A stretch of DNA of 64,000 nt from an uncultured delta proteobacterium. GTDB lineage: Bacteria; Desulfobacterota; Desulfobaccia; Desulfobaccales; 0-14-0-80-60-11. Both the position numbers and the translations under genes were made by a program. The notes beneath the pieces are model-generated. The model did not search any database. It was not told the DNA's origin and saw only the letters and a program-made list of their open reading frames with translations. Shown here piece after piece: positions 1 through 64,000 of this stretch. The stretch covers positions 257,441 to 321,440 of the forward strand of contig CAVYJK010000020.1 in NCBI GenBank assembly GCA_963768765.1. The letters run 5' to 3'. The number at the start of each line of letters is the position of its first letter. Within the stretch, counting starts at the first letter, position 1.

Positions 1-255
1 AAATCTCCCAATAAGGCCCAAATTGCCAGGGCGCTCATCGGGATCCAAATAGTGGTAGGGATGCCGCTATAGATAGCAGATAAGAGAAATGCGGCGAAAA
101 TGCCAACGCCGCCGCCCCTGGGAATCGGATGGGAATGGGAACTGCGGGCGTTGGGGTAGTCTACAAGCCCCAACTTAACGAGCGGAAAGGCTCATGAGCC
201 ATGCCCCTAAAAAGCCTAAAATGCAACTGGAGAGCACTAGTGTTGTTAAAGTCAT
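1..255 (-). CDS. WecA/MraY-family polyprenyl-phosphate HexNAc-1-phosphate transferase, N-terminal part (gene runs off window start); apparent 1-nt frame break near 175-185
   Basis: ATG at 255 gives the TM helix MTLTTLVLSSCILGFLGAWLMSLSAR, then a stop. The adjacent frame continues KLGLVDYPNARSSHSHPIPRGGGVGIFAAFLL, the D-x-P-x-x-R-x-x-H...P-x-GGG signature of this family. Confidence 0.6.
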
Positions 256-415
256 TTTATGGGAGAAGGGCGTGAAAGGATCAGAGGGAAGTCAAGGGAC
301 TGATCGTTGCTTTCACCCGGCCGGGTTGCTTCGTTTGTTTATGATTCCCAGAATATGCCCACCGGAGCCGGTGAGGCCTTTTCATTATGTTTTCCGGAAT
401 CAAGTTGGGGGGGGG

Positions 416-1522
416 TTATCTCCGGGTCGAATCCCAGGTCGTCTGCTGCAGGCCCAGCAAGTTTTTGAAAAAGCCGAACATAATAGCCAGATTAAGCAAG
501 ATAAAGTAGTAGAAGATATAAAGCGCTTTCCAGCGGATCCGGAAGCAACATACCACCGCCACTATCCCATATCCTAGACACTGAGTCACGAAAAGTGGGT
601 GGTACCGCGGGTGGGTCAAAAGCATGGCGTTGCTCAGGAAGGCCACCACGAGAAAGAACGGCCCCAGCCAGCGAAGCACCCGGTGGCTCAGGTAAAAGAA
701 GAAGCGCTTGCCATGGAGGGGGTTAAGCAGGCCCCTAAGATACACCAGGGCCCGAAAATGACCAGCCGCGTCCCTGACATGACGCCGGAATTCCTCGGAG
801 TCGGAGGTAATCTGTAGTTCTTCCGCCACCGCGTCTTCCGCATATACCACCGCGTGGCCCTGCTCAAAGATGCGCATGGAAATGGAAAAATCGTCGTTGA
901 TGGTGGTGGGGGGCAATGGTTCGAACAACTCCCGCCTGAAGAGATAAATGGCGCCATTGGCCCCGATGACTGAACCGAAGAGGCTTTCCCTTTTCTTGAT
1001 AAAGGTTTCGAGGCGCCAGTAAATCCCCTCGCCCGAGGCACCGCCCCCATCCAGCAGCACCAGGCGACCGCATACGACCCCCACCCCTTCCCTCAGGTCC
1101 GCCAACAAGTAGCTCACCGCATCCGGGCGAAACATGCTATTGGCGTCGGTCATCACCACGTAAGGCTGCCAGACCCGCTCCAGGAGGGCATTGATAACGC
1201 GCACTTTGCCCCCCCGGGGGAATTCGAAGACCTTGACCCGGTTATCACGCATGGTCCGATGAATCTCGGCCATGGTGTTGTCGCTGCATCCATCCAGGCC
1301 CAGGTACAATTCGACTTCGGGATAATCCAGAAGATAGAAGTTCTCAATCTTGCGGGCGATGACCTTCTCCTCGTTATAGACCGAACAGACTATTGCCACC
1401 GGTCCCAGCGCTCCGGGCCTCCGCTTTTTTGGTTTCCTGGGGCGAAGGAGATACAGCACCCCGGGATAAATAAGATGGGGATAAAGGATGAGTAGGACGG
1501 AAACCCAGAAGACCAGTTCCAT
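416..1522 (-). CDS. Membrane-anchored family 2 glycosyltransferase
   Basis: 368-aa ORF with an N-terminal TM segment, a GT-A core (VAIVCSVYNEEKVI, LDGCSDNT, MTDAN) and several C-terminal TM helices. Stop/start is coupled to the next gene at 1522. Confidence 0.8.
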   Translation of the reverse strand: MELVFWVSVLLILYPHLIYPGVLYLLRPRKPKKRRPGALGPVAIVCSVYNEEKVIARKIENFYLLDYPEVELYLGLDGCSDNTMAEIHRTMRDNRVKVFEFPRGGKVRVINALLERVWQPYVVMTDANSMFRPDAVSYLLADLREGVGVVCGRLVLLDGGGASGEGIYWRLETFIKKRESLFGSVIGANGAIYLFRRELFEPLPPTTINDDFSISMRIFEQGHAVVYAEDAVAEELQITSDSEEFRRHVRDAAGHFRALVYLRGLLNPLHGKRFFFYLSHRVLRWLGPFFLVVAFLSNAMLLTHPRYHPLFVTQCLGYGIVAVVCCFRIRWKALYIFYYFILLNLAIMFGFFKNLLGLQQTTWDSTRR

Positions 1523-2988
1523 TATGAGTGTTTCCTGAACAGGTGGTTTGCCAGCGTAGTTGCGGCCTTGACGGTGCGGCCGATTTCTCCGGGATTTCGC
1601 AGTATGTCTAGTGCCTTATGAGCCAGGTACCAGGACCGCAGGTAAAAGCGGCGTCGGGCATAATCGCAGAAGTCGACCAAATCACGGGCAGACAACTTTT
1701 CGGTATGAAGAACGCAGTTATGCATCCCATCGGGGGTAAGCCATTGGCCAAAACTGGTTGCCCGGATGTAGCCTTTCTCTTTGGCCCAGAGATAGGCCTC
1801 GGTCCCGGGATAAACCATGAGCGGGAAAAACTGGGCCGTGTCCAAAGGAAGGCGCAGGGCAAAGTCCAGGGTGCGGCGTAACGTCTGCCGGTCCTCGCCC
1901 CGGTTGCCCATCATAAAACACCCGTGCACTCGGAGTTCGGCCTTTTGGGCATTGCGGGCAAATTCGTCCGACTGCTCCAGAGTTATGCCCTTATTAATAT
2001 TATCCAGCACTGTCTGGTCTCCGCTTTCGAATCCTGCCACCAGGAGGCGGCAGCCGGCCTGCTTCATCTTCACCATGATTTCATAACGGAGATTGACCCT
2101 GGCTTCACAGGTCCAGGTAACGATCAGGCCCCGGCGGATGATCTCGTCGCAGATCCGGGCGACGAAATCCTGGTCGGCCGTGAAGTTGTCGTCATCTATC
2201 AAGATCTCCCGGACTTCCGGAAACTCACGGCGGATATAGTCGAGCTCGTCCACGAAATGGGATACCGAGCGGTGCCGGTAGCGCCGTCCGAACATGACCT
2301 GGGGATACACGCAGTAGAAGCAACGATTCGGGCATCCCCGGCCCGCAAAGATGGAGATCACCGGATTGCGGCAGTGGGCGTAAAAGTAGTTGGCAATATT
2401 AAGATGCTTTTGGTAAACGCTGCTCACAAAAGGGAGCTCGTCGAGATCTTCGGCGAAGGGTCGGTCCGGGTTGTGCACGATGCGGCTTTTGCGGCGGAAG
2501 CTGATGCCGGTGACGTCCTCCCAGCGCTCCGGCTCCTCGGCCAGTTCGCACAAGGTCCAGTCGTACTCCCTCCTCGCTACCACGTCCACCGCGAGGCTGA
2601 GGGCCAGGGTTTCATCCGGCAGGGCGCTGGGATGGGTGCCCACCAGCACGGCCAGAGGCGGTACGGGAAACCAGGACTTGACCGTCTCCAGGGCCCGAAC
2701 GTCTGAATCGATGCTGGGGGTGGAGGTGTCGCAGACCACCATGCCGGGTGCAAACTCCTCAATTCTTTGACGCCGGTCCCCCAGTTCTTGGCCCTCGGCC
2801 GGAAAGTCGAGGAACATCACCTCGTGTCCCCGCTTCTCCAACAATCCCGCGGCATGCGCCAGCCACAGGGGATAATAAATGGTGCCGCTCTTGGTCACCG
2901 CCGGGCTGCGGGAACTGCGGGAGAACTTGGGCAGAAAGGGGGGATTAATCAGAAGGACTTTCATGGTGTATCTATTTACCAGTGACAA
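1522..2988 (-). CDS. B12-binding domain radical SAM enzyme (1 of 3)
   Basis: 488-aa ORF. It has an N-terminal Rossmann-like B12-binding region (KVLLINPP...) and a CxxxCxxC cluster motif, GRGCPNRCFYCVYP. Confidence 0.85.
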   Translation of the reverse strand: MSLVNRYTMKVLLINPPFLPKFSRSSRSPAVTKSGTIYYPLWLAHAAGLLEKRGHEVMFLDFPAEGQELGDRRQRIEEFAPGMVVCDTSTPSIDSDVRALETVKSWFPVPPLAVLVGTHPSALPDETLALSLAVDVVARREYDWTLCELAEEPERWEDVTGISFRRKSRIVHNPDRPFAEDLDELPFVSSVYQKHLNIANYFYAHCRNPVISIFAGRGCPNRCFYCVYPQVMFGRRYRHRSVSHFVDELDYIRREFPEVREILIDDDNFTADQDFVARICDEIIRRGLIVTWTCEARVNLRYEIMVKMKQAGCRLLVAGFESGDQTVLDNINKGITLEQSDEFARNAQKAELRVHGCFMMGNRGEDRQTLRRTLDFALRLPLDTAQFFPLMVYPGTEAYLWAKEKGYIRATSFGQWLTPDGMHNCVLHTEKLSARDLVDFCDYARRRFYLRSWYLAHKALDILRNPGEIGRTVKAATTLANHLFRKHS

Positions 2989-4021
2989 AAATTAGGCGTA
3001 CGTCCCACGGGTTCAACGCCAGCCGCCCGCCGGGTACCGGCTTGTCGGGGTGCTTCGGGTCGTTTAGGGTCCAGGGGCCGGGGAGCATGGCAGCCTCAAT
3101 TTTTTGCAGCCCCGGGTTACAGACAATTAGCAACGTGCGGTCGTCCTTCCTCCAGGCCGCCGCGTGCGGATGATTGGTATAGGTTTTCGGGTCAACTTGC
3201 TCCCCAGCCAGATACTCCCTCATCCCTTTCAGTTCGCCTATCAGAGCCGCAACATGACCCAAGTTTCTATACTCTACGGGTAAGGTCTGGAAGGAGAAGA
3301 AAAAAACGCCCCTGGCCCCCTTCATCACCCCGTAAAAGGCCATGAACCGCATCTCCTCAGTGGTGGGGTGGCGGTTATCCCGCCGTCTCTTGTCAAATTG
3401 GAGATAGTGGTTCCAGTTAAAGGTTTGGACCAGGACGCAAAAGGGGTTCTTTGCCTCCAGGAACTGGTCAATCCGGCGAATCTCAGAGCCCAGATCTTGA
3501 TGGGGAAAAGGCTGGTCCTTGACCGGATATGTATATGCAAAGACCCTGTCTGCCAGGGCGGCAAAGGGGGTGGCGTCGGTGGCGATGACCAGGGGGTGGC
3601 CGGCATCCTCCCGCCGGATAGCCGCGGCGATCCCCGCCACCTGATTAAGCATGGCCATCTTCGGCTCGTCGCACAGATACCAGGCCCACAGCGCAGGATG
3701 GGCCCGGAACCGGCGCACCCGCTCCACCACTTTGGAGACCGTGTAATTCTCCTGGCGCTCAAAGCCCACCATCACCTTCAGGCCCAGGTGGTGAGCCTCA
3801 TCCAAATATGCAGCCAATTCGTCGTCCTTGTCCCGGCCTTCCTCGAAGCGGTAGTTGTGCACCACCTCGAATCCCTTCATCTTGCCAAGATACAGCAGGT
3901 CCCGAGGGACCGCGAACACGCCCAGGGGCAATCGCTCCCTGCCGGGGGGGGACACCTCCCCCATGGCCAGCCTGGTTGGCGTTAACGCCAGGGCGCCCAG
4001 GAGAACAAGGGATAGCAGCAA
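2972..4021 (-). CDS. Secreted TIM-barrel glycoside-hydrolase-like protein (possible EPS glycanase)
   Basis: Signal peptide MLLSLVLLGALALTPTRLAMG. Alternating beta/alpha pattern with HHLGLKVMVGF and WAWYLCDEP, typical of clan GH-A-like hydrolases. EPS loci often carry such an enzyme. The assignment is tentative. Confidence 0.45.
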   Translation of the reverse strand: MLLSLVLLGALALTPTRLAMGEVSPPGRERLPLGVFAVPRDLLYLGKMKGFEVVHNYRFEEGRDKDDELAAYLDEAHHLGLKVMVGFERQENYTVSKVVERVRRFRAHPALWAWYLCDEPKMAMLNQVAGIAAAIRREDAGHPLVIATDATPFAALADRVFAYTYPVKDQPFPHQDLGSEIRRIDQFLEAKNPFCVLVQTFNWNHYLQFDKRRRDNRHPTTEEMRFMAFYGVMKGARGVFFFSFQTLPVEYRNLGHVAALIGELKGMREYLAGEQVDPKTYTNHPHAAAWRKDDRTLLIVCNPGLQKIEAAMLPGPWTLNDPKHPDKPVPGGRLALNPWDVRLIFVTGK

Positions 4022-4245
4022 TGTCAGCTTAGGCAGCGGTTCCTCTAGTTTAAGGGAATCTCTGATTTGTCATTGGGAAGAAACACCTTTGGGTTAAGCA
4101 CGATAGGGTTGGCCGTGGGAGGTGCGGCAATGGCTTTGATGGAAATATCTTGACTTAACCGGCAGAGATCTCTTGGAAACTGAGAAAGCAGGGCGTCCGT
4201 CATGATAGAGATCGGCCTATGCGGTCGAAAACCAGAGAAAAATAA

Positions 4246-5370
4246 TTAGTTGCATGGCTCCAGGGCCAGAACGGTATGAATAGACGAACGCACCAGGTCC
4301 ACTGAAATTCCCTCTAAGCAGCGAACCCGGTCGAAGGGGCAGACCGTCTGCCAACAGGGGGTGCAGAAGGAGCGCCCCTGGACCATTACCGCCTTGTTGG
4401 AACGGACGCCAAACAGGGCGGCCTCCTGGGGCCCGTAGAGCACCAGGCAGCGGGCCCCTGAAGCCGCCGCCAGATGAGCCGGGCCGCTGTCATTGCCAAG
4501 GAAGAGTTCCGCCCGATTACACAACGCCGCCAGTTCCCCTAAGGAAAGCTCCCCGGCAAAAAAATTTAGGGGAAAAGGAGTCGGGCCGTATTGGCGAAGG
4601 GTAACCATGTCCTCAGGGCCACCAACCAGGCAAATCTCCAGGTTTAGGTCCTGGTAAAGATGGGTGCAGATTTCCTTCCAGCGATCCCAAGGCCAGGCGC
4701 GGGGAGCCCACTTCCCAAAGGGATGAAACACGGCCAGTCGCTTCCCTTCAATGCCTTTGGACCGGAGCTTAGGCGCCAGCAAATCCTGCCATTCCCGCCG
4801 CACCTTCAAGCGCGGCCCATCTGGCAAATCGATGCCCAGGGGCCGCATCATCCTGCGGAAAGTATCATACTGGTGCTCCCGGGATGACGGCGCTGGCAAC
4901 CCGAGATAATAAAGCGGCCCCCAGCGCAGGCGGCTGCGGCGCGGCAGGCCGCAGAGAAATCGGGCTGCACGGTTTTTCCAGGCAGTGTGCACGGCCCGGG
5001 CGCTGCCGCGCAAGTGGATGATAAGATCAGCCTCTTCCTCGAATGATGTCCCCCACTGGTTGCGGGGATCAGCTTCCACAACTCCGAGTGGCTGAAACCG
5101 GAGTTCCGGGGAAAAGGTCTTAAAAAACTCCCGGGCTAATTTTCCTGCGGCAACAGATATCTGAGCCCGGGGCCAGCGTCGGCGCAAGGCTTCAAGAAGT
5201 GGGAGCGTCAGAACCGCATCCCCAAGCCCCCCTGCTTGGAAGACGCTAATGCAATTGTAGTCGGAAGAAGAGGTTCCCAGAAATTCTCTTAGGCGACAGG
5301 CAGCGAACCCAGCCCAGGAGATGGCCGCCCGGCGGATGGCATCCGCATACCATGGCATAAACTTCAACAC
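4246..5370 (-). CDS. Family 9 glycosyltransferase (heptosyltransferase-like)
   Basis: 374-aa ORF with the GT9 hallmark LFLGNDSGPAHLAAASGARCLVLYGP near the C-terminus. Confidence 0.8.
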   Translation of the reverse strand: MLKFMPWYADAIRRAAISWAGFAACRLREFLGTSSSDYNCISVFQAGGLGDAVLTLPLLEALRRRWPRAQISVAAGKLAREFFKTFSPELRFQPLGVVEADPRNQWGTSFEEEADLIIHLRGSARAVHTAWKNRAARFLCGLPRRSRLRWGPLYYLGLPAPSSREHQYDTFRRMMRPLGIDLPDGPRLKVRREWQDLLAPKLRSKGIEGKRLAVFHPFGKWAPRAWPWDRWKEICTHLYQDLNLEICLVGGPEDMVTLRQYGPTPFPLNFFAGELSLGELAALCNRAELFLGNDSGPAHLAAASGARCLVLYGPQEAALFGVRSNKAVMVQGRSFCTPCWQTVCPFDRVRCLEGISVDLVRSSIHTVLALEPCN

Positions 5371-6233
5371 CTAAACCTCCGCCTATTGGCCCTTGCCTTA
5401 ATAAACTCGGTGAACCCGACGCAGTTACCCATCACTACGGTGACATGCAGCAAGGTTCTGTGCCACCGCAGAGTTAAAGCATACTGCACTACCCGCAGAC
5501 AGGGTTTGGTCAGCGCCCAGACCAGCGTGGCGAGCATCTGGTAATTGGCAAAATCCACCAGATGGCGAGCAAAGAGCGCCCCCTGCCCGCGGCCGTAGGC
5601 CAGAAGCTTTTGGCGCAGTTCCCGGGGCGCCCGATCCACCGGCTCCCGGGGATGGTGAACCACGGCGGCGGGAACGTAAGCGATCCGGCAGTTCCAGTAC
5701 ATCATTCTGAAAAAATAGTCCGTTTCCTCTCCCGAGGCCCAGCGGCGGCCGGCGCCGAAACGCTCGTCGAACGGACCGATTTCATCAAACACGGCGCGCC
5801 GTATGGCGAAATTGCCGCCCAGGAAACGCAGCCAGTCACGCTGACCGAGATGCCGGGGCGTGCCATCATGCACGCGGGCGTAAGGCCGCCCGTCTTCCAG
5901 GGCCAGGATGCGCCCTGCCGCGGCCACCACCTGGGCGTCTTCCTCGAAGCACTTTTCCAGGGCCGGAATATAGCCGGAATCGGGGACCGCATCGTCGTCC
6001 AGAAAAGCAATGACATTGCCTGCCGCGGCGCGCACGCCGGCATTGCGCCCGGCGGCTAGCCCCCGTTCATGGTGAGGTAGGTGGCGGAATCGGAGATCGC
6101 CGGGGATGGGGGCGGGAGTATCCCCTTGATCCACTACCAGCACTTCAAACGCGCCCTTGTGCCCGGCGAGAGCCTCAAGACAGCGCCTCAGCAATTCAGG
6201 GCGGTTGCGGGTACAGACAACGACACTCAGCAT
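5364..6233 (-). CDS. Family 2 glycosyltransferase
   Basis: MLSVVVCTRNRPELLRRCLEAL followed by FLDDDAVP (DxD). This is a typical soluble GT2. Confidence 0.8.
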   Translation of the reverse strand: MLSVVVCTRNRPELLRRCLEALAGHKGAFEVLVVDQGDTPAPIPGDLRFRHLPHHERGLAAGRNAGVRAAAGNVIAFLDDDAVPDSGYIPALEKCFEEDAQVVAAAGRILALEDGRPYARVHDGTPRHLGQRDWLRFLGGNFAIRRAVFDEIGPFDERFGAGRRWASGEETDYFFRMMYWNCRIAYVPAAVVHHPREPVDRAPRELRQKLLAYGRGQGALFARHLVDFANYQMLATLVWALTKPCLRVVQYALTLRWHRTLLHVTVVMGNCVGFTEFIKARANRRRFRC

Positions 6234-6355
6234 TTCGGACTCTTTTTAAATTTTTCCTACCTTATTCAAGACAACCTTTTATCAACGGCAACATCTACCC
6301 AACGGCTGGAGGGCGTGAGATTTTACTTCCGGTGGGAATTTGGCGCCAATTTGCT

Positions 6356-7753
6356 TTATCCGGCTTTTTGTTGGGACAGCAGCCGTTTCAGCCGCAGCCA
6401 ATGGGGGATAAGGCTATGGCCGAAAGGCAAGGCCTTGATCGTATCCTTTGCCAGCTCGAAAAAGGCCTTTGTCGGAGAGGTCCTGATGAAAACCAGGAAC
6501 TTGAACAAGCGTTGGGCCAGGCGTATCTGCCAGGCGGGAAAGCCGGGCAGGCGCAGCACGCTGCCGGCGAAGTAGCTGGCCGCGGCGCCGTTTTGGCGCA
6601 CCAGGCCGCGCTCATAGCAGGAGTCCCCCAGCGCCGTTCCCCGAAACGGGTAATAGACCGTCATCTGCACCTGGTCCGGACGGATACGGCGGTTGAGGGC
6701 CACGGTCTTCAGGTAGTCGGGCCAGCGTTCGCCGGGAACCCCCACCATGTTAAACGTGGATAGGCGCAGGCCCGCGGCCCGGATGGTATCTGCAGCGCGA
6801 ATAATGGCCTCATCGCTCATGCCCCGGTTGAGCACGGTGCGGCGCAGCTCTTCATTGCCGCTCTCACACCCCAAGGCCACGGTATCGCAGCCGCCGTCCT
6901 TGAGGAGACGGCAGCCCTCCGGCGTCACAGTTTCCGGCCGGGTGTTGCAGTGGAAGGGCCGCCCCACTGAACTGCGGTAGCCTTTCAGGAATGTGGCCAG
7001 CCACCGGGGATTCTTGGTAAAGGTGTCATCATCGAAATTCAGATATGGGGGCTGAAACAGGGAAACATATTGCACCGCGCGCCGTACCGCCCGCTCGGGG
7101 GAAAGAAAGCGTAACTTGACCGTTCCCAGGCGCTTCTTGTAAGCGGCATTGCAGCAGTAGCTGCAGTTATACGGGCATCCCCGGGAAAACATCAGGCCGG
7201 GATAGTTCAGCACCACTTCCCGAGGATAGAGGTCATAGGCCGGCTCGGCCAGGGCGTCCAGATCGGCGGGGATAGGCGCCGCCCCCGCCGGGACGATTCC
7301 TCCCGAGGGTGAGCGCGTCCAGACGCCGGGCAGACCGGCAAACGACTCCCGGTGCGCAGCGCGCCTGGAAAGGGCGGCGATGACCCCCTCTCCTTCCCCC
7401 ACTACGAACCCATCGAAGGCATCGGTACCGGCCAAGGCTTCGGGGAAAAGGGAACAGTGGGGACCCCCGCCCACCACGGGAATGGCGCAACGTTGCCGCA
7501 AAGCCCGGGCCGCGGCCATCGCAAACTCCCATTGGTTGGAATACACGGAGATGCCCGCCAGGATATAGTTTTCCTCCGCGGCTTTTTCAAGCCACTGCCC
7601 GGAATGGTAAGAGCCGGAATCAAGCACCACAATATCCGGGGTGAACCCCGCGGCGCGCAGCGTCCCGGCCAGGGAGGCCAGGCCATGATTGACGTAGACT
7701 ACGGTATCCTGCATCGCCACGTTAAGCTGTAGCAGAAGCACCCTGGCGGTCAT
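6356..7753 (-). CDS. B12-binding domain radical SAM enzyme (2 of 3)
   Basis: Motif SRGCPYNCSYCCN with an N-terminal B12-like domain. The likely start is M52 of the tracked ORF (ATG at 7753), forming an ATGA overlap with the upstream GT2 stop at 7750. Confidence 0.85.
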   Translation of the reverse strand: MTARVLLLQLNVAMQDTVVYVNHGLASLAGTLRAAGFTPDIVVLDSGSYHSGQWLEKAAEENYILAGISVYSNQWEFAMAAARALRQRCAIPVVGGGPHCSLFPEALAGTDAFDGFVVGEGEGVIAALSRRAAHRESFAGLPGVWTRSPSGGIVPAGAAPIPADLDALAEPAYDLYPREVVLNYPGLMFSRGCPYNCSYCCNAAYKKRLGTVKLRFLSPERAVRRAVQYVSLFQPPYLNFDDDTFTKNPRWLATFLKGYRSSVGRPFHCNTRPETVTPEGCRLLKDGGCDTVALGCESGNEELRRTVLNRGMSDEAIIRAADTIRAAGLRLSTFNMVGVPGERWPDYLKTVALNRRIRPDQVQMTVYYPFRGTALGDSCYERGLVRQNGAAASYFAGSVLRLPGFPAWQIRLAQRLFKFLVFIRTSPTKAFFELAKDTIKALPFGHSLIPHWLRLKRLLSQQKAG

Positions 7754-8697
7754 CGCACCCACCTCCAGGGCACGAGGCTGCGCAACAGATGCCATAGTCT
7801 CTTCGGGCTGGGGGAGATAGCCAGGGAGCGCCAGAACAACCGCCGCGCCTCTGCCTTTCTTCCGGCGAGAAGAAGATTGCGCCCCTGCCCGGAGCAGACC
7901 AGACACTCCAGAAGCCGCTGGTGCCGTGGCGTGGTCAAAGAGGCGGCAATCCGGTCATAGGTTTCCTGCGACCATCTAATCTCTTGTCCTTTGCGGCGCA
8001 ACTTTCCCACCTCTCGCGCTACCATCCCCATAAGAATCTGTTGATGTGATTTTGCAACAGATATACTTTCCGGGTTGATGCGGTAACGGTATAGCGGCAG
8101 GTCGAGGTTGTCCACCATATGGCGCTCCGAAATGCGCAGAAAGAGATCGTAATCTTCGGCATAACGGTATTCCTCGTAATACATCCCTTCTATTTTAAAG
8201 ATTTCAGAACGGAACATAACCGAACCGTGCGCAAACTGGTTGTTGCGCCGCATTCTGCGTCTGAGGGTCTCCGGCTGCGTCAAGATGCGATGACGGTGTA
8301 ATACTTTTCCCTGTGGATCGATGAGGAGGCAGTCGGTACCCAGGAGCTTCAGTTCGGGATGGGCAAAGAAACAGGATACCTGTTGTTCGAAGCGCTCCGG
8401 TTCGGAGATATCATCCGAGTCTTGCCGGGCAAGGAAAACGCCGCGTGCCAGGCGGATGAGGCGGTTGAGTGACACGGTCAGGCCGGCGTTTTCCTGGCGG
8501 ATAAACCGGATGCGCCCATCGCGCCGCGCCACCGCGTCGAGGGCGGCAGCCGTCTCCGGTCCCGAACCATCATCCATTATCAGGAACTCAAAGTTGTCAT
8601 AAGTCTGGCGAAGAATGCTCTCCACCGCGAGATCGAGGTATTCCGGGCGTTCGTTATAGACCGGCATGATCACCGAAACCAGGGGGCGGGAACTCAT
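7750..8697 (-). CDS. Family 2 glycosyltransferase
   Basis: VSVIMPVYNERPEYLDLAVESILRQTYDNFEFLIMDDGS and QDSDDIS motifs. Confidence 0.85.
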   Translation of the reverse strand: MSSRPLVSVIMPVYNERPEYLDLAVESILRQTYDNFEFLIMDDGSGPETAAALDAVARRDGRIRFIRQENAGLTVSLNRLIRLARGVFLARQDSDDISEPERFEQQVSCFFAHPELKLLGTDCLLIDPQGKVLHRHRILTQPETLRRRMRRNNQFAHGSVMFRSEIFKIEGMYYEEYRYAEDYDLFLRISERHMVDNLDLPLYRYRINPESISVAKSHQQILMGMVAREVGKLRRKGQEIRWSQETYDRIAASLTTPRHQRLLECLVCSGQGRNLLLAGRKAEARRLFWRSLAISPSPKRLWHLLRSLVPWRWVR

Positions 8698-9413
8698 CTC
8701 TGGTCCTCCGCAACTGCTTCAATGCGATACTCGCCCCAGCGCGCCTCGAGGAAACGTACCTGCCAGCCCGCGGCGGCAAGTTCTCCCAGGATATCTTTTT
8801 GCCGGTGCTCGATGCAGTGCGTCGGATCCAGCCGGGTATCCAGACCGAGCTCCTGGGCGTAGGGAACCAGCCAGTGCCGCTCGTATTGAGGCACGCGCAG
8901 CAGCAACAGCTTCGGCCGGAGGCGCGTGCGCAAGGACCGCAGGAACTCTTCCCGGCCGTCAAGGTGCTCCAGCACATTGGACAGGACGATCACGTCCGCC
9001 GGCGGCAGCTCAGTCGTTAGCGCATCGGCGCAGACAAACTCCGCGCCCGCGCCTGCACACCGCGCCCGTGCCTGCATAATGCTTTTGGAGTCCTTGTCAA
9101 TGCCGATGACCCTGGCCCCGGTCAGTTGCGCAATGTCCGCAGCCACCGCGCCGCTACCGGAGCCGATGTCCAGTACGGTCTGTCCCCGGAAAATGCGCTG
9201 CACGAAAAAATCGTGATAATCGGTGAGCCGGTGCTTCGGATGCAGGCCGTCCGGCGCATCCCACAGGGCCAGATAATCCACCGAAGATTCCAGAGCCCGT
9301 ATCCTCCGCAGCAGGAAGCGCACCACGGCCCGGCGCCCCGCGGCGAAAGAAGCCAGTACGAAGGGAAGCTCTTTGAAAAACCGCTTTCTCCCTAACCGCG
9401 GCAATGGGTTCAT
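8694..9413 (-). CDS. Class I SAM-dependent methyltransferase
   Basis: Motif I VLDIGSGSGAVAADIA and post-I GIDKD. The likely start MNPLPRLG at 9413 forms an ATGA overlap with the upstream gene. Confidence 0.8.
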   Translation of the reverse strand: MNPLPRLGRKRFFKELPFVLASFAAGRRAVVRFLLRRIRALESSVDYLALWDAPDGLHPKHRLTDYHDFFVQRIFRGQTVLDIGSGSGAVAADIAQLTGARVIGIDKDSKSIMQARARCAGAGAEFVCADALTTELPPADVIVLSNVLEHLDGREEFLRSLRTRLRPKLLLLRVPQYERHWLVPYAQELGLDTRLDPTHCIEHRQKDILGELAAAGWQVRFLEARWGEYRIEAVAEDQR

Positions 9414-10477
9414 CCGCACATCCCTGCGAATATCTTCTCGTGGCGGCCTTTCCAAATCCGGACATCAAACTGTTCGAGACAACGCCGGCGGGCCGCGGCT
9501 GACAGGCTGTCCCGCAACCGCACCGCTTCCAGCATCGCGGCTGCATAAAATTCAGAATCAGGATAAACGAACCTTTCCCAGCTTTTCTCCACTGCCACGG
9601 CGATGCCGGTGTCGCCAACCAGCTCCGGAGTGCCGCCACAGGCCAGATGCACCACCGGCAGGCCGCAGGACATCGCCTCCAAGACGGCGCTGGGACAATT
9701 GTCATTGAACTGGGTGTTCAGGTAGATGTTTCCCTGCCGGTACAGCGCGGGGGCCTGTTCATAGAGGTATGCCCCGAGGCAACTCACCCCAGGGCCTGCC
9801 CTGGCAATCACTGCCATCAGGGCCGGAGCAAGGAATCCGGCTATGATCAGCCGCGATCCAGGCAGTTGGGCCCGTACCTGGGTGAAGGCTTCGAGCACAA
9901 GGGCCAGGCGGGTTGCTTTGACTTCGTGGTAGAAATTGCCGGTCGCCAGAAAGACCGGGGCAGACGGGTCAAAGGAGCGCTTTGGCTCCGGATAGAAAAA
10001 CGCGGTATCCACGGGATTATGCAAGATCTCATGGGGGCAAGGAGGTTCTCCCAGGAACCGCAGGGCCGATTCTTCGCAAAAGAAGCTCTGGAAAATAATA
10101 TGGTCCGCGGTCCGGTAATAACCGGCCAGATGCCGTTCATTCGCCGCGGCGTAATCGGTTCCATACCAGCCGGGATAGTAAACTCCGTTCTGGTTCACCA
10201 CCAGCTTGACGCCGCGCTGCTGTTCGCGGCGGCAGTACCACAGGGGGATGTGCCCGCTGCAGACATAAATGATGCCGTTGCTAAAAGGCGAATTACCAAA
10301 TAGCTGCGAGAGCTTGCGGGCCTTTAGGTAGGCCGCGGTCGTCCTGCCCCGGCGGATGAAGCCGAAAGAAGGCATTACCGGCTTCGGGTTGAAGGGAGCG
10401 ACGTCCTTCAGAGTGGCAAGGGCATAATAACCGAGGCGTTCCACGGCGCGCTGTAACCTCTCTCGGGAGATATTCAT
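9410..10477 (-). CDS. GT-B (family 4/1) glycosyltransferase
   Basis: C-terminal EAMSCGLPVVHLACGGTPELVGDTG motif (E-x7-E type). Confidence 0.8.
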   Translation of the reverse strand: MNISRERLQRAVERLGYYALATLKDVAPFNPKPVMPSFGFIRRGRTTAAYLKARKLSQLFGNSPFSNGIIYVCSGHIPLWYCRREQQRGVKLVVNQNGVYYPGWYGTDYAAANERHLAGYYRTADHIIFQSFFCEESALRFLGEPPCPHEILHNPVDTAFFYPEPKRSFDPSAPVFLATGNFYHEVKATRLALVLEAFTQVRAQLPGSRLIIAGFLAPALMAVIARAGPGVSCLGAYLYEQAPALYRQGNIYLNTQFNDNCPSAVLEAMSCGLPVVHLACGGTPELVGDTGIAVAVEKSWERFVYPDSEFYAAAMLEAVRLRDSLSAAARRRCLEQFDVRIWKGRHEKIFAGMCG

Positions 10478-11541
10478 ACTGGCCTACCGCTGAACGACCG
10501 AGACAATTTTCGATTCACCTTCATCAAGAAATCATGGAACTGGAAATAATTTCGTAGCCTTCGATATCGGAAACGCAATGCCAGTGAGTCTCGCAAGTTC
10601 AAAACCTTGCACCCGGTGCAGCCTATCCTTACGGCATGGCCAAAATCCAGATACCTTAGAGCGACAGTGCCGATGTCGTTAACGAGCAGAGCCCTTTGAA
10701 AAGTCTCATAGGAGGCAACAAGGGTCGCCAATTTTTCCGGCACCTCTTCCATCCGCTCGAAGAGAAGGCCACCGTTGCCGATCAGTTCAGGATGTCCGCC
10801 GTCGTTCAGCGCCAAAGCTGGTAATCCACAGTTCAAGGCTTCGAGGAGGGAGTTGGAACAGGGGTCGTTTTGCGACGCGGTCAGGTAGATATCATGCTGC
10901 CTGAGCAGTTGGGCGAGGGCTGCAGACGGCTGCGGCTTCATCCAGCGAATATGTTTAAACTCAAAGGGAGAGTTCCCCACGAAGGTCATATCATAGCGGG
11001 ACCAGTCAAGATGGTTGTCGAGATAGCGGTAAACCGCAAAGCCTTTGCGGAGGTTGCTCGACCAACTGGTGGCGATGATCCTGACCTTGCGGTCCTTCGA
11101 GAAGGACACCCGCCCCATCGGATTGAATATCGTTCGGTCGGGAGCATTGTGGATCACCATCTCATTCCGGGCGGTGATGCCGGTCAGCTCTTTATTTTTG
11201 GTTCGGCACCATTCCGACTGAAAGACAATGCCATCCATATAAGTGTCGCAAATTCCCTTAAGGAGCAGGTCATAGTACTTACCTCGCCCCCGAATCAGGG
11301 ACGTAGGTCCGTCCAACCGGAACAGGTAAACCTTATCAGGACACTTCAGCCTGATATTGTGAAGATGGCCAACCAGATTGAATTGCGAGACTGGATTACC
11401 ATTAAACAGATATATCTCAGCCTCACCGGGTTCGTTGGCATAGACGCCCAACCTCTGAAATTCCGCCCGCAGCGCCTTGAGAAATTGATTCCCGCCGCCG
11501 TAAGGCCCGTCGACGAAATCGTATAAAATGTGGATTTTCAT
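10474..11541 (-). CDS. GT-B (family 4/1) glycosyltransferase
   Basis: LLEALNCGLPALALNDGGHPELIGNGG motif. 4-nt overlaps with both neighbouring genes. Confidence 0.75.
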   Translation of the reverse strand: MKIHILYDFVDGPYGGGNQFLKALRAEFQRLGVYANEPGEAEIYLFNGNPVSQFNLVGHLHNIRLKCPDKVYLFRLDGPTSLIRGRGKYYDLLLKGICDTYMDGIVFQSEWCRTKNKELTGITARNEMVIHNAPDRTIFNPMGRVSFSKDRKVRIIATSWSSNLRKGFAVYRYLDNHLDWSRYDMTFVGNSPFEFKHIRWMKPQPSAALAQLLRQHDIYLTASQNDPCSNSLLEALNCGLPALALNDGGHPELIGNGGLLFERMEEVPEKLATLVASYETFQRALLVNDIGTVALRYLDFGHAVRIGCTGCKVLNLRDSLALRFRYRRLRNYFQFHDFLMKVNRKLSRSFSGRPV

Positions 11542-12611
11542 CTACCCGTCTTCTCAACCAACGGGGCGTAAACCTCCTGATAATAACGAACAGCGATCGC
11601 GGCCCACGAGTACTCCTCTACAGTAGTGCGCCCTGCGGTGATGACCGCGGTCCGACCTGCGGCGTCATCAATTAAAGACGCGGCGGCTTCGGCAATGACT
11701 TCAGGGGCGAGCGCGGCGCAAATGCGGCCGTTGACGCCGTCTTGCACCACCTCCGGCGCCATACCTACGGCGGTGGTGACTAACGGGACGCCGCTGGCCA
11801 TGGATTCCAGCACGGCTTTGGGGCCGCCCTCGTTGCGCGACGTGACCAGGTACAAATCAAGCGCGTGGTAGTAGCGGTACAACTCTTTAAAATCTTCGAC
11901 GTAGCGATGCGTATAGGGGATACCGGCGGCGGCCAGCCGCTGCTTGACGTAGCCTCGGGCCGGGCCGGTCAGGACGGCGTGCAGCGGATAGCGCCGCGCC
12001 AAGAGCTCCAGGGCGTCACAGAAAACATCCGGGCCCTTGATGAGTTTAGGCTCATCACCATTACCCCAGCCCACCCCGTCTTTCTGGAACGAACCCACCG
12101 CCAAGACCCCAGCCGGGATTTCCAGCATCCGGCGCATGGTGGCGCGTTCATCCGCGGAGGGGGGGCGAAACAGTTCGGTGTCCACACCCAGGGGCACCTT
12201 CACGATCTTTGGGCGCGGCACGCCCAAACGCACGAGCCCATCCACGGTAAAGTCGCAGGAGGTATGCACCAGGTCCACGGCAGCCGCCATCTCGGGGATC
12301 CGGCGCGTACCCTCCCAATCTTCCACAATGTGGAAGACGGTGAGCACCTGGGGTCTGCCGCACAAAAACGTAGGGGTCCGATTACTACCGAACCACAGAT
12401 GCTCGGAGCCGAAATGGACGATCTGGCCCCACAGGCCGAACTGGTGATCCGTAATCCGGGCGCGCAGCAACTTCTGCCGATTCAGTTGCTCGACAATCTG
12501 CCGCCCATCCTCACGGATCGACCAGGCGGCGCCCTCCACTACATAGGAAAGATCGCAACAGATACTGGAGCAGAGGTTATTTATTGAAGTCTTCAGGGTA
12601 TTAAATTGCAT
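11538..12611 (-). CDS. GT-B (family 4/1) glycosyltransferase
   Basis: VLESMASGVPLVTTAVGMAPEVVQDGVNG motif. Confidence 0.8.
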   Translation of the reverse strand: MQFNTLKTSINNLCSSICCDLSYVVEGAAWSIREDGRQIVEQLNRQKLLRARITDHQFGLWGQIVHFGSEHLWFGSNRTPTFLCGRPQVLTVFHIVEDWEGTRRIPEMAAAVDLVHTSCDFTVDGLVRLGVPRPKIVKVPLGVDTELFRPPSADERATMRRMLEIPAGVLAVGSFQKDGVGWGNGDEPKLIKGPDVFCDALELLARRYPLHAVLTGPARGYVKQRLAAAGIPYTHRYVEDFKELYRYYHALDLYLVTSRNEGGPKAVLESMASGVPLVTTAVGMAPEVVQDGVNGRICAALAPEVIAEAAASLIDDAAGRTAVITAGRTTVEEYSWAAIAVRYYQEVYAPLVEKTGR

Positions 12612-14034
12612 TACCCCTTTCCTTTAGCGGAGGAAACCGCTTATCGGCAAACGTGGGTTTCCGGTAATTAAAACTTGACTGAACCGCGACCGGATACCTT
12701 CGACTGGAAAAGTGCGGGCTCAACTCAATGCTCTTTGGTCTCAGGCCGCTCGTGTATATCGCCAGGAAGGCGATGGGCATCAGATAGATAAATAGTTCAC
12801 CATAGATCAGAGTGTCCGTCATCATACTGATCAAATTCAATAGGAACACGACGAACAGAGGCCGCAAGGTATATTTGTCATCTCGCAAGACCCGTTTAAA
12901 CGCGATAATTGAGGTAATTAATAATACTGCTAACAAAAATAATCCTACCGCTCCCTGGTTCAATAAAATGGTTATGTAAGAACTATGGGGATTACCCCCT
13001 TGGAATGTCCCATACATACAATTTTCTATACCGCCGTATCCCAGTCCGAAGACTGGTGCGTTCCAAAAGAGATTCAAGGCTGTCAGCCAATAATAATAAC
13101 GGACGTTTGATTGTATACTAGACTCTGAATCGCCGCTGAACATATTAATGACTGTTAATTTGTATTGCTCGGGCAGGAAATCCACAACCAGGAGCGCTGT
13201 TATGATAACCAGCAGCAGGCCTAAGATCCTGCCACGCTTTAAGTAAAAACTACATAAAATAATCACCCCGATAATGGCGAGGACATACGTGATGCGGCAG
13301 AAGGTGCTTATGATACCGCAGATAATCAAAATCAGGAAAGGGATATAACCAAACCTTCGAGATTTGAGTAATTCATCGATGCAGATACAGAAAGATATCA
13401 GGAGGAATATGCTGCAAGCAGTTGGGTTCATAAACGTTCCCATCCCCCTAACCTCTCGGGTGCCTAGTTCGCGTAAACTGTCGACATCCCTAATCGCAGA
13501 AACCCTTACGGCATCGTTTTGTAATATCTCGAACCCGGGATAGAACTGCTCCCCGTAAGTTACCTGCAATATCGCCAGAAATCCGACTATCGCACCTATG
13601 ATAACCATATCGCGTTTGGCGATTTGTGCCTGGTAGGGGCCGAGCCCTCCCTGGTGCAGCGCCAGCACCAGGCATCCTGCAAGCAGGGAACCAAGATACT
13701 GCTTGGCGGTTTCCCGCCACTCCATCCCCCAGAACAAAGTCAGCCCAACATAAAAAATGAACAACATAAGGGCCAGTTCATATCCAGAGATTTTAGCCAG
13801 CTTTCCATATTCCAATCGCTTCATTGCGACGTATATGATATAGGACGCCATTAACACGTATGCGACAGATACGAAGGTGCTGAATATAATCCCAATGTGC
13901 GACAAAGGTATTGCAATAATGACCAGGCGACAAAACACATTGTGGAGCTTCTGCCGTTTGCCTAAAAGTTCCATAAAAATACAACTTCCGAGCATTACGA
14001 CAAGCACTAGGATGACGGCTGCTTTATTTGACAT
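12601..14034 (-). CDS. O-antigen polymerase/ligase-like (Wzy-type) polytopic membrane protein
   Basis: 477-aa ORF with about 10-12 hydrophobic helices and a large loop. It is visibly AT-richer than its neighbours, as is common for wzy genes. Confidence 0.7.
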   Translation of the reverse strand: MSNKAAVILVLVVMLGSCIFMELLGKRQKLHNVFCRLVIIAIPLSHIGIIFSTFVSVAYVLMASYIIYVAMKRLEYGKLAKISGYELALMLFIFYVGLTLFWGMEWRETAKQYLGSLLAGCLVLALHQGGLGPYQAQIAKRDMVIIGAIVGFLAILQVTYGEQFYPGFEILQNDAVRVSAIRDVDSLRELGTREVRGMGTFMNPTACSIFLLISFCICIDELLKSRRFGYIPFLILIICGIISTFCRITYVLAIIGVIILCSFYLKRGRILGLLLVIITALLVVDFLPEQYKLTVINMFSGDSESSIQSNVRYYYWLTALNLFWNAPVFGLGYGGIENCMYGTFQGGNPHSSYITILLNQGAVGLFLLAVLLITSIIAFKRVLRDDKYTLRPLFVVFLLNLISMMTDTLIYGELFIYLMPIAFLAIYTSGLRPKSIELSPHFSSRRYPVAVQSSFNYRKPTFADKRFPPLKERGNAI

Positions 14035-14062
14035 GTTGGCTCCGGTCCGTGGCCGGACGGCT

Positions 14063-15162
14063 TTATTTCATGAAGACTTCTTTAAGACGCTGAGCGAGTA
14101 TGCTGGTAGTGAACCTGGAGTTTACCTGGGATTGGGCGCGACGGCCCAATTCGTCACAAAACCCTGGATTGTCCCACAGTTCGCCGATAGCTCCGGAGAG
14201 GGCGGCCACATCACCTACCGGCACAAAGCGGCAATGCTCTCCGTTGACCAATCCATATCCCGCGCCATTTGGCCCTACGGCGCGGGTGCGGCTGAGCACC
14301 GCGGCCTTGCCCATGGCCATAACATCAAACGCGGTGGTGGTGGCAAAGGAATACGGCGAATCCTCCACGGGCAGGACGACGAAACGGCAGGCCGCGTAAT
14401 GGGAGACTACTTCCTGAATGGGCAATTCATAGAGCACGTGGACATTGACGGGCAGCCTGACATTCGCAAAGCGCCCTCTGGAGGTAATGACCCGGAAAGG
14501 AATATTTGGCAGTGACTCTGCTGCCTGGAACAAGGCATCGAAGTCTCGGCACCGGTCACGGCCGACTGATAGCACCACATCTTCCTTAGCGTCCGGTTGC
14601 CTGGTGAGACACCCGAGCATAAAATGCGGTGTCCACGCCCGACGGGAATCCACCCCACCTTTTCCGGCGGAACCCCAAAATGGTCAATAATTTCTTGCCG
14701 TTCCCCCCAACCATAGGCCACGATATGGTCGATGGCGGACAGGGACCAACGGTGCAGTCGAAACGCCCAGTTCCATCCCTGACTGGCCAGCGATTGCGTG
14801 AGTCCCTGAGAGGCCATGATCAAGCGCCCTTGCCAGCAACCGAGGCGTTTAAGAAAGGCCAATGGCAGTCCGGTGCTATCGGCGGTGGCAAAGACACAAT
14901 CGTAGTCCCGCAGCCTGGTCAATGACTGGAGAGCTTGACCGATATTCCATCCATGGGCGGTCCGCCGAATCACTAGACTCGCCAGCGTTTGGGCTTCTCG
15001 ATACGGTGGGCGCAGTTTGCGGTCCTCATCAAAGAACTCTGCCTGGTGGCCGAGACCTGCCATATGGTTCAACCCATACAGCAGGGTATCGGGCGCCTCT
15101 CCTTGTCCAACTTCATCTTGAACGCTGCTTCGCTCCGTAGGGTAAAGGTATAGAATTCGCAT
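14063..15162 (-). CDS. GT-B (family 4) glycosyltransferase with one apparent frame break near 14.62-14.65 kb
   Basis: ORF 14407-15162 gives a plausible N-terminal half up to ...PPEKVGWIPVG. ORF 14063-14653 in another frame gives the C-terminal half (AFDVMAMGKAAVLSRTRAVGPNGAGYGLVNGEH). Together they make one ~365-aa GT4. Confidence 0.7.
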
Positions 15163-15257
15163 AGTAAGGTGTCGTGGCTAGCAAATGGATTCCGCCCAGG
15201 CCTGCCTTGCGGTAACTGTGAAAGTGGCCATTCAATACCAGTTATTATAAGTAAACA

Positions 15258-15992
15258 TCATAAGCTGTCACCGAAGCAATAATCTGGATTTAATCCAGTC
15301 TTATCATAATATTTACATAGTGATGATTCTTCAGTCTTTATCGAAATACAGGCGTATCGTTGGCCTATTAAGTTATGATTATCTTTTTCATAACACCGAG
15401 AATCAATAATCTTCGTGAACCCTGACATCTGCAACCAGCATTTAATGGCGCCCGCCGAAGGCAAGTGAGTTACTGAACCAGTATTACGATATGTTTGAGG
15501 ATAGTGAACCTCCACATAATTACCTTTAGCTAACTTATTTGATAGTCTAAGTGTAGCGCTCTCCAGCACCAGATAACCATTGACATCTAACATCTTATGA
15601 AGTTTCCTAAGAAAGCGCAGTTGCTCCGCATTGTGATACAACACCCCGGTACACCAAATTAAATTAAAAATCCCCAGCTGCATAAATTCCTTGGGAGAAA
15701 TGAAGAGAAGATTCTCATAGATGATCTTGTGATGGCAGGGAAGCTTATCTATCCACTGGCAAATCTGCCCTTTTTTTTCGGGGAGCTCTACCATAACCAA
15801 TTCAAGAGGCAGCAATTGGGCCAATCTATTACTGTCCAGCCCATCCTTGGGGCCGATTTCAAGGAAGCGTTTTCCCATAAAGGGTTCCCTTCCGGCTAAT
15901 TCCATCAATTCATTAAACAGATGGACCCGATACATCAGTAGCTCAGGTTGGAGAGGCTTTTGAAACAATTTTCTTAGGATTTGCCGCAGCAT
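15258..15992 (-). CDS. Class I SAM-dependent methyltransferase (CmoB/Methyltransf_9-like)
   Basis: FLEIGPKDGLDS (motif I) and FNLIWCTGVLYHNAEQLRFLRKLHKMLDVNGYLVLES. The likely start is MLRQILRK at 15992. AT-rich. Confidence 0.75.
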   Translation of the reverse strand: MLRQILRKLFQKPLQPELLMYRVHLFNELMELAGREPFMGKRFLEIGPKDGLDSNRLAQLLPLELVMVELPEKKGQICQWIDKLPCHHKIIYENLLFISPKEFMQLGIFNLIWCTGVLYHNAEQLRFLRKLHKMLDVNGYLVLESATLRLSNKLAKGNYVEVHYPQTYRNTGSVTHLPSAGAIKCWLQMSGFTKIIDSRCYEKDNHNLIGQRYACISIKTEESSLCKYYDKTGLNPDYCFGDSL

Positions 15993-16038
15993 TAGTAAAT
16001 CTCCATTATTGGGGGTATCAACTACTCGCCAATTCAAA

Positions 16039-17604
16039 CTAACATCTTGAAAAAACCTGGCGAGTATTGAGCCGTTGCCATAATCTCTGGCGGACCGGAC
16101 TGGACAATCCCAAGACACCGCAGCCAATGCCGCCTATCAGGGCAACCAGGGCACTAGTTTCCACAAGCCCCCACCAAGTGGTTGCGGAAAAAGTATAATG
16201 CCAGCGGACCCAAGCCCAACCGGTCATCGCCAGGCCGAAAACTCCTAACGGCCGGGCCATCTGGCGCAGGTGCTGACCGATCGGTAGGCCGGTATAGCGG
16301 CGGAGCAAGAACTGGTAAGTGCCCCATAGTCCTCCTTGGCCCAGCGCCACACCCAGCGGAATGCCGGCATAACCGAGCAAGCTCGTCAAACACCAGCCAA
16401 CCAACAATCCGAAGATGGACCAGGCAATCCCCATGGTCTCCTTGGGATAAAGGTGCAGTGAAGCATCCAGGGGGATGCCGTCTATCTGCACCATTTGGCG
16501 GAAAGACGTATGAAGCACGATGGCGACATCGAGTAGTGGTCCACCATAAAAGCGCTCACCGACCCACAGGTGAACAAAAAGATGATTGCAGGACAGAACG
16601 ATGGCGGCCATAACGCCAAAGCCCCATAAGGCCATCTGATGCAAATCCAGACGAAGAGCGGCCAGCCGGTGCCATTCGCCCTTCCCGCCCAGGAAGATAA
16701 TCCCCGCATTTCCTGAACGTAAAAGTTCTTGCAGCGGGTAAACCAGATACCGGATCAAGGCTCCGGTAATCATGTAAACGGCAGCTGCCGCGGTGCCGAA
16801 GCAATAGCCGAACAGAAGCACATCGGCCGAGTTGAGCAGGGCTCCCTTGGCGGCGCCCAGTGAACCCGGGAGGCTCAACCGTATGATGTCGTGAATTTCA
16901 ACCTTCCGGGGGCGCTCCACCCCGTACCAGGGCAGATTCCTTTGAGCAATGCGCAACCGAACCCCGTTCACCATAAGGATTCCGACTAAAGAGGTTACGG
17001 CGAGCATCACCAGGCCAAACCCGGCCATGACCCCCAGGGCATTTATGGCCCCGCCAATCAGCACCATAGCGGCGTTAAGTCCCATGGCCTTGTATTCCAG
17101 GTTCTGACCCGCCAATACTGAACCCGGTATCGAGCTGAGCTGCGCCAGAGGGATGCTGACCGTCATCAAGGCCATGGTCCAATAAACGGCTGTGAGGTTC
17201 TCCGGCGAGATGGGAACCAGGCGAGGAGCGAAAACAACCAGGAGGGCACCAACCAGTAACACTACGGGGAGAAAAATCAACCATTGCCAGACGGCTGCGC
17301 CGATCAAGCGCCGCTTCTCGGCAACATCCGGGTTGTGCTGCCGTACCCCAAGTACCAGCCTAAGTATCGAAGTGGCATTCAGATCCGCCAGTCCTAAAAA
17401 GCCCGTCATGCCCGTGATCATTCCCCAAGCGCCGTAAAGTTCCTTGTCCAGCCCGCGTACAATGATGGGGGTAAATAACAGTCCCGCGGCCATTTGGGCG
17501 GCATGCGCCAGAATTTGAGAGCCAAATGTCAGCTTGGCTCGCCGGGTGAGGTCTTGGCTGAGGGCGGAAATAGTCATTGAATTCGGTCTGCTCGGCATCT
17601 CCAT
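16039..17604 (-). CDS. Polysaccharide flippase (Wzx, MOP superfamily)
   Basis: About 12-14 TM helices throughout. The likely start is MEMPSRPN at 17604, because the longer ORF overlaps the upstream pseudogene. Confidence 0.75.
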   Translation of the reverse strand: MEMPSRPNSMTISALSQDLTRRAKLTFGSQILAHAAQMAAGLLFTPIIVRGLDKELYGAWGMITGMTGFLGLADLNATSILRLVLGVRQHNPDVAEKRRLIGAAVWQWLIFLPVVLLVGALLVVFAPRLVPISPENLTAVYWTMALMTVSIPLAQLSSIPGSVLAGQNLEYKAMGLNAAMVLIGGAINALGVMAGFGLVMLAVTSLVGILMVNGVRLRIAQRNLPWYGVERPRKVEIHDIIRLSLPGSLGAAKGALLNSADVLLFGYCFGTAAAAVYMITGALIRYLVYPLQELLRSGNAGIIFLGGKGEWHRLAALRLDLHQMALWGFGVMAAIVLSCNHLFVHLWVGERFYGGPLLDVAIVLHTSFRQMVQIDGIPLDASLHLYPKETMGIAWSIFGLLVGWCLTSLLGYAGIPLGVALGQGGLWGTYQFLLRRYTGLPIGQHLRQMARPLGVFGLAMTGWAWVRWHYTFSATTWWGLVETSALVALIGGIGCGVLGLSSPVRQRLWQRLNTRQVFSRC

Positions 17605-17660
17605 AACCGACTTCGCGGCTTCCCGGTCTTGGTGATTGGCAAGTGCCTGGGGCACGCACT

Positions 17661-18230
17661 TTATTCCTTTCGGGCGACACACAGCCGCATCTGTGCCAGG
17701 TAGGCATAGAGCGGAGTGGCGTCCAGCGCCAGTCGCACGGCAACCGCGGCCCGGGGAAATGAGCCAAACAACCGGCTTAGTGCCGGCCAGCGCAGCTTCA
17801 GGCCGAACTCGGAGCCGTACCCATATTGTTCTTTTACGGCAAAACCGTTTTTATTTAGAAGGGCCTCAAACTCCCTCGGGGGAAAAGCATATTGGTAAAA
17901 CGAGAAATCTTCGGTCAGTGGTTGCAGCCCGACTTCACGTAGGCGAGACCCACGCAGTCATAGCCCCGGACCCGTAAGGAAACCACGTATTGGGCTTTGC
18001 CACAACTGGCTTCCAGTATTTTGCCATCGCGGGGAAGCCGAAGCCGCATAATCTGGGCGAGCCTGCCACGGCCGATATACCCTTAGAGGTAAGGAGTGTA
18101 AAACTGCGGACTATCGCAGGCGCGCCAGTGCTCTTCCCCAAAGGTGCGGCCCATACTACGCCGATAATATACCAGCCTGGGACTTTCAAAACGCACCACT
18201 ACAGCGCTTCTTCCGCTCATAGTGAAATCC
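17661..18230 (-). pseudogene. Decayed class I methyltransferase remnant (frame breaks plus internal deletion)
   Basis: Three frames must be read in succession. First MSGRSAVVVRFESPRLVYYRRSMGRTFGEEHW..., then ...PRDGKILEASCGKAQYVVSLRVRGYDCVGL (motif I/post-I), then TEDFSFYQYAFPPREFEALLNKNGFAVKE... (MT C-terminus). Motifs II-III between them are absent. Confidence 0.5.
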
Positions 18231-18287
18231 TTGGCATCCCGTTCTCCGGAAAAACCCCGCGTCTTCTTGACCTCACTCAAATTGTCT

Positions 18288-19292
18288 TTAGACAGAGGCG
18301 TCATTGTTCCCAGCAAACCTTTCCCGGAACCATACCTGATGCCAAGAACGTCTTGGCACCTCGCAAACCGCGGAAACCGGATAACCAATGGCAATCGCGG
18401 CGCCTACAAAGATATAGGGCGGCAGCTGAAGTTGACTGTAAACTTTCCGCTGCCCTTGCATGTGCATATCGGAGATCAGCGAGACCCAACATGCGGCAAG
18501 CCCCAGGGCATGAGCCATGAGCAACATATTCTGGGTGGCTGCAGCGACATCTTGCGCCATAACCAGGTGCTGTTCAAACGGCTTGTAGTGGCGGCGGTCA
18601 ACAGCCACCACAATCGCCGTCGGAATTGCAGCTCTCCAATCACGCGCTCCCAAGGCAGCCCCAAATACCACGTCAATGGTTTGTCGGTCAGTTGTGCTAA
18701 CTAAGGCGAGTGGCTGAGCATTGCAGCTACTGGGGGCGTATCGTCCCGCCTCGACCACCTGCTCTATTAAGGGGGCCGCAACCGGCTCCGGCTGGAATTG
18801 CCTGATACTCCGCCTCTGAACAATTACCCTGCGGACGATCTCGGCTGCTTCCGGTGACGGCTGCTCGAAAGGAACTGTCTGCATAAAGCACTGAAAATCA
18901 TTGGGGTAGGCCGCATATTCGCGCATTATTTTATTGAGGTAGGGCAGACAGGGGTCGCTGAGGCCCGTCGGGCTGGCCACATATGATTTCAACGTCTTAA
19001 AAATAGAATCGCGTTCGGGACCACGTGGCAGCTTTAAGCTAATGGCCTTTTCCAAATAATGAGCACGCTTGAAGTTAAAGTGTGATTCCAGAGAGGCATC
19101 AATCTGATCGCGGTACCTGGCGGCGTAGAGCGCTTGTTTTTCCCCGTAGCGAAGGAACCTTATAAAAACAGGCCAGAAATGGCGCGGTGGCACTAGATCA
19201 AAGTAATAGATCAGACGCTCCCTCACCCTATTCAGGAAATCCGGCTTATTCGAGGTTCCGCAGGATACCAGCTTTGGCTCGCTTTTCACCAT
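18288..19292 (-). CDS. Nitroreductase-fold protein with an extra N-terminal domain
   Basis: The C-terminal ~190 aa read IVQRRSIRQFQPEPV...YAPSSCNAQP...IGYP, typical of the FMN nitroreductase family. The N-terminal ~140 aa are uncharacterised. Confidence 0.75.
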   Translation of the reverse strand: MVKSEPKLVSCGTSNKPDFLNRVRERLIYYFDLVPPRHFWPVFIRFLRYGEKQALYAARYRDQIDASLESHFNFKRAHYLEKAISLKLPRGPERDSIFKTLKSYVASPTGLSDPCLPYLNKIMREYAAYPNDFQCFMQTVPFEQPSPEAAEIVRRVIVQRRSIRQFQPEPVAAPLIEQVVEAGRYAPSSCNAQPLALVSTTDRQTIDVVFGAALGARDWRAAIPTAIVVAVDRRHYKPFEQHLVMAQDVAAATQNMLLMAHALGLAACWVSLISDMHMQGQRKVYSQLQLPPYIFVGAAIAIGYPVSAVCEVPRRSWHQVWFRERFAGNNDASV

Positions 19293-19372
19293 GGTCCTGA
19301 CTCATCTAGAGTTTAAGCAGCAAGGGGCGCCTTGCCAAACCGAAAGGCCGGCAAACCGACTTTCAGGGGGAA

Positions 19373-20774
19373 TCAACGATCCTTGAGCAGCTCCCGCAAG
19401 ACCTGATTCTCATAGACTGATGACTCCTCTTCGGCAAGGAGAATGAGTCCTTTTAAGAGCAAGGCGTTGTACTTTGGGTCAACCATGTTTACGGGGAGAA
19501 TTATGGGGTTTCCTTTCCTATCAACATGAGTACAGAAACCATTCTCCACTCGATGAAATCGAAGGGCATTTTCCATCAGGCCGCGAGAACCTTGAAGATA
19601 GCCCGCATCACCGGTCAACTCACCTAGTCCGTCGCAGTGAAACGGCAAAATCCACCTGATGATCAAGATGATCCCGATCACTTCCCTCATACATCGGCAG
19701 CAAACCATTGGCCCATTGATTCGCGAGCTGACTTTCGGCAACGCCCATGGCCCAATTCAGATATTTCTGGTCCCGGTCAACAAACCAATAGGTGTCGCAT
19801 AAAACGTCAATCAATATGAAGGTGTTTACCAGACCTGGTTTATCAACCTGCCCATTCCTATAGTAACGGCCATATACGGTTCCATCTTTTACCAGTTTGG
19901 AGAAACATGCATTAATCCAATGGGTGATATGCTCTCGATAGCAGCTGTCGCCTGTTAACAGAAACAGTTCAATTAAAGTGAAGATCATCGTGGTATTGCT
20001 CTTCATCAATTGGACAAAATGTCCTGAGCTGGCGTATAAATAAAAGTTCTTGCGAGCTTGATATTTGATCCGGCGTAGGAGAGATGTTTGTTGTTCTGCG
20101 GGAAGTATAGGACAATCCTTTTTATAGGTTTTCCGACTGGCATTCAGTTGCCCCAAAAAGTAATAAAATGGACGGTTTGAACTGCGGTAGGGGAACAAGC
20201 CTTCTTTGAGATAAAACCGGTTGTCAAGCCAGCGATGTACTATACCAACCACAAGGTCCAACAAATTGGGGTAAATATCCAGCATCTCCAGAAAAGTTTC
20301 AAGCAGACCGGACGACCAGGGTGAAGAGTAAGGAGATGATTTCTTGGCGGCAAGATCATAGAACTCCAGCAGGACACCATCTGTCACAAAGTAATTCATA
20401 CATTTGGCTACCGCATCATCCAGCAGGCTTTTTACCTGCGGGCTGTTTGTTCTGCGGAAGAGACTGTGCATCCCTCCTAAGTACTCGTCAATAAGATAGG
20501 AATAGATAATATTATTAAAAGGCAAGAGTGCATCAAAAGGATCGGGGCCTAACCTTGTTATTTGCTCAAGCAAGAAATCAATTTCGCCGTAGTAAAGAAA
20601 GAATGGCGCCAAGTCATCAAAATTGTCAAAAATGGTGCGGTCCGAAACCGGGTAAGTGCGGGAAATGAGACCTTTGTCATTCAGATAATGGCTCTTGAAG
20701 TTCTCAATAATCCACGCAGCGATCTCCTGGCAACTCTCTCCCTTCAAGGTGCTGGCAGTCCCCGGCAGACTCAT
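19373..20774 (-). CDS. (alpha/alpha)6-toroid-like protein (AGE/glycoside-hydrolase-like), apparent frame break near 19.64 kb
   Basis: There are recurrent L-x-L-x-x-TGD-x-x-Y helix-pair motifs (LIELFLLTGDSCYREH, and after the break LGELTGDAGYLQG). ORFs 19620-20774 and 19373-19741 join as ...DHQVDFAVSL/..GLGELTGD. AT-rich. Confidence 0.5.
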
Positions 20775-22216
20775 CGAGATCCTCCATCAAACCGCATGGT
20801 AAGTTGCTTCCGAATAATGCGGCGGTCCAAAAGAAACCGCAGCGGGTGGCGCAGCATATAGTTTCGCCTCCCAGTACGGATAGTCTCTGTCTCAAAAGTG
20901 CGTATTATTTCCATGCGGGATAGAAAATCTTTTGTTTCCATCGCCGAAAAATTCATGGTGGCGGAATGATGGTAATAACTGCCGTAGTCCGGTTTATCCG
21001 GGATCTTGCCAGCGCGCCGCAATTCATCCCAAAGTCCGGTGCCCGGGTAGGGGGTGAAAACACTGAAGAGGGGGTTATCCGGCGCCAGGGCCCGGGCTAG
21101 CGCCAAGGTCTCGTCCATTTCTGGCCCGGTTTCCGTTGGCAGGCCGGTCATAAAATAGGCGGTCACCCGAATGCCGCACCGCTTAAGCATACGGACCAGC
21201 CGCCGTGCCTTGGCAATGTCCACCTTTTTGGCGACCAGGTTGCGAATGCGTTCCGAGCCGCTCTCGATGCCTAGATTGATCTGATAACATCCGGCCGCCC
21301 GCATTTTCTGGGCCAGCCCTTCCTCCAGGAGGTCAACCCTGGTATCGCAGCTCCAGCGAGCGCCGGGAAAATTTTTCATCCCGTCGCAGAAAGCCAGGAC
21401 CCGGTCTGCCCTGATGGTGAAAGTATCGTCTTGGAGACGGAAAAGCCGCACCCCCTCACGGTAGAGGCCGGCTATTTCTTCCAGAACCCGGGAGACGGAA
21501 CGGATCCGCACCCGTCGCGTCCAGAGCTTCTTGCTGGCACAGTACAGGCAAGGGTAGGGACAGCCGCGGCTGGTGATGACCCCGCCCAGATCCGCCGGTA
21601 TGTGGGAGTCCCGATCGATGAGACCTCGGTAGGAGGGTAGCGGCAAGGCATCGAGGTCTTCTATTAAAGGGCGTTTGGCAGTACACGTGACGGCGCTGGC
21701 CCGGCGATAAGCGATACCGGCGACGGTTTCCGGATTACCCCCGGAGGCGAGGAGAGCAAAGAGGGCCGCGGCCGTTTCTTCTCCTTCACCGATTGCCACA
21801 TAATCGAAACACTTATATTCGAGCACTTCTTCAGGAACCAGGGTAGGATGAACCCCGCCCACTACAACCGGCACCGATGCATCCTCTACACGTACAATCT
21901 GCGCCACGACGCAGGCTGAAGGGAACTCGGCGGTCATCGAGGTGATGCCCACGGCCTCCGGCCGGATCCGCCGCAGTACCGCACGCAGGCGCTGATATGC
22001 CGGATGCTCTTCGTCAGGCGTTCCTTGTCTTCCGATGAGCGTTGATTCCCGGTAACGGGGTCCGTTGCCGTACAGGTCGCCGTTGAAGAGGGCGACTTCG
22101 TGCCCTTGGCTTTCGAGCACCCCGGCAATTGCGGCAAGGCCCAACGAGACCGTCCCCACGTTGACCCCATGCAGGGTGTACCAGGGAGGGTCAATTAACA
22201 GTATTTTCACCGACAC
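20771..22216 (-). CDS. B12-binding domain radical SAM enzyme (3 of 3)
   Basis: Motif SRGCPYPCLYCAS. N-terminal B12-binding-like domain (KILLIDPPW...). Confidence 0.85.
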   Translation of the reverse strand: MSVKILLIDPPWYTLHGVNVGTVSLGLAAIAGVLESQGHEVALFNGDLYGNGPRYRESTLIGRQGTPDEEHPAYQRLRAVLRRIRPEAVGITSMTAEFPSACVVAQIVRVEDASVPVVVGGVHPTLVPEEVLEYKCFDYVAIGEGEETAAALFALLASGGNPETVAGIAYRRASAVTCTAKRPLIEDLDALPLPSYRGLIDRDSHIPADLGGVITSRGCPYPCLYCASKKLWTRRVRIRSVSRVLEEIAGLYREGVRLFRLQDDTFTIRADRVLAFCDGMKNFPGARWSCDTRVDLLEEGLAQKMRAAGCYQINLGIESGSERIRNLVAKKVDIAKARRLVRMLKRCGIRVTAYFMTGLPTETGPEMDETLALARALAPDNPLFSVFTPYPGTGLWDELRRAGKIPDKPDYGSYYHHSATMNFSAMETKDFLSRMEIIRTFETETIRTGRRNYMLRHPLRFLLDRRIIRKQLTMRFDGGSR

Positions 22217-22490
22217 CCCTCGATCACAGGTTCAGGGCCCAACCGGCTGGCCCAGGACCTTTCCAGGCCCCGGGACGGATCAGTCCGTAAAGCGCTACTC
22301 TTTGCATGTTGCTTTCAACCTTTCATTTGGTTGGCAGCGGCAGGGCTGACAAATCAATTGCTCCCATTCCCCCTGAAATTCCGGGAAAGTCCAAGAAAGT
22401 TCTCTTCCAGCGGCGAATAACGGCAGAGTGGAGCTTGGCCAACTGCAAGCCCACCTCAGCGGGCCTGATGGCCGGCCGACTCGCAAAGAC

Positions 22491-23828
22491 TTAGGAGATG
22501 GCCAGCTTCCCCTGGGAGGATTTCAGCTCCAACACACTTTCCAGGGGTTGTTGCGGCACATATTCCGGGAGAATTTCCCTGAGCTTCTTCCTGATGGCAT
22601 GGGCATCATGAGTATTGGCGACGCGAAAGAGGTCTTCAAGAGCTCCATCCAGCCACCGCGTAAACTCATCCTGGCTCTTCTTGCCGTTCCAGCCGTTGGA
22701 GCGGAGCACCATGATTTTTTCATGCCTGGTGCCCACGATGCCTTCGCCCTGGGTGATGAGCTCTTCGTAAAGTTTTTCTCCTTCACGCAAACCGGTAAAG
22801 ATGATCTCCACGTCTTTGCCCGGTTCCTTGCCGGAAAGCCGCACCAGCTCCTCCGCCATCTGGGCGATTTTGACCGGCGTGCCCATTTCCAGGATAAAGA
22901 TTTCTCCGCCTTCGCCCAGCCCTCCGGCCTGCAGGATGAGCTGGGCCGCCTCGGGGATGGTCATGAAGTAGCGGGTCACTTCGGGATGGGTCACGGTAAT
23001 CGGGCCACCCTGTTCCAACTGACGCCGGAAAAGGGGAAGCACCGATCCGGAGGAGCCGATGACGTTGCCGAAGCGCACCGCCATGAAGCGGGTGCCGTTC
23101 CCCTGCAGCGACTGCACCATAAGCTCTGCCAGGCGCTTGCTGGCCCCCATGACATTGGTGGGCCGCACCGCCTTATCCGTGGAAACCAGCACGAAACGCT
23201 CCACCCCGTATTTCAGGGCCAGTTCCATAACCACCTGGCTGCCCAACACATTGTTATAGATCGCCTCCCAGGGGTTTTTTTCCAGCATGGGCACGTGCTT
23301 GTAGGCCGCGGCATGAAAAATCAGCTGGGGCCGATATCCGCTGAAGACATCTTCCATCAGCGGTTGGTCCTGCACCCGGCTGAGGATGCACCGGTAGCGG
23401 GAGAAATTCAGTTCATGCTGCAGTTCCATCTGGATGTTATAGAGATTCACCTCGCTGGCATCCACCAGGATGAGTTCTTCCGGGTCGAAGCGGATTATTT
23501 GGCGGCACAGCTCCGAGCCGATGGAGCCGCCGGCGCCGGTGACGAGCACCCGTTTGCCTTGCAGATACCGACTGATCTCCGTGGTATCCAGGTTCACCGG
23601 CGGGCGCCGCAGCAAATCTTCGTATTTCACATCGCGCAGACTCTTGATGCTCACCTTGCCGTCGATGATGGCGCCGATTTCCGGCAGGGTCCGGTAGCGA
23701 GCCTCGCAGCTCTTGCAAATCTCGATAATGCGCCGCATCTGGGGGCCGGTGGCGGAGGGGATGGCAATGAGCACTTCATCAATTTTTTCTCGCTTGATGA
23801 TCTTCAGGAAGCATTTCCACGCCGCCAA
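22491..23828 (-). CDS. CapD/WbpM/PglF-type NDP-sugar 4,6-dehydratase/epimerase, catalytic part
   Basis: VLVTGAGGSIGSEL Rossmann motif, HAAAYKHVP (YxxxK) and STDKAVRPTNVMGASK. The intact 445-aa ORF corresponds to the C-terminal two-thirds of full-length WbpM-like proteins. Confidence 0.85.
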   Translation of the reverse strand: MAAWKCFLKIIKREKIDEVLIAIPSATGPQMRRIIEICKSCEARYRTLPEIGAIIDGKVSIKSLRDVKYEDLLRRPPVNLDTTEISRYLQGKRVLVTGAGGSIGSELCRQIIRFDPEELILVDASEVNLYNIQMELQHELNFSRYRCILSRVQDQPLMEDVFSGYRPQLIFHAAAYKHVPMLEKNPWEAIYNNVLGSQVVMELALKYGVERFVLVSTDKAVRPTNVMGASKRLAELMVQSLQGNGTRFMAVRFGNVIGSSGSVLPLFRRQLEQGGPITVTHPEVTRYFMTIPEAAQLILQAGGLGEGGEIFILEMGTPVKIAQMAEELVRLSGKEPGKDVEIIFTGLREGEKLYEELITQGEGIVGTRHEKIMVLRSNGWNGKKSQDEFTRWLDGALEDLFRVANTHDAHAIRKKLREILPEYVPQQPLESVLELKSSQGKLAIS

Positions 23829-24452
23829 AGACTTTCAGTCCGTGCAGACTCCGTCCCCATTTGGTGCGGTCATCGTCGAGGAAACCCACCACGTGGTAGT
23901 TGAGGTGCGGGATTGTCCAGAATTTCCCGGAACATCTTTTCCCCGGCTCCACCGGCACCAATGATAAGTAATGATTTTTCCTTCTGGCCGGCGTTTGCTG
24001 CGGCTTAGAGAGATAAGAGGGCCAGAGCTGCTGAATTTCGGAATGGTGCTCGTATAGAATGAGGCGAATGCCCAGGCGCAGCCCACCACTCAGTAATAAG
24101 GTTAGCATGCCGTCCAGCAAGAAAAACCGAACGGGGGACGCCTTGAAAGCCATTAATATAGAAAGTAGCGATAATATAAAACAGCATGGAAACTATAGCT
24201 GGCCTGCACCAGCCGCCACAAATCATTCAGGCTGGTGTAGCGCCACATGCCCCGGTACAGACCGAAGAGAAAGAAGATTAAGATCTTGCCGGGTAAGAGA
24301 AACGGCAACAGCCTCAATATCTGGGTGCGGTAGAAAGGCTCCAGGATAAAGTCAAAGCGCAGCAGATAGGCGCCGACAAAGGCCATAACGAAAATCACGA
24401 GGTCGGCTGCCAGAACGATGTAAAATCGGCGATTGTGAAATTGGGCGAGCAT
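23779..24452 (-). CDS. N-terminal membrane and first Rossmann region of the same CapD/WbpM-like gene, broken by multiple frame changes
   Basis: Conserved-looking pieces lie in alternating frames. They are RFYIVLAADLVIFVMAFVGAYLLRF, FQGVPRSVFL, LLDGMLTLLLSGGLRLGIRL, KSLLIIGAGGAGEKMFREILDNP and HLNYHVVGFLDDDRTKWGRSLHGLKVFG, followed by IIKREKIDEVLIAIPSA in the catalytic ORF. Confidence 0.65.
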
Positions 24453-24621
24453 GGTGCGGTTATCCGCTCGTGGTGATGCCGAGGTTAGAAGCGCTTTTCT
24501 CTGTTTTACGCTGAAACTGATCTGTTGCCAGCGAAAGAGGTACTGCCTTATTCGGGAGATTCGGAAAATGTCGCTGGGACCGAAACCGGTTACGGGATGG
24601 CTCTCGATGGATATGCCTCAG

Positions 24622-26822
24622 TTAGCCAGTTCGCTGATCATCATAGTATTTGGAATAATATTTATAGTGATAATGGTAGTAATAGTAGCCTCCGTAAGGA
24701 TGGCCATGTGGCCGACGCAATTCAACACCGCGCCCAATACGGGGGCCTGGCTGAGGAGCTGGTGGGCCAGGCGGCCGGCGCTCTTGTGGGTGAATATTAT
24801 GCCTGGTAACCAGCAGGACCCCGTCCACCAGGGCGGAGACAAACCGGGCATCGGCAAACCCCAGCACCGGAGGCGTATCGATGATGATATGATGAAACTG
24901 CTCCCGGAGTTGCGCCAGCAGCTCTTTGAAGGTCTCGGAGTTCAAGAGATTGCCGGGGTTGGGTGGCCTGGCCCCTGCGGTTATGATCGTCAGGTTGGGG
25001 ATGGCGGTGGGCCGGAGAATCTCTTCCAGGGTGGCGCTGCCGGTCAGATAATTGCTCAGACCGGGTTGGGAATCAAGCTGGAAGATCTTGTGAAGTCTGG
25101 GTTTCCTCAGGTCGCAATCGATCATGACCACCTGTCGTTCATTCAAGGCATAGGATTGGGCCAGATTGGAGACGACCATGGTTTTCCCTTCACTGGGATT
25201 GGGGCTGGTAACCATGATGGCGCCTGGAGGCCGGCCCGAAGTGGAGAGCATGATGGAAGAGTAGACGTGGCGAATGGCTTCACTGACCATGGACTGGGGC
25301 TGCTTATAAACGATTAAATCCATATCTGCCGCTTCCGCATTGCCCTGGCCGCCCCGCTGCAGCCAGGGGAGATAGCGCCATATCCCTGGCGCCTCGGACT
25401 TTTTCCTGGCGGCTGAGGCTTATTCTGCCGTTGCTGCCCAGCAGGGGCACGATCCCCAGCGAGGGTAAATTGCAGGCCCGTTCCAGGTCGTCCACGGATT
25501 TGATGGAGTCATCCAGATGTTCCACCAGCAAGGCCAGGCCAACGCCTAAGGTCAGGCCCAGAACCGCGGCCAGGGCCAGGTCGCGCATGGTTTTGGGCTT
25601 GAAAGGCTTGTCCGGCAGCCGGCCCGGGTCGATGACCGCCACGTTGGAAGGCACCATGGTGCCGGCGATGTTGGCCTCTTTGACCCGGGCCAACAGGGCC
25701 TGGTAGAGCTGCTCATTGGTCTGGGCATCCCGCTTCAGGATCTGAAAGTCGGTGAGATTATCCTGCAGCTTGACCATCTGCCCTTTTTGGTCCGTGAAAC
25801 TGTCGTTCAGGAGTTTCTCGGTCCGGTTGGCCGCTTCATAATCCGCCTTGACGCTTTCCTGGAGGCGTTGGACTTCGGCCTGGAGGCGGCTCTGCAATTC
25901 GGCCAGGTTGGCCTGTTCGGCCTGCAGGTCCGGATGCTCGCCCCGAAAAACCTTCTGCAGGGCCGAAACCTTGGCCTGTTGGGCCACCAACTGCTGGCGC
26001 AGTGCGGCCACCAAAGGATGATTGACAATCAGCGGGGCATTGGGGCCTTTTTCCTTAATCTGCTGATATTGCGCCTCCTTGGCCATTTTCTCGGCCTGGG
26101 CCTTGGTGAGCAGGCTGCTCAGATCGATGAATTTCTGGACCACGACGTTGTCTTTGTCTTCCAGGGTGTAGATATCGGTCTTTTGCCCGAATTTATAGAG
26201 CTTCTTCTGGGCCTCCTGCACCTTGGCCGCCATTTCCTGGAGCTGCTTGTCCAGCCATTTTCTTACCAGGGCAAAAGACTCATTGCGCCGGTCGATGGAC
26301 AGGTACATGTATTCATCGGCAATGGCATTGACCACCTTTTGGGCCAGCGACTTGTCCGGGGATTGAAAGGACACTTCCACCAAATAGGAATTTTTGACCG
26401 GGGTGACCTCCAATTTCTTCAAAAAGGAGTTCATCATGACATCTTCAATCTCGGTCTCGCTTTTATCCGGGTTCTCTTCCCGGATGGACTTGAAATCGGG
26501 GTGCTCCTTCAGGTTCAAGGCCTGGATGACGCGCTGGGCCAGGGACTGGCTCTGCAGAATCTTGTATTGGGTCTGCTGGAACTTCTCCAAGGAATCGCTG
26601 CCGGTGAGCTTGGACAACTTGTCGTCCACGGACACCTGGGAGCCGGGGTTGTCCTGGGTGATCTGCAGCGTGGCAGTGGTGCGGAAGATCGGCGTCCGCA
26701 GTAAAGGTATAAAGCGCCGCCGCCAGGAATATGGTGAGGAAGGTGCCGATAATCCACCACTTGCGTTTCAACAGGATATGCAGATATTCCCGCAGGTCCC
26801 GTCCCCTGATACATCTCCGCAA
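24622..26822 (-). CDS. Wzc/GumC-type polysaccharide co-polymerase fused to a BY-tyrosine kinase (~730 aa), with about 4 apparent frame breaks
   Basis: N-terminus LREYLHILLKRKWWIIGTFLTIFLAAALYTF, then TPIFRTTATLQI and a long coiled-coil periplasmic domain. Kinase Walker A SPNPSEGKT, A' VVMIDCDLRKP and B HIIIDTPPV. C-terminal Tyr cluster YGGYYYYHYHYKYYSKYYDD (24637-24696). Breaks lie near 26.70, 25.31, 24.83 and 24.74 kb. Confidence 0.8.
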
Positions 26823-26949
26823 TCATAATCCATCGGCGGAGGCGGAGGGGGACGGGCACGGGATGATAGATATGGCGGCACTACCATGGGGGGCTGGTCA
26901 TGATTTGACATCGGTTATATCTCCTAAGATTGTTTACTTCTGCTTAAGT

Positions 26950-28117
26950 TCAAAAAGCTGCCATGCTATAGGCACCGCTGGGGATGGGCAACAGGGTCCT
27001 GATAAGATAAAAGGTCTTTTTTATGGTGCTTTCGTTGACCACCACCACGTCGCTGTCTTTCAACGGCAGATCCGGATCATTTCTGGCAATGATGCTGCTC
27101 AGATTGGTATTGATGCTGATGGGTTTGCCCTGGTCATCAAAGCGCATGATGGTGATGTTATTGGTCCCTAACATGGGGTCGACCCCTCCGGCCATGGCCA
27201 CGGCCTGGGACACGGTCAGGTTTTCCTTAACCGCAATATTCCCCGGCTTTCTCACCCCCCCCAGGACATAGGCGGTGCCGGCGAAGGGCACATGGATCAC
27301 ATCGCCGTTGCGCACCGTGATGTTCAACTGCGGTTCTTGTCCGCTTACCAGGCGGCGGAGGTCGATCACCATGGTTTCGGTTTTCGGGGCAAAAGGCTGA
27401 GCGGCAGTCCCGGCCTTCATGGTCTTGGCCAGGTCCGGGGCGTTTTGATGCCGGATGACATTGACGACATCACCGGCTTGGGCCCCACCGCCGGTTGGTG
27501 ACCTGGTTCGAAAACCCGCCGGCCAGGGACAACACTTCCAGCAGGGTGCGGGGGCCGATGATTTCGTAAGACCCGGGTTTGGCCACCGCGCCGGTGACCG
27601 CCACCCGCTGATGGCGGAATTCCTTGACCTCCACCGTAATCTGCGGATTCACCAGGAACCGGGCGTCATATAGTTCCACCAGCCGTTTTTCGATCTCCTG
27701 GGGAGTCATACCGGCCACTTTGACCACCCCCACCAGCGGCATGGTGATCTCTCCCTGGCCGTTGACCCGGAGCTCCCGGTTGAGATTGTCCTGGCCATAG
27801 ATTTCGATGACCAACTGATCTTCCGGCCCCACCTTATAGTCTTTATAGCTGACCAGCGAAGCCTGGGTGGCCTGGACCATCAACTGGTTCTGTAAGTCCT
27901 TGTTGGGGTTGGGCGCCTGCCTCTGCGACAACGCCTGGGCCGTGAGGACTTGCTGGGAGGGACCGCCGCAGCCCCCTAACAGACCCAACCCTATAAATAT
28001 TAGGGCAACCGAGCTCCATCTCGGGCTACCGGCAGGCTGTTTGGCTGCAAGATTATTCCTTTCCGTGGCCTTTTTGCCAGGAGGAGCGGTGAACGCTTCA
28101 AGGATCCTGTTAAGCAT
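26950..28117 (-). CDS. Wza-like outer-membrane polysaccharide export lipoprotein, apparent frame break near 27.48 kb
   Basis: Lipobox-like LGLLGGCGG. Poly_export motif YKVGPEDQLVIEIYGQDNLNRELRVNGQGEITMPLVGVVKVAGMTPQEIE. SLBB-like repeats continue in ORF 26950-27420 (GDVIHVPFAG...). Confidence 0.75.
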
Positions 28118-28233
28118 CTTTTATTACCTCACTTTAAGAGTGGCAGTCCTCATGGAGGGGCGGCAGCGGAGAATTCAGATAGAAATCGATGTGTAGTAAC
28201 CGAAAATTCAACAACCAATCCCCCGGGCCCGGG

Positions 28234-28785
28234 TTATGACCAGCGCTCCACTGCTTCGCCATCCAATTCCACCGCCACCGACCGCTGGAACAGTTCCACC
28301 GAGACAATGAGACGGCGCTTCTTCTCCTTGCGCCCCAGGATGACACCGATCGCCCCGGCCAGGGGGCCTTCCAGCACCCGCACCAGAGTCCCGGTCTGCA
28401 GATAGGGCCAGTGGTAAAAAGGCTGGTCACCATCCACAATGGCCTTGACGGATTCGATGGTTTCCTCCGCCACCGGAGCGGGGCTGCCCTTGAAGCCCAG
28501 GAGCCGCACCACTCCCGGGGCCTTGAGCATCTCCCGGTAACCGTAAGAGTCGAGGGCCGTGCGGACGAAGAGATATCCTGGAAATAATGGGAGATTTATG
28601 AGGAGCCTGCGGTCCCGCCGGCGACTGAGGGTCCTCACCCGGGGCAAGAACACCTCCAGCCCCTTTTGCTGCAGAGCCTTCTCCACTTTGGCTTCGTGGC
28701 GGCATTGGGTATAGATTGCATACCAGGGGGGGGTGCTACCCTCTAAGGGGATTAGCTCTCTATTATTACTGTCGGTGTCTTCCAT
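28234..28785 (-). CDS. NusG paralogue (RfaH/UpxY-like operon-specific antiterminator)
   Basis: NGN domain WYAIYTQCRHEAKVEKALQQKGLEVFLPRV...FPGYLFV. KOW GTLVRVLEGPLAGAIGVILG. It is the first gene of the EPS locus. The likely start is MEDTDS at 28785. Confidence 0.8.
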   Translation of the reverse strand: MEDTDSNNRELIPLEGSTPPWYAIYTQCRHEAKVEKALQQKGLEVFLPRVRTLSRRRDRRLLINLPLFPGYLFVRTALDSYGYREMLKAPGVVRLLGFKGSPAPVAEETIESVKAIVDGDQPFYHWPYLQTGTLVRVLEGPLAGAIGVILGRKEKKRRLIVSVELFQRSVAVELDGEAVERWS

Positions 28786-29089
28786 GACAATGCTCCGCCT
28801 TCCTGAGTTACAATGCAGATCCATTAAATAAATTGTTATATCTATCAGTTATGCCCTGAGAGCTAGTTTGCTTTAATAATCGGTGGCTGAAACTTAAATC
28901 GGCTTCAAAAAGTCGTTACTTTAGTGAAAATCTTGGTGATGTCCATAAAATTGTGGAAATTTGTTTCAGGGTTTTACCCCTCCAGTTTTTGTTGAGCATC
29001 TGGGTGATGCTATACAGGATACGGCCGGAGCCGGCTTCTTTGGGGAAACAGTTGTTCATGGGGCGGATGCACCGGCGGCGGCAGCTTTT

Positions 29090-29375
29090 AAAAGGGAAGA
29101 GCGACATAATCCGGGATAAATGGGGTCATCCGACCTAATATCTCTTGAAAAAGGAGAAAGGTTCCAAGCGCCATGCGGATCAACCCCAGGTTCGCCTTTA
29201 TTGAACAACCACGGACCAACGCCATGGTTGAGCCCTTCCTCAGGACGCTCAAGGAGCAGGGCATCCACGACCGGGGGTTCCGGGTACTCAAGGAGGTGAG
29301 GGAGGCGGTAAGAGGCTTTTTGGACCTCTACAACGGGGAGTGGCTGCTGGGTCAAGAAAACCGGATGGGGTACAA
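29090..29375 (+). mobile_element. Remnant of a DDE (rve/integrase-core) IS transposase, C-terminal fragment only
   Basis: QPRTNAMVEPFLRTLKEQ...LKEVREAVRGFLDLYNGEW matches the conserved P-x-T-N-G-x-V-E-R-F-x-R-T-L-K...Y-N tail of IS3/IS481-type transposases. No intact catalytic core or terminal repeats were found. Confidence 0.55.
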
Positions 29376-29516
29376 CCGCCTGGGCATCTCTTTGAGGCGG
29401 TATCTCCCCGAAGAAAAGGTAACCGCATTGAGGGCATGGTCAATTTTTCAGAACCACGCTTCACTTGCTTAGGTTTTTTGTGGTATAAGTCAGGAAAGAA
29501 ACTTGGGGATAGACAC

Positions 29517-30374
29517 ATGAAAATAAACAGAAAAAATTGGTTATGGCCTCTGGTTCTGATGGTGATGATTTCCTTTTTGGCCTTTGCCTCCCCCAAACCG
29601 GCGGCAGCCCTGTCCTCCGGCGATACCCTGGTCGTCACCTGCGTGCCCTTGGGTGCAGTGGTGGGCGTGGCGGCGGCCGGCTATCTGCTTTATAAGAATC
29701 GTTTCTCTCAACCGGCTGATGCCAAGGGCCGCTTGGGATATAAGGGCCCCGGGGAATTTTTCATCGGCGGTTTTTTCGGCGGCTCCTTTGTGCCTGGCAC
29801 CGATTGGACATATCAGATAGGCGGCCAGAATATCACCGCCCGGAAGATGACTATCGACCCTGGGGTCATGGGTGGCATCAAATTGGGCTACTTCTTGGAT
29901 AGTGTTCCCTATTTTGGGGTGGAAGCCGAAGGTAGCATCGGCGACCATCCCCAGCCCTCCCAGACAGTGGCCTTGCATCCGCCACTGGCCGGGGTCACTG
30001 CCGGCCGGGTGCCCAGCCAAACCCTCCTGGCCTGGACCATGGCCTTTCACCTGGTGGGCCGTTATGGCTTCCTGCCGGACCAGGAAGTGCCTTTCGGCCG
30101 GCTGCAACCGTATGTGGGGCTAGGTCCGGGCCTGGTGATGCTTTACGGCGAAGCTGATTCCGCCAAGAACTTCTCCTTGGAGGTGGAGGCCGGCCTGCGC
30201 TATATGTTCACCAAACATCTGGGCGGCTTTCTGGAATATAAATTCAGCAAGCAGTGGAGTGTCGAATTAGAATCCCAACAACTCTTTTATAACAACACCG
30301 GCGTTACCGCCAGCAAAGCGGTCTTCGACTTCGACCGGCATCAGGTGGTGGTCGGCTTGGCATATCATTTTTAA
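29517..30374 (+). CDS. Outer-membrane beta-barrel protein (OmpW/OmpA-beta-barrel-like)
   Basis: Signal peptide MKINRKNWLWPLVLMVMISFLAFA, amphipathic strand pattern, and the C-terminal ...VVVGLAYHF with a terminal Phe. Confidence 0.7.
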   Translation: MKINRKNWLWPLVLMVMISFLAFASPKPAAALSSGDTLVVTCVPLGAVVGVAAAGYLLYKNRFSQPADAKGRLGYKGPGEFFIGGFFGGSFVPGTDWTYQIGGQNITARKMTIDPGVMGGIKLGYFLDSVPYFGVEAEGSIGDHPQPSQTVALHPPLAGVTAGRVPSQTLLAWTMAFHLVGRYGFLPDQEVPFGRLQPYVGLGPGLVMLYGEADSAKNFSLEVEAGLRYMFTKHLGGFLEYKFSKQWSVELESQQLFYNNTGVTASKAVFDFDRHQVVVGLAYHF

Positions 30375-30631
30375 CCGGCCCTCCAGGATGTTGCTGAAAC
30401 ACTCGAAATAGGGGGGATCATCCGGTAAGGTGTGTTGGTCACGCGGGCCCCACCGCTTCCCGCGTCCCGCCTGCAAATCTCCTCGTAACCCGGCTCTTTG
30501 CCCCCCGACTCTGTCGGCTCGTAGCCGGCGCTGGCGTTCAACCTAACCCTTCAGCCCGTTATAGGCCGCGTAAAACTGAAGCTTCTTTTCCGGAAACCGG
30601 GGATGGCCGCCAAATTCCAGATTAAAGAACC

Positions 30632-31369
30632 ATGATCGATGTCCACTCCCATATCCTGCCGGGCATAGATGATGGCGCCCGGGACCTGGAGGAGGCCCTG
30701 GAGATGGCCCGCCTGGCCGTGGCGGACGGCATCCGGGTAATGGTGGCCACCCCCCATCTTTTCAAGCACAAGTCCGTGGACCTTGCCGCCATCAACGAGA
30801 AGAGGGTCATCCTGGAGCACATCGATATTTTCAGAGATAGGTTGGCGGCCGAGGGCATTGCCCTGGAAATCCTTCCCGGCTGCGACGTTCCCTTGAGCGT
30901 GGAAGCCTTGAGCCTGTTGGCAGAGGACCAGGTGCTGACCGTCAATGATGGTAAGCGCTATCTCTTGCTGGAGCTGCCCCACTTCTCCCTCCCGCCCTCC
31001 CTGGAGGATATCTGTTTCCGCTTGCAATCCCGGGGGCTCACCCCCGTCATCACCCACCCCGAGAGGCATCCGATCATTCAGGAGAGGCCCGATAGACTGG
31101 GGCGTTTGATAGATCTGGGGTGCCTGGCCCAACTGACCGCCGGCAGCCTGACGGGCGGCTTCGGACACCAGGTTGCCAGGGTTTCCCGGCAATTGGTGCA
31201 GAAAGGGTACATCCACCTGCTGGCCTCCGATGCTCATGACCCCCGGGGCCGGTCGCCGATGCTTAGCAAAGCGGTGAGCGAACTGACCAGGCTGATCGGC
31301 CCTGAGCAGGCCCGGGCCATGGTCACCCGGACCCCCGAAAAGATCATCAATGGGGAGCCGGCCTTTTGA
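30632..31369 (+). CDS. PHP-family protein-tyrosine phosphatase (CpsB/YwqE type), partner of the BY-kinase
   Basis: Hallmark N-terminus MIDVHSHILPGIDDGA. Later THPERH and ASDAHD metal-binding motifs. Confidence 0.85.
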   Translation: MIDVHSHILPGIDDGARDLEEALEMARLAVADGIRVMVATPHLFKHKSVDLAAINEKRVILEHIDIFRDRLAAEGIALEILPGCDVPLSVEALSLLAEDQVLTVNDGKRYLLLELPHFSLPPSLEDICFRLQSRGLTPVITHPERHPIIQERPDRLGRLIDLGCLAQLTAGSLTGGFGHQVARVSRQLVQKGYIHLLASDAHDPRGRSPMLSKAVSELTRLIGPEQARAMVTRTPEKIINGEPAF

Positions 31370-32073
31370 TAGGACTCCAGCCACCTGGTCAGGCCCGGGA
31401 ATTGGCGTGCCTCAACTTCATATTCAACAACGCAATTAGGAATGGAAAAGCGGAGCGCAACCCGGTTCGGGGCGTGGAAAGGCCACCAGAGAACAATAAG
31501 CGGGACATGGTCTTAACCGCAGAGGAATATGCATGGCTTCTGGCCTGCTGCGCACCTCACATCAAGCCAATCGTTCAAGTGGCTTACCACACAGGTATGC
31601 GCCGGGGTGAGATTCTGAAACTCAGATAGGGACAGGTGGATTTGAAGGAAGGATTTCTAAGGCTACGGCCGGAAGACACCAAGACCAATGAGGGCCGTGA
31701 GGTGCCCCTGCATCCCGAACTGGTGCAGATGCTAAAGGTCATGCCCAGAGGTTTGCCGGGGGTGCAGGTGTTCACCCGCAATGGCAAGCCCATCAGTTGC
31801 ATCCGGGACGGATTCGAGGAAGCGTGCAAAAGGGCGGGAATTGAGGCCTTCACCTTCCACGATCTGCGCCACACCTTTGTTACCAATATGCGCCGGGAGG
31901 GGGTTCACGACTCTATTATCATGGCGATTACCGGGCACAAGACAACGGCCATGTTCAACCGCTATAACCATGTGGGGCGGGAGGAACTTAAAACCCTCTG
32001 GGGCAAGATGGGTAAAGTTGGACAGTATTTGGACAGTGGCCGGGATACCGGGGCCGTCAACGAGAGGCTATAA
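31366..32073 (+). pseudogene. Tyrosine recombinase (phage-type integrase), N-terminally truncated with an internal TAG
   Basis: HTGMRRGEILKLR*GQVDL (TAG at 31627-31629 where W/TGG is expected), FHDLRHTFVTNM, ITGHKTTAMFNRYNH. The first ~100 aa of a normal integrase are missing. The ORF abuts the phosphatase stop. Confidence 0.8.
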
Positions 32074-32095
32074 ATGGCTAACTGCCTAATAGTAC

Positions 32096-32150
32096 TGGTG
32101 CCTGGGGCCGGACTCGAACCGGCACGGGGCGAACCCCGAGGGATTTTAAG
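32096..32150 (-). tRNA. tRNA-Leu(UAA) 3' fragment (anticodon loop to CCA); the 5' acceptor strand is absent
   Basis: The reverse complement CTTAAAATCCCTCGGGGTTCGCCCCGTGCCGGTTCGAGTCCGGCCCCAGGCACCA shows the anticodon loop, long variable arm, T-arm GCCGG-TTCGAGT-CCGGC and 3' acceptor CCCAGGC-A-CCA. No GCCTGGG 5' strand lies upstream. Confidence 0.6.
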
Positions 32151-32414
32151 ACCGGATTTCGCCAAAAATCTTCTTCAGACCTTTCCATAACTTACTGATT
32201 GTATTGGATTATACAGGCATACTATTCAGTTGTATACCTATTAAAAACACCCCAAAAACAGAAGCAATGGGAAACTTTTGGGAAACTCTTGGGAACGTCT
32301 CAAAGGGATTTTCCTCCCGTCAACGTCTTTTTTCACTTTAAACGCTATTTTCACCATTTGGTGAAAACCATTAAGGTGATGAAAAATGATTGTCTCCTTT
32401 CGGACCGGGGCTTT

Positions 32415-32876
32415 CTATGGCCTCTTCAGCAAATTAGGATGATTTGCCTTCAGCCAATTGATGGCTTCCTCTTTAAAGGCTTTGGCCTCTTCGAGAATTT
32501 CATCGGCTGTGGCATCGGATACTACCCCGGCGCGGTCATAATCAGTTACATTCCGAGTTGATCGGCAAGAGTTAAAGTAATCGGCTCGCTCCTGGGCTTC
32601 CGGTCCCATAACCTCCGGTAAAATCTTGAAGGTTACCCAGTGATGACCTGATTTACCTGTCCGGTAGCCGGAAGCGTAAAGCACTATAGTCGCCAGCTGC
32701 AATGCTGCATTATAAGCTGTGGCGAAACGCCGGTCGGCTGAGATCTCTTTGATAGCCGCATCGGCAAGATCCCGGTCCACTACTTTCAATAAATCCGCAA
32801 CCTCGTTGACAGAGGTGCTATGCCGCTGCAGCCGGCCTTCATTCAGCCAGTTTTGCAAGTTCATCTTCATTGCCAA
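32415..32876 (-). CDS. HEPN-like helical protein (putative toxin partner of the adjacent nucleotidyltransferase)
   Basis: All-helical 153-aa protein overlapping the upstream NTase gene by ~38 nt. It carries CRSTRNVTDY where HEPN proteins carry Rx4-6H, so no canonical His is seen. The assignment rests mostly on context. Confidence 0.5.
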   Translation of the reverse strand: MAMKMNLQNWLNEGRLQRHSTSVNEVADLLKVVDRDLADAAIKEISADRRFATAYNAALQLATIVLYASGYRTGKSGHHWVTFKILPEVMGPEAQERADYFNSCRSTRNVTDYDRAGVVSDATADEILEEAKAFKEEAINWLKANHPNLLKRP

Positions 32877-33483
32877 TCAGCCAGATTTTGGGGCCCTTGA
32901 TAACTTCGGTGATGAAATGGTGATTTTCTCGAGACTTTTTTTTGAATTCTTCAGGAGGATAAACTACCGGATTAAATTCTCGGCCCAATTCGGATACAAC
33001 TGAGGCCAGAAGCTTGGTCGTCTGCCGCAAGGATAATTCTCCCACCAGGAAGAGGTCGATGTCACTTTGAGCGGTTTCCCTCCCCTGGGCCAGGGAGCCA
33101 AAGATGAAAGCCAATTTCACCTTATCCGCCAATGGGGCCAGGGCTTCTCGTAGCACATCTCCAAGAGCTACGGTCTTGAGGAAAACCCGCTTCAAATCCT
33201 CAAAAGCTGGGTGCATCCGGTCTGCTTTATAATAGACTATATTGCCGCGCTTAGTTTTGGTCACCAACCCGGTGCGTTCTATCCGCTTCAGGGCTCTCTG
33301 GACTTGGACCAGTGCATTCCCCGTGGTTTCCACAATGCCGCGCTGGTAAAATTCTGTTTCTGGATGAAGCAGGAACAGGGATAAGACCTTGACCAGGGTA
33401 GGATTAGGGAATAGTTCAGCCAGGGTCGAAAGCTGACTACACTTTGTTGTCGATTGACTACGATTTGTTGTCAATTCGTGCAT
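32839..33483 (-). CDS. wHTH-fused minimal nucleotidyltransferase (MNT-type antitoxin-like)
   Basis: N-terminal winged-helix region (VKVLSLFLLHPETEFYQRGIVETTGNALVQVQRALKRIERTGLV). C-terminal NTase motif FIFGSLAQGRETAQSDIDLFLVG (GS...DxD). Confidence 0.7.
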   Translation of the reverse strand: MHELTTNRSQSTTKCSQLSTLAELFPNPTLVKVLSLFLLHPETEFYQRGIVETTGNALVQVQRALKRIERTGLVTKTKRGNIVYYKADRMHPAFEDLKRVFLKTVALGDVLREALAPLADKVKLAFIFGSLAQGRETAQSDIDLFLVGELSLRQTTKLLASVVSELGREFNPVVYPPEEFKKKSRENHHFITEVIKGPKIWLIGNEDELAKLAE

Positions 33484-34145
33484 GAATGCAATTAATCATG
33501 ATGAGTAGCTTTTGTAAAGCAAATATCCGAATAGACATCGGCCTCATTTACTAAGGCGGTGACTCAATCAGGTAACCAGGTCGCGCAAACCGCCAGCAGG
33601 GGTGTCAGGTCTGGGGCTTAGGCATGAAACTCTCTGCGCAGCCGGGTCCAATCATTCATCCCATCCTCCGGATCCGAAATGCGTGTAAGGAGTCAGGGCC
33701 AGGAAAATGAAATCTTGCGTGGATTTGAGGGAACTTGCCCCCTGATCTCCTGCATGCGAAGCAACCTATCTGCCTGTGAACCCTTTATCTATCGGAGTTT
33801 TATGGGTGAGGCCCATCCAAATTAACCTCAAAAAACACTCAGTATCGATCAAACCTACTCAGCGACCTACTCAGCGTCGCTACGACCTTTACCTCCTCCA
33901 GAACTGCCATCTTGGTTTCCGGATCAATCTTACGGCGTTTCGTTTCATACTCACCACCTGAGACATTATACTCGCTTAGCTTTATGTCTCAGCTCCAAGG
34001 GGAGCAGTATAGAGTATGGTCAATATCTGGGGAAACGTAATGTTTCGTCTAAATTTGTGCTATCATGCGCTTATAAGACGAATTGGCTTGGAGAAGTTGA
34101 AGCGTCTACTTGATTAAATTGATTAACAAGAGGAAGAGAGGGAAC

Positions 34146-34499
34146 ATGGTTGAGGCTCCAATTTCCGAAAGTGTGGTGGTAATATGGTCTTCGGGAGATC
34201 GGGAAGTTGCCAAAAAAATGGTTTTTATGTACACCAAGAACTCCAAGCTCAAGGGCTGGTGGGGTCGCGTTAGGCTAGTGGTCTGGGGCCCTTCATCCCA
34301 ACTACTGTCCACGGACCTGGAGCTTCAAGAGGAACTGGAAGATTTGAAGGCGGCAGGAGTTGAACTCCAAGCGTGCAAAGCCTGCGCGGATCTTTACGGG
34401 GTAACCGATAAGCTCAAGTCGCTGGGCATCGAAGTCATTTACATGGGCGCTCCCCTAACCGAGATGCTGAAAACGGGCTGGACCTGCCTCACCTTTTAA
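34146..34499 (+). CDS. DsrE/DsrF-like family protein
   Basis: Small alpha/beta protein: VVIWSSGDREVAKKMVFMY...VRLVVWGPS...ELQACKACADLYGV...IEVIYMG. Family-level assignment only. Confidence 0.5.
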   Translation: MVEAPISESVVVIWSSGDREVAKKMVFMYTKNSKLKGWWGRVRLVVWGPSSQLLSTDLELQEELEDLKAAGVELQACKACADLYGVTDKLKSLGIEVIYMGAPLTEMLKTGWTCLTF

Positions 34500-34737
34500 C
34501 CAAGGCTGGGGGCTGAGCCGGGATCCGAGGAAAACTATCTGAAATTATCGATCATCGAGGAGCATCTTCATGAGCATCGGATCGATTCCAAGCTGGCAGG
34601 CGAGGATTTGAAGTAAATAAGCCAAACGCAATCATCTTTGCATTAGGCCAATTAAGACTTCCTCCTTATGAGATTTGGACTGATGGGATTCGGAGCCAAA
34701 TCGTAAATTCGCAGTGCGAAAAGTAAGGAAAAATAAG

Positions 34738-35385
34738 ATGATCCTGGCAATCAACGGTAGCCCCAAACCCAAAGGCAATCTGTACCGCATGCTGGACAAA
34801 GTGGCCCGGGACACCGGCCATGACTATGAGATGGTGCACCTGGCCAAGCTCAACATCAGACCCTGCATCGGCTGTGTGAAATGCGCCGACAACAATCGCT
34901 GCGTGCAAAACGATGACATGGCTCCTCTCTATGATAAAATTGTGGCCGCGGATGCCCTGATTGTGGGGCCTGTGGTGTATTTCGGCCAGGCCAACGCCTT
35001 TACCCACACCTTCCTGGAGCGCCTCTTTCCGCTGCGCCATGTGGAACTCCAAACCATGGGCAAACTGGCTGCGGTGGTGTGTGTGGGAGGGAACGAAGCC
35101 GAAAAGGTGGTGCAGGACGTGTCCCACCAATTGAGTAGCTATCTTGAGTACCGGGTGGTGGGCTCGGTTTTCTTTAACAGCGCCACGCCCCCCTGCTTCA
35201 TTTGCGGCCACGGCACTACCTGCAGACAGGGCGGGCCGGCGCGCTGGATGACCCCGGAAGAATTTGAGAATTTTACGGAAATCACCCCGGAAATGTTCCA
35301 GAACTTTGAGGATTACCCGGAGGTGGTGAAGGCCTGCGAACTGCTCTCCCGGGAACTCAAGGAGGCGATAAGTCATAAGCTGTAA
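34738..35385 (+). CDS. NADPH-dependent FMN reductase / iron-sulfur flavoprotein-like
   Basis: MILAINGSPKPKGNLYRML flavodoxin-like N-terminus, Cys-rich CIGCVKCADNNRC, and SD-like AAGGAA upstream of the ATG at 34738. Confidence 0.7.
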   Translation: MILAINGSPKPKGNLYRMLDKVARDTGHDYEMVHLAKLNIRPCIGCVKCADNNRCVQNDDMAPLYDKIVAADALIVGPVVYFGQANAFTHTFLERLFPLRHVELQTMGKLAAVVCVGGNEAEKVVQDVSHQLSSYLEYRVVGSVFFNSATPPCFICGHGTTCRQGGPARWMTPEEFENFTEITPEMFQNFEDYPEVVKACELLSRELKEAISHKL

Positions 35386-35731
35386 GCTCCTTAATGCGCA
35401 ATCGAGAGGATCTGGAAGTGTTTCACTATCCAAATATTACCTACAACTTTTCCGGGTTTGGGGATAAGTGTCTGGTTTGGCAAGTTAACAAAGCTCTTAA
35501 CTTGGGAAGAAGGCCTGATCTGCACATCAGAATTTTTTTAAACTGAATCTAAGAGAAAAATCTTGACAATTTCAGAGAATCTATGGGATTTAAATCCAAA
35601 TATCATCTTTACTCTAAATTTCCAGCAGTCTAAGTGTAGCATTCTCTGCCATTTTCTCGGAGGAAGCTATGCCTTATCAAGTAGGCCCTCAGCATACCCA
35701 TACCATGTACTCCTCGAAAAAGGAGCATTTT

Positions 35732-37231
35732 ATGCGGAGACCAACACTCGGCCTCTTGCTGTTCGTCCTTATCTGCGCCGGCTGCTCTTATATCATGCCC
35801 CCCCAAAAAATCCCCCTGGACCGGCGAAATTATATTGATGCCGTTTCCACTTCCTGGAAGGAACAGCTCCTCACTAATCTGGTTAAACTGCGTTACGGGG
35901 ACACCCTGACCTTCCTGGAAATGACCTCCGTCAATACCAGCTATGCTCTGGAGGCCAATTTTTCGGCTAATTATACCACCCCGTGGCATTTCCTCTATGG
36001 AACTACCGGGGCTCGCAATACGTTTGTGGGCGGCGGCGGTCTTACTTACTCAGACAAACCCACGATCTCCTACGCTCCCATCCGGGGCGAGGCGTTATCT
36101 AAGACCCTGATCATGCCCATAGACCCGTCCAAAATTTTAAAGGGTCTCCAGACCGGCTGGCGGGCGGATTACGTCTTCCCCTGCTGCGTCAAAAACATCA
36201 ATGATCTTCAAAATCGCCAGGACGCTGATTTTTTTATCCTCGTGCAGCTCTTCCGCGATCTCAGGCAGAATGGCGTCATTCGGATCACCATCGACGAAGA
36301 GAAGAAACCGACCAAATATGATGTTACGGTGCATCTGCAGGATAAAATCCGGCAGGAGCAAGGGAGGAGCGAGCCGGGAGAGAAAGCGGGCGGCAAGGCG
36401 GGGATGAAACCCCAAAAGGCGAAGCAGACTGAGGCGGAGGCGGACAAACAAAAAGAGGCGGAGGACACGATTGGTTTATTGGTGTTGGATAAGGGTCGCG
36501 CTCAGCGCGCCAAATCGGAAGACAAAGTCAAGGAATTCAAGAGACTCTTGTGGCCCGACGCCTCGCCCCAGGGAAAAGGCTTGTACAGCAATTGCAGTGA
36601 ATGTCATGGCGAAAAGGGGGACGGCAAAGGTCCCATGGCCTCCACCTATGATCCCAAGCCCGCTAATTTCCACGATCACCAGTTCTGGATGAGCGACGTT
36701 GACCAGAAGATCGACCAGGCCATTACCTCCGGCCACGGCCGGATGGCCAAGCGTAACCTGAAACCCGAGGAGAAAAAGGCAGTCATCTCTTACCTCAAAC
36801 AAGCCTTTGGGAGGTATGAGGTATATAAAATCATCGATGGCAACCAACAGCCCCGGCCATCAGACCCCTACTGTGACAAAATTATCCTGCAAACCCGCTC
36901 AATTTTACAGGTCTTCACGATGCTCGCCGATTTCATCGCAGTGCCCCAGGAACACCTTTCCGAAAACAGGGTCCAAGAAAGTGATTTGCCGAGTAAAGGA
37001 AAAGAACCTTTGAATGGGCCGGTCGACAACAAGATTATGTTCAAAATTGAATCCAGCAAAGAATGTCCCCAAGACACCTTTGTCGCCATGCAGCAGCGCG
37101 GCTATTGGTTCTATATTAATGATAAAGACTTTGATTCTAAAGAAGTTTTTTCCGGCATAGCAGGAATCTTATCCATGTCGGAGCCTGGCACCAAAGAAGG
37201 AACGCCGGTGCTCACCTTGCCGGTGCAATGA
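35732..37231 (+). CDS. Lipoprotein with an internal class I cytochrome c domain
   Basis: Lipobox LLFVLICAGCS after the ATG at 35732 (SD AAGGAG at 35719-35724). K/E-rich linker. Haem motif CSECHGEKGDGKGPMA with a distal GRM Met. The flanking domains are uncharacterised. Confidence 0.65.
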   Translation: MRRPTLGLLLFVLICAGCSYIMPPQKIPLDRRNYIDAVSTSWKEQLLTNLVKLRYGDTLTFLEMTSVNTSYALEANFSANYTTPWHFLYGTTGARNTFVGGGGLTYSDKPTISYAPIRGEALSKTLIMPIDPSKILKGLQTGWRADYVFPCCVKNINDLQNRQDADFFILVQLFRDLRQNGVIRITIDEEKKPTKYDVTVHLQDKIRQEQGRSEPGEKAGGKAGMKPQKAKQTEAEADKQKEAEDTIGLLVLDKGRAQRAKSEDKVKEFKRLLWPDASPQGKGLYSNCSECHGEKGDGKGPMASTYDPKPANFHDHQFWMSDVDQKIDQAITSGHGRMAKRNLKPEEKKAVISYLKQAFGRYEVYKIIDGNQQPRPSDPYCDKIILQTRSILQVFTMLADFIAVPQEHLSENRVQESDLPSKGKEPLNGPVDNKIMFKIESSKECPQDTFVAMQQRGYWFYINDKDFDSKEVFSGIAGILSMSEPGTKEGTPVLTLPVQ

Positions 37232-37324
37232 GCCAACGGAGAACTACTGGTGAGCAATCTTGGCAGGTGGATGCCGTAAAAGGGGTAGGGCTCCGGGTGG
37301 TGAGGAAGTGGAGGGGAATTTCTC

Positions 37325-38257
37325 ATGCAAGAGCTTTTAGGGCGCTGGCTGGTTGACCCCACCTTCGACAAACTCCTCCTGATCCTGGGGGTGTTGTTGT
37401 TGGTACGCCTGGCGGTGTACCTCCTGAACCGTTACCTGGCCCGGGATATCCAGGACCCCCAAACCCGCTACCGCGTCCACAAGTTTCTCTCCCTGGCGGG
37501 CTATGCCGCCGTCATTCTCTTCCTGGCCATCCTCTTTAGAGACGTCCTCTCCGGGCTGGTGGTGGGCCTGGGGGTGGCCGGGGCCGGGGCAGCCTTCATT
37601 TTCCAGGAGGTCCTGGTCAACTGCGCCGGCTGGCTGGCCATTTCTTTCAGCCGGCTCTATGCCCCCGGTGACCGCATCCAGGTGGGCGCCATCCGGGGCG
37701 ACGTCATCGACATCAGCGTCCTGCGCACCACCCTCATGGAGTGCGGCGTCTGGGTGGAGGCCGATCTCTTCACCGGCCGCATCGTTCGCATCCCCAACAG
37801 CACCATCTTTAAGGAGCCGGTGATCAACTACTCCGCCGACTTTCCCTTCCTCTGGGATGAGATCACCGTGCCCGTGAAACACGGCGACGACCACCAGCTG
37901 GCCCGCCGGATACTGGAAGACGTGATCAATGAGATCGTCGGCGATTACGTCGGCCACGCCAAAAAGGCCTGGAAAGATGCGGTCAAGAAATACTTCATCG
38001 ACGCCTCCTTGATCGACTCGGCGGTGACTATGGTCTTCACCGACAACTGGATCGAATTCAAGGTGCGCTATATTGTGGATTACAAGAAACGCCGCAGCAT
38101 CAAGGACCGCATCTTTTCCCGCATCCTGGAGGAGTTCGCCAAGACCCAGGGCCGCGTCACCATCGCCTCGGGCACCTTCCAACTGGTAGACCCACCTGTC
38201 TTCCAGGTCCAGGTTTCCTCATCTTCTCCGCCAGGGCAAAAAGGCTCAAATCTGTGA
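37325..38257 (+). CDS. MscS-family mechanosensitive channel
   Basis: Three N-terminal TM helices, then PGDRIQVGAIRGDVIDISVLRTTLME...RIVRIPNSTIFKEPVINYS (MscS beta-domain signature). Confidence 0.8.
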   Translation: MQELLGRWLVDPTFDKLLLILGVLLLVRLAVYLLNRYLARDIQDPQTRYRVHKFLSLAGYAAVILFLAILFRDVLSGLVVGLGVAGAGAAFIFQEVLVNCAGWLAISFSRLYAPGDRIQVGAIRGDVIDISVLRTTLMECGVWVEADLFTGRIVRIPNSTIFKEPVINYSADFPFLWDEITVPVKHGDDHQLARRILEDVINEIVGDYVGHAKKAWKDAVKKYFIDASLIDSAVTMVFTDNWIEFKVRYIVDYKKRRSIKDRIFSRILEEFAKTQGRVTIASGTFQLVDPPVFQVQVSSSSPPGQKGSNL

Positions 38258-38340
38258 ACGTTGTCCTCTTCTTGTGGCCAGGAAAGGCCGAGATGCTTTA
38301 GGGGATAGGGCGGAAAATTGCCTAAGAAGTAGCTTTCAAC

Positions 38341-38374
38341 AAATCAGTCAGTGGACCGCGCCGCTGATTTTTTC
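38341..38374 (+). terminator. Candidate intrinsic terminator after the MscS gene
   Basis: AAATCAG (38341-38347) pairs with CTGATTT (38364-38370) and is followed by a T-run. The loop is large, so the prediction is moderate. Confidence 0.4.
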
Positions 38375-38434
38375 ATTCTTAGAGTGCGAGATTACTGCCT
38401 CTATCAACGCTCAAAACTCCAATTAAGAATAGCG

Positions 38435-38576
38435 GATATGGTTATCATAGCTGTATCTCAGACCCTGCCAGGAGTTTGTTAACCTTCTCCGTGTTCGCCT
38501 TCACTTCCAGAACTGCCACCAGCGCTTCGGCGGCTGTCTCAGAATCTCAAATATCTTATTGGCCGCCCGGGTATTG
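38435..38576. repeat. Direct repeat copy A (142 bp) bounding the island
   Basis: Aligns base-for-base with 48460-48601. There are 137/142 identities, and the inner 64 bp are identical. Confidence 0.9.
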
Positions 38577-38798
38577 CCTGCCTCCAGGTCGGCAAAGGTC
38601 TGTTGCGGGTCTTTGTGGCCGAGCATTTGTCACCGCCCTACGAGAACGCCGATGTACCTCGGAGGCCTGTTTAAACCGCATGGTTGTCGTGGGTTAGAGG
38701 ACAGAAAGGTTAAGAAAATGGCGTCATGAGAAAGAGATTCCCGCGAATAGTCCCGCGAATTATCCATCACTCCGTGATGGTGATGCTGTCAGTTCATG

Positions 38799-39575
38799 TT
38801 AGGCAGCATTGGCTCCTGTTACTGTCCGCACTTTGCCGATGTAAAGAGGTATGTGCCCAGGGATATAATCGTTGCCGGGAACGCAAACTGGGCCGTGTAG
38901 GCGCTGCCCAAGGGGAGCAGTCAAAGGCGCAAGCAAGCTAAGGAAGTTTTGGAGATCACGCTCGTTTGCGTCGATCTGCCTTGTCCTGGTGTTTGGTGTC
39001 ACGAATTCGTGGACTACGAAGAGGGCGTGCGAAGCGTCGACTTGACCCGCATAAGCGAGGGCAGCTGCGATGCCGTAGAACAACTGGTAGCGAAGCTCGC
39101 CAATTCCGGGCAAGTCGCCGGGCTGGTTGCCTAGAAGAGCTTGGCAAAGCCTTTCCAACCGCTCGGGCCGTCGCGACGGCGGTGGTGTCCTGAGTACATT
39201 GGCGACCAGCTCGCCGAAAGGCTCGTCGGCCTTTGCCTCGATGCTAATAGCGATGCGTTGATTGGCCCGTTCAGCGATGCATACCAAGTCGGTGTTCCGT
39301 GGCTCTCCTGGGATGTTGTCGAATGCGACCTTGTGCTCCGGGATGGCTTCGAGGAATGCGGCGCCGTCGATATCGGGATGGGTGCTTAGCAATTCCTGTA
39401 ACTCAACAGGCACGGCGGGGGCAGAGGCTCTGCCGCACCAGGCCTTAGCAAGCTCCTTAGCACTCTTGCCATCGACCCAGTGCCTGGCACCGCCTGCCGG
39501 AGGGGCAAGGCGAAACCAGTCATCGACCGTCGAGATATCTTTGATGATGCGCACTGAAAAACCTCCCATATCCAA
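38799..39575 (-). CDS. Hypothetical protein with a PD-(D/E)xK-like nuclease motif
   Basis: 258-aa ORF. NTDLVCIAERANQRIAISIEAKADEPFG gives a D...E-A-K arrangement. The N-terminus reads HWVDGKSAKELAKAW. It is the last gene of the minus-strand module. Confidence 0.5.
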   Translation of the reverse strand: MDMGGFSVRIIKDISTVDDWFRLAPPAGGARHWVDGKSAKELAKAWCGRASAPAVPVELQELLSTHPDIDGAAFLEAIPEHKVAFDNIPGEPRNTDLVCIAERANQRIAISIEAKADEPFGELVANVLRTPPPSRRPERLERLCQALLGNQPGDLPGIGELRYQLFYGIAAALAYAGQVDASHALFVVHEFVTPNTRTRQIDANERDLQNFLSLLAPLTAPLGQRLHGPVCVPGNDYIPGHIPLYIGKVRTVTGANAA

Positions 39576-39660
39576 AGCATAGCAAAAAATTTTCAGAAAA
39601 TCCGGTAAGTGTTCATTTTGGCAAGGAGATAGTCGCCAACGAGATCTGACGATCTATGAC

Positions 39661-42600
39661 TTAATCCTGGCTGCACTGAGCCGTTAGGTCACTGCGGTCT
39701 TTGGATGGCGGTAAATACCTTCGCGTGATGCCGGCGCCCGCTCTCAATAGCGAAGCCTCTTCTTGATCTTCGCTTCGGAATCCTGCCACGCCGGCTTCGC
39801 GCTCGTAGGACGCGGCGATGCCCTCGAGGACTCCCCCGACATAGGGATAGTCGAAGTGCAAGCGCTCGGCCCAGGCGCGGTATTTCGCGGCGAGCTCGCG
39901 CTCCTGTTCGCCCCCTTCGCCCCGCCAGTGAACGCCGCGAGAGTTACGAACGCCGATATGGAATCCCTCGCCGATTTCAGGGGATGCTATCCCTTCCATC
40001 GCCTCGCACACCGCTTCGCAGGGCCATATGCCGTTCTCGCCCTCGGGCGCCTTGGCGAGCAGTTGACCGAGGCAGTGATCACCAATGTCGGCGCGGGCGT
40101 ACTCGCGGCATAGGCGCCGAACCTCGGCAAGCCACGCGGCGAGCGCCGCCGCGTCGATTCTTCCGTTTTCGTCCGTGCCGGGAATCTTCTTTATCTGGTC
40201 GAGAAGGCGATAGGCTGCCGACGCGACTGCCGCCCGCTGCTCGGGATTCTCGATCCTCCATTCCGGCGGATCCTCTCCTTCGTCACTCCGCTTGTAGGCG
40301 AGCGCCACCGCCTGGACGAATAGCGCCGGCGATTGCGCGATCTGGCTTTCGAGATTCGGGATTCCGTGCTTGCTGTCATTCGAGGGCGTCGATGAAGAGG
40401 AATTCGAGCTGGGCCATTTCATCACGGGTGACGCCCGTGCGGCCATCAAGCGAATCCAGTGCCTCGGAAATGTAGTAGCGGTCGAGCTTGAAATGGCCTG
40501 CTGGTTCGGCATTGACCGTGGCGACGTCGCGCAGCAGCCGCTTGAGGCGGGACGTCTCGATGTCCTTGAAATCCATGTGGACGGCGTGGAAAGCCGCGCG
40601 CGGCCGCCGGGCCTCCAGAAGGCGGTCGATCAGTTCGGTAAGCTCGGCGGGCGTGTGCCGGCCCCAGGACGGGAACACGTCCTTCCAGTACCCGGCGCGG
40701 ATGTCCTCGCCATAACCGTCCAGAAGACGCCAAGTGGATGCCTGGAACGGTGCGCATACAAATAGCCGCGTACAGCTCTTCGGCAGGCAGCCCTTCGGCC
40801 GCAGCCTGCAACACCTCGGCGCGCGAGTCTTCCTCGATCGCCCAAAGGAAGCCCTGCAGGCACCACTCGGCCTTGCTCCGGAGGTCTCCGTCAAGGGAAA
40901 GGCAGCGCCGGATGAAATCGACCCGCGGCTTAACGCCGGTAACGCACGACGCCATGTAATGGCCGACGGTGCCGGCGGCGCCGCTGCCGGTAAGCAATTC
41001 CTTAACACCCTCGAAACCGCGCTCGGTCCATATCTCGGTCATCGCTTCGCGGCGCAGCCTGTCGATCCGCTCGTCGCGCTTCTGATAGTCGAAATCCTCC
41101 TCTTCGATCTCGTCAGCCGATTCCTGCACCCACTGATCGGCGAATAGCCAGCCGTGCCGGATGACCGGATCATGGGGCCGGAGGCTGTCATAGGCTTCGC
41201 GGGCACGGTCGCGGGTCGCTTCCCCAAGCTTCCGGTGGCGGCCGCGTCGGGTGAAGGCGAACCGCCGGATGCGCTCGCGCAGCGCGGCCTTGGCGGCCTC
41301 GCCGGCTTTCCGGGACCATTCATTGATCAGGTCCCAGACCTTGGTCTGGTCTTCGTCGGGCATACCCTGGAGAGACTCGACGAGATCGCCAAGGGTCTTT
41401 TCGTCGTGGGATGGCCAAGCGATCAGGAAATCCAGAGCCTTTCGGTTGAAGTCGTACATCTCTTTGTGCGTGACGACCTGCCCGGCCCCGGAGGCGTCGC
41501 TGCGCCAGCGGGGCCTGTAGCTGTAGTGGCCGATCCGGGAACCCGGTTTGATCTGCTCGATGCAAATCTCCCAGCCGACATCCGGGAAACGCTTGATGAG
41601 CATCTCCAGCGCCTTGACCCTCTGCTCCACCGAGGCCGCCGTCTGCGGCATCCATGACCTGAAGATGGCCTGAAGGCTGGCGTCCGGTTTGTTCATCCAG
41701 TTGTCGTCGATCTTCGGCCGGGAGAGCTGGGCGAGGATCGCCGATACGCGCGGGAGGTTTTGCGGTTTCCAGGCAAGGCACTCCAGCGCCCAGAGAAGGC
41801 CCGTCCGCGACGGCGATGCCCCGAACGAGCCGCTGTCGACCGGCTTGAGAAGGCCAAAGACGACGGGGCTCGTTGCGCCGCAGGTCCTCTTCGATGATCT
41901 TCAGGAATTCATCGGGCGCGGCTTCTGCGTAGCGCGGCAGATCGTGGTCGTGGGAGAGCAGCTTTTCAAGCGTCAGCGGCGTTAGGAGTTTGCGGATCAG
42001 AACTGCGACCCGGCTTTCGACATCGATGCCGAGGCGGCTCTGGAACAGGTTGTTGCCGTGGACCGACAGGATGACGAGTGTCTCGCAGATACCCTCGCGC
42101 AACGCGCCGGAGTGATCGCGTTTCTTGCCGTACAAGGCCGCGGCCCACCTGTTCTCTTCCGGCAGTTCGAGCGCCGGGTCGGACTCGGAAAGGACGTATT
42201 CGGCGGCGACGAAGAACCGGTCGAGGTCCGCCGGCGTGACCATCCTCGCAATCGCAAACAAGGCGTCGATCTTCGAGGCGACACCCCGGTAACGTCCGGC
42301 AGACCACACCGGGCTGTCATCGAACCGAAGCAGGCGCGCGACGTCGTCTTCGATCGCCTCGTACTTTCGATCCGCCACATAGGAGACGATCTCGCGATCC
42401 GCCTCCGGCTCGGCATGCCAGGCGCCGATCAGGGCCATCGGCACGAGGGTCTTTGCCGTTTTGTCATCGCCGGCCCATGCCGGCGTCCTGATCGCTGGCA
42501 TTCTGCGAGAGGCGGCGGCGCAGGATCGTCGGCGAACGGCCCGACTCCCTTGCAAGCCGGTCGACGTCGCCTTTCTCGATTCCCATGGCGATGAGCGCCT

Positions 42601-43820
42601 TCTCGAAGGCGTCGTAGCCGAGCAGGTCGAGCGCTATGTCGGCTTCCGTATCGACCGCGTTGCGGGGACGGAAAACGATGCAATGAAGCCGACGATGGGC
42701 GTCGACGAGTTCGCGCTCGGCGTCTTCGGAATGGACAATCGGGATGAAAGGCACGGAGGACGCAAGAAGCGTCCTGAGCGTCGCCGGAGATGTGAAGACC
42801 GCGGCGAGGTCTTTGAATTGGCGGAGTTCTTCGTCATCGAACAGGCAGGCGAGAAAGGCGAGCGCCTCGTCCCGCGAGTCGGCCGCGACGACGAAGGGCC
42901 TGTCGCTCGGTTTGTCGAGCCACGCCTTGAACGTGCTCCGGTATGCGGCGATCGAGGGTGCGAAGATTTCGGGCGTCAGATGGGGCTCGCTGGCGTTCGC
43001 CCAGCGGCGCCATGCCTGCTCCAGCGTTTCATAGCCGCTGACCGGCAGGGCGAGTTGTTCGGCAAGCCAGATCTGCGCCGGCACCGACTGCTCCAGCCAC
43101 TGCTCAAGATCGCTCGCATCGAAAGCCCTGACGGCCTTCCAGTCGCCGGCCTCGTTCTTCCGTTTCTCCCAGGCGGTCTTGCCGGGCCAGTTGCGAGGTG
43201 TCACGAAGACGAAGGTGCTGTTTGCCCGCTCGGCGGCATCAACCGATTTCAGCCGCGCGGTATAATCGTTCTCGGCTTTGGCACCCGGCTTCTGGTCGGT
43301 GCCGAACTCCCAATAGGAGTTTCCCCTCGGGAATCCAGGGTGTGGCGGCGCCCGCTTCGACGAAACCATCGGAGCCCTTGCGCTGCGCGTTGTCGTAGCC
43401 GGGGAAGTCGACTTGGCGGAGGTCGTTGCCGGTCGAGTGCACCAGCTTCCGCAGAAAGACGGGAAGGTGGGTGCGGGCGTCGATTTGGCTGTCGGCCCAG
43501 TCCTCGATCTGCCTTGCCTTGATAGTCAGGAAATTCGGGACGAAGGCGCGAACTACAACCTGCTTTTCACCGGCGCGGCGCTCCTGCTGGTCGTAGGCGG
43601 CCTGCATATCGAGCAGCCGCTTCCGGTCGGCGCCGAACGCCTTCTCCAGCCTGACCGCCATTTCAGGAGACAGGGCGGATTTTCCGTTAAGGAAGTTCGA
43701 CAGGGCCGGCCTGCCGATGCCGAGCCGCTTGGCGGCGTCCTTCACGGACATGCCAACCGGGATGATGCTCTCGCGGACGTAGATGCCGGGATGGGTGGAC
43801 CTTTTGTACGACGTCGTCAT
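39661..43820 (-). CDS. XRE/HigA-type HTH fused to a ~1385-aa protein (REase-like N-domain plus long helical region); 5 apparent frame breaks
   Basis: Five tracked ORFs (43239-43820, 42464-43369, 41320-42555, 40446-41696/40376-41008, 39661-40512) join into one reading. The junctions are WIPEG/NSYWEFG (~43.32 kb), RRRLSQ/PAIRTPAW (~42.50) and RRNEP/VVFGLLKP (GGGG at 41865-41868). The last two are LYAAI/APFQASTW (~40.76) and FIDALE/DSKHGIPNLE (~40.38). The N-terminus MSVKDAAKRLGIGRPALSNFLNGKSALSPEMAVRLEKAFG is a HigA-like HTH. Confidence 0.65.
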
Positions 43821-43838
43821 TGATACTGCCCTCCAGTA

Positions 43839-43872
43839 AAAATGTATCGTGTTGCGTCACACGATACATTTT
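43839..43872. promoter_or_regulatory. Perfect 14-bp inverted repeat (candidate operator) in the divergent control region
   Basis: AAAATGTATCGTGT (43839-43852), spacer TGCGTC, ACACGATACATTTT (43859-43872). It lies 19 nt upstream of the HTH gene start codon, just 5' of its GGAGGG Shine-Dalgarno. Confidence 0.6.
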
Positions 43873-44102
43873 CCAGTCCGTCATGTCAAGGAGCCAAACA
43901 ATAATATTTCGCGAGCAGAAATAAACCCTGACCGGAAGCAGATAACTGCCCTGATCAGAAACTTATCACATCGCCAAAAACCTTCCATAACCAGACCATA
44001 GCTTGCATTTCTCCGGGTAAGGTGACAATTGTCGATCATGGAGATAGTAGCTATCTGTTTTCCAAGCAAGAAATTTTCTGTTGCGACAAAACCTGTGCTA
44101 AC

Positions 44103-45368
44103 ATGGCTTCCAGCGAGCAGGAAGACATGATGGACGCCGTTAACAGTTCGGAGCAATTCGTCTACGAGGTCTGTGAGAATTCTTTCCTTTCGCTGTGGAG
44201 CTACGTCAACCCTCAGGAGCGCAACCCAGGAAAGGAACTCTGCGATATCCTTGTAGTCTGCGATCCTCATGTCATTGTCGTGAGTGTCAAGGATATCGAG
44301 CTGAAGGATTCCGGCAACCTAAAGGTTGAGTGGGACCGTTGGAAACGCAAAGCAGTTAATGCGTCGAAGAAACAGATTGTAGGAGCAATTCGCTGGCTGG
44401 ATGGGGCTCGTGTCGTTGTGGCCAAGGATGGAACACAGGGGTTACCACTACCGCCCACGGAACGGAGGGTCTACCACCGGATAGCGGTTGCCTTTGGCGG
44501 ACGCCGAGAGATCCCCATTTCTAGTTCCGGTACGAAGGATGAGGCGTTTGTACATGTGCTTGACGAGCGAGCCTTCTATCTGCTGCTCCGATATCTCGAC
44601 ACTATCAGCGACTTCGTCCAATACTTGGCCGATAAGGAGGAGTTCTTTAACCGAGTTGCGATCATCATGGAGGGCGGAGAAGAGGACCTGTTAGCTCTTT
44701 ACATGCACAGCGGACGGCAGTTCCCTCAGGGATTAGATATGGTCATTCTTCAAGATGATCTCTGGCAAGGCTTCAATGCCAGGTCCGAGTTCCTTGCTAA
44801 ACTGGACAGGGATCGCGACAGCTATGTTTGGGACCGGCTGATTGAGTCATTCTGCGTCGGGGGGTTTAGAGGAGATACCTGGCAAGGCCCAGGGATGGCC
44901 GAATCGGAGCAGGCCTTGCGGGTTCTCGCGCGTGAGGATCGCTTTTGCAGGCGCGTTCTTGGACGGGCGTTCAGGGAATTCCTTGAACAGAGCAAGGCTC
45001 GCATGACCCGTTCCCGTTGCCTGCAGTCGTTGAGCGGGGTTGTTTATGTGTTCTTGACCTACGATTCGGACAGCAGTCCAGAGGAACGAAAACGTGAGCT
45101 ACTCGTTCGGTGCGTCGCGTCACTGTGTCTCTTTCCTAAGGCATCCACAATCATGGGCATCGACATCAATGTCCCTGGGGAGTTGCCGCGTGGCGGGTAT
45201 ACGAGCGATCTCGTGATGTTGCATTCAGACGAGGGCGAATGGCCTGAGGAGTACGTTGAGAAGGCTCGTTTATTCAGGGATGAACTAGGGTACTTTCGGG
45301 ACCCGAACGAAACCAGATTCCATGAAGACGAGTACCCCGAGAGGAATGGAGAAGACGAATCCCAATAA
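44103..45368 (+). CDS. NERD/PD-(D/E)xK-like N-terminal domain protein with an uncharacterised C-terminal region
   Basis: SEQFVYEVCENSFLSLWSYVNPQERNPGKELCDILVVCDPHVIVVSVKDIELKD resembles the NERD core, but has S-V-K where E-x-K is usual. The likely start is the ATG at 44103. An acidic tail ends the protein. Confidence 0.5.
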   Translation: MASSEQEDMMDAVNSSEQFVYEVCENSFLSLWSYVNPQERNPGKELCDILVVCDPHVIVVSVKDIELKDSGNLKVEWDRWKRKAVNASKKQIVGAIRWLDGARVVVAKDGTQGLPLPPTERRVYHRIAVAFGGRREIPISSSGTKDEAFVHVLDERAFYLLLRYLDTISDFVQYLADKEEFFNRVAIIMEGGEEDLLALYMHSGRQFPQGLDMVILQDDLWQGFNARSEFLAKLDRDRDSYVWDRLIESFCVGGFRGDTWQGPGMAESEQALRVLAREDRFCRRVLGRAFREFLEQSKARMTRSRCLQSLSGVVYVFLTYDSDSSPEERKRELLVRCVASLCLFPKASTIMGIDINVPGELPRGGYTSDLVMLHSDEGEWPEEYVEKARLFRDELGYFRDPNETRFHEDEYPERNGEDESQ

Positions 45369-45637
45369 GGCCGATCTCAGAAACTTATCTCTGAAAACTT
45401 CCCTTACCAGATCATATCTGGCATTTTTCCCCCTCAAGCGATAATTGTCGACTCTGGCAAGGTAATGAAACCCGAAGGCTTATATGTAAGCAGGGTTGCC
45501 TCCTTGACAAACTGGTCTTCATTGTGCCAATGTGAATTATTGAAAGGGTTGAAAGAGCTTAGATGTTAAAAGCTACCGATCTTCGGGAGATTTACAGGCC
45601 GCAAGTTAAGCATAGACTTTTCCAATAAAATAAGGGG

Positions 45638-47920
45638 ATGGGTATGCTGAGGAAGGTCATCTCGATAAGGAAGGTAGGCCGCTTCCTGAGATATTCCGCT
45701 ACCGGAGACGTTGAGTTTAAGCGCTATAACCTAGTGTTTGCCGAGAACGGGCGGGGCAAGACAACCCTCTGCGCAATTCTCCGTTCCCTCCAGGCCGGGG
45801 ACACCGCTCATGTAATTGGCCGCACTACGCTTGGAAGTCCGGGCGCGCCGGAGATTAGGATTCTCCTTGATGACGGACCTGCAGTCCTCAGCGCAGGGGC
45901 ATGGAGCACCACAGTCCCAAACCTTGCTATCTTCGATTCAACATTTGTTTCTGAGAACATTTACTCTGGCGATGTGGTTGACCTCAGCCATAAACGCAGT
46001 CTCTACGGGGTTATCGTGGGAGCGCATGGCGTGGCCCTTGCGCGCCAGATCGAAGGATACGACGCTGCAAGTCGGGAAAAGAGTACCGAGATAAGAGAAA
46101 AACGTGCGGAGGTTCAGGCCCTGGTGCCGCAAGGTTTGGCCGTCGAGGCGTTCCTGCCCCTCCAGGAAGACTGGGCTATAGATGCTAAGATCGCCGAGAA
46201 GGTAAAGGAGCTCAAAGCCGTACAGCAGGCAGAGGAGATTAGGACTCGCCCCGCCCTTTCAGAGCTGAACTTACCAAGATTTTGGATTTCATGCGAAAAA
46301 TTGCTCGGCAAGAGCATCGAAGGCATTGCGAAGGATGCAGAACGCCGCATAAACATCCAGATTGAAGAGCACGCCATGCATGAGCGTGGCGAGCCTTGGT
46401 TGTTCGAAGGCTTGGGCTACATACGTAACAATGAGTGCCCTTTTTGCGGCCAATCTATCAATGGTGTTGCCCTGATTGGTGCTTATAGAGACTATTTCAG
46501 TGAAGCTTACGACGCCTTGCGGGCTGAGATTACGACGATGCACCAGCAAATCGCCGATGCCTTTGGCGATCGGGTGATTGCGTCGATTGATAGAATTATA
46601 GACCAGAATAAAGCGGGCGTCGAATTTTGGTCAAGGTTTTGCACAATCACACCTCCCGTTTTGGACGTCGAAGTGTCGGGGACCTTGTTCAACCTCCGGA
46701 ATGCCGCATTACCTCTCCTCGAACGCAAGGCCGCTACGCCGCTTGAGCACGTGTCTGTAGATGCATCATTCACCGGCGCTCTTGATGCTTTTATGTCGGC
46801 ACGCAGAAGTGCTGAAACTTACAACCAGGCCGTGCGGGCGGCAAATGGCGTTATTGCTCAAAAGAAGGCTGCCACCGGTACCGTTGACATCAGAGTCGTT
46901 CAGAGCGCCCTCACCCTCCTTCAGGCGATAAAGAAGCGACACGAGCCAGAGGGCAAGGAAGCGTGTAAAAAATACATGGACGCGATTACAGAAAAAAAGA
47001 CCATCGAAGACAAGAAGACGAGGGTCAAAGTGAGGTTGGACGAGCACACGCGTGAGGTAATCGGCCACTATGAGAACACCATCAATGATCTACTCGAAGA
47101 CTTCCACGCAGGATTCCGGATTACTGGAACCGATCATGGTTATCCTGGAGGCGTTGCCAGCACTAGCTATCAAATCCTCATCAATGAAACGCCCGTAGAA
47201 TTAGGTGACCCCAACAGTCCCCTCACTATCCCGAGCTTCAAGAACACACTCAGCTCTGGCGACAAGAGCACGCTTGCACTTGCTTTCTTCCTATCTCAAA
47301 TAGAGCACGACCCTGCGAAGGCCAGCAAGATTGTCATTTTCGACGATCCGTTCAGTAGCCAAGATAGCTTTCGAAAGGATTGTACTGTTCAAAAGATCAA
47401 GAAATGTGGTGATGAATGTCACCAGGTCATCGTATTGTCACACGATCAGAGCTTCCTTAAGCGCATATGGGACCGTCTCGCCATACAAGCCGGAGACCGA
47501 AAATGTCTTCAACTAATGCGTGTCGGTTTACGCGACACGAAAATCTGTGAATGGGACATTGAGGAGGCGACGCAGTCTCCTTTCGCTGCAGACCGGAAAT
47601 CGCTGGCCGCCTACTACATTAGGGGCGAAGGTTCTCCCAGAGATATAGTGGTCAAGATCAGGCCAGTTTTAGAGACTTACTGTAGGAACCTCTATCCGGG
47701 CGATTTCGGTGAAGATGCTCTTGGCACTATTATCGGAAAGATTCGGGCCAACGGCCCCGTCCACCAGCTCTTTCCTTTGTTAGAAAAAGTGGAAGCACTT
47801 AACGAGTATGCGCGTCGTTACCACCACGGAGAGAATCCAAACGCCGCCACAGAACCTATTGACGAAACCGAACTTCATGGTTTCGTGAAAAAGACCTTAT
47901 CCATTATTGGATGTTGCTAA
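45638..47920 (+). CDS. AAA_13-type ABC/Rad50-like ATPase with a CxxC hook and an RloC/PrrC-like C-terminal tail
   Basis: Walker A FAENGRGKTT. Helical insert with ECPFCGQ (C267/C270, DNA ~46436-46447). Signature LSSGDKSTLALAFFL, Walker B KIVIFDDPFSSQD, and VIVLSHD. The C-terminal ~150 aa carry KIRPVLETY (R-x3-E), with His at PVHQ and RRYHHGEN. Confidence 0.7.
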   Translation: MGMLRKVISIRKVGRFLRYSATGDVEFKRYNLVFAENGRGKTTLCAILRSLQAGDTAHVIGRTTLGSPGAPEIRILLDDGPAVLSAGAWSTTVPNLAIFDSTFVSENIYSGDVVDLSHKRSLYGVIVGAHGVALARQIEGYDAASREKSTEIREKRAEVQALVPQGLAVEAFLPLQEDWAIDAKIAEKVKELKAVQQAEEIRTRPALSELNLPRFWISCEKLLGKSIEGIAKDAERRINIQIEEHAMHERGEPWLFEGLGYIRNNECPFCGQSINGVALIGAYRDYFSEAYDALRAEITTMHQQIADAFGDRVIASIDRIIDQNKAGVEFWSRFCTITPPVLDVEVSGTLFNLRNAALPLLERKAATPLEHVSVDASFTGALDAFMSARRSAETYNQAVRAANGVIAQKKAATGTVDIRVVQSALTLLQAIKKRHEPEGKEACKKYMDAITEKKTIEDKKTRVKVRLDEHTREVIGHYENTINDLLEDFHAGFRITGTDHGYPGGVASTSYQILINETPVELGDPNSPLTIPSFKNTLSSGDKSTLALAFFLSQIEHDPAKASKIVIFDDPFSSQDSFRKDCTVQKIKKCGDECHQVIVLSHDQSFLKRIWDRLAIQAGDRKCLQLMRVGLRDTKICEWDIEEATQSPFAADRKSLAAYYIRGEGSPRDIVVKIRPVLETYCRNLYPGDFGEDALGTIIGKIRANGPVHQLFPLLEKVEALNEYARRYHHGENPNAATEPIDETELHGFVKKTLSIIGCC

Positions 47921-47945
47921 GGGGCCGAATGACGAAATCGGCCCC
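47921..47945 (+). terminator. GC-rich hairpin directly after the ATPase stop (weak terminator/attenuator candidate)
   Basis: GGGGCCGA (47921-47928), 9-nt loop, TCGGCCCC (47938-47945), then CCTTGGTTT. The U-tract is poor, and the next gene starts 42 nt downstream of the hairpin. Confidence 0.4.
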
Positions 47946-47986
47946 CCTTGGTTTAAGCCAAATTTGTCCAGAAGAAAGGAAGAACA

Positions 47987-48361
47987 ATGAAATTATTTAA
48001 TCCGTCATCAGAACACCCTGCAAGGGCAATACAGGCTTGGCAGATTCTCGTAGGTCTGGCAATGGACCGAAAGACAATCACCTATTTGGCATTGTCTCGC
48101 CTCATGTATCACACGGATGCAGCAGGTGTCCTGCCCCAAATTTTAGGGCACATTGCGTTCTACTGCATAGACAACGAGCTGCCACCACTCACTTCGATTG
48201 TTGTTGGAAAGGGGAGAGGAACACCTGGAGCCGAAATTCCTGTCGATCTCTCGCAGATAGACGCCCAACGAGAGGCAGTTTATGAATTCGATTGGTACAA
48301 TGTTTACCCCCCGTCTGAGAATGAGTTGAAATCAGCATTTGACCGCCATCTTGAAAGGTAA
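47987..48361 (+). CDS. Small (124-aa) hypothetical protein, third gene of the plus-strand module
   Basis: RKTITYLALSRLMYHTDAAGVLPQILGHIAFYCIDNELPPLTSIVVGKGRGTPG recalls the wHTH of MGMT/alkyltransferase-like DNA-binding domains (T-Y-G-x-L-A...L-P...V-V). Tentative. Confidence 0.45.
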   Translation: MKLFNPSSEHPARAIQAWQILVGLAMDRKTITYLALSRLMYHTDAAGVLPQILGHIAFYCIDNELPPLTSIVVGKGRGTPGAEIPVDLSQIDAQREAVYEFDWYNVYPPSENELKSAFDRHLER

Positions 48362-48459
48362 AGACACCTTGAACGCTTTCAGGAACAATCAGGCCGCTAA
48401 CTGCGGTAAAAAGATAGCTGCTATTTATGCGCGACCGGCTACTCGGCAGGTAGCGTGTT

Positions 48460-48601
48460 GATATGGTTATCATATCTGTATCTCAAACCCTGCCAGGAGT
48501 TTGTTAGCCTTCTACGTGTTCGCCTTCACTTCCAGAGCTGCCACCAGCGCTTCGGCGGCTGTCTCAGAATCTCAAATATCTTATTGGCCGCCCGGGTATT
48601 G
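48460..48601. repeat. Direct repeat copy B (142 bp), overlapping the 3' end of the o-spanin gene
   Basis: 137/142 identical to 38435-38576. It covers the last 24 codons plus stop of ORF 48526-48870 and 66 nt downstream. Confidence 0.9.
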
Positions 48602-48870
48602 GCCGCGCCCAGCTCCGCCGACTCTCGCAAATCCACCTTATAGGTAGCCTCTTTAAAAGCGCTCTCGGTAGGGAAGAAGAGGCCCGCCGGCTGCCCCGTC
48701 TTAGAATCAATGAGCTTCTTCGTATTCAGGGCCGGTTCCGCCGGCATCTTTATATCGGGCAGGGGCTTTAGCGCCTCCTTGGGGATTTGCGGGCAGGGCG
48801 TGGCGCACCCCGCCAGGAGAATTAAAGTCATCAGCAAGACCATCCAGGTCATTTTTCTGCTGTAATTCAT
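48526..48870 (-). CDS. o-spanin (Rz1-like outer-membrane lipoprotein), overlapped architecture
   Basis: Lipobox LILLAGC, a Pro-rich mature region (TPCPQIPKEALKPLPDIKMPAEP), and a start inside the i-spanin gene in another frame. Confidence 0.65.
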   Translation of the reverse strand: MNYSRKMTWMVLLMTLILLAGCATPCPQIPKEALKPLPDIKMPAEPALNTKKLIDSKTGQPAGLFFPTESAFKEATYKVDLRESAELGAANTRAANKIFEILRQPPKRWWQLWK

Positions 48871-49111
48871 TGAGTTTACCCCGCTTCTTAGTGGCCTTGG
48901 CCTTTATTTCTTCCCGTTCCTGGTAGAGGAGAACCTGCTGCTGGGAGATTGCGGCCGCGGTCTGAGCCGTGGCTAATTGGGCCTGGGCCTTCAACTTGGC
49001 CTCATGTTCCCATTTCAGCACCCCCAGGATCGCCAAGACCGCCAGGCCCCCCATGATCCAGCCCCCCAGCCGGGAGGATAAAACAGACCAGATTATTGAC
49101 AGAATGGGCAT
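48707..49111 (-). CDS. i-spanin (Rz-like)
   Basis: N-terminal TM LGGWIMGGLAVLAILGVL, then a coiled-coil (EAKLKAQAQLATAQTAAAISQQQVLLYQEREEIKAKA). Its position is after the endolysin genes. Confidence 0.65.
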   Translation of the reverse strand: MPILSIIWSVLSSRLGGWIMGGLAVLAILGVLKWEHEAKLKAQAQLATAQTAAAISQQQVLLYQEREEIKAKATKKRGKLNELQQKNDLDGLADDFNSPGGVRHALPANPQGGAKAPARYKDAGGTGPEYEEAH

Positions 49112-49115
49112 ATGG

Positions 49116-49424
49116 CTAATTTACCTCCATCTTTGCGGCCTTTTCCGGGGAAGGAGGCACCACCTTCCCCTCAACACTGGCGATGGTTTGGCTGAAGGTA
49201 GTCTTTGAGAACATCGAGGCCCCCAGGCCCCCGGTAGCCGCACCCAGCATCCCCAGGAGCAGGTTCACCGTGGGGCCGTCAAGTCCCTTTTTCAAGATAA
49301 AAACATGAAAGATAATAGAGGCTGAGGCAATGGCCACCACCGGGGCGGCGAGAACTACGGCGAGAACCGCCATGGAATTGACGATCTGATTGCTGCCACT
49401 AACAAATTCCCGCCAGAAGTTCAT
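49116..49424 (-). CDS. Small two-TM membrane protein (holin/antiholin candidate)
   Basis: 102 aa with two hydrophobic helices (MAVLAVVLAAPVVAIASASIIF; LLLGMLGAATGGLGASMF). It lies between the amidase and the spanins, with a 4-nt overlap with the amidase. Confidence 0.5.
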   Translation of the reverse strand: MNFWREFVSGSNQIVNSMAVLAVVLAAPVVAIASASIIFHVFILKKGLDGPTVNLLLGMLGAATGGLGASMFSKTTFSQTIASVEGKVVPPSPEKAAKMEVN

Positions 49425-49951
49425 GCCGCATACCCCTTAACCAGTTGGATAAACCCGACCTTGTCCACATTGTTACCCGGGCAATGATGGGTCGTCCGGG
49501 GGTCTTCCCGGTGCAACCTCATGGTGTCGGGATCGATGCCCAGGACGGCGCTCAGGATGGCTATAGCGGCAACGGCGTTGTCCCGCACCATCGCACCCCG
49601 CCCTAGGTCGAAATCCTCCGTGTCATAGTCGCCCAACATTTCAACGCCCAAGGCTAGGCTATTCCACGATGGCGAGTGGACGCCCGGGACGGTGAGGGGG
49701 GTGAACACCCAGATTTGCAGATCGTCAATGAACAGGTGGGGCCCCCCGGACCAGCCCTGGTCGTCCCGATAGTAGGATTGCAATCCCAGGATATGCTGGT
49801 AGATAAGGCCATTCGGCCTATTAGCCAGGTTGGGCTCCCCGGTGTTGTGCAGGACAATAAAGCCCGGTTGCCAGGCATCCCAAATCAAGCTCTTGACATA
49901 CTCCTTAAAGGTTTCAGGAATGAAGTTCTGTCCTACAATACCTTTCCACAT
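49421..49951 (-). CDS. N-acetylmuramoyl-L-alanine amidase (Amidase_2/PGRP-type endolysin)
   Basis: FIVLHNTGEP...GWSGGPHLFIDD...HHCPGNNVD zinc-amidase motifs. Confidence 0.8.
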   Translation of the reverse strand: MWKGIVGQNFIPETFKEYVKSLIWDAWQPGFIVLHNTGEPNLANRPNGLIYQHILGLQSYYRDDQGWSGGPHLFIDDLQIWVFTPLTVPGVHSPSWNSLALGVEMLGDYDTEDFDLGRGAMVRDNAVAAIAILSAVLGIDPDTMRLHREDPRTTHHCPGNNVDKVGFIQLVKGYAA

Positions 49952-49961
49952 CGAACACCTC

Positions 49962-50504
49962 CTATGCCAAGGCCTGCGCCAGGGTCAGGGCCCGGGCTCG
50001 AACATCGCTCGAATAATCCCTTCCTGTCGTCCGGGCATCCGGGTCCTGCCCGGCGGCCACCGCCTTGGAGACATTGCCGGCGCCACAGTTATAGGCCGCC
50101 ACCGTCCCCCAGAAAAGCCGGGTATAGTCTTCGCCGAAAAAGCCGAAACGGTCTGCCAGGTAATTGTAAGATGGTAGGATCACGTTCTTCCGCACATACT
50201 CCAGCGAGGCGGCCAAGTCCTGCCATTGCCCCGAGTCGCAAAAAGCCCCGTGGCTCCGGTCATCAATTTGTATCTCGCCGTGACCATGCCCGGCATCCCC
50301 CAGGCCGTCCTCATCCAGGAGCAATCCGAAGCGACTCTCCCGGCTGTCAATGGCCATGAGAACCCAAACCATCCACCGAGGCCCCAGTTCGGCCTGGAGG
50401 GCCTGTTCCAACTCCGGGGGCCACTGGTAGGCGTCCGCCGCCGCCTGAAAGATGGGCAGGCGTTCTTTGGCCAGTCCAAATTCGCCTTCTTTAAAGAGGG
50501 ACAT
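49962..50504 (-). CDS. Lytic transglycosylase (SLT-domain muralytic enzyme)
   Basis: MAIDSRESRFG (catalytic E-S) and VAAYNCGAGNV motifs. Confidence 0.8.
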   Translation of the reverse strand: MSLFKEGEFGLAKERLPIFQAAADAYQWPPELEQALQAELGPRWMVWVLMAIDSRESRFGLLLDEDGLGDAGHGHGEIQIDDRSHGAFCDSGQWQDLAASLEYVRKNVILPSYNYLADRFGFFGEDYTRLFWGTVAAYNCGAGNVSKAVAAGQDPDARTTGRDYSSDVRARALTLAQALA

Positions 50505-50926
50505 TAGGACTTTCCTCCACGATGTCCTTGTTGATAATTGGTCTCCACGGTTAGCTTCGCCATGGCAATCTTGATCTCGCCAACGCCTCCTTCAATAACC
50601 TCCAGTTTCTTAAAAAACTTGTCTTTGAACTGGTGAAATTCGCCGTCCAGTTTCGCGATCTTGGCTTTGTTTTCCTCAGACCGCTCGTACTCGGCTTGAT
50701 GAGCCGTGCAATTTTTGGGATCAATAAGGCAAGGAGCAATACCGCTGGGGGCTTCGCCTTTCCCACCTGCTCCGACAATGACGTTGACTTCACCTTTGCC
50801 CAATATTTTCTTTAATAGCGGCCACGCCAAGGCCCCCAGGCCTTTGCCGGCGCCCAAGGCAACAATGACCACAAAAAGCACGCCGATAATGCCCCATAGT
50901 TCCCGGTTAGAGCAGAGTTCCGTCAT
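50504..50926 (-). CDS. Single-TM protein with a coiled-coil tail (holin or lysis-regulator candidate)
   Basis: The likely start is MTELCSNRELWGIIGVLFVVIVALGAG at 50926. The rest is a charged helical C-terminus. It lies immediately upstream of the muralytic genes. Confidence 0.45.
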   Translation of the reverse strand: MTELCSNRELWGIIGVLFVVIVALGAGKGLGALAWPLLKKILGKGEVNVIVGAGGKGEAPSGIAPCLIDPKNCTAHQAEYERSEENKAKIAKLDGEFHQFKDKFFKKLEVIEGGVGEIKIAMAKLTVETNYQQGHRGGKS

Positions 50927-51008
50927 TTCGCCACCTCCACGCCGATAACACCCCCGACCATGGCCTGAAACAGGGGCTCCTGCCAAAATTCCATCATGAC
51001 ATCTCCTG

Positions 51009-52021
51009 TTATTGGACCACCGGAAACTTGCGCCGTCCGGCCTGACTCTGCCAGGCGGTGCGGGCGTCAGGGACCGGGAACTTCCGCCGAAGGTCAAGGG
51101 GCGGGATCTCCTGGTACTCCACCTGGACGATGAACTGCTTCACGTACAGTCCCGGGTCGAACTGCCGGTATTCCACCTGGCCGATAATCTGGGGGACCTT
51201 GATAAGCGGTGGAATCTCTGATATTCCGCCTGGCCGATGACCTGGGAAACCTCGATAAGCGGCGGAGCTTCCCATTCCGCCTGGGCTACTGCCTGGAAAA
51301 CCTTTAGCTTTGCGGGAAGAGGGAAAACACCATTTCTGATCGCATCAATTTCTGTATCCGGAAGGATGTCATTGAAAATCACCATCTCGTCCAATTTGCC
51401 GTCCAGGTAATTGCCTGGATTGGCCAAGGCACCGATGGTAGTGTCTGCTGCTCCCACACGAAGCTGGTTGGAGGGAGTATTGGAGTAATTCGCCACTGTA
51501 CCAGCAGTCGCATCATGGAGCCTGACCTGGCGAACCCTATTTACACCGTCAATAACCACTGCCAGGTGGTACCAGCGTCCAGCCTGGACAGTGCAAGCAT
51601 CCCAGAACTCACCACCGGAGGCGCTGTAGCCCCAGTTGACTCTCAAATACCCGCCAGTAAAGCCGATCTCGATAGTAAGGTCTGTCTGCCAAAGCCACTT
51701 GCTGTAAATATTGGCCCATTGGGAGGCACCCGGTACTGTTTCCAACTTAAACCAACAGCATAAAGTAAATTTTTTAGTTGCATCGCCGGACTTAAGCGGA
51801 TAGCCCGCATCAAGATTACCATCAGCGATAGGAAAATATTGACTGGAGATCAGCTTCAAAATCACGCAGGCCGCTCCTTCTCGGTAATCACCAGTGTCAG
51901 CGGTAGGCGAATTGGCAGAGGCGTGAGGGTATTGACCACCCTTGGAATCTGCGGTTAAAGCACCGCTCTCGAAGCGCCAGAGGGCCTTGCACCGAGGATC
52001 GGTGGAAAAATCGTTGGCCAT
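51009..52021 (-). CDS. LamG/concanavalin-like tail fibre protein with a C-terminal 17-aa tandem-repeat region; frame break inside the repeats (~51.21 kb)
   Basis: CKALWRFESG...LDGKLDEMVIFNDIL is typical of Laminin_G_3 phage proteins. The C-terminus continues from ORF 51140-52021 into ORF 51009-51275 through repeats PPLIEVSQVIGQAEYQ / PPLIKVPQIIGQVEYRQ. Confidence 0.65.
51117..51325. repeat. Coding tandem repeat, about 4 units of 54/53/51/~50 bp
   Basis: Unit starts are at 51117 (ACTCCACCTGG), 51171 (ATTCCACCTGG), 51224 (ATTCCGCCTGG) and 51275 (ATTCCGCCTGG). The 53-bp unit coincides with the reading-frame switch. Confidence 0.8.
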
Positions 52022-52025
52022 GATC

Positions 52026-53014
52026 TTAAGCTACCGCCTTCATCCCGATTTGCACGGCGTTGACCTCGTCCTTGGTCCAGGGCTGGCCGGTGGCCGGATT
52101 GGTTTCCCAGAGCTTGGTCAGGGGCTTGGGATTGACCGCGGGCACCGGCACGTTCTCACCGAAGTAATTGGCGCCGCCGCTGCGGCAGGCCAGTTGCAGA
52201 TTCTGGGGCGTGGGCGAGCCTTCCTTGATGGCCCGGGCCGCCACCTGGACACACTTGACGGAGTGGATGGAGCCAACCAGGTCGGTGACCTCGTAGAGGT
52301 CGGTCTTGCCGGTGACATTGGTGGAGACGTAATCCGTGTCGGAGTATGGGATTTCATTCGACGCAGTCCCAGTTCTGCGCCGGCAGAGGGGTCCCATTCG
52401 GTAAGGGCGCCGGGAGCGGAGGGCCGGATGGCCTGGATGCGGGTGTCCCCCGGCCAGGCGGCGTTATCGATGACCACGTTGTCAAACCAGCAGGAGGCAT
52501 AGTAGGTGCCGTCCCCGCCGATCCGAATACCGTCGATGGCGGTGGCGCCGTCGGTGGTGTCGCCGCTGAAGTTGATGTCCAGGACGCCGCCCACCCGAAC
52601 CTGGAAGACCCCGGCGGTGTCATGGGGCTTGTAATGGACTTCGATGAGGATGGGGGTACCCACGTTGACGGCAATGGTGCCGGTGGCCAGGAGGGTGCCG
52701 GAACCGGTGCCCCGGCGGACCTCCAGGAGGCCGGTGGTGGGGTTGCGCCGGAGGCGGGCCAATTGGGTCGCGCCGTTGAAGAAGTAGCACATGCTGCTGG
52801 CATAGGAGGCGGAGGACCCCCGATAGCGGAACGCCAGGTAGTATTCCGGGGCCGCCGGCACATACTTGTGGGCGTAATAATCCCCGAAGGCGTCACAACT
52901 CAGGCAGTACGTGCCATCCATACCGGCGATACCGCTGACGATCCAGGCCCCTACCACCAGGTCCCAGAGATCGGTCTTGCCCGATTCAAAGCCGTCGATA
53001 AATACCCGGGCCAT
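52026..53014 (-). CDS. Jelly-roll/LamG-like tail protein; two closely spaced frame breaks (~52.36-52.39 kb)
   Basis: The N-terminus MARVFIDGFESGKTDLWD... reads to TEWDPSAGA. It passes briefly through a second frame (QNWDCVE) and then into ORF 52026-52397 (EIPYSDTDYVSTNVTGKTDLYE...PWTKDEVNAVQIG). Confidence 0.6.
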
Positions 53015-53024
53015 ATTTCTCTCC

Positions 53025-54854
53025 TCAGTCGAACATTTCTAAGTTCAGGGTGATCTTGAAAGTCCCCTGGTGGTCAAGGTCGTTGTTGCGGATCTTCAGG
53101 TGCAGTTCGCGGCTGCCATCCCGGTCCTGGACCCAAAAGGGCAGCCAATCCTCAAAGGGAGGGCTGGGCGTCATCCCTTCCGCCTTGTAAAGCAGGGAAT
53201 CGAAGCTGTCCTTACCATGGATTTCCAGGGTATAGGTTCCGGTGACCAAGCCCCCGGTTTCCTCCACCTTGAGATAGTGGACCAGGCCCCGGGTGCAGAA
53301 ACCGGGAAGATTCTGCTGGATTGCGGCTCCCGCGCCCACGGTGATCCCGGACCGGGTAAAGGTCTTGTCCTGGGTGCCGACGCCGGTCACCTTCTGCAGG
53401 TAGCCCAGGAGAAAGACCCGGAGATTGGCGGTCTCCGCACCGCCGGCCGCAACCAGGAACTGCACCGAGAGCTCCTCGTCCGTGGGCAGGATAATTGTCC
53501 CCGGATCGTTCAACCCCGACCAGATGGTGAAAGCCTGGGGCGGAGCGGATATTGAGCCTCTCTTTTTGAACTTTACGTTCACCTCGTTGCCCGGCACCTC
53601 GTCCCAGAAGATCACCCGGAGCACCACCGCCTGGACGCCCTGGGGAGCGTTAATGAACCCAGCTAAATCCAGGTCTTCATAATCGACACTGCTGCCCCGG
53701 TTGAGCTCTTCCAGCACCAAATCGGGGTTCTCTTTGGCCACGTATTTGGTGAGTTCCTGCACCCCCAGGTCCAGGTTGACTTCCCCGAACTCTTTCCAGT
53801 TGGACCCGTCTTCCGTGTACTCCCACCTGTTCGTGGTCTCATTCCAGCGGATGGCGACGTTGGGGGCGGTGCCCCGCTCCACCTCCAACTGGCAGTCCTG
53901 GGAGGGCTCTGCGGTTTCATCCAGGTTCAGGGTGAAGGTGTGACCCGTGGTGCCGAGATCGGTGTTCTGGGTATGGCCTCCACCTCCAACGCCGCCCCCG
54001 GCGCCATATATGGCCCAGGTGCGCTTGTCGGTGATGGTGGTGATGCCGGAAGCGCTCGTAACCACCAGGTAAAGGGGAATGCGGCCCGAGGTGAAGCCGG
54101 TCTGGTTCACCGAGACCGTGCCATTGGCAGGATCAACTTCTAGGTAGTTGCTCTGGCTGGGAGCGCAGGTCACGTGCCCGTTAGGGGTCTCATAGATGGC
54201 GCTGTCGTTTCTGACCTTGCCGGCTTTATAGTAAAAGTTGAGGCCGTCCTGGCGGTCGAAGGCATAATAACCCCCCATCTCGGCCAGGAGTTGCTCGATC
54301 TCCTCCAGCCGGGCCGCCACGGAGGTGAAAGACCTGGATCGGGCGGCGGAGTCCAACATGTCGTGGTAATCATCCCCGTCAAAAAGGATGTTGACCCCGG
54401 CAAACAGGGCCTTGGCCGAGATCCGGTGACTCCCGGCATCCCAGCTGAATTGCCGGGTGGTGGTGCCGTCCACAGAGGTGGAGACCAGGGGGTTGCCGGC
54501 ACCGTCCAGGCTGAGGTAATAGGTACCGGTAGCCTTTCCTGCCATGCTTAGGGTGAAGGTGGTAGTCTTGCGGTAAAACTGTCCGGCGTTCCAGTAAGTC
54601 CCGGGGGAAACGGTGAAGTTATAACCCGGCCCGGAGAGCTGACCCTCGGCAAAATCATAGGAGGCGATGCCGATCAGGCCCCGCCGGTCGAAGATCTCTT
54701 GAAGCCCATAGGGGACCGCCAGGCTGCCGGATTGCCCGGTGAGCTGGCCGAAGATCTGATTCAGGGCGTTTTCCACCGCCGTAGACAGCTCGATCAGGCG
54801 GGCAATATAGTCCTTTTGGCCGTAAACCCAGGCTTTGAAAAGCTCAATAGTCAT
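53025..54854 (-). CDS. Large tail fibre / receptor-binding candidate
   Basis: 609-aa intact ORF from MTIELFKAW (ATG at 54854, 1 nt after the upstream stop). It is beta-rich and G/T/S-rich, and sits between tip proteins and the LamG proteins. Confidence 0.55.
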   Translation of the reverse strand: MTIELFKAWVYGQKDYIARLIELSTAVENALNQIFGQLTGQSGSLAVPYGLQEIFDRRGLIGIASYDFAEGQLSGPGYNFTVSPGTYWNAGQFYRKTTTFTLSMAGKATGTYYLSLDGAGNPLVSTSVDGTTTRQFSWDAGSHRISAKALFAGVNILFDGDDYHDMLDSAARSRSFTSVAARLEEIEQLLAEMGGYYAFDRQDGLNFYYKAGKVRNDSAIYETPNGHVTCAPSQSNYLEVDPANGTVSVNQTGFTSGRIPLYLVVTSASGITTITDKRTWAIYGAGGGVGGGGHTQNTDLGTTGHTFTLNLDETAEPSQDCQLEVERGTAPNVAIRWNETTNRWEYTEDGSNWKEFGEVNLDLGVQELTKYVAKENPDLVLEELNRGSSVDYEDLDLAGFINAPQGVQAVVLRVIFWDEVPGNEVNVKFKKRGSISAPPQAFTIWSGLNDPGTIILPTDEELSVQFLVAAGGAETANLRVFLLGYLQKVTGVGTQDKTFTRSGITVGAGAAIQQNLPGFCTRGLVHYLKVEETGGLVTGTYTLEIHGKDSFDSLLYKAEGMTPSPPFEDWLPFWVQDRDGSRELHLKIRNNDLDHQGTFKITLNLEMFD

Positions 54855-54855
54855 A

Positions 54856-55320
54856 TCAGGACTCCAAGATGGCGATGAAAGTACCGTCCGGGGCAAAGCG
54901 ACCGTGGGCCCCCAGGGGTATGGCGCCGAAGGCCCCGGGGCCCAGGTCTCCCAGTTCCCCCAGGGTCAGGAGGCGCGTCAAACTGCCGCTCCAACTCTCC
55001 CGGGCGATGGAACCCAGATCATCCATGAAGGTCATATAGATGATATGCTCCCGGCCCATGCAGGTCTTGGACAGGCCGCTGATGCACCACTTCCCGTCAT
55101 TCATCCGGGTAAGGAGCACGCTTTTGCCGAGTTCGGCATAGATGATCTCCCGGTTGCTGGAAGCCACCGGCACGCTCCGGAGAGGTTCATCCTGACCGAT
55201 ATCCACGTCGCAGGCCCAGACCCAACTATCTCCGTCCATGTATTGCTGGTAAAACGGGCTGGCGATAGTCCCGATCATCTGGTTCTGGACTTGAGTTATG
55301 CGCCAATCTATTACGCTCAT
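54856..55320 (-). CDS. Phage tail-tip associated protein (hypothetical)
   Basis: 154-aa ORF with a 4-nt overlap with the upstream gene. The call is based on position only. Confidence 0.4.
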   Translation of the reverse strand: MSVIDWRITQVQNQMIGTIASPFYQQYMDGDSWVWACDVDIGQDEPLRSVPVASSNREIIYAELGKSVLLTRMNDGKWCISGLSKTCMGREHIIYMTFMDDLGSIARESWSGSLTRLLTLGELGDLGPGAFGAIPLGAHGRFAPDGTFIAILES

Positions 55321-56879
55321 GCGGTCATCACCTTGAACCCTTGCAGGCTGAGCACCGGGACCGCGCCACGCTGCACCGCCTTGCTCATGTCGCTGATGAA
55401 GAACTTCCGGCCATCCGGCAGTTGCAAAATATCCCCCCGCTCCAGGGCCAGATCGTCTTTGATCACCAGGGTGCGGGGATTGGCGCTGGAAACCTCCCAG
55501 GTAAGTTCCAGCATGGCCAGGGCATCGACGCGGTCCTGGGATCCCAGAAAATCGTTTTTAACTTCCTTCTCGTTCTCCTCCCAGTATTCCAGGCCATCCA
55601 CCAGGGCCGTGGCCTTGAGCTCCAGGTAGGCATAATCATAGGGCGTCCCCCAGACCTCGTATTGGGCGCTGCCCATGGACATCATGATCAACATAATGAC
55701 AATCATGGCCTGGGCCTGCAGGATGCGGCCCACCGGGATAGTGATGCCCTCTTCGGCCCCCACGCCAAAGGTGAGGACATCATCGGGGATGGCCGCCATG
55801 GCCAGATATTCCACCAGCATGGCGGTAGCCAGAATAGGAACCCAGCAAGAAATAGAGACCTTAATTTCCCCGTGAAACTCATCCACCTCCCGGTAGGACT
55901 CGGAGCCCACCGGGAGAAGACCGGAATTGACACTCTTCTTGACGATCAGGCCCGTCCCGGAGGCCCGTTGCCGTTTGTCTTCACCCCACCAGACCGGCAG
56001 TTTCTCTCCCATGGAGAAGAAGCCCGTGGTAACCTGAGCGTTGCCGAGACATTGGTACGGCGACTCTACCCGGCTTAGCTGGGAGTCTAAGGAGATTACC
56101 CGCACCTTATTGATCGTATCCTGGCTCCGGGCCGGCACCTGGTAGTCGAGAATGCGGGTAGAATCCGGCAGCACCCGGTCCGGAAGGCGGTGCAGGTTCT
56201 TATCAATGAAGGTGATTCGGCCATCCCCGTCAAAGCAGGGGACCTTACCCACCGTTTCCAGCAGCTTGCTGATGGCCTCCCAGGGCGCCATTTGGGCGAT
56301 CTGGTTCACCTGGTGCTTGAATTGCAGCCCCAGAGTGGCAGGGAGCCTGATCTCGGCGTCGGTGAGCCCCAGGAAGGTCGAGAGCAGGTCCCGGACCATA
56401 ATCCCCAGCTCAGTCCCCACCGTATATTTCTTACTGGTGATCGACCGCCGCTTGAGCGCCTGATTGTTCTCCCGGCTGAAAACGGCAACCTGAGCCATGG
56501 CCGTGCTGTTGCGCCGGGATTTGTTCCAGCCGATCTGTCCCCTGATAAAGCCGGTAAAGGAGTAAATCCAGGAGGTTTCCGGCACGGCTTGGTCGCCTTC
56601 CAGCAGCCTGATAATGGCCCCATCCCCCACGTAAGCTCGATGCACACCACTATCAGGATGAAAAAGGCCATCCGGGTCTGAAAGGGTAAAATCCAGCTTA
56701 TCGGGAGACCACTTGATATCGGTGCAATAGGCGGTCAGGTCGAAAGGTTCCTGGGCGTATTGACCCGAAACAATGGCGCTGATGGAGTCCTGGCTCCGGT
56801 CAAAGGCCAGGACCTTATATGCCGGCCGGCGCACCACGGCTTCCTGGGCCGCTTCCAGATCGGCCGGTAATACCCGCAT
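55317..56879 (-). CDS. Phage tail-tip/baseplate-hub-like protein (hypothetical)
   Basis: 520 aa from MRVLPADLEAAQEAV (ATG at 56879, ATGA overlap with the upstream stop). Assigned by position downstream of the tape measure. Confidence 0.45.
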   Translation of the reverse strand: MRVLPADLEAAQEAVVRRPAYKVLAFDRSQDSISAIVSGQYAQEPFDLTAYCTDIKWSPDKLDFTLSDPDGLFHPDSGVHRAYVGDGAIIRLLEGDQAVPETSWIYSFTGFIRGQIGWNKSRRNSTAMAQVAVFSRENNQALKRRSITSKKYTVGTELGIMVRDLLSTFLGLTDAEIRLPATLGLQFKHQVNQIAQMAPWEAISKLLETVGKVPCFDGDGRITFIDKNLHRLPDRVLPDSTRILDYQVPARSQDTINKVRVISLDSQLSRVESPYQCLGNAQVTTGFFSMGEKLPVWWGEDKRQRASGTGLIVKKSVNSGLLPVGSESYREVDEFHGEIKVSISCWVPILATAMLVEYLAMAAIPDDVLTFGVGAEEGITIPVGRILQAQAMIVIMLIMMSMGSAQYEVWGTPYDYAYLELKATALVDGLEYWEENEKEVKNDFLGSQDRVDALAMLELTWEVSSANPRTLVIKDDLALERGDILQLPDGRKFFISDMSKAVQRGAVPVLSLQGFKVMTA

Positions 56880-57430
56880 CAGTCCGCCTCCCCCACGATC
56901 CGAAAGACCAACACCACTTCCCCCAGGACGAGGTCTTCCTGGATGGCCCCGGTGTGCAGGGTCACCGCATTGTCGCCGCCGGCCTGCAAACTTTCGATGA
57001 CGATCTGGTAACCTTTGGTGGTTCGATCCTTGGGCCACCAGGTAATGTAGTCCGAGGCAGGACGGTTCACGAAATATTCCCACAAACGCCTAAAGAAGTT
57101 GGCCGGCATACGGCTGGTCTTGTCATCCCCGGCCCAAAACTCCTTAACCGGATTGTCTTTGAGATAGCCGCTCCACTGCGCCAGGGCCGTATCTTTCAAG
57201 GTCATCTCGGCCTTGAGCGCCGGCCGGGCCGTCAAGGGAGCGCTGTCAAAGTTCGTCCATTTATCCGGATTTTCCTCATAGACCAGGGGAGGCAGCAGAT
57301 CATCAGGATAACGCAGCTCCCGGAGGGCATAAGTCCCGGTGTTTTCAGGCAGCAAGATGAGGTCTACCGACTCCTCCAGGATGTCCGGGGTTTCCTGAAT
57401 AGTGAAAGTGGTCTCGGAGGTAAGCTCCAT
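56879..57430 (-). CDS. Phage tail protein (hypothetical)
   Basis: 183-aa intact ORF, tightly packed in the tail module. Confidence 0.4.
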   Translation of the reverse strand: MELTSETTFTIQETPDILEESVDLILLPENTGTYALRELRYPDDLLPPLVYEENPDKWTNFDSAPLTARPALKAEMTLKDTALAQWSGYLKDNPVKEFWAGDDKTSRMPANFFRRLWEYFVNRPASDYITWWPKDRTTKGYQIVIESLQAGGDNAVTLHTGAIQEDLVLGEVVLVFRIVGEAD

Positions 57431-57431
57431 G

Positions 57432-58508
57432 TCATTCCTCTACGGTGGCACTCAAGTTAAGGGTTTCCGTGGCCGCCTCATCCGGCGCCTGATACCGGAA
57501 AGTGGCCGCCCCGGATTGCTCGGTGGTGGTTATGGGAGTTAACAGCGCCCCCGCGGCCGGCTCAGAAAGCGTACCCCGCAGCGGGTAAGTGCCCACACCC
57601 TCGCCGCTATCCCCATAAAGATGGGCCACGAAACGGGCTTTTTCCCCGTTGCGCAGCCGGGTTACCGGTACCGGGTCCGTAAGCCCGGCGATCCGATACA
57701 GGGGCCGGTAAAATTCGATTTGGCACTGACAAGCCCCATCCACAGCATCAGGCAACCAGCGGAAGACCGCGAGGCGATTTCGCTTGGTATCAAAGGCCGA
57801 ATAGTAGCCTTTGGCGCTCGGGTCCGGGTTCTGCACCGAAGACAGCATTTCCCACCTGGGCTTGGTTTCCCGGTAGTTTATCTTGCCCACCAGACCGTTT
57901 TGCGTGATGATCCAGCAGATTTCCCGGCTTTCATAGCAGAGATATCCAAGGGTGTAAGGAAGACGCAAACTTCCCCGGCGTGTCGGCGTACCGCTGATAT
58001 CCCATATTTGGAGGTACCAGCTGCTTACCCCGGCTATCAAAGCATCCTCCCGGTTGACTACTGCATGGGTAAAAATTGTGCTCGGGTTCCACTTAGAGGG
58101 GTCAATGCTCCACATACCGGCAGCAGGCCACATGGCAGAGGCATCCATTTCGGTAACCGTGTAGCCTGAATTCCAGGTGCTATAGATCGCGCCATAGCTT
58201 CCCAGGCTCCCGTGGTTTACCCAGGCTACGGGCCAGATGCCCATGGAGGCCGTCTTCAAGAGGGCCCCGGTTTCAGCATTAAAATCGAATCGTTTGACTG
58301 CCCAAGAGGGCCATGGACAAATCTCAAAGGTCGCCCACAAACAAATCCGGTCTTGCCCCGGTTCATAATAAAAATGGGAAATTGAATTTATGCTCTCCTG
58401 ATATATCCTTGGGGGGGTGCGCAGGTATGGGTTGTAAAAATAGTTCTTACCATCCCATGGGACATAGGGAATGCAGTTGGGGATCGTGAAAATGGGCCAG
58501 AGCGCCAT
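57432..58508 (-). CDS. Phage tail protein with a C-terminal Ig-like (Big-type) domain
   Basis: 358 aa. The C-terminus RFVAHLYGDSGEGVGTYPLRGTLSEP...TTEQSGAATFRYQAPDEAATETLNLSATV has the bacterial Ig-like pattern. Confidence 0.5.
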   Translation of the reverse strand: MALWPIFTIPNCIPYVPWDGKNYFYNPYLRTPPRIYQESINSISHFYYEPGQDRICLWATFEICPWPSWAVKRFDFNAETGALLKTASMGIWPVAWVNHGSLGSYGAIYSTWNSGYTVTEMDASAMWPAAGMWSIDPSKWNPSTIFTHAVVNREDALIAGVSSWYLQIWDISGTPTRRGSLRLPYTLGYLCYESREICWIITQNGLVGKINYRETKPRWEMLSSVQNPDPSAKGYYSAFDTKRNRLAVFRWLPDAVDGACQCQIEFYRPLYRIAGLTDPVPVTRLRNGEKARFVAHLYGDSGEGVGTYPLRGTLSEPAAGALLTPITTTEQSGAATFRYQAPDEAATETLNLSATVEE

Positions 58509-59402
58509 TAGACCTTCACCGACACCTTTAAGGTTTCCGCCCCGATTTCTTCCCCCAGGGCCGGCCCGTAGTAAAAATTCTCGGCGTAGCCGTTCTCGTC
58601 CGTTTTGCTGGCCAGTTTAAACAGGGCCCCCTTGGGAGGACTCCCGGTGATCTCCCAGCGTACCCAGTAGCCCGGGCAAACCTCCCCGTGCGCTCCCCTG
58701 AGTCTGGTCTTAACCACGCACCCCTGGAACCTCTGAGCCGCGGGGGTGAAGGTGGGAGCCGTAAGCGTGGCTGGCACCGGGTTCAAGAGATAGATCCTGA
58801 CCAGCTCTGTCAGATTCCACGGTGATTACGAGGTCATGAAGGCAATCATAGGCTGACCAGCGACACGGTCGAACCTTGCTTTTCCATAGGACCTTTTCCC
58901 CCTGGTAGTCCACCAGGGCCACATCTCCGGTATCGTGTTTAAAGGCCATCACCCGGCCACTCCCGGCGTAGGCCAGATTGTGGACATAAAAACCGGTGGA
59001 TACGGCGCCGGCCTGGACTCCGGTGCCCAGGTCATAAATGGTTATAGGGTTCCCAGTCTTGAGAAAAAGCCCGGCCATATCATCCAGGTGGCTGCCGGGA
59101 GCCAGTGGCACCTTCCAGTTCGGGTTTAAAATTAAATCGTTGTGAAATTGTCCGGTGATTTCGTCTGCCGCGTAACACCAGGCATTCACGGCATTCTCAA
59201 AATAGAAATGTCTCCCCAACACCCGATTTCCCAAGGCCAGAGAATAAGGCCAGGCTCCCAGGTAGGCCTCGGAGCCATCTCGAAACACCTTATGCACTTC
59301 GGAATTTATAAAGGCCACCAGAGCATCCCAGGTCTTTATGTAGGCCATAAAGCTGGGGTAATTGCTCAAGGCTTTGGTGCTCGTGTACAGAAGTTCCAGC
59401 AT
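58508..59402 (-). CDS. Phage tail protein with a C-terminal Ig-like domain; apparent frame break near 58.81 kb
   Basis: MLELLYTSTKAL... (ATG at 59402) reads to ...HDLVITV, then continues in ORF 58508-58786 (NLTELVRIYLLNPVPATLTA...TDENGYAENFYYGPALGEEIGAETLKVSVKV). Confidence 0.5.
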
Positions 59403-59668
59403 TATCTCGCCGCTCTCCGCACCCTGATCCGTTCCACCCGGCCGGCAAGGGCCGGATCGGTAGGGGATTGATAGAGGTTGACCGCCCGAGAGCTCGCGTC
59501 GGTCCGGGTGACGCTCCATTGCAGGGACCCCAGGCCGGGCCCTTCCGCCTGGGTTGCCGGGTCCAGGGCCACCAGTTCCCAGTACAGGGCCTGGTCAGGG
59601 GCGTCGCCCACGGCAGTCAAGACCGCGCCGCCCTTGATCCGGGGCTGGGACGGGACGATTATGGCCAC
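59402..59668 (-). CDS. Small phage tail protein (hypothetical)
   Basis: 88-aa ORF directly after the tape measure stop. Its TAA overlaps the next ATG (TAATG). Confidence 0.4.
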   Translation of the reverse strand: MAIIVPSQPRIKGGAVLTAVGDAPDQALYWELVALDPATQAEGPGLGSLQWSVTRTDASSRAVNLYQSPTDPALAGRVERIRVRRAAR

Positions 59669-62351
59669 TTAAAAGGCCCTCCCCAGCTGCAACCGGTCGG
59701 CGAAATAACGCTCCATGGCGCCTCGCACGGCTTCCTCGACCCCTTCCAGCGACACCTGGACATTACTGCCGCCGGCGCCGCCGCCCCGGGTGTTGCGTTC
59801 GATGTCCATCAGAATGCCGTTGGTCGAAACCAGGGCGTCCTGGAGACTGACGCCGATCTCGGCGATGGGGATGGAGGTGTCCCCGGCGATCACGCCCCGC
59901 ACCGCCTCATGGGCCGTGACGCCGCTTTGTACTCCGGAGGGTGACCAGGAGCTTTTACTCCCGCCGCTGGTGAGCATCATGCCCACCAGACCGATGACCC
60001 CCATAATGGCGCTGCCCAGGGCGCCGCCGGCCGCCCCGAAGAGTTCCTTGAAGCCGTTCATCAGGAGCTGCTGCAGTTCCTTCAGCCCGGGTTTCATCGC
60101 CTCGGTGAAGACCGCCTTGAAGAGGCCGTTCAAGGTCTTCTTCAGGTCCTGGCCACCTTGCATAATGGCGTCCACCGCGGAACTGAACCATTGGGTGATG
60201 GCGCTGGCCATGCCCGCCGCCTGCTCCGCCTGGGGCCCGGCGTTCCAGGTCTTACGGCCGTAGGCCGCTTCCATGCGGGCCAGCATCTCCGGGGAAACGC
60301 CTTCTTTAATGGCGTCCGCCTTGGCCCGTTGCCATTCCAGATAGAGTTGCTGCAGCTTGGCTTCCTGCTCTTCAATGGGCCCCCAGGCGGCGGACAATTC
60401 CAGGTCCTCCACCTTCTGCTTAAACTGCTTCTGGATCTCGAACTGCTTTTTCAGCTCCTCGGTAACCTTCTTCTCGCCTTCCAGCTTGACCTTGGCCGCC
60501 TCCGCCGCCAGTTGGGCCAGGGCCATGCGGTTCTTGCTGTCTTCCTCCTGGCGGCGGTAGCCGGCCATCTCCGGACTCATCTGTTGCCGGGCCAGGTCGG
60601 CCAGGGCGTCCTCATGGGCCTTGATCTGGGCCTGGCGTTTCTTGTCGATCAGGGCCAGGGCCGCGGCGGTTTCGCCGTCTTCCATCTCCCGCAGCCGGGC
60701 ATAATAGGTCTGGCCGTCAATCAGGCCCTCGGCCAGGTCCTTGTCCATTTCGGCCTTTTTCTTTTCATTGGTGGCCTTGAGCAGGTCGAGGGAACTTTGG
60801 GCGTCCTGGATCTCCGCCTGGCGCAGTTGCTCCCGCACTTTCAGGTATTCGCCGAACAGGTCTTCTTCGGCCCCGGCGGCGCCCTTGCCGCCGCCCTTGC
60901 CGGCCCCGGCCTTGTCGCCGAACATATCTTTCCATTTTGCCATGGCATCCTGGACCTGCTTATCCAGGTTGCCGGTGACGCTGGCCGCGGATAACTGGCT
61001 CTGGAGTTCCTGATATTGTTTTTGCTGTTCGGGAGTGAGGTCTTTGAGTTTTTCTTCAGTGGATTTATGGACGCCACTCCGGGCTTTCTCTCGGGCTTCA
61101 GCCGCCCGATCTTCGGCTGCATTAGCCGCCCGCTGCTCATCAGTTTGAACCCATTCCGCCTCCCCCATGGCCATGGAACGGGCCACGGAGGGCTTCTCCT
61201 GGGCGATCTGGGCAATCTTGTAGGCCCCCAGGGAGGCCAGGGCCACCAGTACCTGGATCAGAATCGCCAGCCACCCGCCGAACGCCGCCTTGACCACCGT
61301 GGCGCCCGTGGCCAGGGCATAGAGGGCGGGGACCGCCCCTCGTATGGCTGTGCCCAGGGCGATGATGTAACCGGATAGCTTGAAAAGGACGGCCAGCTCG
61401 ATAAAGGTCTTGAGGAGGTCACCGTTGGCCACCACCCAGGCAATCACCGCGGCAATCATGCCCCAGACCATGCGGATGAATTCCCCGATGGTCTGCCCCC
61501 ATTGCTGCAACTCAGCGCGGTTCGCAGTCAGCCAGCCCAGCAGATCGCTCCAGACCTTGATCTTCTCGCCGGTGATGGCGGTACAGCAGCGGCTGCATGA
61601 AGTCCCACAAAACCTCTTTGGCCTGCTGGGCCATGAATTTTATCTGGCTCAGTTGCCTGGTATAGGTTCCTGCGGTCGATTCCGAGACTCCTTGCACGGT
61701 TTGGGCATATTTCATGATCAAGTCGATCATGACCTGGGAGCGTTCCTGGGCCGAAAGCTTCAGGTTATCATCCAGGCTCTTACCTTCGGCCAGAACCGAA
61801 TCCTGGAATTCCTTGATGGGAATCTTGGCCTGCCTCAAGGCCCGGGGCATGCCGGTGACGATGGAATCGATCAGGAGATTGAACATCTCCTGGGGAGATT
61901 TGCCGGCCGCCACCGCCAGGTCCCGGGAGGCTTGGGCGATAGGGGCCAGTTGACGGGGGTCCAGGCCGTGGCTGATGAATTGACTGACGGCCTCATAGGC
62001 GTCGCTGGTGGCGACCTTGAATTTTTTCAGGTCATTGGCCAGCAGATCGACGTTGGAGGAGGTGTAACCGAAGTTCTGCCCCACGGCATAGGAGGCGAGC
62101 TTGACGGTTTCGAGTTTGGCCCCGACCTCCGTCACACCCTGAAGCAAGCTCTTAAATTCCATCAGCAGGGCGCCGATGCCCAGGGCCCCCACGGTAAAGG
62201 TGAGGGCTTTTTTTACCTGTGACCCGACGCCTTCCGCCATGGTCTTGAAGGAAGTGAGCTCATTGCGACCGTCCTGCAGCCCCTTTTTCAGGTCGGCTAC
62301 ATCCACCGCAATCTTGCTGAGCAGAACCCCGAGGTCTTCCTGGTCGGCCAT
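59669..62351 (-). CDS. Tail tape measure protein (~894 aa), one apparent frame break near 61.58 kb
   Basis: ORFs 61512-62351 and 59669-61510 join as ...WDFMQPLL/AITGEKIKVWSDLLGWLTANRAELQQWGQTIGEF. There are hydrophobic segments, then a long A/E/K/Q coiled-coil. Position is immediately after the G/GT chaperones. Confidence 0.8.
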
Positions 62352-62353
62352 GG

Positions 62354-63078
62354 CTATTCCTTTTGGGTCACGACCGGGGCGCCACTAAAAAAGGCCCTGG
62401 TGTTGGGGGAGAGGGAAGGTCGTCGCTCCTCCCGGGAGTCTCCCGGACCGTCAATCGCCTTTAGCCAGTTATCCAAAATCTTCCCCTTACCACCGCCAAA
62501 GGCCGCGTCCAGGGCGTTCATCACGGCTACCGACAACCCCAGGACCTTGACCTTAATCTGTTCTTTCCGGTTCTCCATGGCTGCCCGGTGCAGGTTCAGC
62601 ACCAAATCTATCGGGTAGTCATGGAGCAGGGCCTGGAGGTCGTGGCCCCGGCTGACCAGGACCTCCAGGATCCGGGTAAAACTTAAGTCGCCCTGATCAC
62701 GGCCTTGATCTGGCCCATGATCAGGGGCAAGGAGTTTTTTATTCGTTCAATATTTTGGGAAATGATGGTGAGGCCGATGGCCGCGGCCTGGCCGAAGTCC
62801 ATCTCATCCACCTCTTCTTCCGGGATGTCCAGGGTGGCCGCAATCAAAGCGGCGAAGGCCGGCAGGATGGCCCCGACGATTTCCAGGCCCCTTTCCAGCA
62901 GGACTTCCTGGGCGTTCTCGGAAGTGAGGCCCAGGTTCTTCAGGGCCGGGATTATCCCGATCAAGGCCGGATAGACCTTTTTAAAACGCCCGAAGGACCA
63001 GGGTTTGATTTTGTAAGGGCCGATCTCGACCACGGAAAGCAGGACCGCAACCTCGTCTTTGGCCTTACCAGGCGACAT
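62354..63078 (-). CDS. Tail assembly chaperones G (62683-63078) and G-T (-1 frameshift product extending to 62354)
   Basis: The 131-aa G ORF is followed by a -1 frame that stays open from upstream of the G stop to 62354. It lies between the tail tube candidate and the tape measure, as in lambda G/GT. Confidence 0.7.
62734..62740 (-). promoter_or_regulatory. Programmed -1 ribosomal frameshift slippery heptamer A_AAA_AAC
   Basis: The minus-strand sequence ATA AAA AAC is in the G zero frame (AAC at 62736-62734 is in frame with the stop at 62685-62683), 17 codons before the G stop. The -1 frame has no stop until 62354. Confidence 0.65.
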
Positions 63079-63096
63079 GATTCCTCCAGGGAGTGA

Positions 63097-63978
63097 TTAC
63101 TGCTCGTTCAGACATTCCCAATAGCCGTAAGGGGCGCCAGGATTGGTGGCGGAGGCGTCCACGACCTCCAGGATCATGGGCAACTCCATCGGCTTCTTAT
63201 CGTCAAAGGTCAGCTTGCCGTTCGGCTTCAGTTGGCACTTGGGAATGATGTAACTCCACTGGAACCCCCGAGAGGGCCGGAATTGCAGGCGAGCCGCACC
63301 CCGTTGATAGTCGGCGCTGGCCACCGGGAACCGCAGGGATTCCCAGGTCGCATAGGTATAGCTGACCTTCACCTCCTCGCCATCAGCCAGGAAGCCCGCG
63401 GCCAAACGGCCGATTCGCCCATTCAGGAGGCTGTTCGCCACCTGGCCCGGATCCACGATGTAATCAGTGTTCTGCACCGCGTTCTGCCGGGCGCAGTTGC
63501 AGGTGGCAACGATGGTCACCGCGGTGCACTTCACCCGCACCCAAAAGAGGGGATCGGAGCTGTTGACGATGGTGGTGGCCCAATCGGCCGGAATGGTCCA
63601 GTTGACCTTGCCGTCGGCATTCAGGCTATGGCCGGCCCCACCGGTCACCAGGGGCTGCCAGGCCGAACCGTCCCAGTATTCCCACGCCACCCCGGTGTAG
63701 TTGCCGTTCACCGCCAGGTCCAGGTAAAGCTCTTTGAATTTGGTGGCCTTGCCGAAATAGACGAAATCGTCGGCCCCAGCCAGGAGATCGAAGGGCGACC
63801 CGGCCAGGCTGTCGGCTTCCGCCGAAAGGTCCGTATAGGCGGCCCCGTCGTAGACCAGACACTTATTCAGGAACTGGCGCACCGTCACCGCCGAGATGCC
63901 ATATTTGCCGATGGAGACAGGCAACTGACCGTTCAGGATAAGTTTCTGATCTACCATTGCGGCACTGCCAGCCCCCAC
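63097..63978 (-). CDS. Major tail (tube) protein candidate
   Basis: 293-aa ORF immediately upstream of the chaperones. The frame stays open to the window end, so the true start (GTG 63978, ATG 63957 or further upstream) is uncertain. The call is by synteny. Confidence 0.5.
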   Translation of the reverse strand: MGAGSAAMVDQKLILNGQLPVSIGKYGISAVTVRQFLNKCLVYDGAAYTDLSAEADSLAGSPFDLLAGADDFVYFGKATKFKELYLDLAVNGNYTGVAWEYWDGSAWQPLVTGGAGHSLNADGKVNWTIPADWATTIVNSSDPLFWVRVKCTAVTIVATCNCARQNAVQNTDYIVDPGQVANSLLNGRIGRLAAGFLADGEEVKVSYTYATWESLRFPVASADYQRGAARLQFRPSRGFQWSYIIPKCQLKPNGKLTFDDKKPMELPMILEVVDASATNPGAPYGYWECLNEQ

Positions 63979-64000
63979 GATTTCAAGGGGGCCTCCCTTG

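Follow-up and report, generated by a model that had tools for sequence, protein, structure and literature searches.

The window, by which we mean the whole 64,000-nt stretch of DNA analyzed here, carries host genes that include the capsule/EPS export genes wza, wzc and capD, a giant HTH_3 gene of 1356 aa, and a prophage with its tail module. Frame switches inside genes were traced with a codon-usage Viterbi frame tracker, and event positions were taken from frameshift-aware protein-to-DNA alignments and from DNA alignments to homologues. In total, 28 frame-breaking events were found in 11 genes, all on the minus strand and in host, island and phage genes alike (Table 1). They comprise 26 insertions of one nucleotide, one insertion of two and one deletion of one. 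Alignments show 24 of the 26 single-base insertions directly. Of the other two, the wecA-like event was read from reading frames only, and that in wza amounts to one extra nucleotide net within a variable loop. The first-pass annotation had counted more than 20 frame changes, a tally slightly low. All of its listed positions were recovered, with the tracker switching frame at essentially each, and a wzc break that it had put at 25.31 kb exists but lies about 100 nt away, at 25407. Events beyond its list were found in the GT4, wzc, capD and giant HTH genes (39790, 26807, 26820 and 14614 had been missed).

Table 1. Frame-breaking events in the window; inserted bases stand in square brackets.
Gene (span)	Position	Strand	Event
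wecA-like, N-terminus	170..195	-	+1-type frame change, break near 180, between first transmembrane helix (MTLTTLVLSSCILGFLGAWLMSLSAR) and LGLVDYPNARSSHSHPIPRGGG motif; from six-frame translation and a weak TIGR02380 wecA match extending across the junction
GT4 glycosyltransferase (14063-15162)	14614	-	second +1, GG->GGG, 26 nt downstream of 14640; basis as for 14640
GT4 glycosyltransferase	14640	-	+1, GG->GGG; frameshift-aware alignment to P0366 (88% aa) and DNA alignment to L108
465-aa conserved gene (19376-20774)	19628	-	+1 between ...AVSLRR and LGELTG...
capD, N-terminus	23803	-	+1, GAA[G]ATC
capD, N-terminus	23911	-	+1
capD, N-terminus	23969	-	+1, ATT[A]CTT
capD, N-terminus	24060	-	+1, position uncertain by ~50 nt
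capD, N-terminus	24121	-	+1
capD, N-terminus	24196	-	+1, GCT[A]TAG
wzc, C-terminus	24711	-	1-nt deletion, the only one; GTCGGC-CAC vs GTCGGCACC
wzc	24795	-	+1
wzc	25407	-	+1 between GNVR domain and kinase domain
wzc	26700	-	+1, ACT[G]CGG
wzc, N-terminus	26807	-	+1, TATC[A]GGGG
wzc, N-terminus	26820	-	+1, ATGATT[G]CGG, 13 nt from 26807
wza	27483..27515 (near 27502)	-	net +1 in length-variable loop
Giant HTH gene (39747-43820)	39790	-	+1, CGG[C]GTG
Giant HTH gene	40380	-	+1, TCG[A]ATG
Giant HTH gene	40774	-	+1, AGC[T]GTA
Giant HTH gene	41868	-	+1 in C run, CCC->CCCC
Giant HTH gene	42496	-	+1, GCC[A]GCG
Giant HTH gene	43319	-	+1, GGGGAA[A]CTCC
LamG-type fibre (~51009-52021)	51216..51218 (51217)	-	+2, CAG[AG]ATT
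phrog_6368-like tail-module gene, 328 aa (52029-53014)	52356	-	+1, GAA[T]GAA
phrog_6368-like tail-module gene	52376	-	+1, CGC[A]GAA, 20 nt upstream of 52356
297-aa tail gene (58511-59402)	58807	-	+1, G between two A, ACA[G]AGC
Tape measure (59672-62351; intact form 892-894 aa)	61584	-	+1, GCT[G]TAC

Among the host genes, the wecA-like gene continues beyond the window's left edge, and the N- and C-terminal Pfam domains of the GT4 are split between different ORFs. The insertion in the 465-aa gene, described in the first-pass annotation as an alpha/alpha toroid, is placed at the same site by all five homologues aligned (P0202-P0206), and no stop is seen with any of them. The location of the capD event at 24060 is uncertain because it falls in a variable linker. 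The wza loop is 13 nt longer than that of one relative (L100) and 2 nt shorter than that of another (L002). A search of species-representative genomes and JGI metagenomes for a wzc of the same species returned none, the best matches having 88% and 91% amino acid identity. In the giant HTH gene, the six insertions were located by DNA alignment to L038 and L039 (92-93% nucleotide identity) and by protein alignment to P0001 and P0003.

The prophage could be compared with close relatives, chiefly those on contigs L103, L107 and L110 (ENA ERZ25039495, ERZ25039480 and ERZ25039502), which are 95.5-97% identical to it. Both insertions in the phrog_6368-like gene are missing from these three and are supported by protein alignment, and the PHROG profile spans two ORFs. 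The insertion in the 297-aa tail gene, likewise backed by protein alignment, does not occur in these three or in L102, and that in the tape measure, aligned to proteins P0121 and P0124, does not occur in any of the five (L102, L103, L107, L109, L110). No match to the tape measure turned up in a scan of viral contigs. A database entry, the 600-aa product P0122 of a 323-kb contig, is 100% identical to the same tape-measure fragment; truncation is thus already present in the gene calls of the source assembly.

The two extra bases in the LamG-type fibre gene sit at a junction of 17-aa tandem repeats. L103 has one repeat unit more and a single frame throughout; L107 also has the extra unit, with a private 1-nt deletion within it. 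We rejected a 49-nt deletion relative to L103 as the cause of the break, since L110 has as many repeats as the window without the 2 nt, which resolves the difference into a natural in-frame 51-nt repeat unit plus two extra bases. Three other candidates were set aside as well. A G at 52025, in the spacer between a stop codon and the next ATG, was not counted because L110 has it too, and we regard it as natural variation. At 60294 and 59061 the window seems to have deletions, but the difference is due to insertions common to L103, L107 and L110; both short-read contigs (L102 and L109) match the window at 60294, and L102 does so at 59061.

When the extra bases were removed, the nine genes that could be fully tested matched intact homologues from end to end, with 73-98% amino acid identity to the closest. 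The earlier remark that there are no further stops held: no premature in-frame nonsense codon was found in about 5,900 codons of the corrected genes, the GT4 merely ending 11 codons before its closest homologue. Large or multi-base deletions are likewise absent from the affected genes, and insertions outnumber deletions by 27 to one (26 +1 and one +2 against a single 1-nt deletion; binomial p = 2e-7). The substitutions private to the window in these genes look selected, with the mark of purifying selection. Of the private codon changes in the phage block, 13 are non-synonymous and 48 synonymous, and 54 of 66 base changes fall at third positions. The giant HTH gene has 27 non-synonymous to 33 synonymous changes, no different from its intact homologues L038 and L039 (Fisher p = 0.31), a test that by itself is compatible with a modest or small neutral fraction. 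The relaxed selection expected of pseudogenes is not evident in either ratio. Nor do the affected genes show the mixed spectrum of decay, with nonsense codons, frameshifts, larger deletions and an excess of deletions. The only gene in the window that looks truly decayed, at 17664-18247, is interrupted by a TAA in frame and has lost about 216 nt internally, a signature that differs from that of the frame-broken genes.

The distribution of the breaks departs from the first-pass picture, in which several sat at short homopolymers. A few do (GG to GGG at 14614 and 14640, CCC to CCCC at 41868), but overall the association does not exceed chance, and we rejected it. Within 3 nt on either side, the mean length of the longest run is 2.45 for the events and 2.63 for randomly chosen positions; the shares with a run of at least four are 14% and 16%, respectively. 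No shared sequence or methylation motif among the 2- to 4-mers at the sites survived multiple-testing correction. CAG/CTG within 2 nt of eight of 25 sites (2.9 expected) is a post hoc idea at a nominal p = 0.006. Clustering, by comparison, is strong, with a variance/mean of 2.30 in 2-kb bins (P = 1.5e-4). A 400-bp part of capD holds six events, and the stretches 0.4-14.6, 27.6-39.7 and 43.4-51.2 kb are free of them. Three pairs of +1 events are less than 30 nt apart (14614/14640, 26807/26820 and 52356/52376) where 0.38 would be expected (P = 0.0055), and they look like bursts of error, not compensation.

Related assemblies have the same kind of event. L103, L107 and L110, which were taken as long-read from their Flye-style 'contig_N' names alone, carry private 1-nt indels and split genes, each at different sites. 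The private 1-nt events of L110 are all insertions and those of L103 mostly deletions; the bias thus varies with the assembly and not with the phage lineage. Six contigs of this phage group in short-read style, among them L102, L104 and L105 from JGI, L106 from Logan, and L109 with a MEGAHIT-style k141 name, have intact genes; the sole private indel of L102 is an in-frame 3 nt. The indels of the window have no counterpart in these short-read-style assemblies of near-identical DNA.

Judged from the sequence comparisons, the frame breaks are very probably errors of the assembled consensus and not mutations in the organism. The first-pass annotation had preferred consensus indel error to real decay, and the 27:1 ratio, the missing nonsense codons, the selected private substitutions and the sister assemblies all favor that choice. 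The window would most likely belong to a long-read MAG of a Desulfobaccales-like bacterium, assembled without accurate-read correction, the platform being our deduction. About 28 places in its consensus would carry one spurious base (in one case two extra, in another one missing), and each error would split a gene that is intact in the cell. We would guess that the clustering reflects locally low coverage or poor read quality, or alternatively the mixing of reads from related strains, paralogues or phages into the consensus. Gene calls broken up by indels in a long-read consensus have ample documentation in the literature. Nanopore bins below about 40x need short-read polishing, and in low-coverage bins indels fragment gene calls (PMC9262707); large soil and sediment MAG sets have been built with Flye and a single Medaka round without short-read polishing (PMC12313526), and their contig names look like the 'contig_N' style of L103, L107 and L110. 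Other observations speak against an artefact. The profile, dominated by insertions and independent of homopolymers, is atypical of nanopore errors in the literature, and several hits in few genes would also be expected from the decay of already dead genes.

Genuine recent pseudogenisation would make the frameshifts real and leave the lineage without working EPS export, giant HTH and prophage tail genes. It has this gathering of hits in its favor, together with the decayed look of the neighboring gene at 17664-18247; and with the closest relatives at 91-97% nucleotide identity, any of the events may in principle be a genuine mutation private to the window. We nevertheless consider it unlikely. 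Bacterial mutation and pseudogene decay are reportedly biased toward deletions (Mira, Ochman and Moran 2001), opposite to what the window shows, and 28 frameshifts came without one nonsense codon or multi-base deletion, among private substitutions that are mainly synonymous and at third positions. The opposite indel biases in closely related prophages of other assemblies moreover fit technical causes rather than the biology of a lineage. Still more improbable is that the extra bases are real products of an insertion-biased, homopolymer-independent frameshift mutagenesis in this lineage and in related prophages such as L110; if that were true, mutagenesis focused on polysaccharide-export, mobile giant HTH and tail genes would amount to locally targeted gene inactivation. 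Programmed recoding, by +1 ribosomal frameshifting or transcriptional slippage, has nothing for it beyond the frame changes themselves and is hardly conceivable. It is effectively refuted by the intact homologues, which for every tested gene run in one continuous frame at these positions; the sites also share no slippery motif, no k-mer surviving correction, and a single gene has up to six of them.

Within the artefact reading, it is possible, if doubtful, that the consensus was polished with mixed reads, from related strains, paralogous EPS loci, prophages and mobile copies of the giant gene, so that spurious insertions arose where the read pile-up was heterogeneous. The affected regions are indeed those with close relatives elsewhere: homologues of the giant gene at 80-93% amino acid identity occur in many phyla, the prophage has several relatives at the identities given above, and the EPS export genes are present twice in some related MAGs (L003 and L007 in one, L006 and L012 in another). 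In alignments read by eye, six of 11 well-resolved insertions adjoin a site that varies among relatives. Against this, no events fall in the highly conserved C-terminus of capD or in the gene at 30.6-31.4 kb, although close relatives of both are numerous; and the notion that a polymorphic site had its two alleles written in series was rejected, as it fits 42496 alone.

Taken at face value, the breaks would deprive the bacterium of capsule/EPS export through wza, wzc and capD, its prophage would be defective, and its copy of the widely shared 1356-aa HTH gene would be dead. Because the breaks look like consensus errors, the broken genes should not be annotated as dead; wza, wzc, capD, the prophage genes and the giant HTH gene are most likely intact. 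The value of the finding is as a warning for annotation, and the affected genes are best annotated with frameshift-aware tools or after polishing. As the errors lie outside homopolymers and are clustered, homopolymer-only correction or an average per-genome error rate would miss or misdescribe them.

Three known systems invite comparison. Phage tail assembly chaperone genes use programmed frameshifts of the G/GT type, and the window likewise has frame changes in a phage tail module, but there the tape measure and other tail genes are interrupted internally, away from the chaperone site, and the breaks are absent from related phages. Pseudogenes accumulate in host-restricted or recently niche-shifted bacteria such as Sodalis and Mycobacterium leprae. 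The resemblance to the window is that numerous genes are broken close together and individual genes are hit repeatedly, but the window genes have no nonsense codons, large deletions, deletion bias or relaxed selection. The textbook error profile of nanopore reads is one of deletions in homopolymers. Compared with long-read consensus errors in general (Nanopore or PacBio CLR), the events of the window differ in being nearly all insertions, strongly clustered and not enriched in homopolymers, but they are alike in that tiny indels split full-length conserved ORFs of all gene classes and are private to one assembly, set against near-identical short-read-style sequence that does not carry them.

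We located the frame breaks with a seven-state Viterbi frame tracker, whose codon-usage model was trained on intact long ORFs from the window, and placed the events against homologues using a frameshift-aware protein-to-DNA aligner and DNA alignments. The gene map was drawn from Pfam, PHROG and PADLOC scans, and the prophage part could be aligned to contigs at 95.5-97% nucleotide identity. In total, 28 events were spread over 11 genes, comprising 26 +1 changes, a single +2 and a single -1, with no premature stop in any affected gene once corrected. The first-pass annotation had reported more than 20 frame changes with no further stops; its positions were essentially reproduced by the tracker, and its count was slightly too low, the giant-gene event at 39790 being absent from its list.

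Features of the window, with frame-breaking events by gene and in-gene frame switches by block
Feature	Position (strand)	Content or change	Basis or comparison	Tracker switches
Polysaccharide locus	0-28 kb (-)	GT2, GT4, GT9 glycosyltransferases, radical-SAM/B12 enzymes, Wzy, methyltransferases, capD-wzc-wza		14621, 19683, 23808-24192, 24802, 25376, 26687, 27481
wecA-like gene	near 180	break	reading frames and weak wecA profile match only	
B12-binding radical-SAM enzymes	1522-2988, 6356-7906, 20771-22216			
GT4		two GG->GGG insertions, spaced 26 nt		
Methyltransferase-like remnant	17664-18247 (-)			
465-aa 'toroid' gene	19628	one insertion		
capD		six +1 within 400 bp of N-terminus; remaining 1.3 kb free of extra bases		
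wzc	26820, 26807, 26700, 25407, 24795; 24711	+1 at the first five; -1 at 24711		
wza		net +1	loop of variable length	
Island	after polysaccharide locus	nucleotidyltransferase, DUF6946 gene, giant HTH_3-domain gene, AAA_13 ATPase		40378, 40725, 41863, 42472, 43314
Nucleotidyltransferase	32839-33483 (-)	ORF intact	PADLOC PDC-M05A (2e-63)	
Giant HTH gene	39747-43820 (-)	+1 at 43319, 42496, 41868, 40774, 40380, 39790	two homologue genes, 92-93% nt identity	
AAA_13 ATPase	45638-47920 (+)	ORF intact	PADLOC PDC-S06 (6e-59)	
Prophage tail and lysis module	48.5-64 kb			51216, 52361, 58814, 61580
LamG fibre	51217	2 extra bases	repeat junction	
328-aa phrog_6368-like gene	52376, 52356	private extra bases	related prophage contigs	
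297-aa tail gene	58807	private extra base	related prophage contigs	
Tape measure	61584	private extra base	related prophage contigs	

Insertions outnumbered deletions 27:1 (binomial p = 2e-7). The link to short homopolymers drawn in the first-pass annotation did not hold, as event sites showed no homopolymer enrichment; the inserted base was often unlike either neighbour (GCC[A]GCG, AGC[T]GTA, ACA[G]AGC, GAA[T]GAA, GCT[A]TAG). The search for a motif context that it had suggested likewise yielded no k-mer enrichment at event sites that survived correction, and CAG/CTG near events at 8 of 25 sites (2.9 expected) is a post hoc count that we do not trust. Events were strongly clustered (variance/mean 2.30 in 2-kb bins, P = 1.5e-4), with the stretches 0.4-14.6 kb, 27.6-39.7 kb and 43.4-51.2 kb event-free. 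Three +1/+1 pairs were separated by no more than 30 nt, where 0.38 such pairs would be expected; because the close pairs are all +1/+1, they do not compensate one another and look like error bursts.

The first-pass annotation had also proposed a comparison with close relatives, and among these some were broken at other sites and others were intact. The prophage copies L103 (contig_102860; ERZ25039495), L107 (contig_44177; ERZ25039480) and L110 (contig_47406; ERZ25039502), from ENA metagenome assemblies whose contigs carry Flye-style names, each had private 1-nt indels of their own, with genes split elsewhere, while the same prophage genes were intact in JGI, Logan and MEGAHIT-style contigs (L102, L104-L106, L109), the sole private indel of L102 being an in-frame 3 nt. 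Private 1-nt events were insertions without exception in L110 (four in its phrog_6368-like gene) and for the most part deletions in L103. That phages so close to the window (95.5-97% identity) show contrary indel biases speaks for assembly, not biology, as the cause. The window's truncated tape-measure product is already on record (P0122, 600 aa, 100% identity, 323-kb contig), so the gene calls of the source assembly were themselves fragmented.

Two further differences were seen among these prophages. Extra base(s) at about 59061 in the 297-aa tail gene, which is split into 123 + 191 aa in both L107 and L110, are common to L103, L107 and L110 and absent from the window and short-read L102; either a true mutation of the lineage or a systematic error tied to sequence context could explain this. 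Towards its C-terminus, the LamG-type fibre (51100-51280, minus strand) contains tandem 17-aa repeats (PPLI[EK]V[SP]Q[VI]IGQ[AV]EY[QR]-like), whose copy number varies by one 51-nt unit among the window, L103, L107 and L110.

Were the events genuine mutations of the lineage, clustering in a few genes would be predicted, and it is this clustering that leaves such a reading a slim chance. Five lines of evidence nevertheless favour an artefact. Bacterial pseudogene decay is biased toward deletions, and its frameshifts come together with nonsense mutations and larger losses, whereas the affected genes hold 28 frameshifts with no nonsense codon or large deletion beside them. Window-private substitutions still look selected: across 1,918 aligned codons of the phage block, 13 were non-synonymous and 48 synonymous, and third positions took 54 of 66 base changes. 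The giant-gene ratio was 27:33, not significantly different from that of intact homologues (Fisher p = 0.31), although this test by itself would accommodate a small neutral fraction. To these are added the non-compensating close pairs, the related prophages broken at other sites with opposite biases, and the fragmented source gene calls. Consensus error, as first proposed, is thus supported apart from its homopolymer link, and the frame breaks are best filed as something other than a real biological feature.

The clustering of such errors may have arisen from locally low coverage or poor read quality, or from a mixed read pile-up. Events occur where close relatives exist elsewhere (giant gene, prophage, EPS export genes): a mobile gene shared at 80-93% amino-acid identity across phyla, several prophages at 95.5-97% nucleotide identity, and EPS export loci with paralogues in related MAGs. 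The hint at a mixed pile-up is weak, since well-conserved segments, the capD C-terminus among them, are free of events. For practical purposes, the EPS export genes, giant HTH gene and prophage tail genes are best regarded as probably intact, and the assembly calls for frameshift-aware annotation or polishing.

The protein encoded by the giant gene is 1356 aa long and carries an HTH_3 domain at its N-terminus; sources name it 'HigA family antitoxin', and it has no Pfam match beyond the HTH domain and no PADLOC match. Intact 1356-aa homologues exist at 80-93% amino-acid identity, and the homologue set (P0001-P0120) spans, by source names, Paenibacillus, Paraburkholderia, Chromatiaceae, Syntrophobacteraceae and Alphaproteobacteria. 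Such identity between phyla implies that this large gene has spread horizontally in recent times. The nucleotidyltransferase and AAA_13 ATPase of the island are candidate defence genes.

Scanning species-representative genomes with a wzc fragment matched exclusively Desulfobaccales/Thermodesulfobacteriota MAGs at no more than 88% amino-acid identity, which makes the host an uncultured Desulfobacca relative with no same-species reference among the genomes scanned. Besides its three radical-SAM enzymes, the polysaccharide locus (0.4-22.2 kb) holds several methyltransferases and a nitroreductase-family gene, a set unusual for an EPS cluster that suggests heavily modified sugars. The GT4 stop codon (14063) falls 11 codons short of the end of the closest homologue, P0366; since the peptide encoded past it is still conserved (SRPATDRSQHVK vs SRPAADRRQHVK), the stop reflects either a nonsense mutation of recent origin or natural variation in C-terminal length.

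Long-read consensus indels are known to break up gene calls, and nanopore bins under about 40x require short-read polishing (PMC9262707). One large soil/sediment MAG set was built with Flye and one Medaka round without short-read polishing (PMC12313526); it includes Desulfobaccales MAGs with 'contig_N' names (L009, L011, L016, L019), though the window need not stem from that project. Unlike the usual nanopore consensus errors, the window events are dominated by insertions and carry no homopolymer signal. They also differ from the methyltransferase-like remnant, which resembles a true pseudogene. Its reading frame is interrupted by a TAA at 18083 (PYL*GYIGRG, against PYLRGY in homologues), and it lacks about 72 internal residues (about 216 nt) relative to homologues in L052 and L053, with a frame change as well. 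Its TAA and internal loss form the pattern of a real pseudogene, from which the 28 events depart.

What the first reader, a model, noticed from the sequence alone, without database searches (positions are those of the whole stretch)
416..22216. EPS locus with three B12-binding radical SAM enzymes, three methyltransferase genes and a nitroreductase-fold protein
A Wzx/Wzy-type cluster normally contains glycosyltransferases and a few sugar-nucleotide enzymes. This one interleaves three paralogous B12-rSAM genes (CPNRCFYC at 1522-2988, CPYNCSYC at 6356-7753, CPYPCLYC at 20771-22216). It also has two intact class I methyltransferases, one decayed methyltransferase and a two-domain nitroreductase-like protein. 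Class B rSAM enzymes methylate unactivated carbon or phosphorus centres. Three of them inside a glycan locus suggests unusual C-methylated or otherwise tailored sugars, or tailoring of a lipid or peptide moiety, that has not been characterised.
Basis: partly seen in the sequence, partly recalled or inferred. Interest (0 to 1): 0.6.

Follow-up and report, generated by a model that had tools for sequence, protein, structure and literature searches.

The report
Radical SAM enzymes paired with glycosyltransferases
A surface-sugar gene cluster from an anaerobic bacterium carries three different B12-type radical enzymes, two fused in operon order to specific sugar-adding enzymes; one of these pairs recurs beside the pathway's starter enzyme in hundreds of species yet has never been studied.

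Summary
About 27 co-directional glycan genes (window 1-28824, minus strand) include three intact B12-domain radical SAM (rSAM) genes, two intact class I methyltransferases, one decayed methyltransferase and a nitroreductase-fold protein.

The rSAMs share just 24-28% identity, so they are three subfamilies and not recent paralogues. All three stay in glycan loci in relatives, and related loci carry four or five.

rSAM-1 is the sister family of HpnJ, a sugar ring-contracting non-methylase (37% identity; 387 bits, cutoff 577.6). Its best structural match is AprD4, a sugar diol-dehydratase. "Three C-methylases" therefore does not follow.

The new result is a conserved module. In at least 572 species genomes, rSAM-1 is followed directly by a membrane GT2 (29/34 loci versus 8/100 at other flanking positions, p=3.5e-17). 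A priming phosphoglycosyltransferase lies within 3 kb in 42/80 loci. rSAM-2 always follows its own GT2.

The most likely role is radical tailoring of sugars on lipid-linked intermediates. The chemistry is unresolved.

Six other genes in the locus are frameshifted, split or deleted, so it may be decaying here. No publication on this was found.

The parts
1..270 (-). N-terminus of a WecA/MraY-family (Glycos_transf_4) priming phosphoglycosyltransferase. It runs off the window start and has an apparent 1-nt frameshift near 190-200.
   Evidence: It is 71% identical over 58 aa to the gene after GT2a in the Desulfobaccales MAG L005. That gene matches PF00953 at 94 bits.
416..1522 (-). GT2a, a membrane GT2 with one N-terminal and three C-terminal hydrophobic segments. 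It is the conserved partner of rSAM-1, and its start overlaps the rSAM-1 stop (TAATG).
   Evidence: Pfam GT2 families including Glyco_transf_21 at 36 bits. TM scan, junction, adjacency statistics.
1522..2964 (-). rSAM-1, a B12-domain radical SAM protein (480 aa, CPNRCFYC). It belongs to the sister family of HpnJ.
2972..3964 (-). Exported protein of unknown family (330 aa). It has an N-terminal signal-like hydrophobic segment and a weak GH2 TIM-barrel hit. In many relatives another B12-rSAM occupies this slot.
4246..5358 (-). GT9 (heptosyltransferase-family) glycosyltransferase.
   Evidence: PF01075 at 79 bits. A GT9 recurs upstream of rSAM-1 in other phyla.
5364..6233 (-). GT2b, a soluble GT2. 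In relatives it is followed by a fourth rSAM subfamily that is absent from this window.
6356..7753 (-). rSAM-2, a B12-domain radical SAM protein (465 aa, CPYNCSYC). This is a rare subfamily. Its start overlaps the GT2c stop (ATGA).
7750..8697 (-). GT2c, a soluble EpsE/TuaG-like GT2 and the conserved upstream partner of rSAM-2.
8694..9413 (-). MT1, an intact class I SAM methyltransferase. It forms a conserved MT1-GT2c-rSAM-2 triplet.
9410..12611 (-). Three GT4 glycosyltransferases (9410-10477, 10474-11541, 11538-12611).
12601..14034 (-). Wzy-type polymerase or O-antigen ligase family membrane protein.
   Evidence: PF04932 at 52.8 bits against a cutoff of 31.7. 11 hydrophobic segments.
14063..15162 (-). 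GT4 split into N- and C-terminal ORFs. The same split occurs in relative L004.
15258..16127 (-). MT2, an intact class I methyltransferase (Methyltransf_23/CmoB-like).
16039..17682 (-). Polytopic membrane protein and candidate flippase. The Wzx assignment is not verified.
   Evidence: No Pfam or NCBIfam hit. At least 8 hydrophobic segments. hhalign probability against three flippases is 1.3%.
17664..18154 (-). Decayed class I methyltransferase, with a 72-aa internal deletion and a frame change.
18288..19292 (-). Nitroreductase-fold protein with an unassigned 150-aa N-terminal part. It is not found with the rSAMs in relatives.
19373..20774 (-). Protein of about 466 aa from a small family with weak (alpha/alpha)6 glycoside-hydrolase-like hits. 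It is frameshifted near 19625. Its start overlaps the rSAM-3 stop.
20771..22216 (-). rSAM-3, a B12-domain radical SAM protein (481 aa, CPYPCLYC). It has no GT2 partner in the window or its close relatives. Of the three, it is the most similar to the C-methylase QCMT/MgmA.
22491..24452 (-). PglF/WbpM-type UDP-HexNAc 4,6-dehydratase, interrupted by two or three frameshifts.
24622..26635 (-). BY-kinase-like P-loop protein (24622-25323) and a GNVR/EpsF-like chain-length determinant (25304-26635).
26950..28117 (-). Wza-type outer-membrane exporter (Poly_export plus SLBB), frameshifted near 27470.
28234..28824 (-). NusG/KOW-family antiterminator-like gene at the head of the cluster.

Best explanation
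This is a Wzy-dependent surface-polysaccharide locus of an anaerobic, Desulfobaccales-like bacterium. Three non-orthologous B12-domain radical SAM enzymes are built into the assembly line as partners of particular glycosyl-transfer steps.

- rSAM-1 forms a translationally coupled pair with a membrane-embedded GT2 next to the WecA-type priming transferase. This three-gene initiation module is conserved across bacterial phyla and DPANN archaea.
- rSAM-2 forms a conserved methyltransferase-GT2-rSAM triplet.
- rSAM-3 is a stand-alone member of a subfamily that also stays in glycan loci.

Inferred mechanism: each rSAM uses a 5'-deoxyadenosyl radical to abstract a hydrogen from an unactivated C-H of the sugar its partner GT has just placed on the polyprenyl-phosphate-linked intermediate. 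This happens at the cytoplasmic face of the membrane, before flipping and polymerisation.

For rSAM-1 the outcome is most likely a change to the carbon skeleton. That could be an HpnJ-type ring contraction or rearrangement, or a MoeK5-type C-methylation. An AprD4-type dehydration is less likely. For rSAM-2 and rSAM-3, C-methylation is the leading guess. The class I methyltransferases add O- or N-methyl groups.

Shown here: gene content, family placement, conserved adjacency and distribution. Inferred: the substrate (a lipid-linked sugar), cobalamin use and the reaction type.
For: Gene content and domain hits.

Distinct subfamilies: the three rSAMs share 24-28% identity, and cross-family bit scores confirm this.

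rSAM-1 versus HpnJ:
- 387 bits on the HpnJ model over its full length.
- 37% identity to a genuine HpnJ located in an hpnI-hpnJ-hpnK operon.
- HpnJ keeps 55% of the positions invariant in the rSAM-1 family, against 30-44% for the other subfamilies.

rSAM-1 family distribution: 572 confirmed matches among species genomes, at 48-82% identity for the 80 best.

Adjacency around rSAM-1:
- A GT2 lies immediately downstream in 52/73 loci.
- In the census, GT2 occupies position +1 in 29/34 loci against 8/100 at other flanking positions, Fisher p=3.5e-17.
- A priming transferase lies within 3 kb in 42/80 loci. The Pfam census found 14 Bac_transf and 5 Glycos_transf_4 among 134 neighbours.
- The window's left edge encodes a WecA-type N-terminus.

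Other subfamilies:
- rSAM-2 orthologues are preceded by GT2c in 4/4 loci, and again in L087.
- rSAM-3 relatives at 71%, 38% and 36% identity all lie in glycan loci.

Coupling: overlapping stop/start codons at the junctions.

Architecture: GT2a has the same membrane GT2 architecture and Pfam family set as HpnI.

Structure: the rSAM-1 model has the class B fold, and its top match is a sugar-modifying rSAM.

Literature: HpnJ and MoeK5 both act on sugars attached to lipid-anchored substrates and co-cluster in sequence networks (PMC9204698).
Against: - No rSAM reaches any curated family cutoff, so the chemistry is not assigned.
- GT2a is not an HpnI orthologue. It gives no BLAST hit to HpnI and no HpnI NCBIfam hit, and its GT21 score is 36 bits against 144 for HpnI.
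- No YdjC or PIG-L deacetylase (the HpnK analogue) is present in the window.
- HpnJ lacks four cysteines that are invariant in the rSAM-1 family, so the mechanisms may differ.
- The best structural match, AprD4, does not bind cobalamin (PMC12931638), so B12 use is unproven.
- No cobalamin riboswitch was found in the window.
- rSAM-3 has no GT2 partner in the window, L002 or L087.
- Six other genes of the locus are frameshifted, split or deleted, so the pathway may not be functional in this organism.
- HpnJ's own reaction is known only from a knockout (PMC13459092).
Confidence: 0.55

Rival explanations
1. One reading: all three enzymes are cobalamin-dependent class B C-methyltransferases, and the polymer carries several C-methylated (branched) sugars in addition to O-methyl groups.
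For: - All three have B12-binding domains above the Pfam cutoff.
- Most characterised class B enzymes are methylases (PMC9204698, PMC12931638).
- rSAM-3 scores 129 bits on the MCR glutamine C-methyltransferase model and 71 bits against its crystal structure 9CCB.
- HpnJ co-clusters with the C-methylases Fom3 and MoeK5.
- SAM-dependent methyltransferases accompany the rSAMs here and on the Lawsonia plasmid.
Against: - No methylase family cutoff is met.
- The closest named family for rSAM-1 by a wide margin is the non-methylase HpnJ.
- The closest solved structure for all three is the non-methylase AprD4.
- Class B includes several non-methylases: HpnJ, BchE, OxsB and ThnL.
Confidence: 0.22
2. 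The rSAMs carry out AprD4-like, cobalamin-independent radical dehydration (or epimerisation) of sugar diols, producing deoxy or epimerised residues. The N-terminal Rossmann domain is a structural relic.
For: - AprD4 is the best PDB hit by sequence for all three (E=1e-24, 7e-29 and 7e-13).
- AprD4 is also the best full-length structural match for rSAM-1 (TM 0.74/0.78).
- AprD4 acts on a sugar ring and lacks cobalamin (PMC12931638).
Against: - NCBIfam AprD4 scores (102, 46 and 112 bits) are far below the cutoff of 500 and below the HpnJ, BchE and ApyD scores.
- The sequence matches cover only the rSAM core.
- No AprD3-like reductase partner is evident.
- The B12-binding Pfam scores are above the gathering threshold, whereas true HpnJ scores only 23 bits.
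Confidence: 0.12
3. In this organism the locus is a decaying remnant. The rSAM genes are intact by chance or recent history, and no tailored polymer is made here.
For: - Disruptions affect the priming transferase, the PglF-like dehydratase (two or three shifts), Wza, the six-hairpin-like gene, a methyltransferase (72-aa deletion) and a GT4.
- Most frameshift sites are not in long homopolymers.
- An independent Logan contig matches 8.66 kb of the window with no gaps, so the assembly is not generally prone to indels.
Against: - The independent contig does not cover any frameshift site.
- The other genes examined, about 20 including all the rSAMs, all the GT2s and Wzy, are intact.
- The GT4 split is shared with a relative about 76% identical at DNA level over this gene, so it may be a functional two-part enzyme.
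- MAG consensus errors or strain mixtures cannot be excluded.
- Even if true, this does not alter what the module is in relatives with intact loci.
Confidence: 0.4
4. The rSAMs modify something other than the glycan, such as the lipid carrier, a membrane lipid or a peptide, and are merely co-located with glycan genes.
For: - Close named families include lipid-modifying enzymes (HpnJ, a ladderane-type lipid rSAM) and the RiPP enzyme ApyD.
Against: - No precursor peptide or lipid-synthesis genes are present in the locus.
- Position-specific coupling to GT2 (p=3.5e-17) and to priming transferases holds across phyla.
- Start and stop codons overlap with GT genes.
Confidence: 0.07

Closest known systems
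HpnI-HpnJ-HpnK branch of hopanoid biosynthesis (bacteriohopanetetrol cyclitol ether formation; HpnJ = TIGR03471)
   Same: - Both have a B12-domain rSAM next to a membrane GT2 with Glyco_transf_21-type signatures.
- rSAM-1 aligns over its full length with HpnJ (37% identity, 387 bits).
- It shares 23 positions found in no other local subfamily.
- The substrate in the known system is a sugar attached to a lipid.
   Different: - The score is below the family cutoff of 577.6.
- GT2a is not an HpnI orthologue.
- Gene order is reversed.
- There is no HpnK-type deacetylase and no hopanoid genes.
- The partner is a polyprenyl-phosphate priming transferase within a polysaccharide locus.
- Four cysteines invariant in the rSAM-1 family are absent from HpnJ.
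- The hosts are strict anaerobes and DPANN archaea.
Sugar-tailoring class B rSAM methylases of natural products (MoeK5 in moenomycin, GenK/GenD1 in gentamicin, Fms7)
   Same: B12-domain rSAM enzymes acting on unactivated sugar carbons. MoeK5 acts on a lipid-anchored phosphoglycolipid and co-clusters with HpnJ (PMC9204698).
   Different: Those enzymes sit in secondary-metabolite clusters, not in Wzy-type surface-polysaccharide loci. No sequence-level membership could be shown here, because no models for MoeK5 or GenK are in the libraries used.
AprD4 (radical SAM 1,2-diol dehydratase of apramycin biosynthesis, PDB 6FD2)
   Same: It is the best solved-structure match for all three proteins. It has the same two-domain architecture of about 450-480 aa and a carbohydrate substrate.
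   Different: Identity is 23-24% in the structure-based alignment. The NCBIfam score is far below cutoff. AprD4 lacks cobalamin and works with the reductase AprD3, which has no counterpart here.
QCMT/MgmA (methyl-coenzyme M reductase glutamine C-methyltransferase, PDB 9CCB, TIGR04014)
   Same: A compact class B architecture of about 450 aa. It is the closest cobalamin-binding solved structure by sequence for all three, most clearly rSAM-3 (71 bits; 129 bits on the family model).
   Different: Its substrate is a protein. The score is below the cutoff of 360, and the genomic context is unrelated.
Wzx/Wzy-dependent EPS and O-antigen loci with PCP-OPX export (for example EpsF-type PEP-CTERM-associated EPS loci)
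   Same: Wzy, GT4 and GT2 sets, a PglF-like dehydratase, a WecA-type primer, a GNVR chain-length determinant with a separate kinase, Wza and a NusG-like antiterminator.
   Different: Embedded B12-rSAM genes coupled to GT2 genes are not part of the described paradigm. The flippase is not recognisable by any profile.

Membership tests
Cobalamin-dependent (class B) radical SAM enzymes | CX3CX2C cluster motif within a Radical_SAM (PF04055) core | tested here: met
   CPNRCFYC, CPYNCSYC and CPYPCLYC. PF04055 scores 67.9, 75.0 and 84.0 bits against 29.5.
Cobalamin-dependent (class B) radical SAM enzymes | N-terminal B12-binding Rossmann domain (PF02310) | tested here: met
   38.3, 46.5 and 70.7 bits against a cutoff of 32.1. 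The rSAM-1 model shows a Rossmann domain plus barrel and matches TsrM, MgmA, OxsB, CysS and TokK.
Cobalamin-dependent (class B) radical SAM enzymes | Actual binding of and dependence on cobalamin | not testable with these tools
   AprD4, the best structural match, has the same domain layout but no cobalamin (PMC12931638).
HpnJ (TIGR03471) | Score at or above the equivalog cutoff of 577.6 bits | tested here: not met
   rSAM-1 387 bits, rSAM-3 143, rSAM-2 76. rSAM-1 is 37% identical to a genuine HpnJ.
HpnJ (TIGR03471) | Genomic association with hpnI, hpnK and hopanoid genes | tested here: not met
   The window has no YdjC-family gene. GT2a gives no HpnI hit by NCBIfam or BLAST. Neighbours in 34 loci are GT2, GT4 and priming transferases.
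HpnJ (TIGR03471) | Ring contraction of a lipid-linked hexosamine | not testable with these tools
   Needs biochemistry. For HpnJ itself the reaction is inferred only from a knockout (PMC13459092).
Characterised class B methylases (PhpK, HpnR, KedN5, TsrM, RiPP C-MT, MCR Gln C-MT, Sden_1168) | Score at or above each NCBIfam cutoff | tested here: not met
   The best results are 129 bits (rSAM-3, MCR Gln C-MT, cutoff 360) and 106 bits (rSAM-3, PhpK, cutoff 600). All others are lower.
AprD4 family diol-dehydratase (NF033070) | Score at or above 500 bits | tested here: not met
   102, 46 and 112 bits, even though AprD4 is the top PDB match.
Wzx/Wzy-dependent polysaccharide pathway | Wzy-type polymerase | tested here: met
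   PF04932 at 52.8 bits against 31.7.
Wzx/Wzy-dependent polysaccharide pathway | Wzx (MOP-family) flippase | tested here: inconclusive
   The 492-547-aa polytopic protein at 16039-17682 has no Pfam or NCBIfam hit. hhalign against three Polysacc_synt proteins gives a probability of 1.3%, though the alignments are shallow.
Wzx/Wzy-dependent polysaccharide pathway | Polyprenyl-phosphate priming transferase | tested here: met
   A WecA-type N-terminus lies at window 1-270. It is cut off by the window edge and frameshifted.
Wzx/Wzy-dependent polysaccharide pathway | PCP and OPX export proteins | tested here: met
   GNVR/EpsF-like protein at 216 bits, an AAA_31 kinase-like protein, and Poly_export plus SLBB domains (the Wza gene is frameshifted).

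The most novel reading that the evidence does not exclude
The triad of priming transferase, rSAM-1 and membrane GT2 is a widespread, ancient initiation module, present in at least 572 species across bacterial phyla and DPANN archaea. On this reading it installs a carbon-skeleton-modified residue at or near the reducing end of surface glycans of anaerobes. The residue would be a ring-contracted carbocyclic pseudo-sugar (as in hopanoid cyclitol ethers and archaeal calditol) or a C-branched sugar. This would be a class of glycan modification, and a substrate class for B12-domain rSAM enzymes, that has not been described. The recurring GT2-rSAM pairs would be a general 'add a sugar, then edit it by radical chemistry' logic in polysaccharide assembly.
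Probability: 0.25. Interest if true: 0.8.

Novelty: new variant of a known kind. Interest (0 to 1): 0.6.

Why it matters
B12-domain radical SAM enzymes are known to edit sugars in a few antibiotics and in hopanoid head groups. Two recent reviews of the class (2022 and 2026) list no polysaccharide substrate.

This work shows that several distinct subfamilies are wired into cell-surface glycan assembly lines. One of them is highly conserved, at 48-82% identity across phyla, and is locked to a membrane GT2 and the priming transferase.

If these enzymes make C-branched, deoxygenated or carbocyclic residues, the surface glycans of many anaerobes contain chemistry that standard composition analysis would miss. 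Such chemistry could change acid or enzyme stability, antigenicity and phage recognition. Carriers include gut-associated lineages (Gastranaerophilales, Lachnospiraceae, Muribaculaceae MAGs) and the pig pathogen Lawsonia intracellularis.

The finding also gives rSAM enzymology a defined, testable three-protein system with cultured sources.

Tried and rejected
- HpnI orthology of GT2a: rejected. There is no NCBIfam HpnI hit and no BLAST hit. Only the GT21-type architecture is shared.
- Nitroreductase as BluB (B12 lower-ligand synthase) or as a conserved rSAM partner: rejected. It scores 55 bits against a cutoff of 150, and no homologue appears in any related locus.
- Single-sequence AlphaFold model of the 384-aa protein: unusable (pLDDT 44). 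No fold search was run on it.
- Identifying that protein by profile: only weak (alpha/alpha)6 hits.
- Verifying Wzx by Pfam, NCBIfam and hhalign: no support.
- Exact look-ups of the window's own products (P0001 and the truncated Wza fragment) to test the frameshifts: not on record. The P0119 look-up also failed.
- The independent Logan contig L090 confirms 237-8897 without gaps but stops short of every frameshift site.
- Using the rest of the window as a control for frameshift rate: it is a mobile or prophage-like region with few recognisable genes.
- tRNA and Rfam scans: nothing found, and no cobalamin riboswitch.
- Five literature searches for a characterised B12-rSAM in LPS, CPS or EPS biosynthesis, plus term searches inside two reviews of the class: none found.
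- A full phylogeny against characterised class B enzymes could not be built, because reference sequences other than HpnJ were not available. NCBIfam scores and PDB hits served as a proxy.

Full report
OBSERVATION

The long ORFs between 416 and 22216 form a single co-directional chain on the minus strand.

- B12-domain radical SAM (rSAM) genes lie at 1522-2964/2988 (rSAM-1), 6356-7753 (rSAM-2) and 20771-22216 (rSAM-3).
- Each passes the gathering scores for Radical_SAM and for B12-binding.
- They carry the motifs CPNRCFYC, CPYNCSYC and CPYPCLYC.
- The start of rSAM-2 at 7753 is supported by a 465-aa protein identical over its whole length.
- Two class I methyltransferases are intact, at 8694-9413 and 15258-16127.
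- The 'decayed methyltransferase' is real. Window 18154-17930 and 17945-17664 match residues 1-75 (71% identity) and 148-241 (67%) of an intact 242-aa homologue, in two different frames. Residues 76-147 are missing.
- The nitroreductase-fold protein (18288-19292) has a C-terminal PF00881 domain and a 150-aa N-terminal part with no family hit.

EXTENT OF THE LOCUS

- Upstream lie a PglF/WbpM-type 4,6-dehydratase (22491-24452), a BY-kinase-like protein (24622-25323), a GNVR/EpsF-like chain-length determinant (25304-26635), Wza (26950-28117) and a NusG-like gene (28234-28824).
- Downstream, window 1-270 encodes the N-terminus of a WecA/MraY-family priming transferase that runs off the window. It is 71% identical to the gene after GT2a in a Desulfobaccales MAG, and that gene matches PF00953.
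- Wzy is supported (PF04932).
- The presumed Wzx, a polytopic protein at 16039-17682, matches no profile and is unverified.

SOURCE AND INTEGRITY

The nearest reference genome is a Desulfobaccales MAG, with 82% protein identity for rSAM-1 and about 80% DNA identity. An independent Logan contig (ERR12035932) matches window 237-8897 at 99.92% with no gaps.

Several genes other than the rSAMs are disrupted:

- the WecA-type gene, near 195;
- a GT4 at 14063-15162, split in the same way in relative L004;
- the methyltransferase with the internal deletion;
- the gene after rSAM-3, whose last 84 residues lie in another frame (19373-19741; 70% identity to an intact 465-aa homologue);
- the PglF-like gene, with two or three frame changes;
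- Wza.

Most of these sites are not in long homopolymers. I could not decide between real decay and consensus errors, because no independent sequence covers any of the sites.

WHAT THE rSAM PROTEINS ARE

The three share only 24-28% identity. They are separate subfamilies, not recent duplicates. None reaches the curated cutoff of any named family.

rSAM-1:
- It scores 387 bits over the full length of the HpnJ model (cutoff 577.6). The next best scores are BchE at 139 bits, and the methylases PhpK and HpnR at 82 and 75 bits.
- Against a genuine HpnJ taken from an annotated hpnI-hpnJ-hpnK operon, it is 37% identical.
- Members of its own family share 48-82% identity across phyla.
- HpnJ keeps 55% of the family's invariant positions, against 30-44% for the other local subfamilies. 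It lacks four family-invariant cysteines.
- rSAM-1 is therefore a sister family of HpnJ, not HpnJ itself.

HpnJ is listed among the non-methylating cobalamin rSAMs. It is proposed, from a knockout only, to contract the glucosamine ring of a hopanoid glycoside into a cyclitol ether. In sequence networks it co-clusters with the C-methylases Fom3 and MoeK5 (PMC9204698, PMC13459092).

Structure comparisons:
- By sequence, the best solved structure for all three proteins is AprD4, a sugar 1,2-diol dehydratase.
- A confident model of rSAM-1 (pLDDT 83, pTM 0.85) also matches AprD4 best over its full length (TM 0.74/0.78). TsrM, MgmA/QCMT, OxsB, CysS and TokK follow.
- AprD4 does not bind cobalamin (PMC12931638), so B12 use here is likely but unproven.
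- rSAM-3 is the most similar of the three to the true C-methylase QCMT/MgmA, at 129 bits on the family model and 71 bits against 9CCB.

CONTEXT IN RELATIVES

That test fails, which supports a glycan role.

- Close relatives carry the same modules with even more B12-rSAM genes: four in L002 and five in L003 (also L004 and L087).
- rSAM-3 relatives at 38% and 36% identity lie in a Wzt-type ABC O-antigen locus and in a locus with MBOAT, GT4 and WecA genes.
- The rSAM-1 homologue in Clostridium sp. JS66 (54% identity) sits between a Bac_transf primer and a GT2, inside a Wzz/Wzx locus.
- A 45%-identical member sits on Lawsonia intracellularis plasmid 1. Its neighbours are GT2 genes, heptose-pathway-like genes, five class I methyltransferases and a second rSAM.

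THE ORGANISING PRINCIPLE

rSAM-1:
- A scan of one genome per species found 572 confirmed matches of the family, spanning many bacterial phyla and DPANN archaea.
- In the 80 best loci, a GT2 lies immediately downstream in 52 of the 73 loci with enough sequence, and immediately upstream in several others.
- In a Pfam/HMM census of the two genes on either side in 34 diverse loci, GT2 occupies position +1 in 29/34 loci. It occupies 8/100 of the other flanking positions (Fisher p=3.5e-17).
- A priming transferase (Bac_transf or WecA-type) lies within 3 kb in 42/80 loci. It usually sits directly before rSAM-1 or directly after the GT2.
- The window has this arrangement: rSAM-1, then GT2a (stop and start overlap, TAATG), then the WecA-type gene.
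- GT2a is a membrane GT2 with four hydrophobic segments. It has the same Pfam family set as HpnI, but the Glyco_transf_21 score is 36 bits against 144 for HpnI, and there is no BLAST-level similarity. The resemblance is one of architecture, not orthology.

Other subfamilies:
- rSAM-2 orthologues are preceded by a GT2c-type GT2 in 4/4 loci, and again in L087.
- A class I methyltransferase lies upstream of that GT2, and in the window the GT2c stop and rSAM-2 start overlap as ATGA.
- A fourth subfamily follows the GT2b-type GT2 in relatives. It is absent from the window, where GT9 follows GT2b.
- A fifth subfamily sits in tandem just upstream of rSAM-1 in about ten loci. In the window that slot holds an exported protein of unknown family.

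MECHANISM

Shown: the three rSAMs are intact; they belong to distinct glycan-associated subfamilies; two are translationally coupled to particular GT2 genes; and one of those pairs sits at the initiation step.

Inferred: each rSAM edits the sugar its partner GT installs on the polyprenyl-phosphate-linked intermediate, at the cytoplasmic membrane face.

- For rSAM-1 the closest analogies are HpnJ and MoeK5, both of which act on sugars attached to lipid-anchored substrates. These point to a carbon-skeleton change, either ring contraction or rearrangement, or C-methylation. AprD4-type dehydration is a further option.
- A ring contraction of the first, pyrophosphate-linked sugar would be hard to reconcile with later polymerisation. 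The GT2a-added residue is therefore the more plausible target (inference).
- For rSAM-2 and rSAM-3, C-methylation is the leading guess, without strong support.
- I put about 0.55 on the general model. No single chemistry exceeds about 0.4.

ACCESSORY GENES

- The nitroreductase is not BluB (55 bits against a cutoff of 150) and is not found with the rSAMs elsewhere.
- The gene after rSAM-3 belongs to a small family of about 187 cluster representatives. It gives weak hits to (alpha/alpha)6 carbohydrate-active families.
- The exported protein upstream of rSAM-1 has only a marginal GH2 TIM-barrel hit.

NOVELTY

Five literature searches found no characterised B12-rSAM acting in LPS, CPS or EPS synthesis (and the HpnJ search). 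Term searches inside two reviews of the class (2022 and 2026) found no polysaccharide substrate either.

Sugar editing by this enzyme class is known from antibiotics and hopanoids. The wiring into surface-glycan assembly, the recurring GT2-rSAM pairs and the very widespread primer-rSAM-GT2 triad are not described. I therefore rate this a new variant of a known kind, with interest 0.6.

The finding would rank higher if the product proves to be a carbocyclic or C-branched residue. It would rank lower for this particular organism if the frameshifts are real.

Noticed in passing
window 1-28824 (sites near 195, 14600, 17940, 19625, 23800-24150, 27470): There are six disrupted genes in one glycan locus: the WecA-type gene, a GT4, a methyltransferase, the six-hairpin-like gene, the PglF-like gene and Wza. 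All the rSAM and GT2 genes are intact. Most of the sites are not homopolymers. The cause, real decay or consensus error, is unresolved.
   Followed up: partly
rSAM-1 residues C272, C305, C349, C433 (window 1522-2964, minus strand): Four cysteines beyond the CX3CX2C motif are invariant across the rSAM-1 family but absent from true HpnJ. They could be a second Fe-S site or hydrogen-donor cysteines. Their spatial clustering in the model could not be measured.
   Followed up: partly
L085 (Lawsonia intracellularis plasmid 1, NC_008012.1, locus 4621-19223): The small 27-kb plasmid of this pig pathogen is largely a glycan cassette. It carries a 45%-identical rSAM-1 relative, a second rSAM, five class I methyltransferases, GT2 genes, GalE and heptose-pathway-like genes (SIS, GHMP kinase, HAD).
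   Followed up: partly
window 12000-16000 versus 2000-10000: GC drops to about 50% over Wzy, the split GT4 and MT2, against about 60% in the flanking GT/rSAM block. This mosaic pattern is typical of exchanged central regions of polysaccharide loci.
   Followed up: no
window 38800-48000: An island with a DUF6946 protein, an HTH regulator, a 760-aa AAA_13 protein and several long ORFs without family hits in a 62-64% GC stretch. It may be a defence or mobile island.
   Followed up: no
window 49400-62400: A run of co-directional minus-strand ORFs. It includes an Amidase_2 (N-acetylmuramoyl-L-alanine amidase) and a Laminin_G_3/concanavalin-like protein, and most of the rest have no Pfam hit. It looks like a prophage or tailocin-like structural and lysis region.
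   Followed up: no
window 32415-33483: A nucleotidyltransferase (Polbeta/NTP_transf_2) ORF with a small adjacent ORF, in a low-GC (48.5%) segment. It may be an MNT/HEPN-type toxin-antitoxin pair.
   Followed up: no
L044 8100-9437; L037 11510-12916: In loci where rSAM-1 lacks a downstream GT2, the next gene can be a PIG-L/LmbE-type deacetylase (motif PHPDDE), which recalls the HpnK step. In another locus it is a WbaP-type priming transferase.
   Followed up: partly
L040, L058, L059, L084 (Candidatus Iainarchaeum MAGs): DPANN archaeal contigs carry rSAM-1 family members at 48-52% identity. In three of them (L040, L058, L059) a GT2 lies directly downstream; in L084 the next gene looks like a sulfatase. 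The module has crossed the domain boundary.
   Followed up: partly

Follow-up and report, generated by a model that had tools for sequence, protein, structure and literature searches.

Introduction

Among the described systems closest to the locus analyzed here are CIMEs (ICESt1/ICESt3 family), a related concept denoting att-bounded elements without an integrase. Like these, and like sites of serial prophage occupancy with cryptic remnants, the locus has repeats from the ends of related elements that bracket DNA without a recombinase, with tRNA- or tmRNA-like 3' fragments and an integrase remnant nearby. Unlike in CIMEs, what is repeated here is the tail of a phage gene together with its 3' flank, not a demonstrated att core, and the bracketed DNA is common to intact relatives as part of a phage arm.

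In two-component spanins of the overlapped architecture (Rz/Rz1), the ORF of the outer-membrane lipoprotein starts inside the ORF of a type-II membrane protein and overruns its end. The putative spanin pair of the window (the whole 64-kb stretch of DNA analyzed) shares this arrangement and closes a cassette that also encodes an amidase endolysin and a small membrane protein; unlike Rz/Rz1, neither protein is matched by the curated family HMMs of Pfam, PHROGs or NCBIfam.

Prophage defence hotspots hold unrelated cargo at a fixed position between the conserved phage flanks of close relatives (PMC9122126; PMC13586616). The locus resembles them in this organization and in its predicted cargo, which includes a recognized anti-phage system (Lamassu, in relative L026) and a defence candidate (PDC-S06, in the window). 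It differs from the known hotspots in its lineage, being carried by uncultivated phages of Desulfobacterota-type MAGs and known here from sequence, in the position of the slot, which comes directly after the spanin where the late operon ends, and in the inner flank, itself an accessory module composed of a giant HigA-like gene and a DUF6946 gene.

Results

The direct repeats and the spanin end

The following features are referred to first:

48526-49111, minus strand: overlapping spanin pair identified by sequence features (o-spanin 48526-48870, i-spanin 48707-49111)
49116-50504, minus strand: rest of the lysis cassette (102-aa holin-like membrane protein, Amidase_2 endolysin, SLT-like protein)
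49421-49951, minus strand: Amidase_2 endolysin
49962-50504, minus strand: SLT-like protein, below the Pfam cutoff
48460-48601, minus strand: repeat copy B, the last 24 codons and stop of the intact o-spanin, then 66 nt of 3' flank
48389-48459, minus strand: degenerate outward extension of copy B (end motif), with the palindrome GATATG-ATAAC-CATATC, an AT-rich stretch and a diverged GGTGCGGATAGAGGGCAG
38435-38576, minus strand: repeat copy A, the spanin tail and 66 nt, without a spanin body upstream
38361-38434, minus strand: end motif of copy A, a degenerate extension on its outer side that adjoins the terminator-like hairpin of mscS (38346-38369)

The first-pass annotation had described 142-bp imperfect direct repeats, one of them formed by the 3' end of the o-spanin gene, and both statements hold: the copies are identical at 137 of 142 bases in an ungapped alignment, with 64 bp of perfect identity at the inner end, and the composition of copy B follows from the ORF at 48526-48870 (minus strand). 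A repeat search returned this pair as the single long direct repeat in the 64-kb window (159 nt, 93%, spacing 10,025 bp). The similarity extends approximately 70 nt beyond the outer end originally assigned, through the AT-rich stretch and the motif GGTGCGGATAGAGGGCAG, and a profile of six copies matches 48389-48624 and 38361-38598. Copy A encodes ...NTRAANKIFEILRQPPKRWWQFWK* within a 41-codon ORF (38501-38626, minus strand).

The o-spanin has a lipoprotein signal with the lipobox LLAGC, and the i-spanin has a hydrophobic segment at its N-terminus; the lipobox cysteine and the transmembrane segment are found in the N-terminal sequences MNYSRKMTWMVLLMTLILLAGC... and MPILSIIWSVLSSRLGGWIMGGLAVLAILGVL..., and the two ORFs overlap at 48707-48870. 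Spanin homologs occupy the ends of lysis cassettes in the relatives, and these features together with the position point to a spanin pair. The rest of the lysis cassette (49116-50504) is common to the window and L003, L015, L017, L018, and L026 at 93-98%, and the cassette is also that of the related prophages L002 and L026-L030.

A variable cargo slot within a conserved arm

Between the repeats lie the following features:

44042-48388, plus strand: variable cargo slot, GC 0.51
44022-45368, plus strand: 448-aa ORF, phrog_18195
45638-47920, plus strand: 760-aa AAA_13 ATPase, PADLOC candidate PDC-S06 (E = 6e-59)
47987-48361, plus strand: 124-aa ORF
43821-44041, minus strand: conserved region upstream of the giant gene, common to L002 and L026; inner slot border
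39687-43820, minus strand: giant HigA-like gene, GC 0.64
38799-39575, minus strand: DUF6946 gene, Pfam clan PD-(D/E)xK
38577-38764, minus strand: X, a 188-bp conserved stretch after DUF6946, the first 137 nt common to L026

Two blocks of the window, 48457-50938 (93%) and 38628-43994 (91%), are common to L026-L030, with different cargo between them; likewise, 48457-48974 (95%) and 39387-44041 (93%) are common to L002, the contig of which was read only as far as DUF6946, again with other cargo between. The flanks, comprising the spanin with the end motif on one side and the region upstream of the giant gene on the other, are thus conserved in L002 and L026-L030 at 91-95%, and the similar divergence of the two shared blocks fits their co-inheritance. 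The borders of the slot run from the end motif of copy B on the spanin side (about 48389-48457) to approximately 200 nt upstream of the giant gene (43994-44041).

In the window, all three slot ORFs converge on the spanin. The slot of L026 encodes Lamassu (LmuA, E = 1e-26; LmuC, E = 2e-24; LmuB, E = 5e-106), and that of L002 holds eight small ORFs, for which no hit was obtained. The three cargos share no nucleotide similarity with each other. No match was found among INPHARED phage records and IMG/VR.

On this comparison of relatives, 44.0-48.4 kb is a cargo-swapping slot within a conserved prophage arm. Different cargo in related genomes, which the first-pass annotation had named as a check, was found in L026 and L002, both of which exchange 44.0-48.4 kb and keep 38.6-44.0 kb. 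Its suggestion of a hot spot at which related phages swap defence cargo therefore stands as to swapping, with three unrelated cargos in three related prophages, but not as to the borders, which enclose an inner slot and not the whole 10 kb.

The sequence GGGCAG-N-TA-N-CTG recurs at both slot borders of L002 but is not significant in the window. It is one of the observations that would suit serial accretion of cargo, in which the spanin tail, its 3' flank and the end motif act as a recurrent recombination site and each addition regenerates a copy, loosely like tandem islands at one att site; we regard this as very unlikely for reasons that include the host-like character of the genes beside copy A, discussed below.

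The giant HigA-like gene and its DUF6946 partner

In L002 and L026 the giant gene encodes an uninterrupted protein of 1356 aa, whereas in the window it is split into five ORFs by six +1 insertions. Its upstream region contains an operator-like 10-bp perfect inverted repeat, TGTATCGTGT-N6-ACACGATACA, and DUF6946 is its conserved partner in phage-linked loci. Beyond the HigA HTH, the giant protein has no PADLOC or Pfam match.

In structural models, the protein appears similar in plan to the Avs/STAND antiviral sensors: in this long, multidomain protein, a predicted DNA-binding or effector-like part at the N-terminus precedes alpha/beta domains and an alpha-solenoid at the C-terminus. The C-terminal half is modeled as a HEAT/ARM-like alpha-solenoid (pLDDT 82). 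For the N-terminal half, Avs4 (8dgf_B; E = 3e-4, TM 0.19) ranks first among fold matches, ahead of NLRP and AVAST5, but the Avs4 match is weak and was obtained on a model with pLDDT 62. Unlike Avs/STAND proteins, the giant protein shows no canonical Walker A motif among its homologs: GxxxxGK[ST] occurs in 0/120, and [AG]xxxxGK[ST] fits only 20/120, with a conserved PGKT following a beta-strand at residues 211-214 of P0014.

Prophage ends and host junctions

In the relatives, which were drawn from MAGs and metagenomes, homology around the repeat unit is lost at three kinds of position: right after the stop codon in L022 and L023, inside the palindrome GATATG-ATAAC-CATATC in L015/L018 and L016, and approximately 70 nt further out in L001-L004, L017, and L026. 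The spanin end is followed by a cobalamin riboswitch (119 bits) and a TonB/Btu operon in L003, by GH65 and trehalose-phosphatase genes in L001, by a methyltransferase and a histidine kinase in L015/L018, and by ArsR-like and MtrA-like genes in L016, and in these genomes it is a true prophage end. Empty sites, in which the spanin 3' end would join the mscS flank directly, had been proposed as a further check; the spanin does run straight into host genes in these four cases, but at other host loci. No att signature was recognized at the differing host loci of phages ending at the end motif.

The interpretation of the repeats as attL/attR-type scars of a 10-kb island was not supported. It would make the 10 kb an integrative element, or a cis-mobilizable one that lost its integrase, inserted site-specifically into the o-spanin 3' end. 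Direct repeats are present at both borders and bracket the unit exactly, in the order expected had a circle comprising X, tail, end motif, cargo, giant gene, and DUF6946 recombined with the spanin tail; the unit contains a 6-bp inverted repeat with a 5-nt spacer, the palindrome within which homology is lost in L015/L018 and L016; and L004 also has two end copies, which bracket a 2-kb cargo with an MFS gene. Against this, no integrase, transposase, resolvase or other recombinase domain was found in any ORF between the repeats, as the first-pass annotation had noted for intact recombinases. The breakpoints are spread over approximately 130 nt, with no crossover position common to occupied and empty sites, and the bracketed 10 kb does not come and go as a single block: L026 and L002 replace just the inner 4.4 kb (44.0-48.4 kb). 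In L026-L030, the arm composed of the giant gene, DUF6946, and X is attached to the same lysis cassette, but no second spanin copy is present; L026 has a single copy of the end profile, and its arm ends in a tRNA-like fragment. The relic represented by copy A is, in turn, found without the arm. We therefore consider such an island quite unlikely.

X and copy A in relatives

In L026, X is followed by the tRNA-3'-end-like fragment ACGGG-TTCGATT-CCCGT-TGGGACT-A-CCA and then by the host housekeeping genes trmFO, topA, and dprA; this fragment and its 65-nt flank recur at 19206-19316 of L004. The last approximately 50 nt of X in the window are a degenerate counterpart of the fragment (approximately 65% by eye, with a 9-nt gap), and the tRNA-like 28-mer of L026 is not matched by the window piece after X when up to 3 mismatches are allowed.

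Copy A is fused to X at the same junction, without the arm, in L004 (94%), L022 (98%), and L023 (98%). Including its degenerate tRNA end, this composite of X and tail thus shows 94-98% conservation across four genomes that differ in the DNA downstream of it: an MFS transporter gene in L004, tRNA-Thr and an integrase fragment in L022, and Z with a nucleotidyltransferase gene in L023. In place of the DUF6946 gene that lies upstream of X in the window, L004 and L022 have another sequence in common. The first-pass annotation had taken the DNA upstream of copy A as dead; X is, on the contrary, 92-98% conserved in L004, L022, L023, and L026. The fusion without the arm shows copy A to be independent of the adjacent arm and argues against its duplication by island insertion.

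The X-tail composite occurs in several contexts as if mobile, which would suit a Campbell-type event: circular DNA of a related phage, or of a fragment of one, with a spanin-tail homolog would have integrated via RecA at the resident tail, making copy A and the arm an internal duplication in the phage genome. The 64-bp perfect core, with identity decaying gradually at the inner edge, is expected of homologous exchange or gene conversion; the spanin tail is nearly invariant in nucleotides among relatives that differ by 3-7% elsewhere; and in L001 and L016 the o-spanin forms a mosaic unit, flanked by a breakpoint on either side. Such an origin nevertheless seems unlikely to us, as the second copy is absent from L026, the L004 composite has no phage genes in the 9.8 kb upstream, and the donor would need a tRNA-like fragment already fused to a spanin tail.

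The DNA beyond copy A contains the following features:

33897-33909, minus strand: 13-nt identity TGGCAGTTCTGGA with the copy A tail
31366-32181, strand not assigned: older mobile-element debris (integrase remnant and tRNA-like 3' half) at the edge of a low-GC region
31366-32073, plus strand: tyrosine-integrase remnant, N-terminally truncated, with an in-frame stop at 31630
32099-32181, minus strand: tRNA-like 3' half

The L023 tail is joined at 33909 through the 13-nt identity, and 33910-38505 (mscS, cytochrome c, FMN reductase, and DsrE) is absent there; rearrangements do therefore use spanin tails. The truncated remnant is the integrase nearest to the repeat-bracketed DNA, and several tRNA- or tmRNA-like fragments lie within the same 17 kb. 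The fragments, together with the paired copies in the window and around the L004 MFS gene and a possible degenerate third copy at 33.9 kb, complete the case for serial accretion, but this third copy is a 13-nt match only, no enzyme was identified, and mscS, cytochrome c, FMN reductase, and DsrE, the would-be cargo beside copy A, resemble ordinary host genes.

The six +1 insertions hint at imperfect consensus quality, and the metagenomic origin of the relatives likewise raises the question whether the arrangement arose during assembly of the MAG, from a collapsed repeat or a chimeric join. We regard such an artefact as extremely improbable: assemblies made independently from five samples agree in placing spanin, slot, giant gene, DUF6946, and X one after another, as does L002 as far as DUF6946; three other assemblies contain the X-tail junction; and the copies differ at 5 positions and are thus not a collapsed duplicate.

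Discussion

The explanation that we prefer, and to which we give about an even chance, is that the 10 kb bracketed by the repeats belongs to the resident prophage as its accessory right arm and is not a separate island, copy A being a relic of the right end of another, related phage. In phage direction (minus strand of the window), tail genes and the lysis cassette would be followed by the o-spanin, its 66-nt flank and the end motif, then by the cargo slot, and finally by a self-contained terminal module consisting of the giant HigA-like gene with its own putative promoter and operator, the DUF6946 nuclease-family gene, and X. Cargo was likely swapped by exchange between co-infecting or resident relatives, with the conserved flanks serving as homology. 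Copy A would be the spanin tail, 3' flank, and end motif left at the locus by an earlier related phage, just outside the resident prophage; tandem lysogeny or recombination between related phages may have brought it there, with a deletion afterwards. The direct repeats would then be a by-product of serial occupancy by related phages and not att sites of the 10 kb.

Several points count against this explanation. An att core is not definable, since the left end of the prophage and its integrase lie beyond the 64-kb window; the assignment of the degenerate tRNA-like piece after X as a putative attR is made by homology; and the occurrence of the composite in four genomes would also fit a unit travelling within a phage genome, which is nearer to an internal duplication.

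As an instance of phage mosaicism, the locus is well documented but rather ordinary. With their 64-bp perfect core, the repeats are still good RecA substrates for deletion or exchange, and a crossover between the two copies would remove the arm; the spanin, now a hybrid (L->F), would stay intact, with an arm-less right end as in L001 and L003.

The repeat pair and the DNA between its copies

The direct repeats reported in the first-pass annotation (copy A, 38435-38576; copy B, 48460-48601) were recovered as an ungapped pair identical at 137 of 142 positions, with an identical inner 64 bp, and a repeat search returned them as the sole long direct repeat of the 64-kb window (159 nt, 93%, 10,025 bp apart). 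Copy B comprises the 3' end of the ORF at 48526-48870 (minus strand), the product of which begins with MNYSRKMTWMVLLMTLILLAGC, a lipoprotein signal with a lipobox. A second ORF (48707-49111, minus strand), encoding a hydrophobic segment at its N-terminus, overlaps it, and upstream of both lie genes encoding a 102-aa membrane protein, an Amidase_2 endolysin, and an SLT-like protein. The ORF pair gave no HMM match; sequence features and position are the basis for its putative assignment as spanins, the first being the o-spanin. In copy A, a 41-codon ORF encodes the 24 C-terminal residues of the o-spanin with one leucine-to-phenylalanine exchange. Over its final ~55 nt, the spanin coding sequence is nearly invariant in nucleotides in 12 copies (window 48526-48601 and 38501-38576 plus every related locus) whose adjoining sequence is 3-7% divergent. 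No tRNA gene was found in the window and no terminator in copy B; the repeat contains a weak sigma-70-like match (CTGGCA-16-TATGAT). Recombination between the copies through the 64-bp perfect core would delete the DNA between them and leave a functional hybrid spanin.

Features between the repeat copies
38799-39575, minus strand: DUF6946 gene, by domain match
39661-43820, minus strand: five overlapping ORFs, all matching phrog_18693 (1258 positions), colinear
129-aa ORF: no match
448-aa ORF, plus strand: phrog_18195
760-aa ORF, plus strand: AAA_13; PADLOC candidate PDC-S06 (E = 6e-59)
124-aa ORF, plus strand

DUF6946 is placed in the PD-(D/E)xK clan of Pfam (PMC10584680). GC content is 0.64 in the big gene represented by the five overlapping ORFs, 0.51 in the plus-strand block, and 0.58-0.59 in the phage late genes. 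A recombinase domain was not found between the copies, in agreement with the earlier statement that no intact recombinase lies inside.

A cargo slot between conserved flanks

The alternative raised in the first-pass annotation, a hot spot at which defence cargo is exchanged, was supported by three related prophages that carry the same two flanks around three unrelated cargos. Locus L002 (JAGVMV010000034.1) has 48457-48974 and 39387-44041 in common with the window (93-95%), and its slot holds 5.3 kb with eight small ORFs on the opposite strand. The contigs L026-L030, from five samples, were reached through a 90%-identical homolog of the giant protein encoded by L002; they match the window over 48457-50938 at 93% and over 38628-43994 at 91%, and between these blocks they encode LmuA, LmuC, and LmuB (E = 1e-26, 2e-24, and 5e-106, respectively) and a 301-aa ORF. 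In the window, the variable slot spans ~44042-48388.

The conserved inner flank of the slot starts ~175-220 nt upstream of the big gene and contains a perfect 10-bp inverted repeat, TGTATCGTGT-N6-ACACGATACA (window ~43850-43880, minus strand), which has a TTGACA-like box on one side and the giant gene's start on the other and is conserved in L002 and L026. It is probably the operator of the giant protein's own HTH domain. Both slot borders of L002 carry the motif GGGCAG-N-TA-N-CTG (551-563 and 5888-5900), which also occurs at window 43939-43951 and L026 9870-9882; on the spanin side, the window and L026 retain just part of it. Insertion into a single ancestral intergenic sequence may have left this trace. 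Searched as GGGCAGNTANCTG, this short border motif did not exceed chance in the window.

Relatives of the spanin end

Scanning genomes at species level, and metagenomes, with the spanin or its tail as the query yielded 15 loci, and protein homologs led to two more; the search used a tail-only spanin alignment, the all-homolog alignment being too divergent. Beyond the spanin end, L003 continues with a cobalamin riboswitch (119 bits) and a TonB-receptor/Btu/ExbB/TonB operon, L001 with thioredoxin-reductase-like, GH65, and trehalose-phosphatase genes, L015 and L018 with an ICMT-like methyltransferase and a histidine kinase, and L016 with ArsR-like and MtrA-like genes. Because ordinary host genes come next, the spanin end is the right end of the prophage in these relatives. 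The ORF following the spanin in L015 had been considered as an integrase and was rejected, as it is the ICMT-like methyltransferase. For L001 and L016, sharing is restricted to the o-spanin, and the lysis genes upstream of it differ.

Similarity to the window stops at no constant point among the relatives: it ends after ...CTATG in L015 and L018, after ...CTATGAT in L016, and ~70 nt farther outward in L001-L004, L017, and L026. This further stretch, the end motif, takes in an AT-rich region and GGTGCGGATAGAGGGCAG and is kept by both window copies, the version at copy B being more diverged. In one rival explanation of low probability, spanin tail, 3' flank, and end motif form an end unit at which DNA accrues serially. 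In its most specific form, this explanation makes the end unit, together with GGGCAG-YTATCT at both slot borders, a dedicated recombination site that captures and stacks cargo modules and regenerates a copy each time; we consider this form improbable. Candidate enzymes for such cassette accretion at the phage end would include the phage integrase acting in trans and the giant HigA-like protein, which is very widely transferred.

No match was obtained when 38300-52000 was compared by megablast with 50,697 phage records (INPHARED), and a scan of IMG/VR with the o-spanin, the tail 24-mer, and a 29-mer from X, the conserved 188-bp stretch at 38577-38764 that follows the DUF6946 gene, returned nothing.

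The end of the arm and the proposed relic at copy A

In L026, the end profile is present in a single copy. The DUF6946 gene is followed there by the first 137 nt of X and then by ACGGG-TTCGATT-CCCGT-TGGGACT-A-CCA (tRNA-like core, ACGGGTTCGATTCCCGTTGGGACTACCA), which reads as a T-arm, a 3' acceptor strand, and CCA; trmFO, topA, and dprA come next. The 28-mer with 65 nt of its flank is also found at L004 19206-19316, where the preceding sequence is only ~70% similar to X. From these features we infer that the arm (the cargo slot, giant gene, DUF6946 gene, and X) ends in L026 at an attR-like junction in a tRNA-type target; a full tRNA at this junction was not called by ARAGORN or Rfam. In the window, the alignment places a degenerate counterpart of the L026 fragment after X (~65% similar, with a 9-nt gap), followed by ~12 nt of flank-like sequence and then copy A; the 28-mer itself could not be matched in the window when up to three mismatches were allowed. 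X was also considered as part of a tmRNA and this was rejected, Rfam giving no match in the window, L004, or L026, and ARAGORN none either.

The fusion of X, the degenerate fragment, and the spanin tail, a proposed phage-end remnant hereafter called the relic, recurs in three other assemblies (L004, L022, and L023) at 94-98% identity.

Surroundings of the relic in other assemblies
L004, upstream of X: DsrE and FMN reductase beyond a 420-nt interval; 9.8 kb devoid of phage genes
L004, after the tail: 3' flank, end motif, MFS transporter; second partial end copy 2 kb on
L022, upstream of X: as L004 (80 nt readable)
L022, after the tail: similarity ends directly after the stop codon; intact tRNA-Thr and an integrase fragment next
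L023, upstream of X: contig begins within the last ~45 nt of X
L023, after the tail: tail meets window 33909 at the 13-nt identity TGGCAGTTCTGGA (33897-33909 and 38506-38518; L023 1-363)

In place of the DUF6946 gene of the window and L026, L004 and L022 have another sequence, common to both, upstream of X. Copy A together with the sequence preceding it therefore occurs without the arm and is a unit of its own, which speaks against duplication upon arrival of the 10 kb in this genome. The first-pass annotation had read the repeats as attL/attR-type scars of a 10-kb island, and a site-specific island would account for a repeat pair that brackets cargo; the single-copy end profile of L026, the relic without an arm, and the scattered breakpoints do not favor that reading, which we consider unlikely. 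A Campbell-type homologous insertion, leaving both copies inside the phage genome, would likewise produce a repeat pair around the arm and is also considered less likely than the account favored below.

L023 is without window 33910-38505 (mscS, cytochrome c, FMN reductase, DsrE); in it, the flank previously taken for host DNA exists as a natural variant produced by deletion or insertion. A candidate third spanin tail at 33.9 kb, based on the 13-nt identity and a vague peptide resemblance, was set aside as uncertain, another frame being equally plausible. The 379-aa ORF beside the relic in L004 was rejected as an integrase, since it is the MFS transporter. At a distance of 2 kb from the relic, this delta-proteobacterial MAG has a group II intron (L004 6073-7878, minus strand; RVT_1 and GIIM maturase ORF, Rfam D1-D4 and D5).

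Older debris around the locus

A tyrosine-integrase remnant at 31366-32073 is N-terminally truncated and has an in-frame stop at 31630-31632. The sequence after it, at 32099-32181, resembles a tRNA convincingly in its 3' half only (Rfam tRNA-Sec, 34.7 bits, under the gathering score), and GC content falls from 0.60 to 0.50 at 31.5 kb; window 31366-32181 resembles the border of an element integrated earlier. A tRNA- or tmRNA-3'-end-like fragment (...GGTTCAAGTC...CCACC) lies at window ~33700-33790 on the minus strand, and the loci diverge at such a fragment there, at L004 11990-12035, and at L023 225-298; tmRNA in Rfam matched weakly at the L023 fragment only (14.6 bits, E = 0.069). This debris supports a history of repeated occupation of the neighborhood. 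Between these remnants, a nucleotidyltransferase-domain protein (32839-33483, minus strand) overlaps a 153-aa ORF on the same strand (32415-32876), a layout that resembles an MNT/HEPN-type toxin-antitoxin pair.

The giant HigA-like protein

The giant gene (window 39687-43820, minus strand), annotated as "HigA family antitoxin", is intact in L002 (6019-10089, a 1356-aa ORF) and L026 (10001-14071). In the window, comparison with three intact homologs revealed six +1 insertions (43326, 42499, 41869, 40776, 40382, and 39790), all G or C, and no deletions, which reflect either gene decay or consensus errors in a GC-rich stretch.

More than 2,800 homologs were found, nearly all of 1353-1358 aa, and those sampled are 74-91% identical; their hosts include Syntrophobacteraceae, Alphaproteobacteria, Chromatiaceae, Paraburkholderia, and Paenibacillus. 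Nucleotide similarity with the Syntrophobacteraceae loci (88%) is confined to the gene. Its neighbors are DUF6946, a DACNV-domain gene, or none, the contexts are chromosomal, ICE-like, or phage, and many contigs carrying it barely exceed the gene length. In L005-L012, from Syntrophobacteraceae, a 445-aa DACNV-domain (PF21751) gene takes the place of DUF6946 after the giant gene, which adjoins a PIN/PhdYeFM pair; no mention of DACNV was found in the literature searched.

The only recognized domain is an N-terminal HigA-type HTH. The protein was modeled by AlphaFold2 in two halves, yielding alpha/beta domains followed by a HEAT/ARM-like solenoid (pLDDT 62 for the N-terminal and 82 for the C-terminal half). 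Fold matches of the N-terminal half were Avs4 (best), NLRP, and AVAST5, all weak (TM 0.19 on the pLDDT-62 model), and the C-terminal half matched the PP2A-A subunit. No canonical Walker A motif was present in 120 homologs. The models predict a STAND/solenoid-like architecture.

Interpretation and significance

In the simplest account, the 10 kb would be the accessory right arm of the resident prophage, the far end of which lies beyond the 64-kb window; the slot at 44.0-48.4 kb would be a cargo-exchange site with conserved flanks on both sides; and copy A, directly past the arm, would be what is left of the right end of another related phage. A repeat-bracketed, integrase-less layout resembles cis-mobilisable elements and tandem prophage remnants; in contrast to these, the bracketed DNA here is not one inherited block. 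Direct repeats around cargo mimic att scars and are explicable here as remnants of successive related phages, which calls for caution when genomes are scanned for such repeats.

As in the E. coli P2/P4 elements, in which different anti-phage systems take turns in a fixed slot beside a conserved phage gene, the slot of the window and its relatives has conserved flanks and unrelated cargo that includes recognized defence systems. It is a new instance of a putative defence hotspot in an unrelated, uncultivated phage lineage. The principle is documented here in uncultivated phages of sulfate-reducer-type bacteria, and further cargo could be found by anchoring searches on the o-spanin tail and on the sequence upstream of the giant gene. 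The by-product of this analysis, a 1356-aa HigA-like protein 74-91% identical across distant phyla, may outweigh the main finding.
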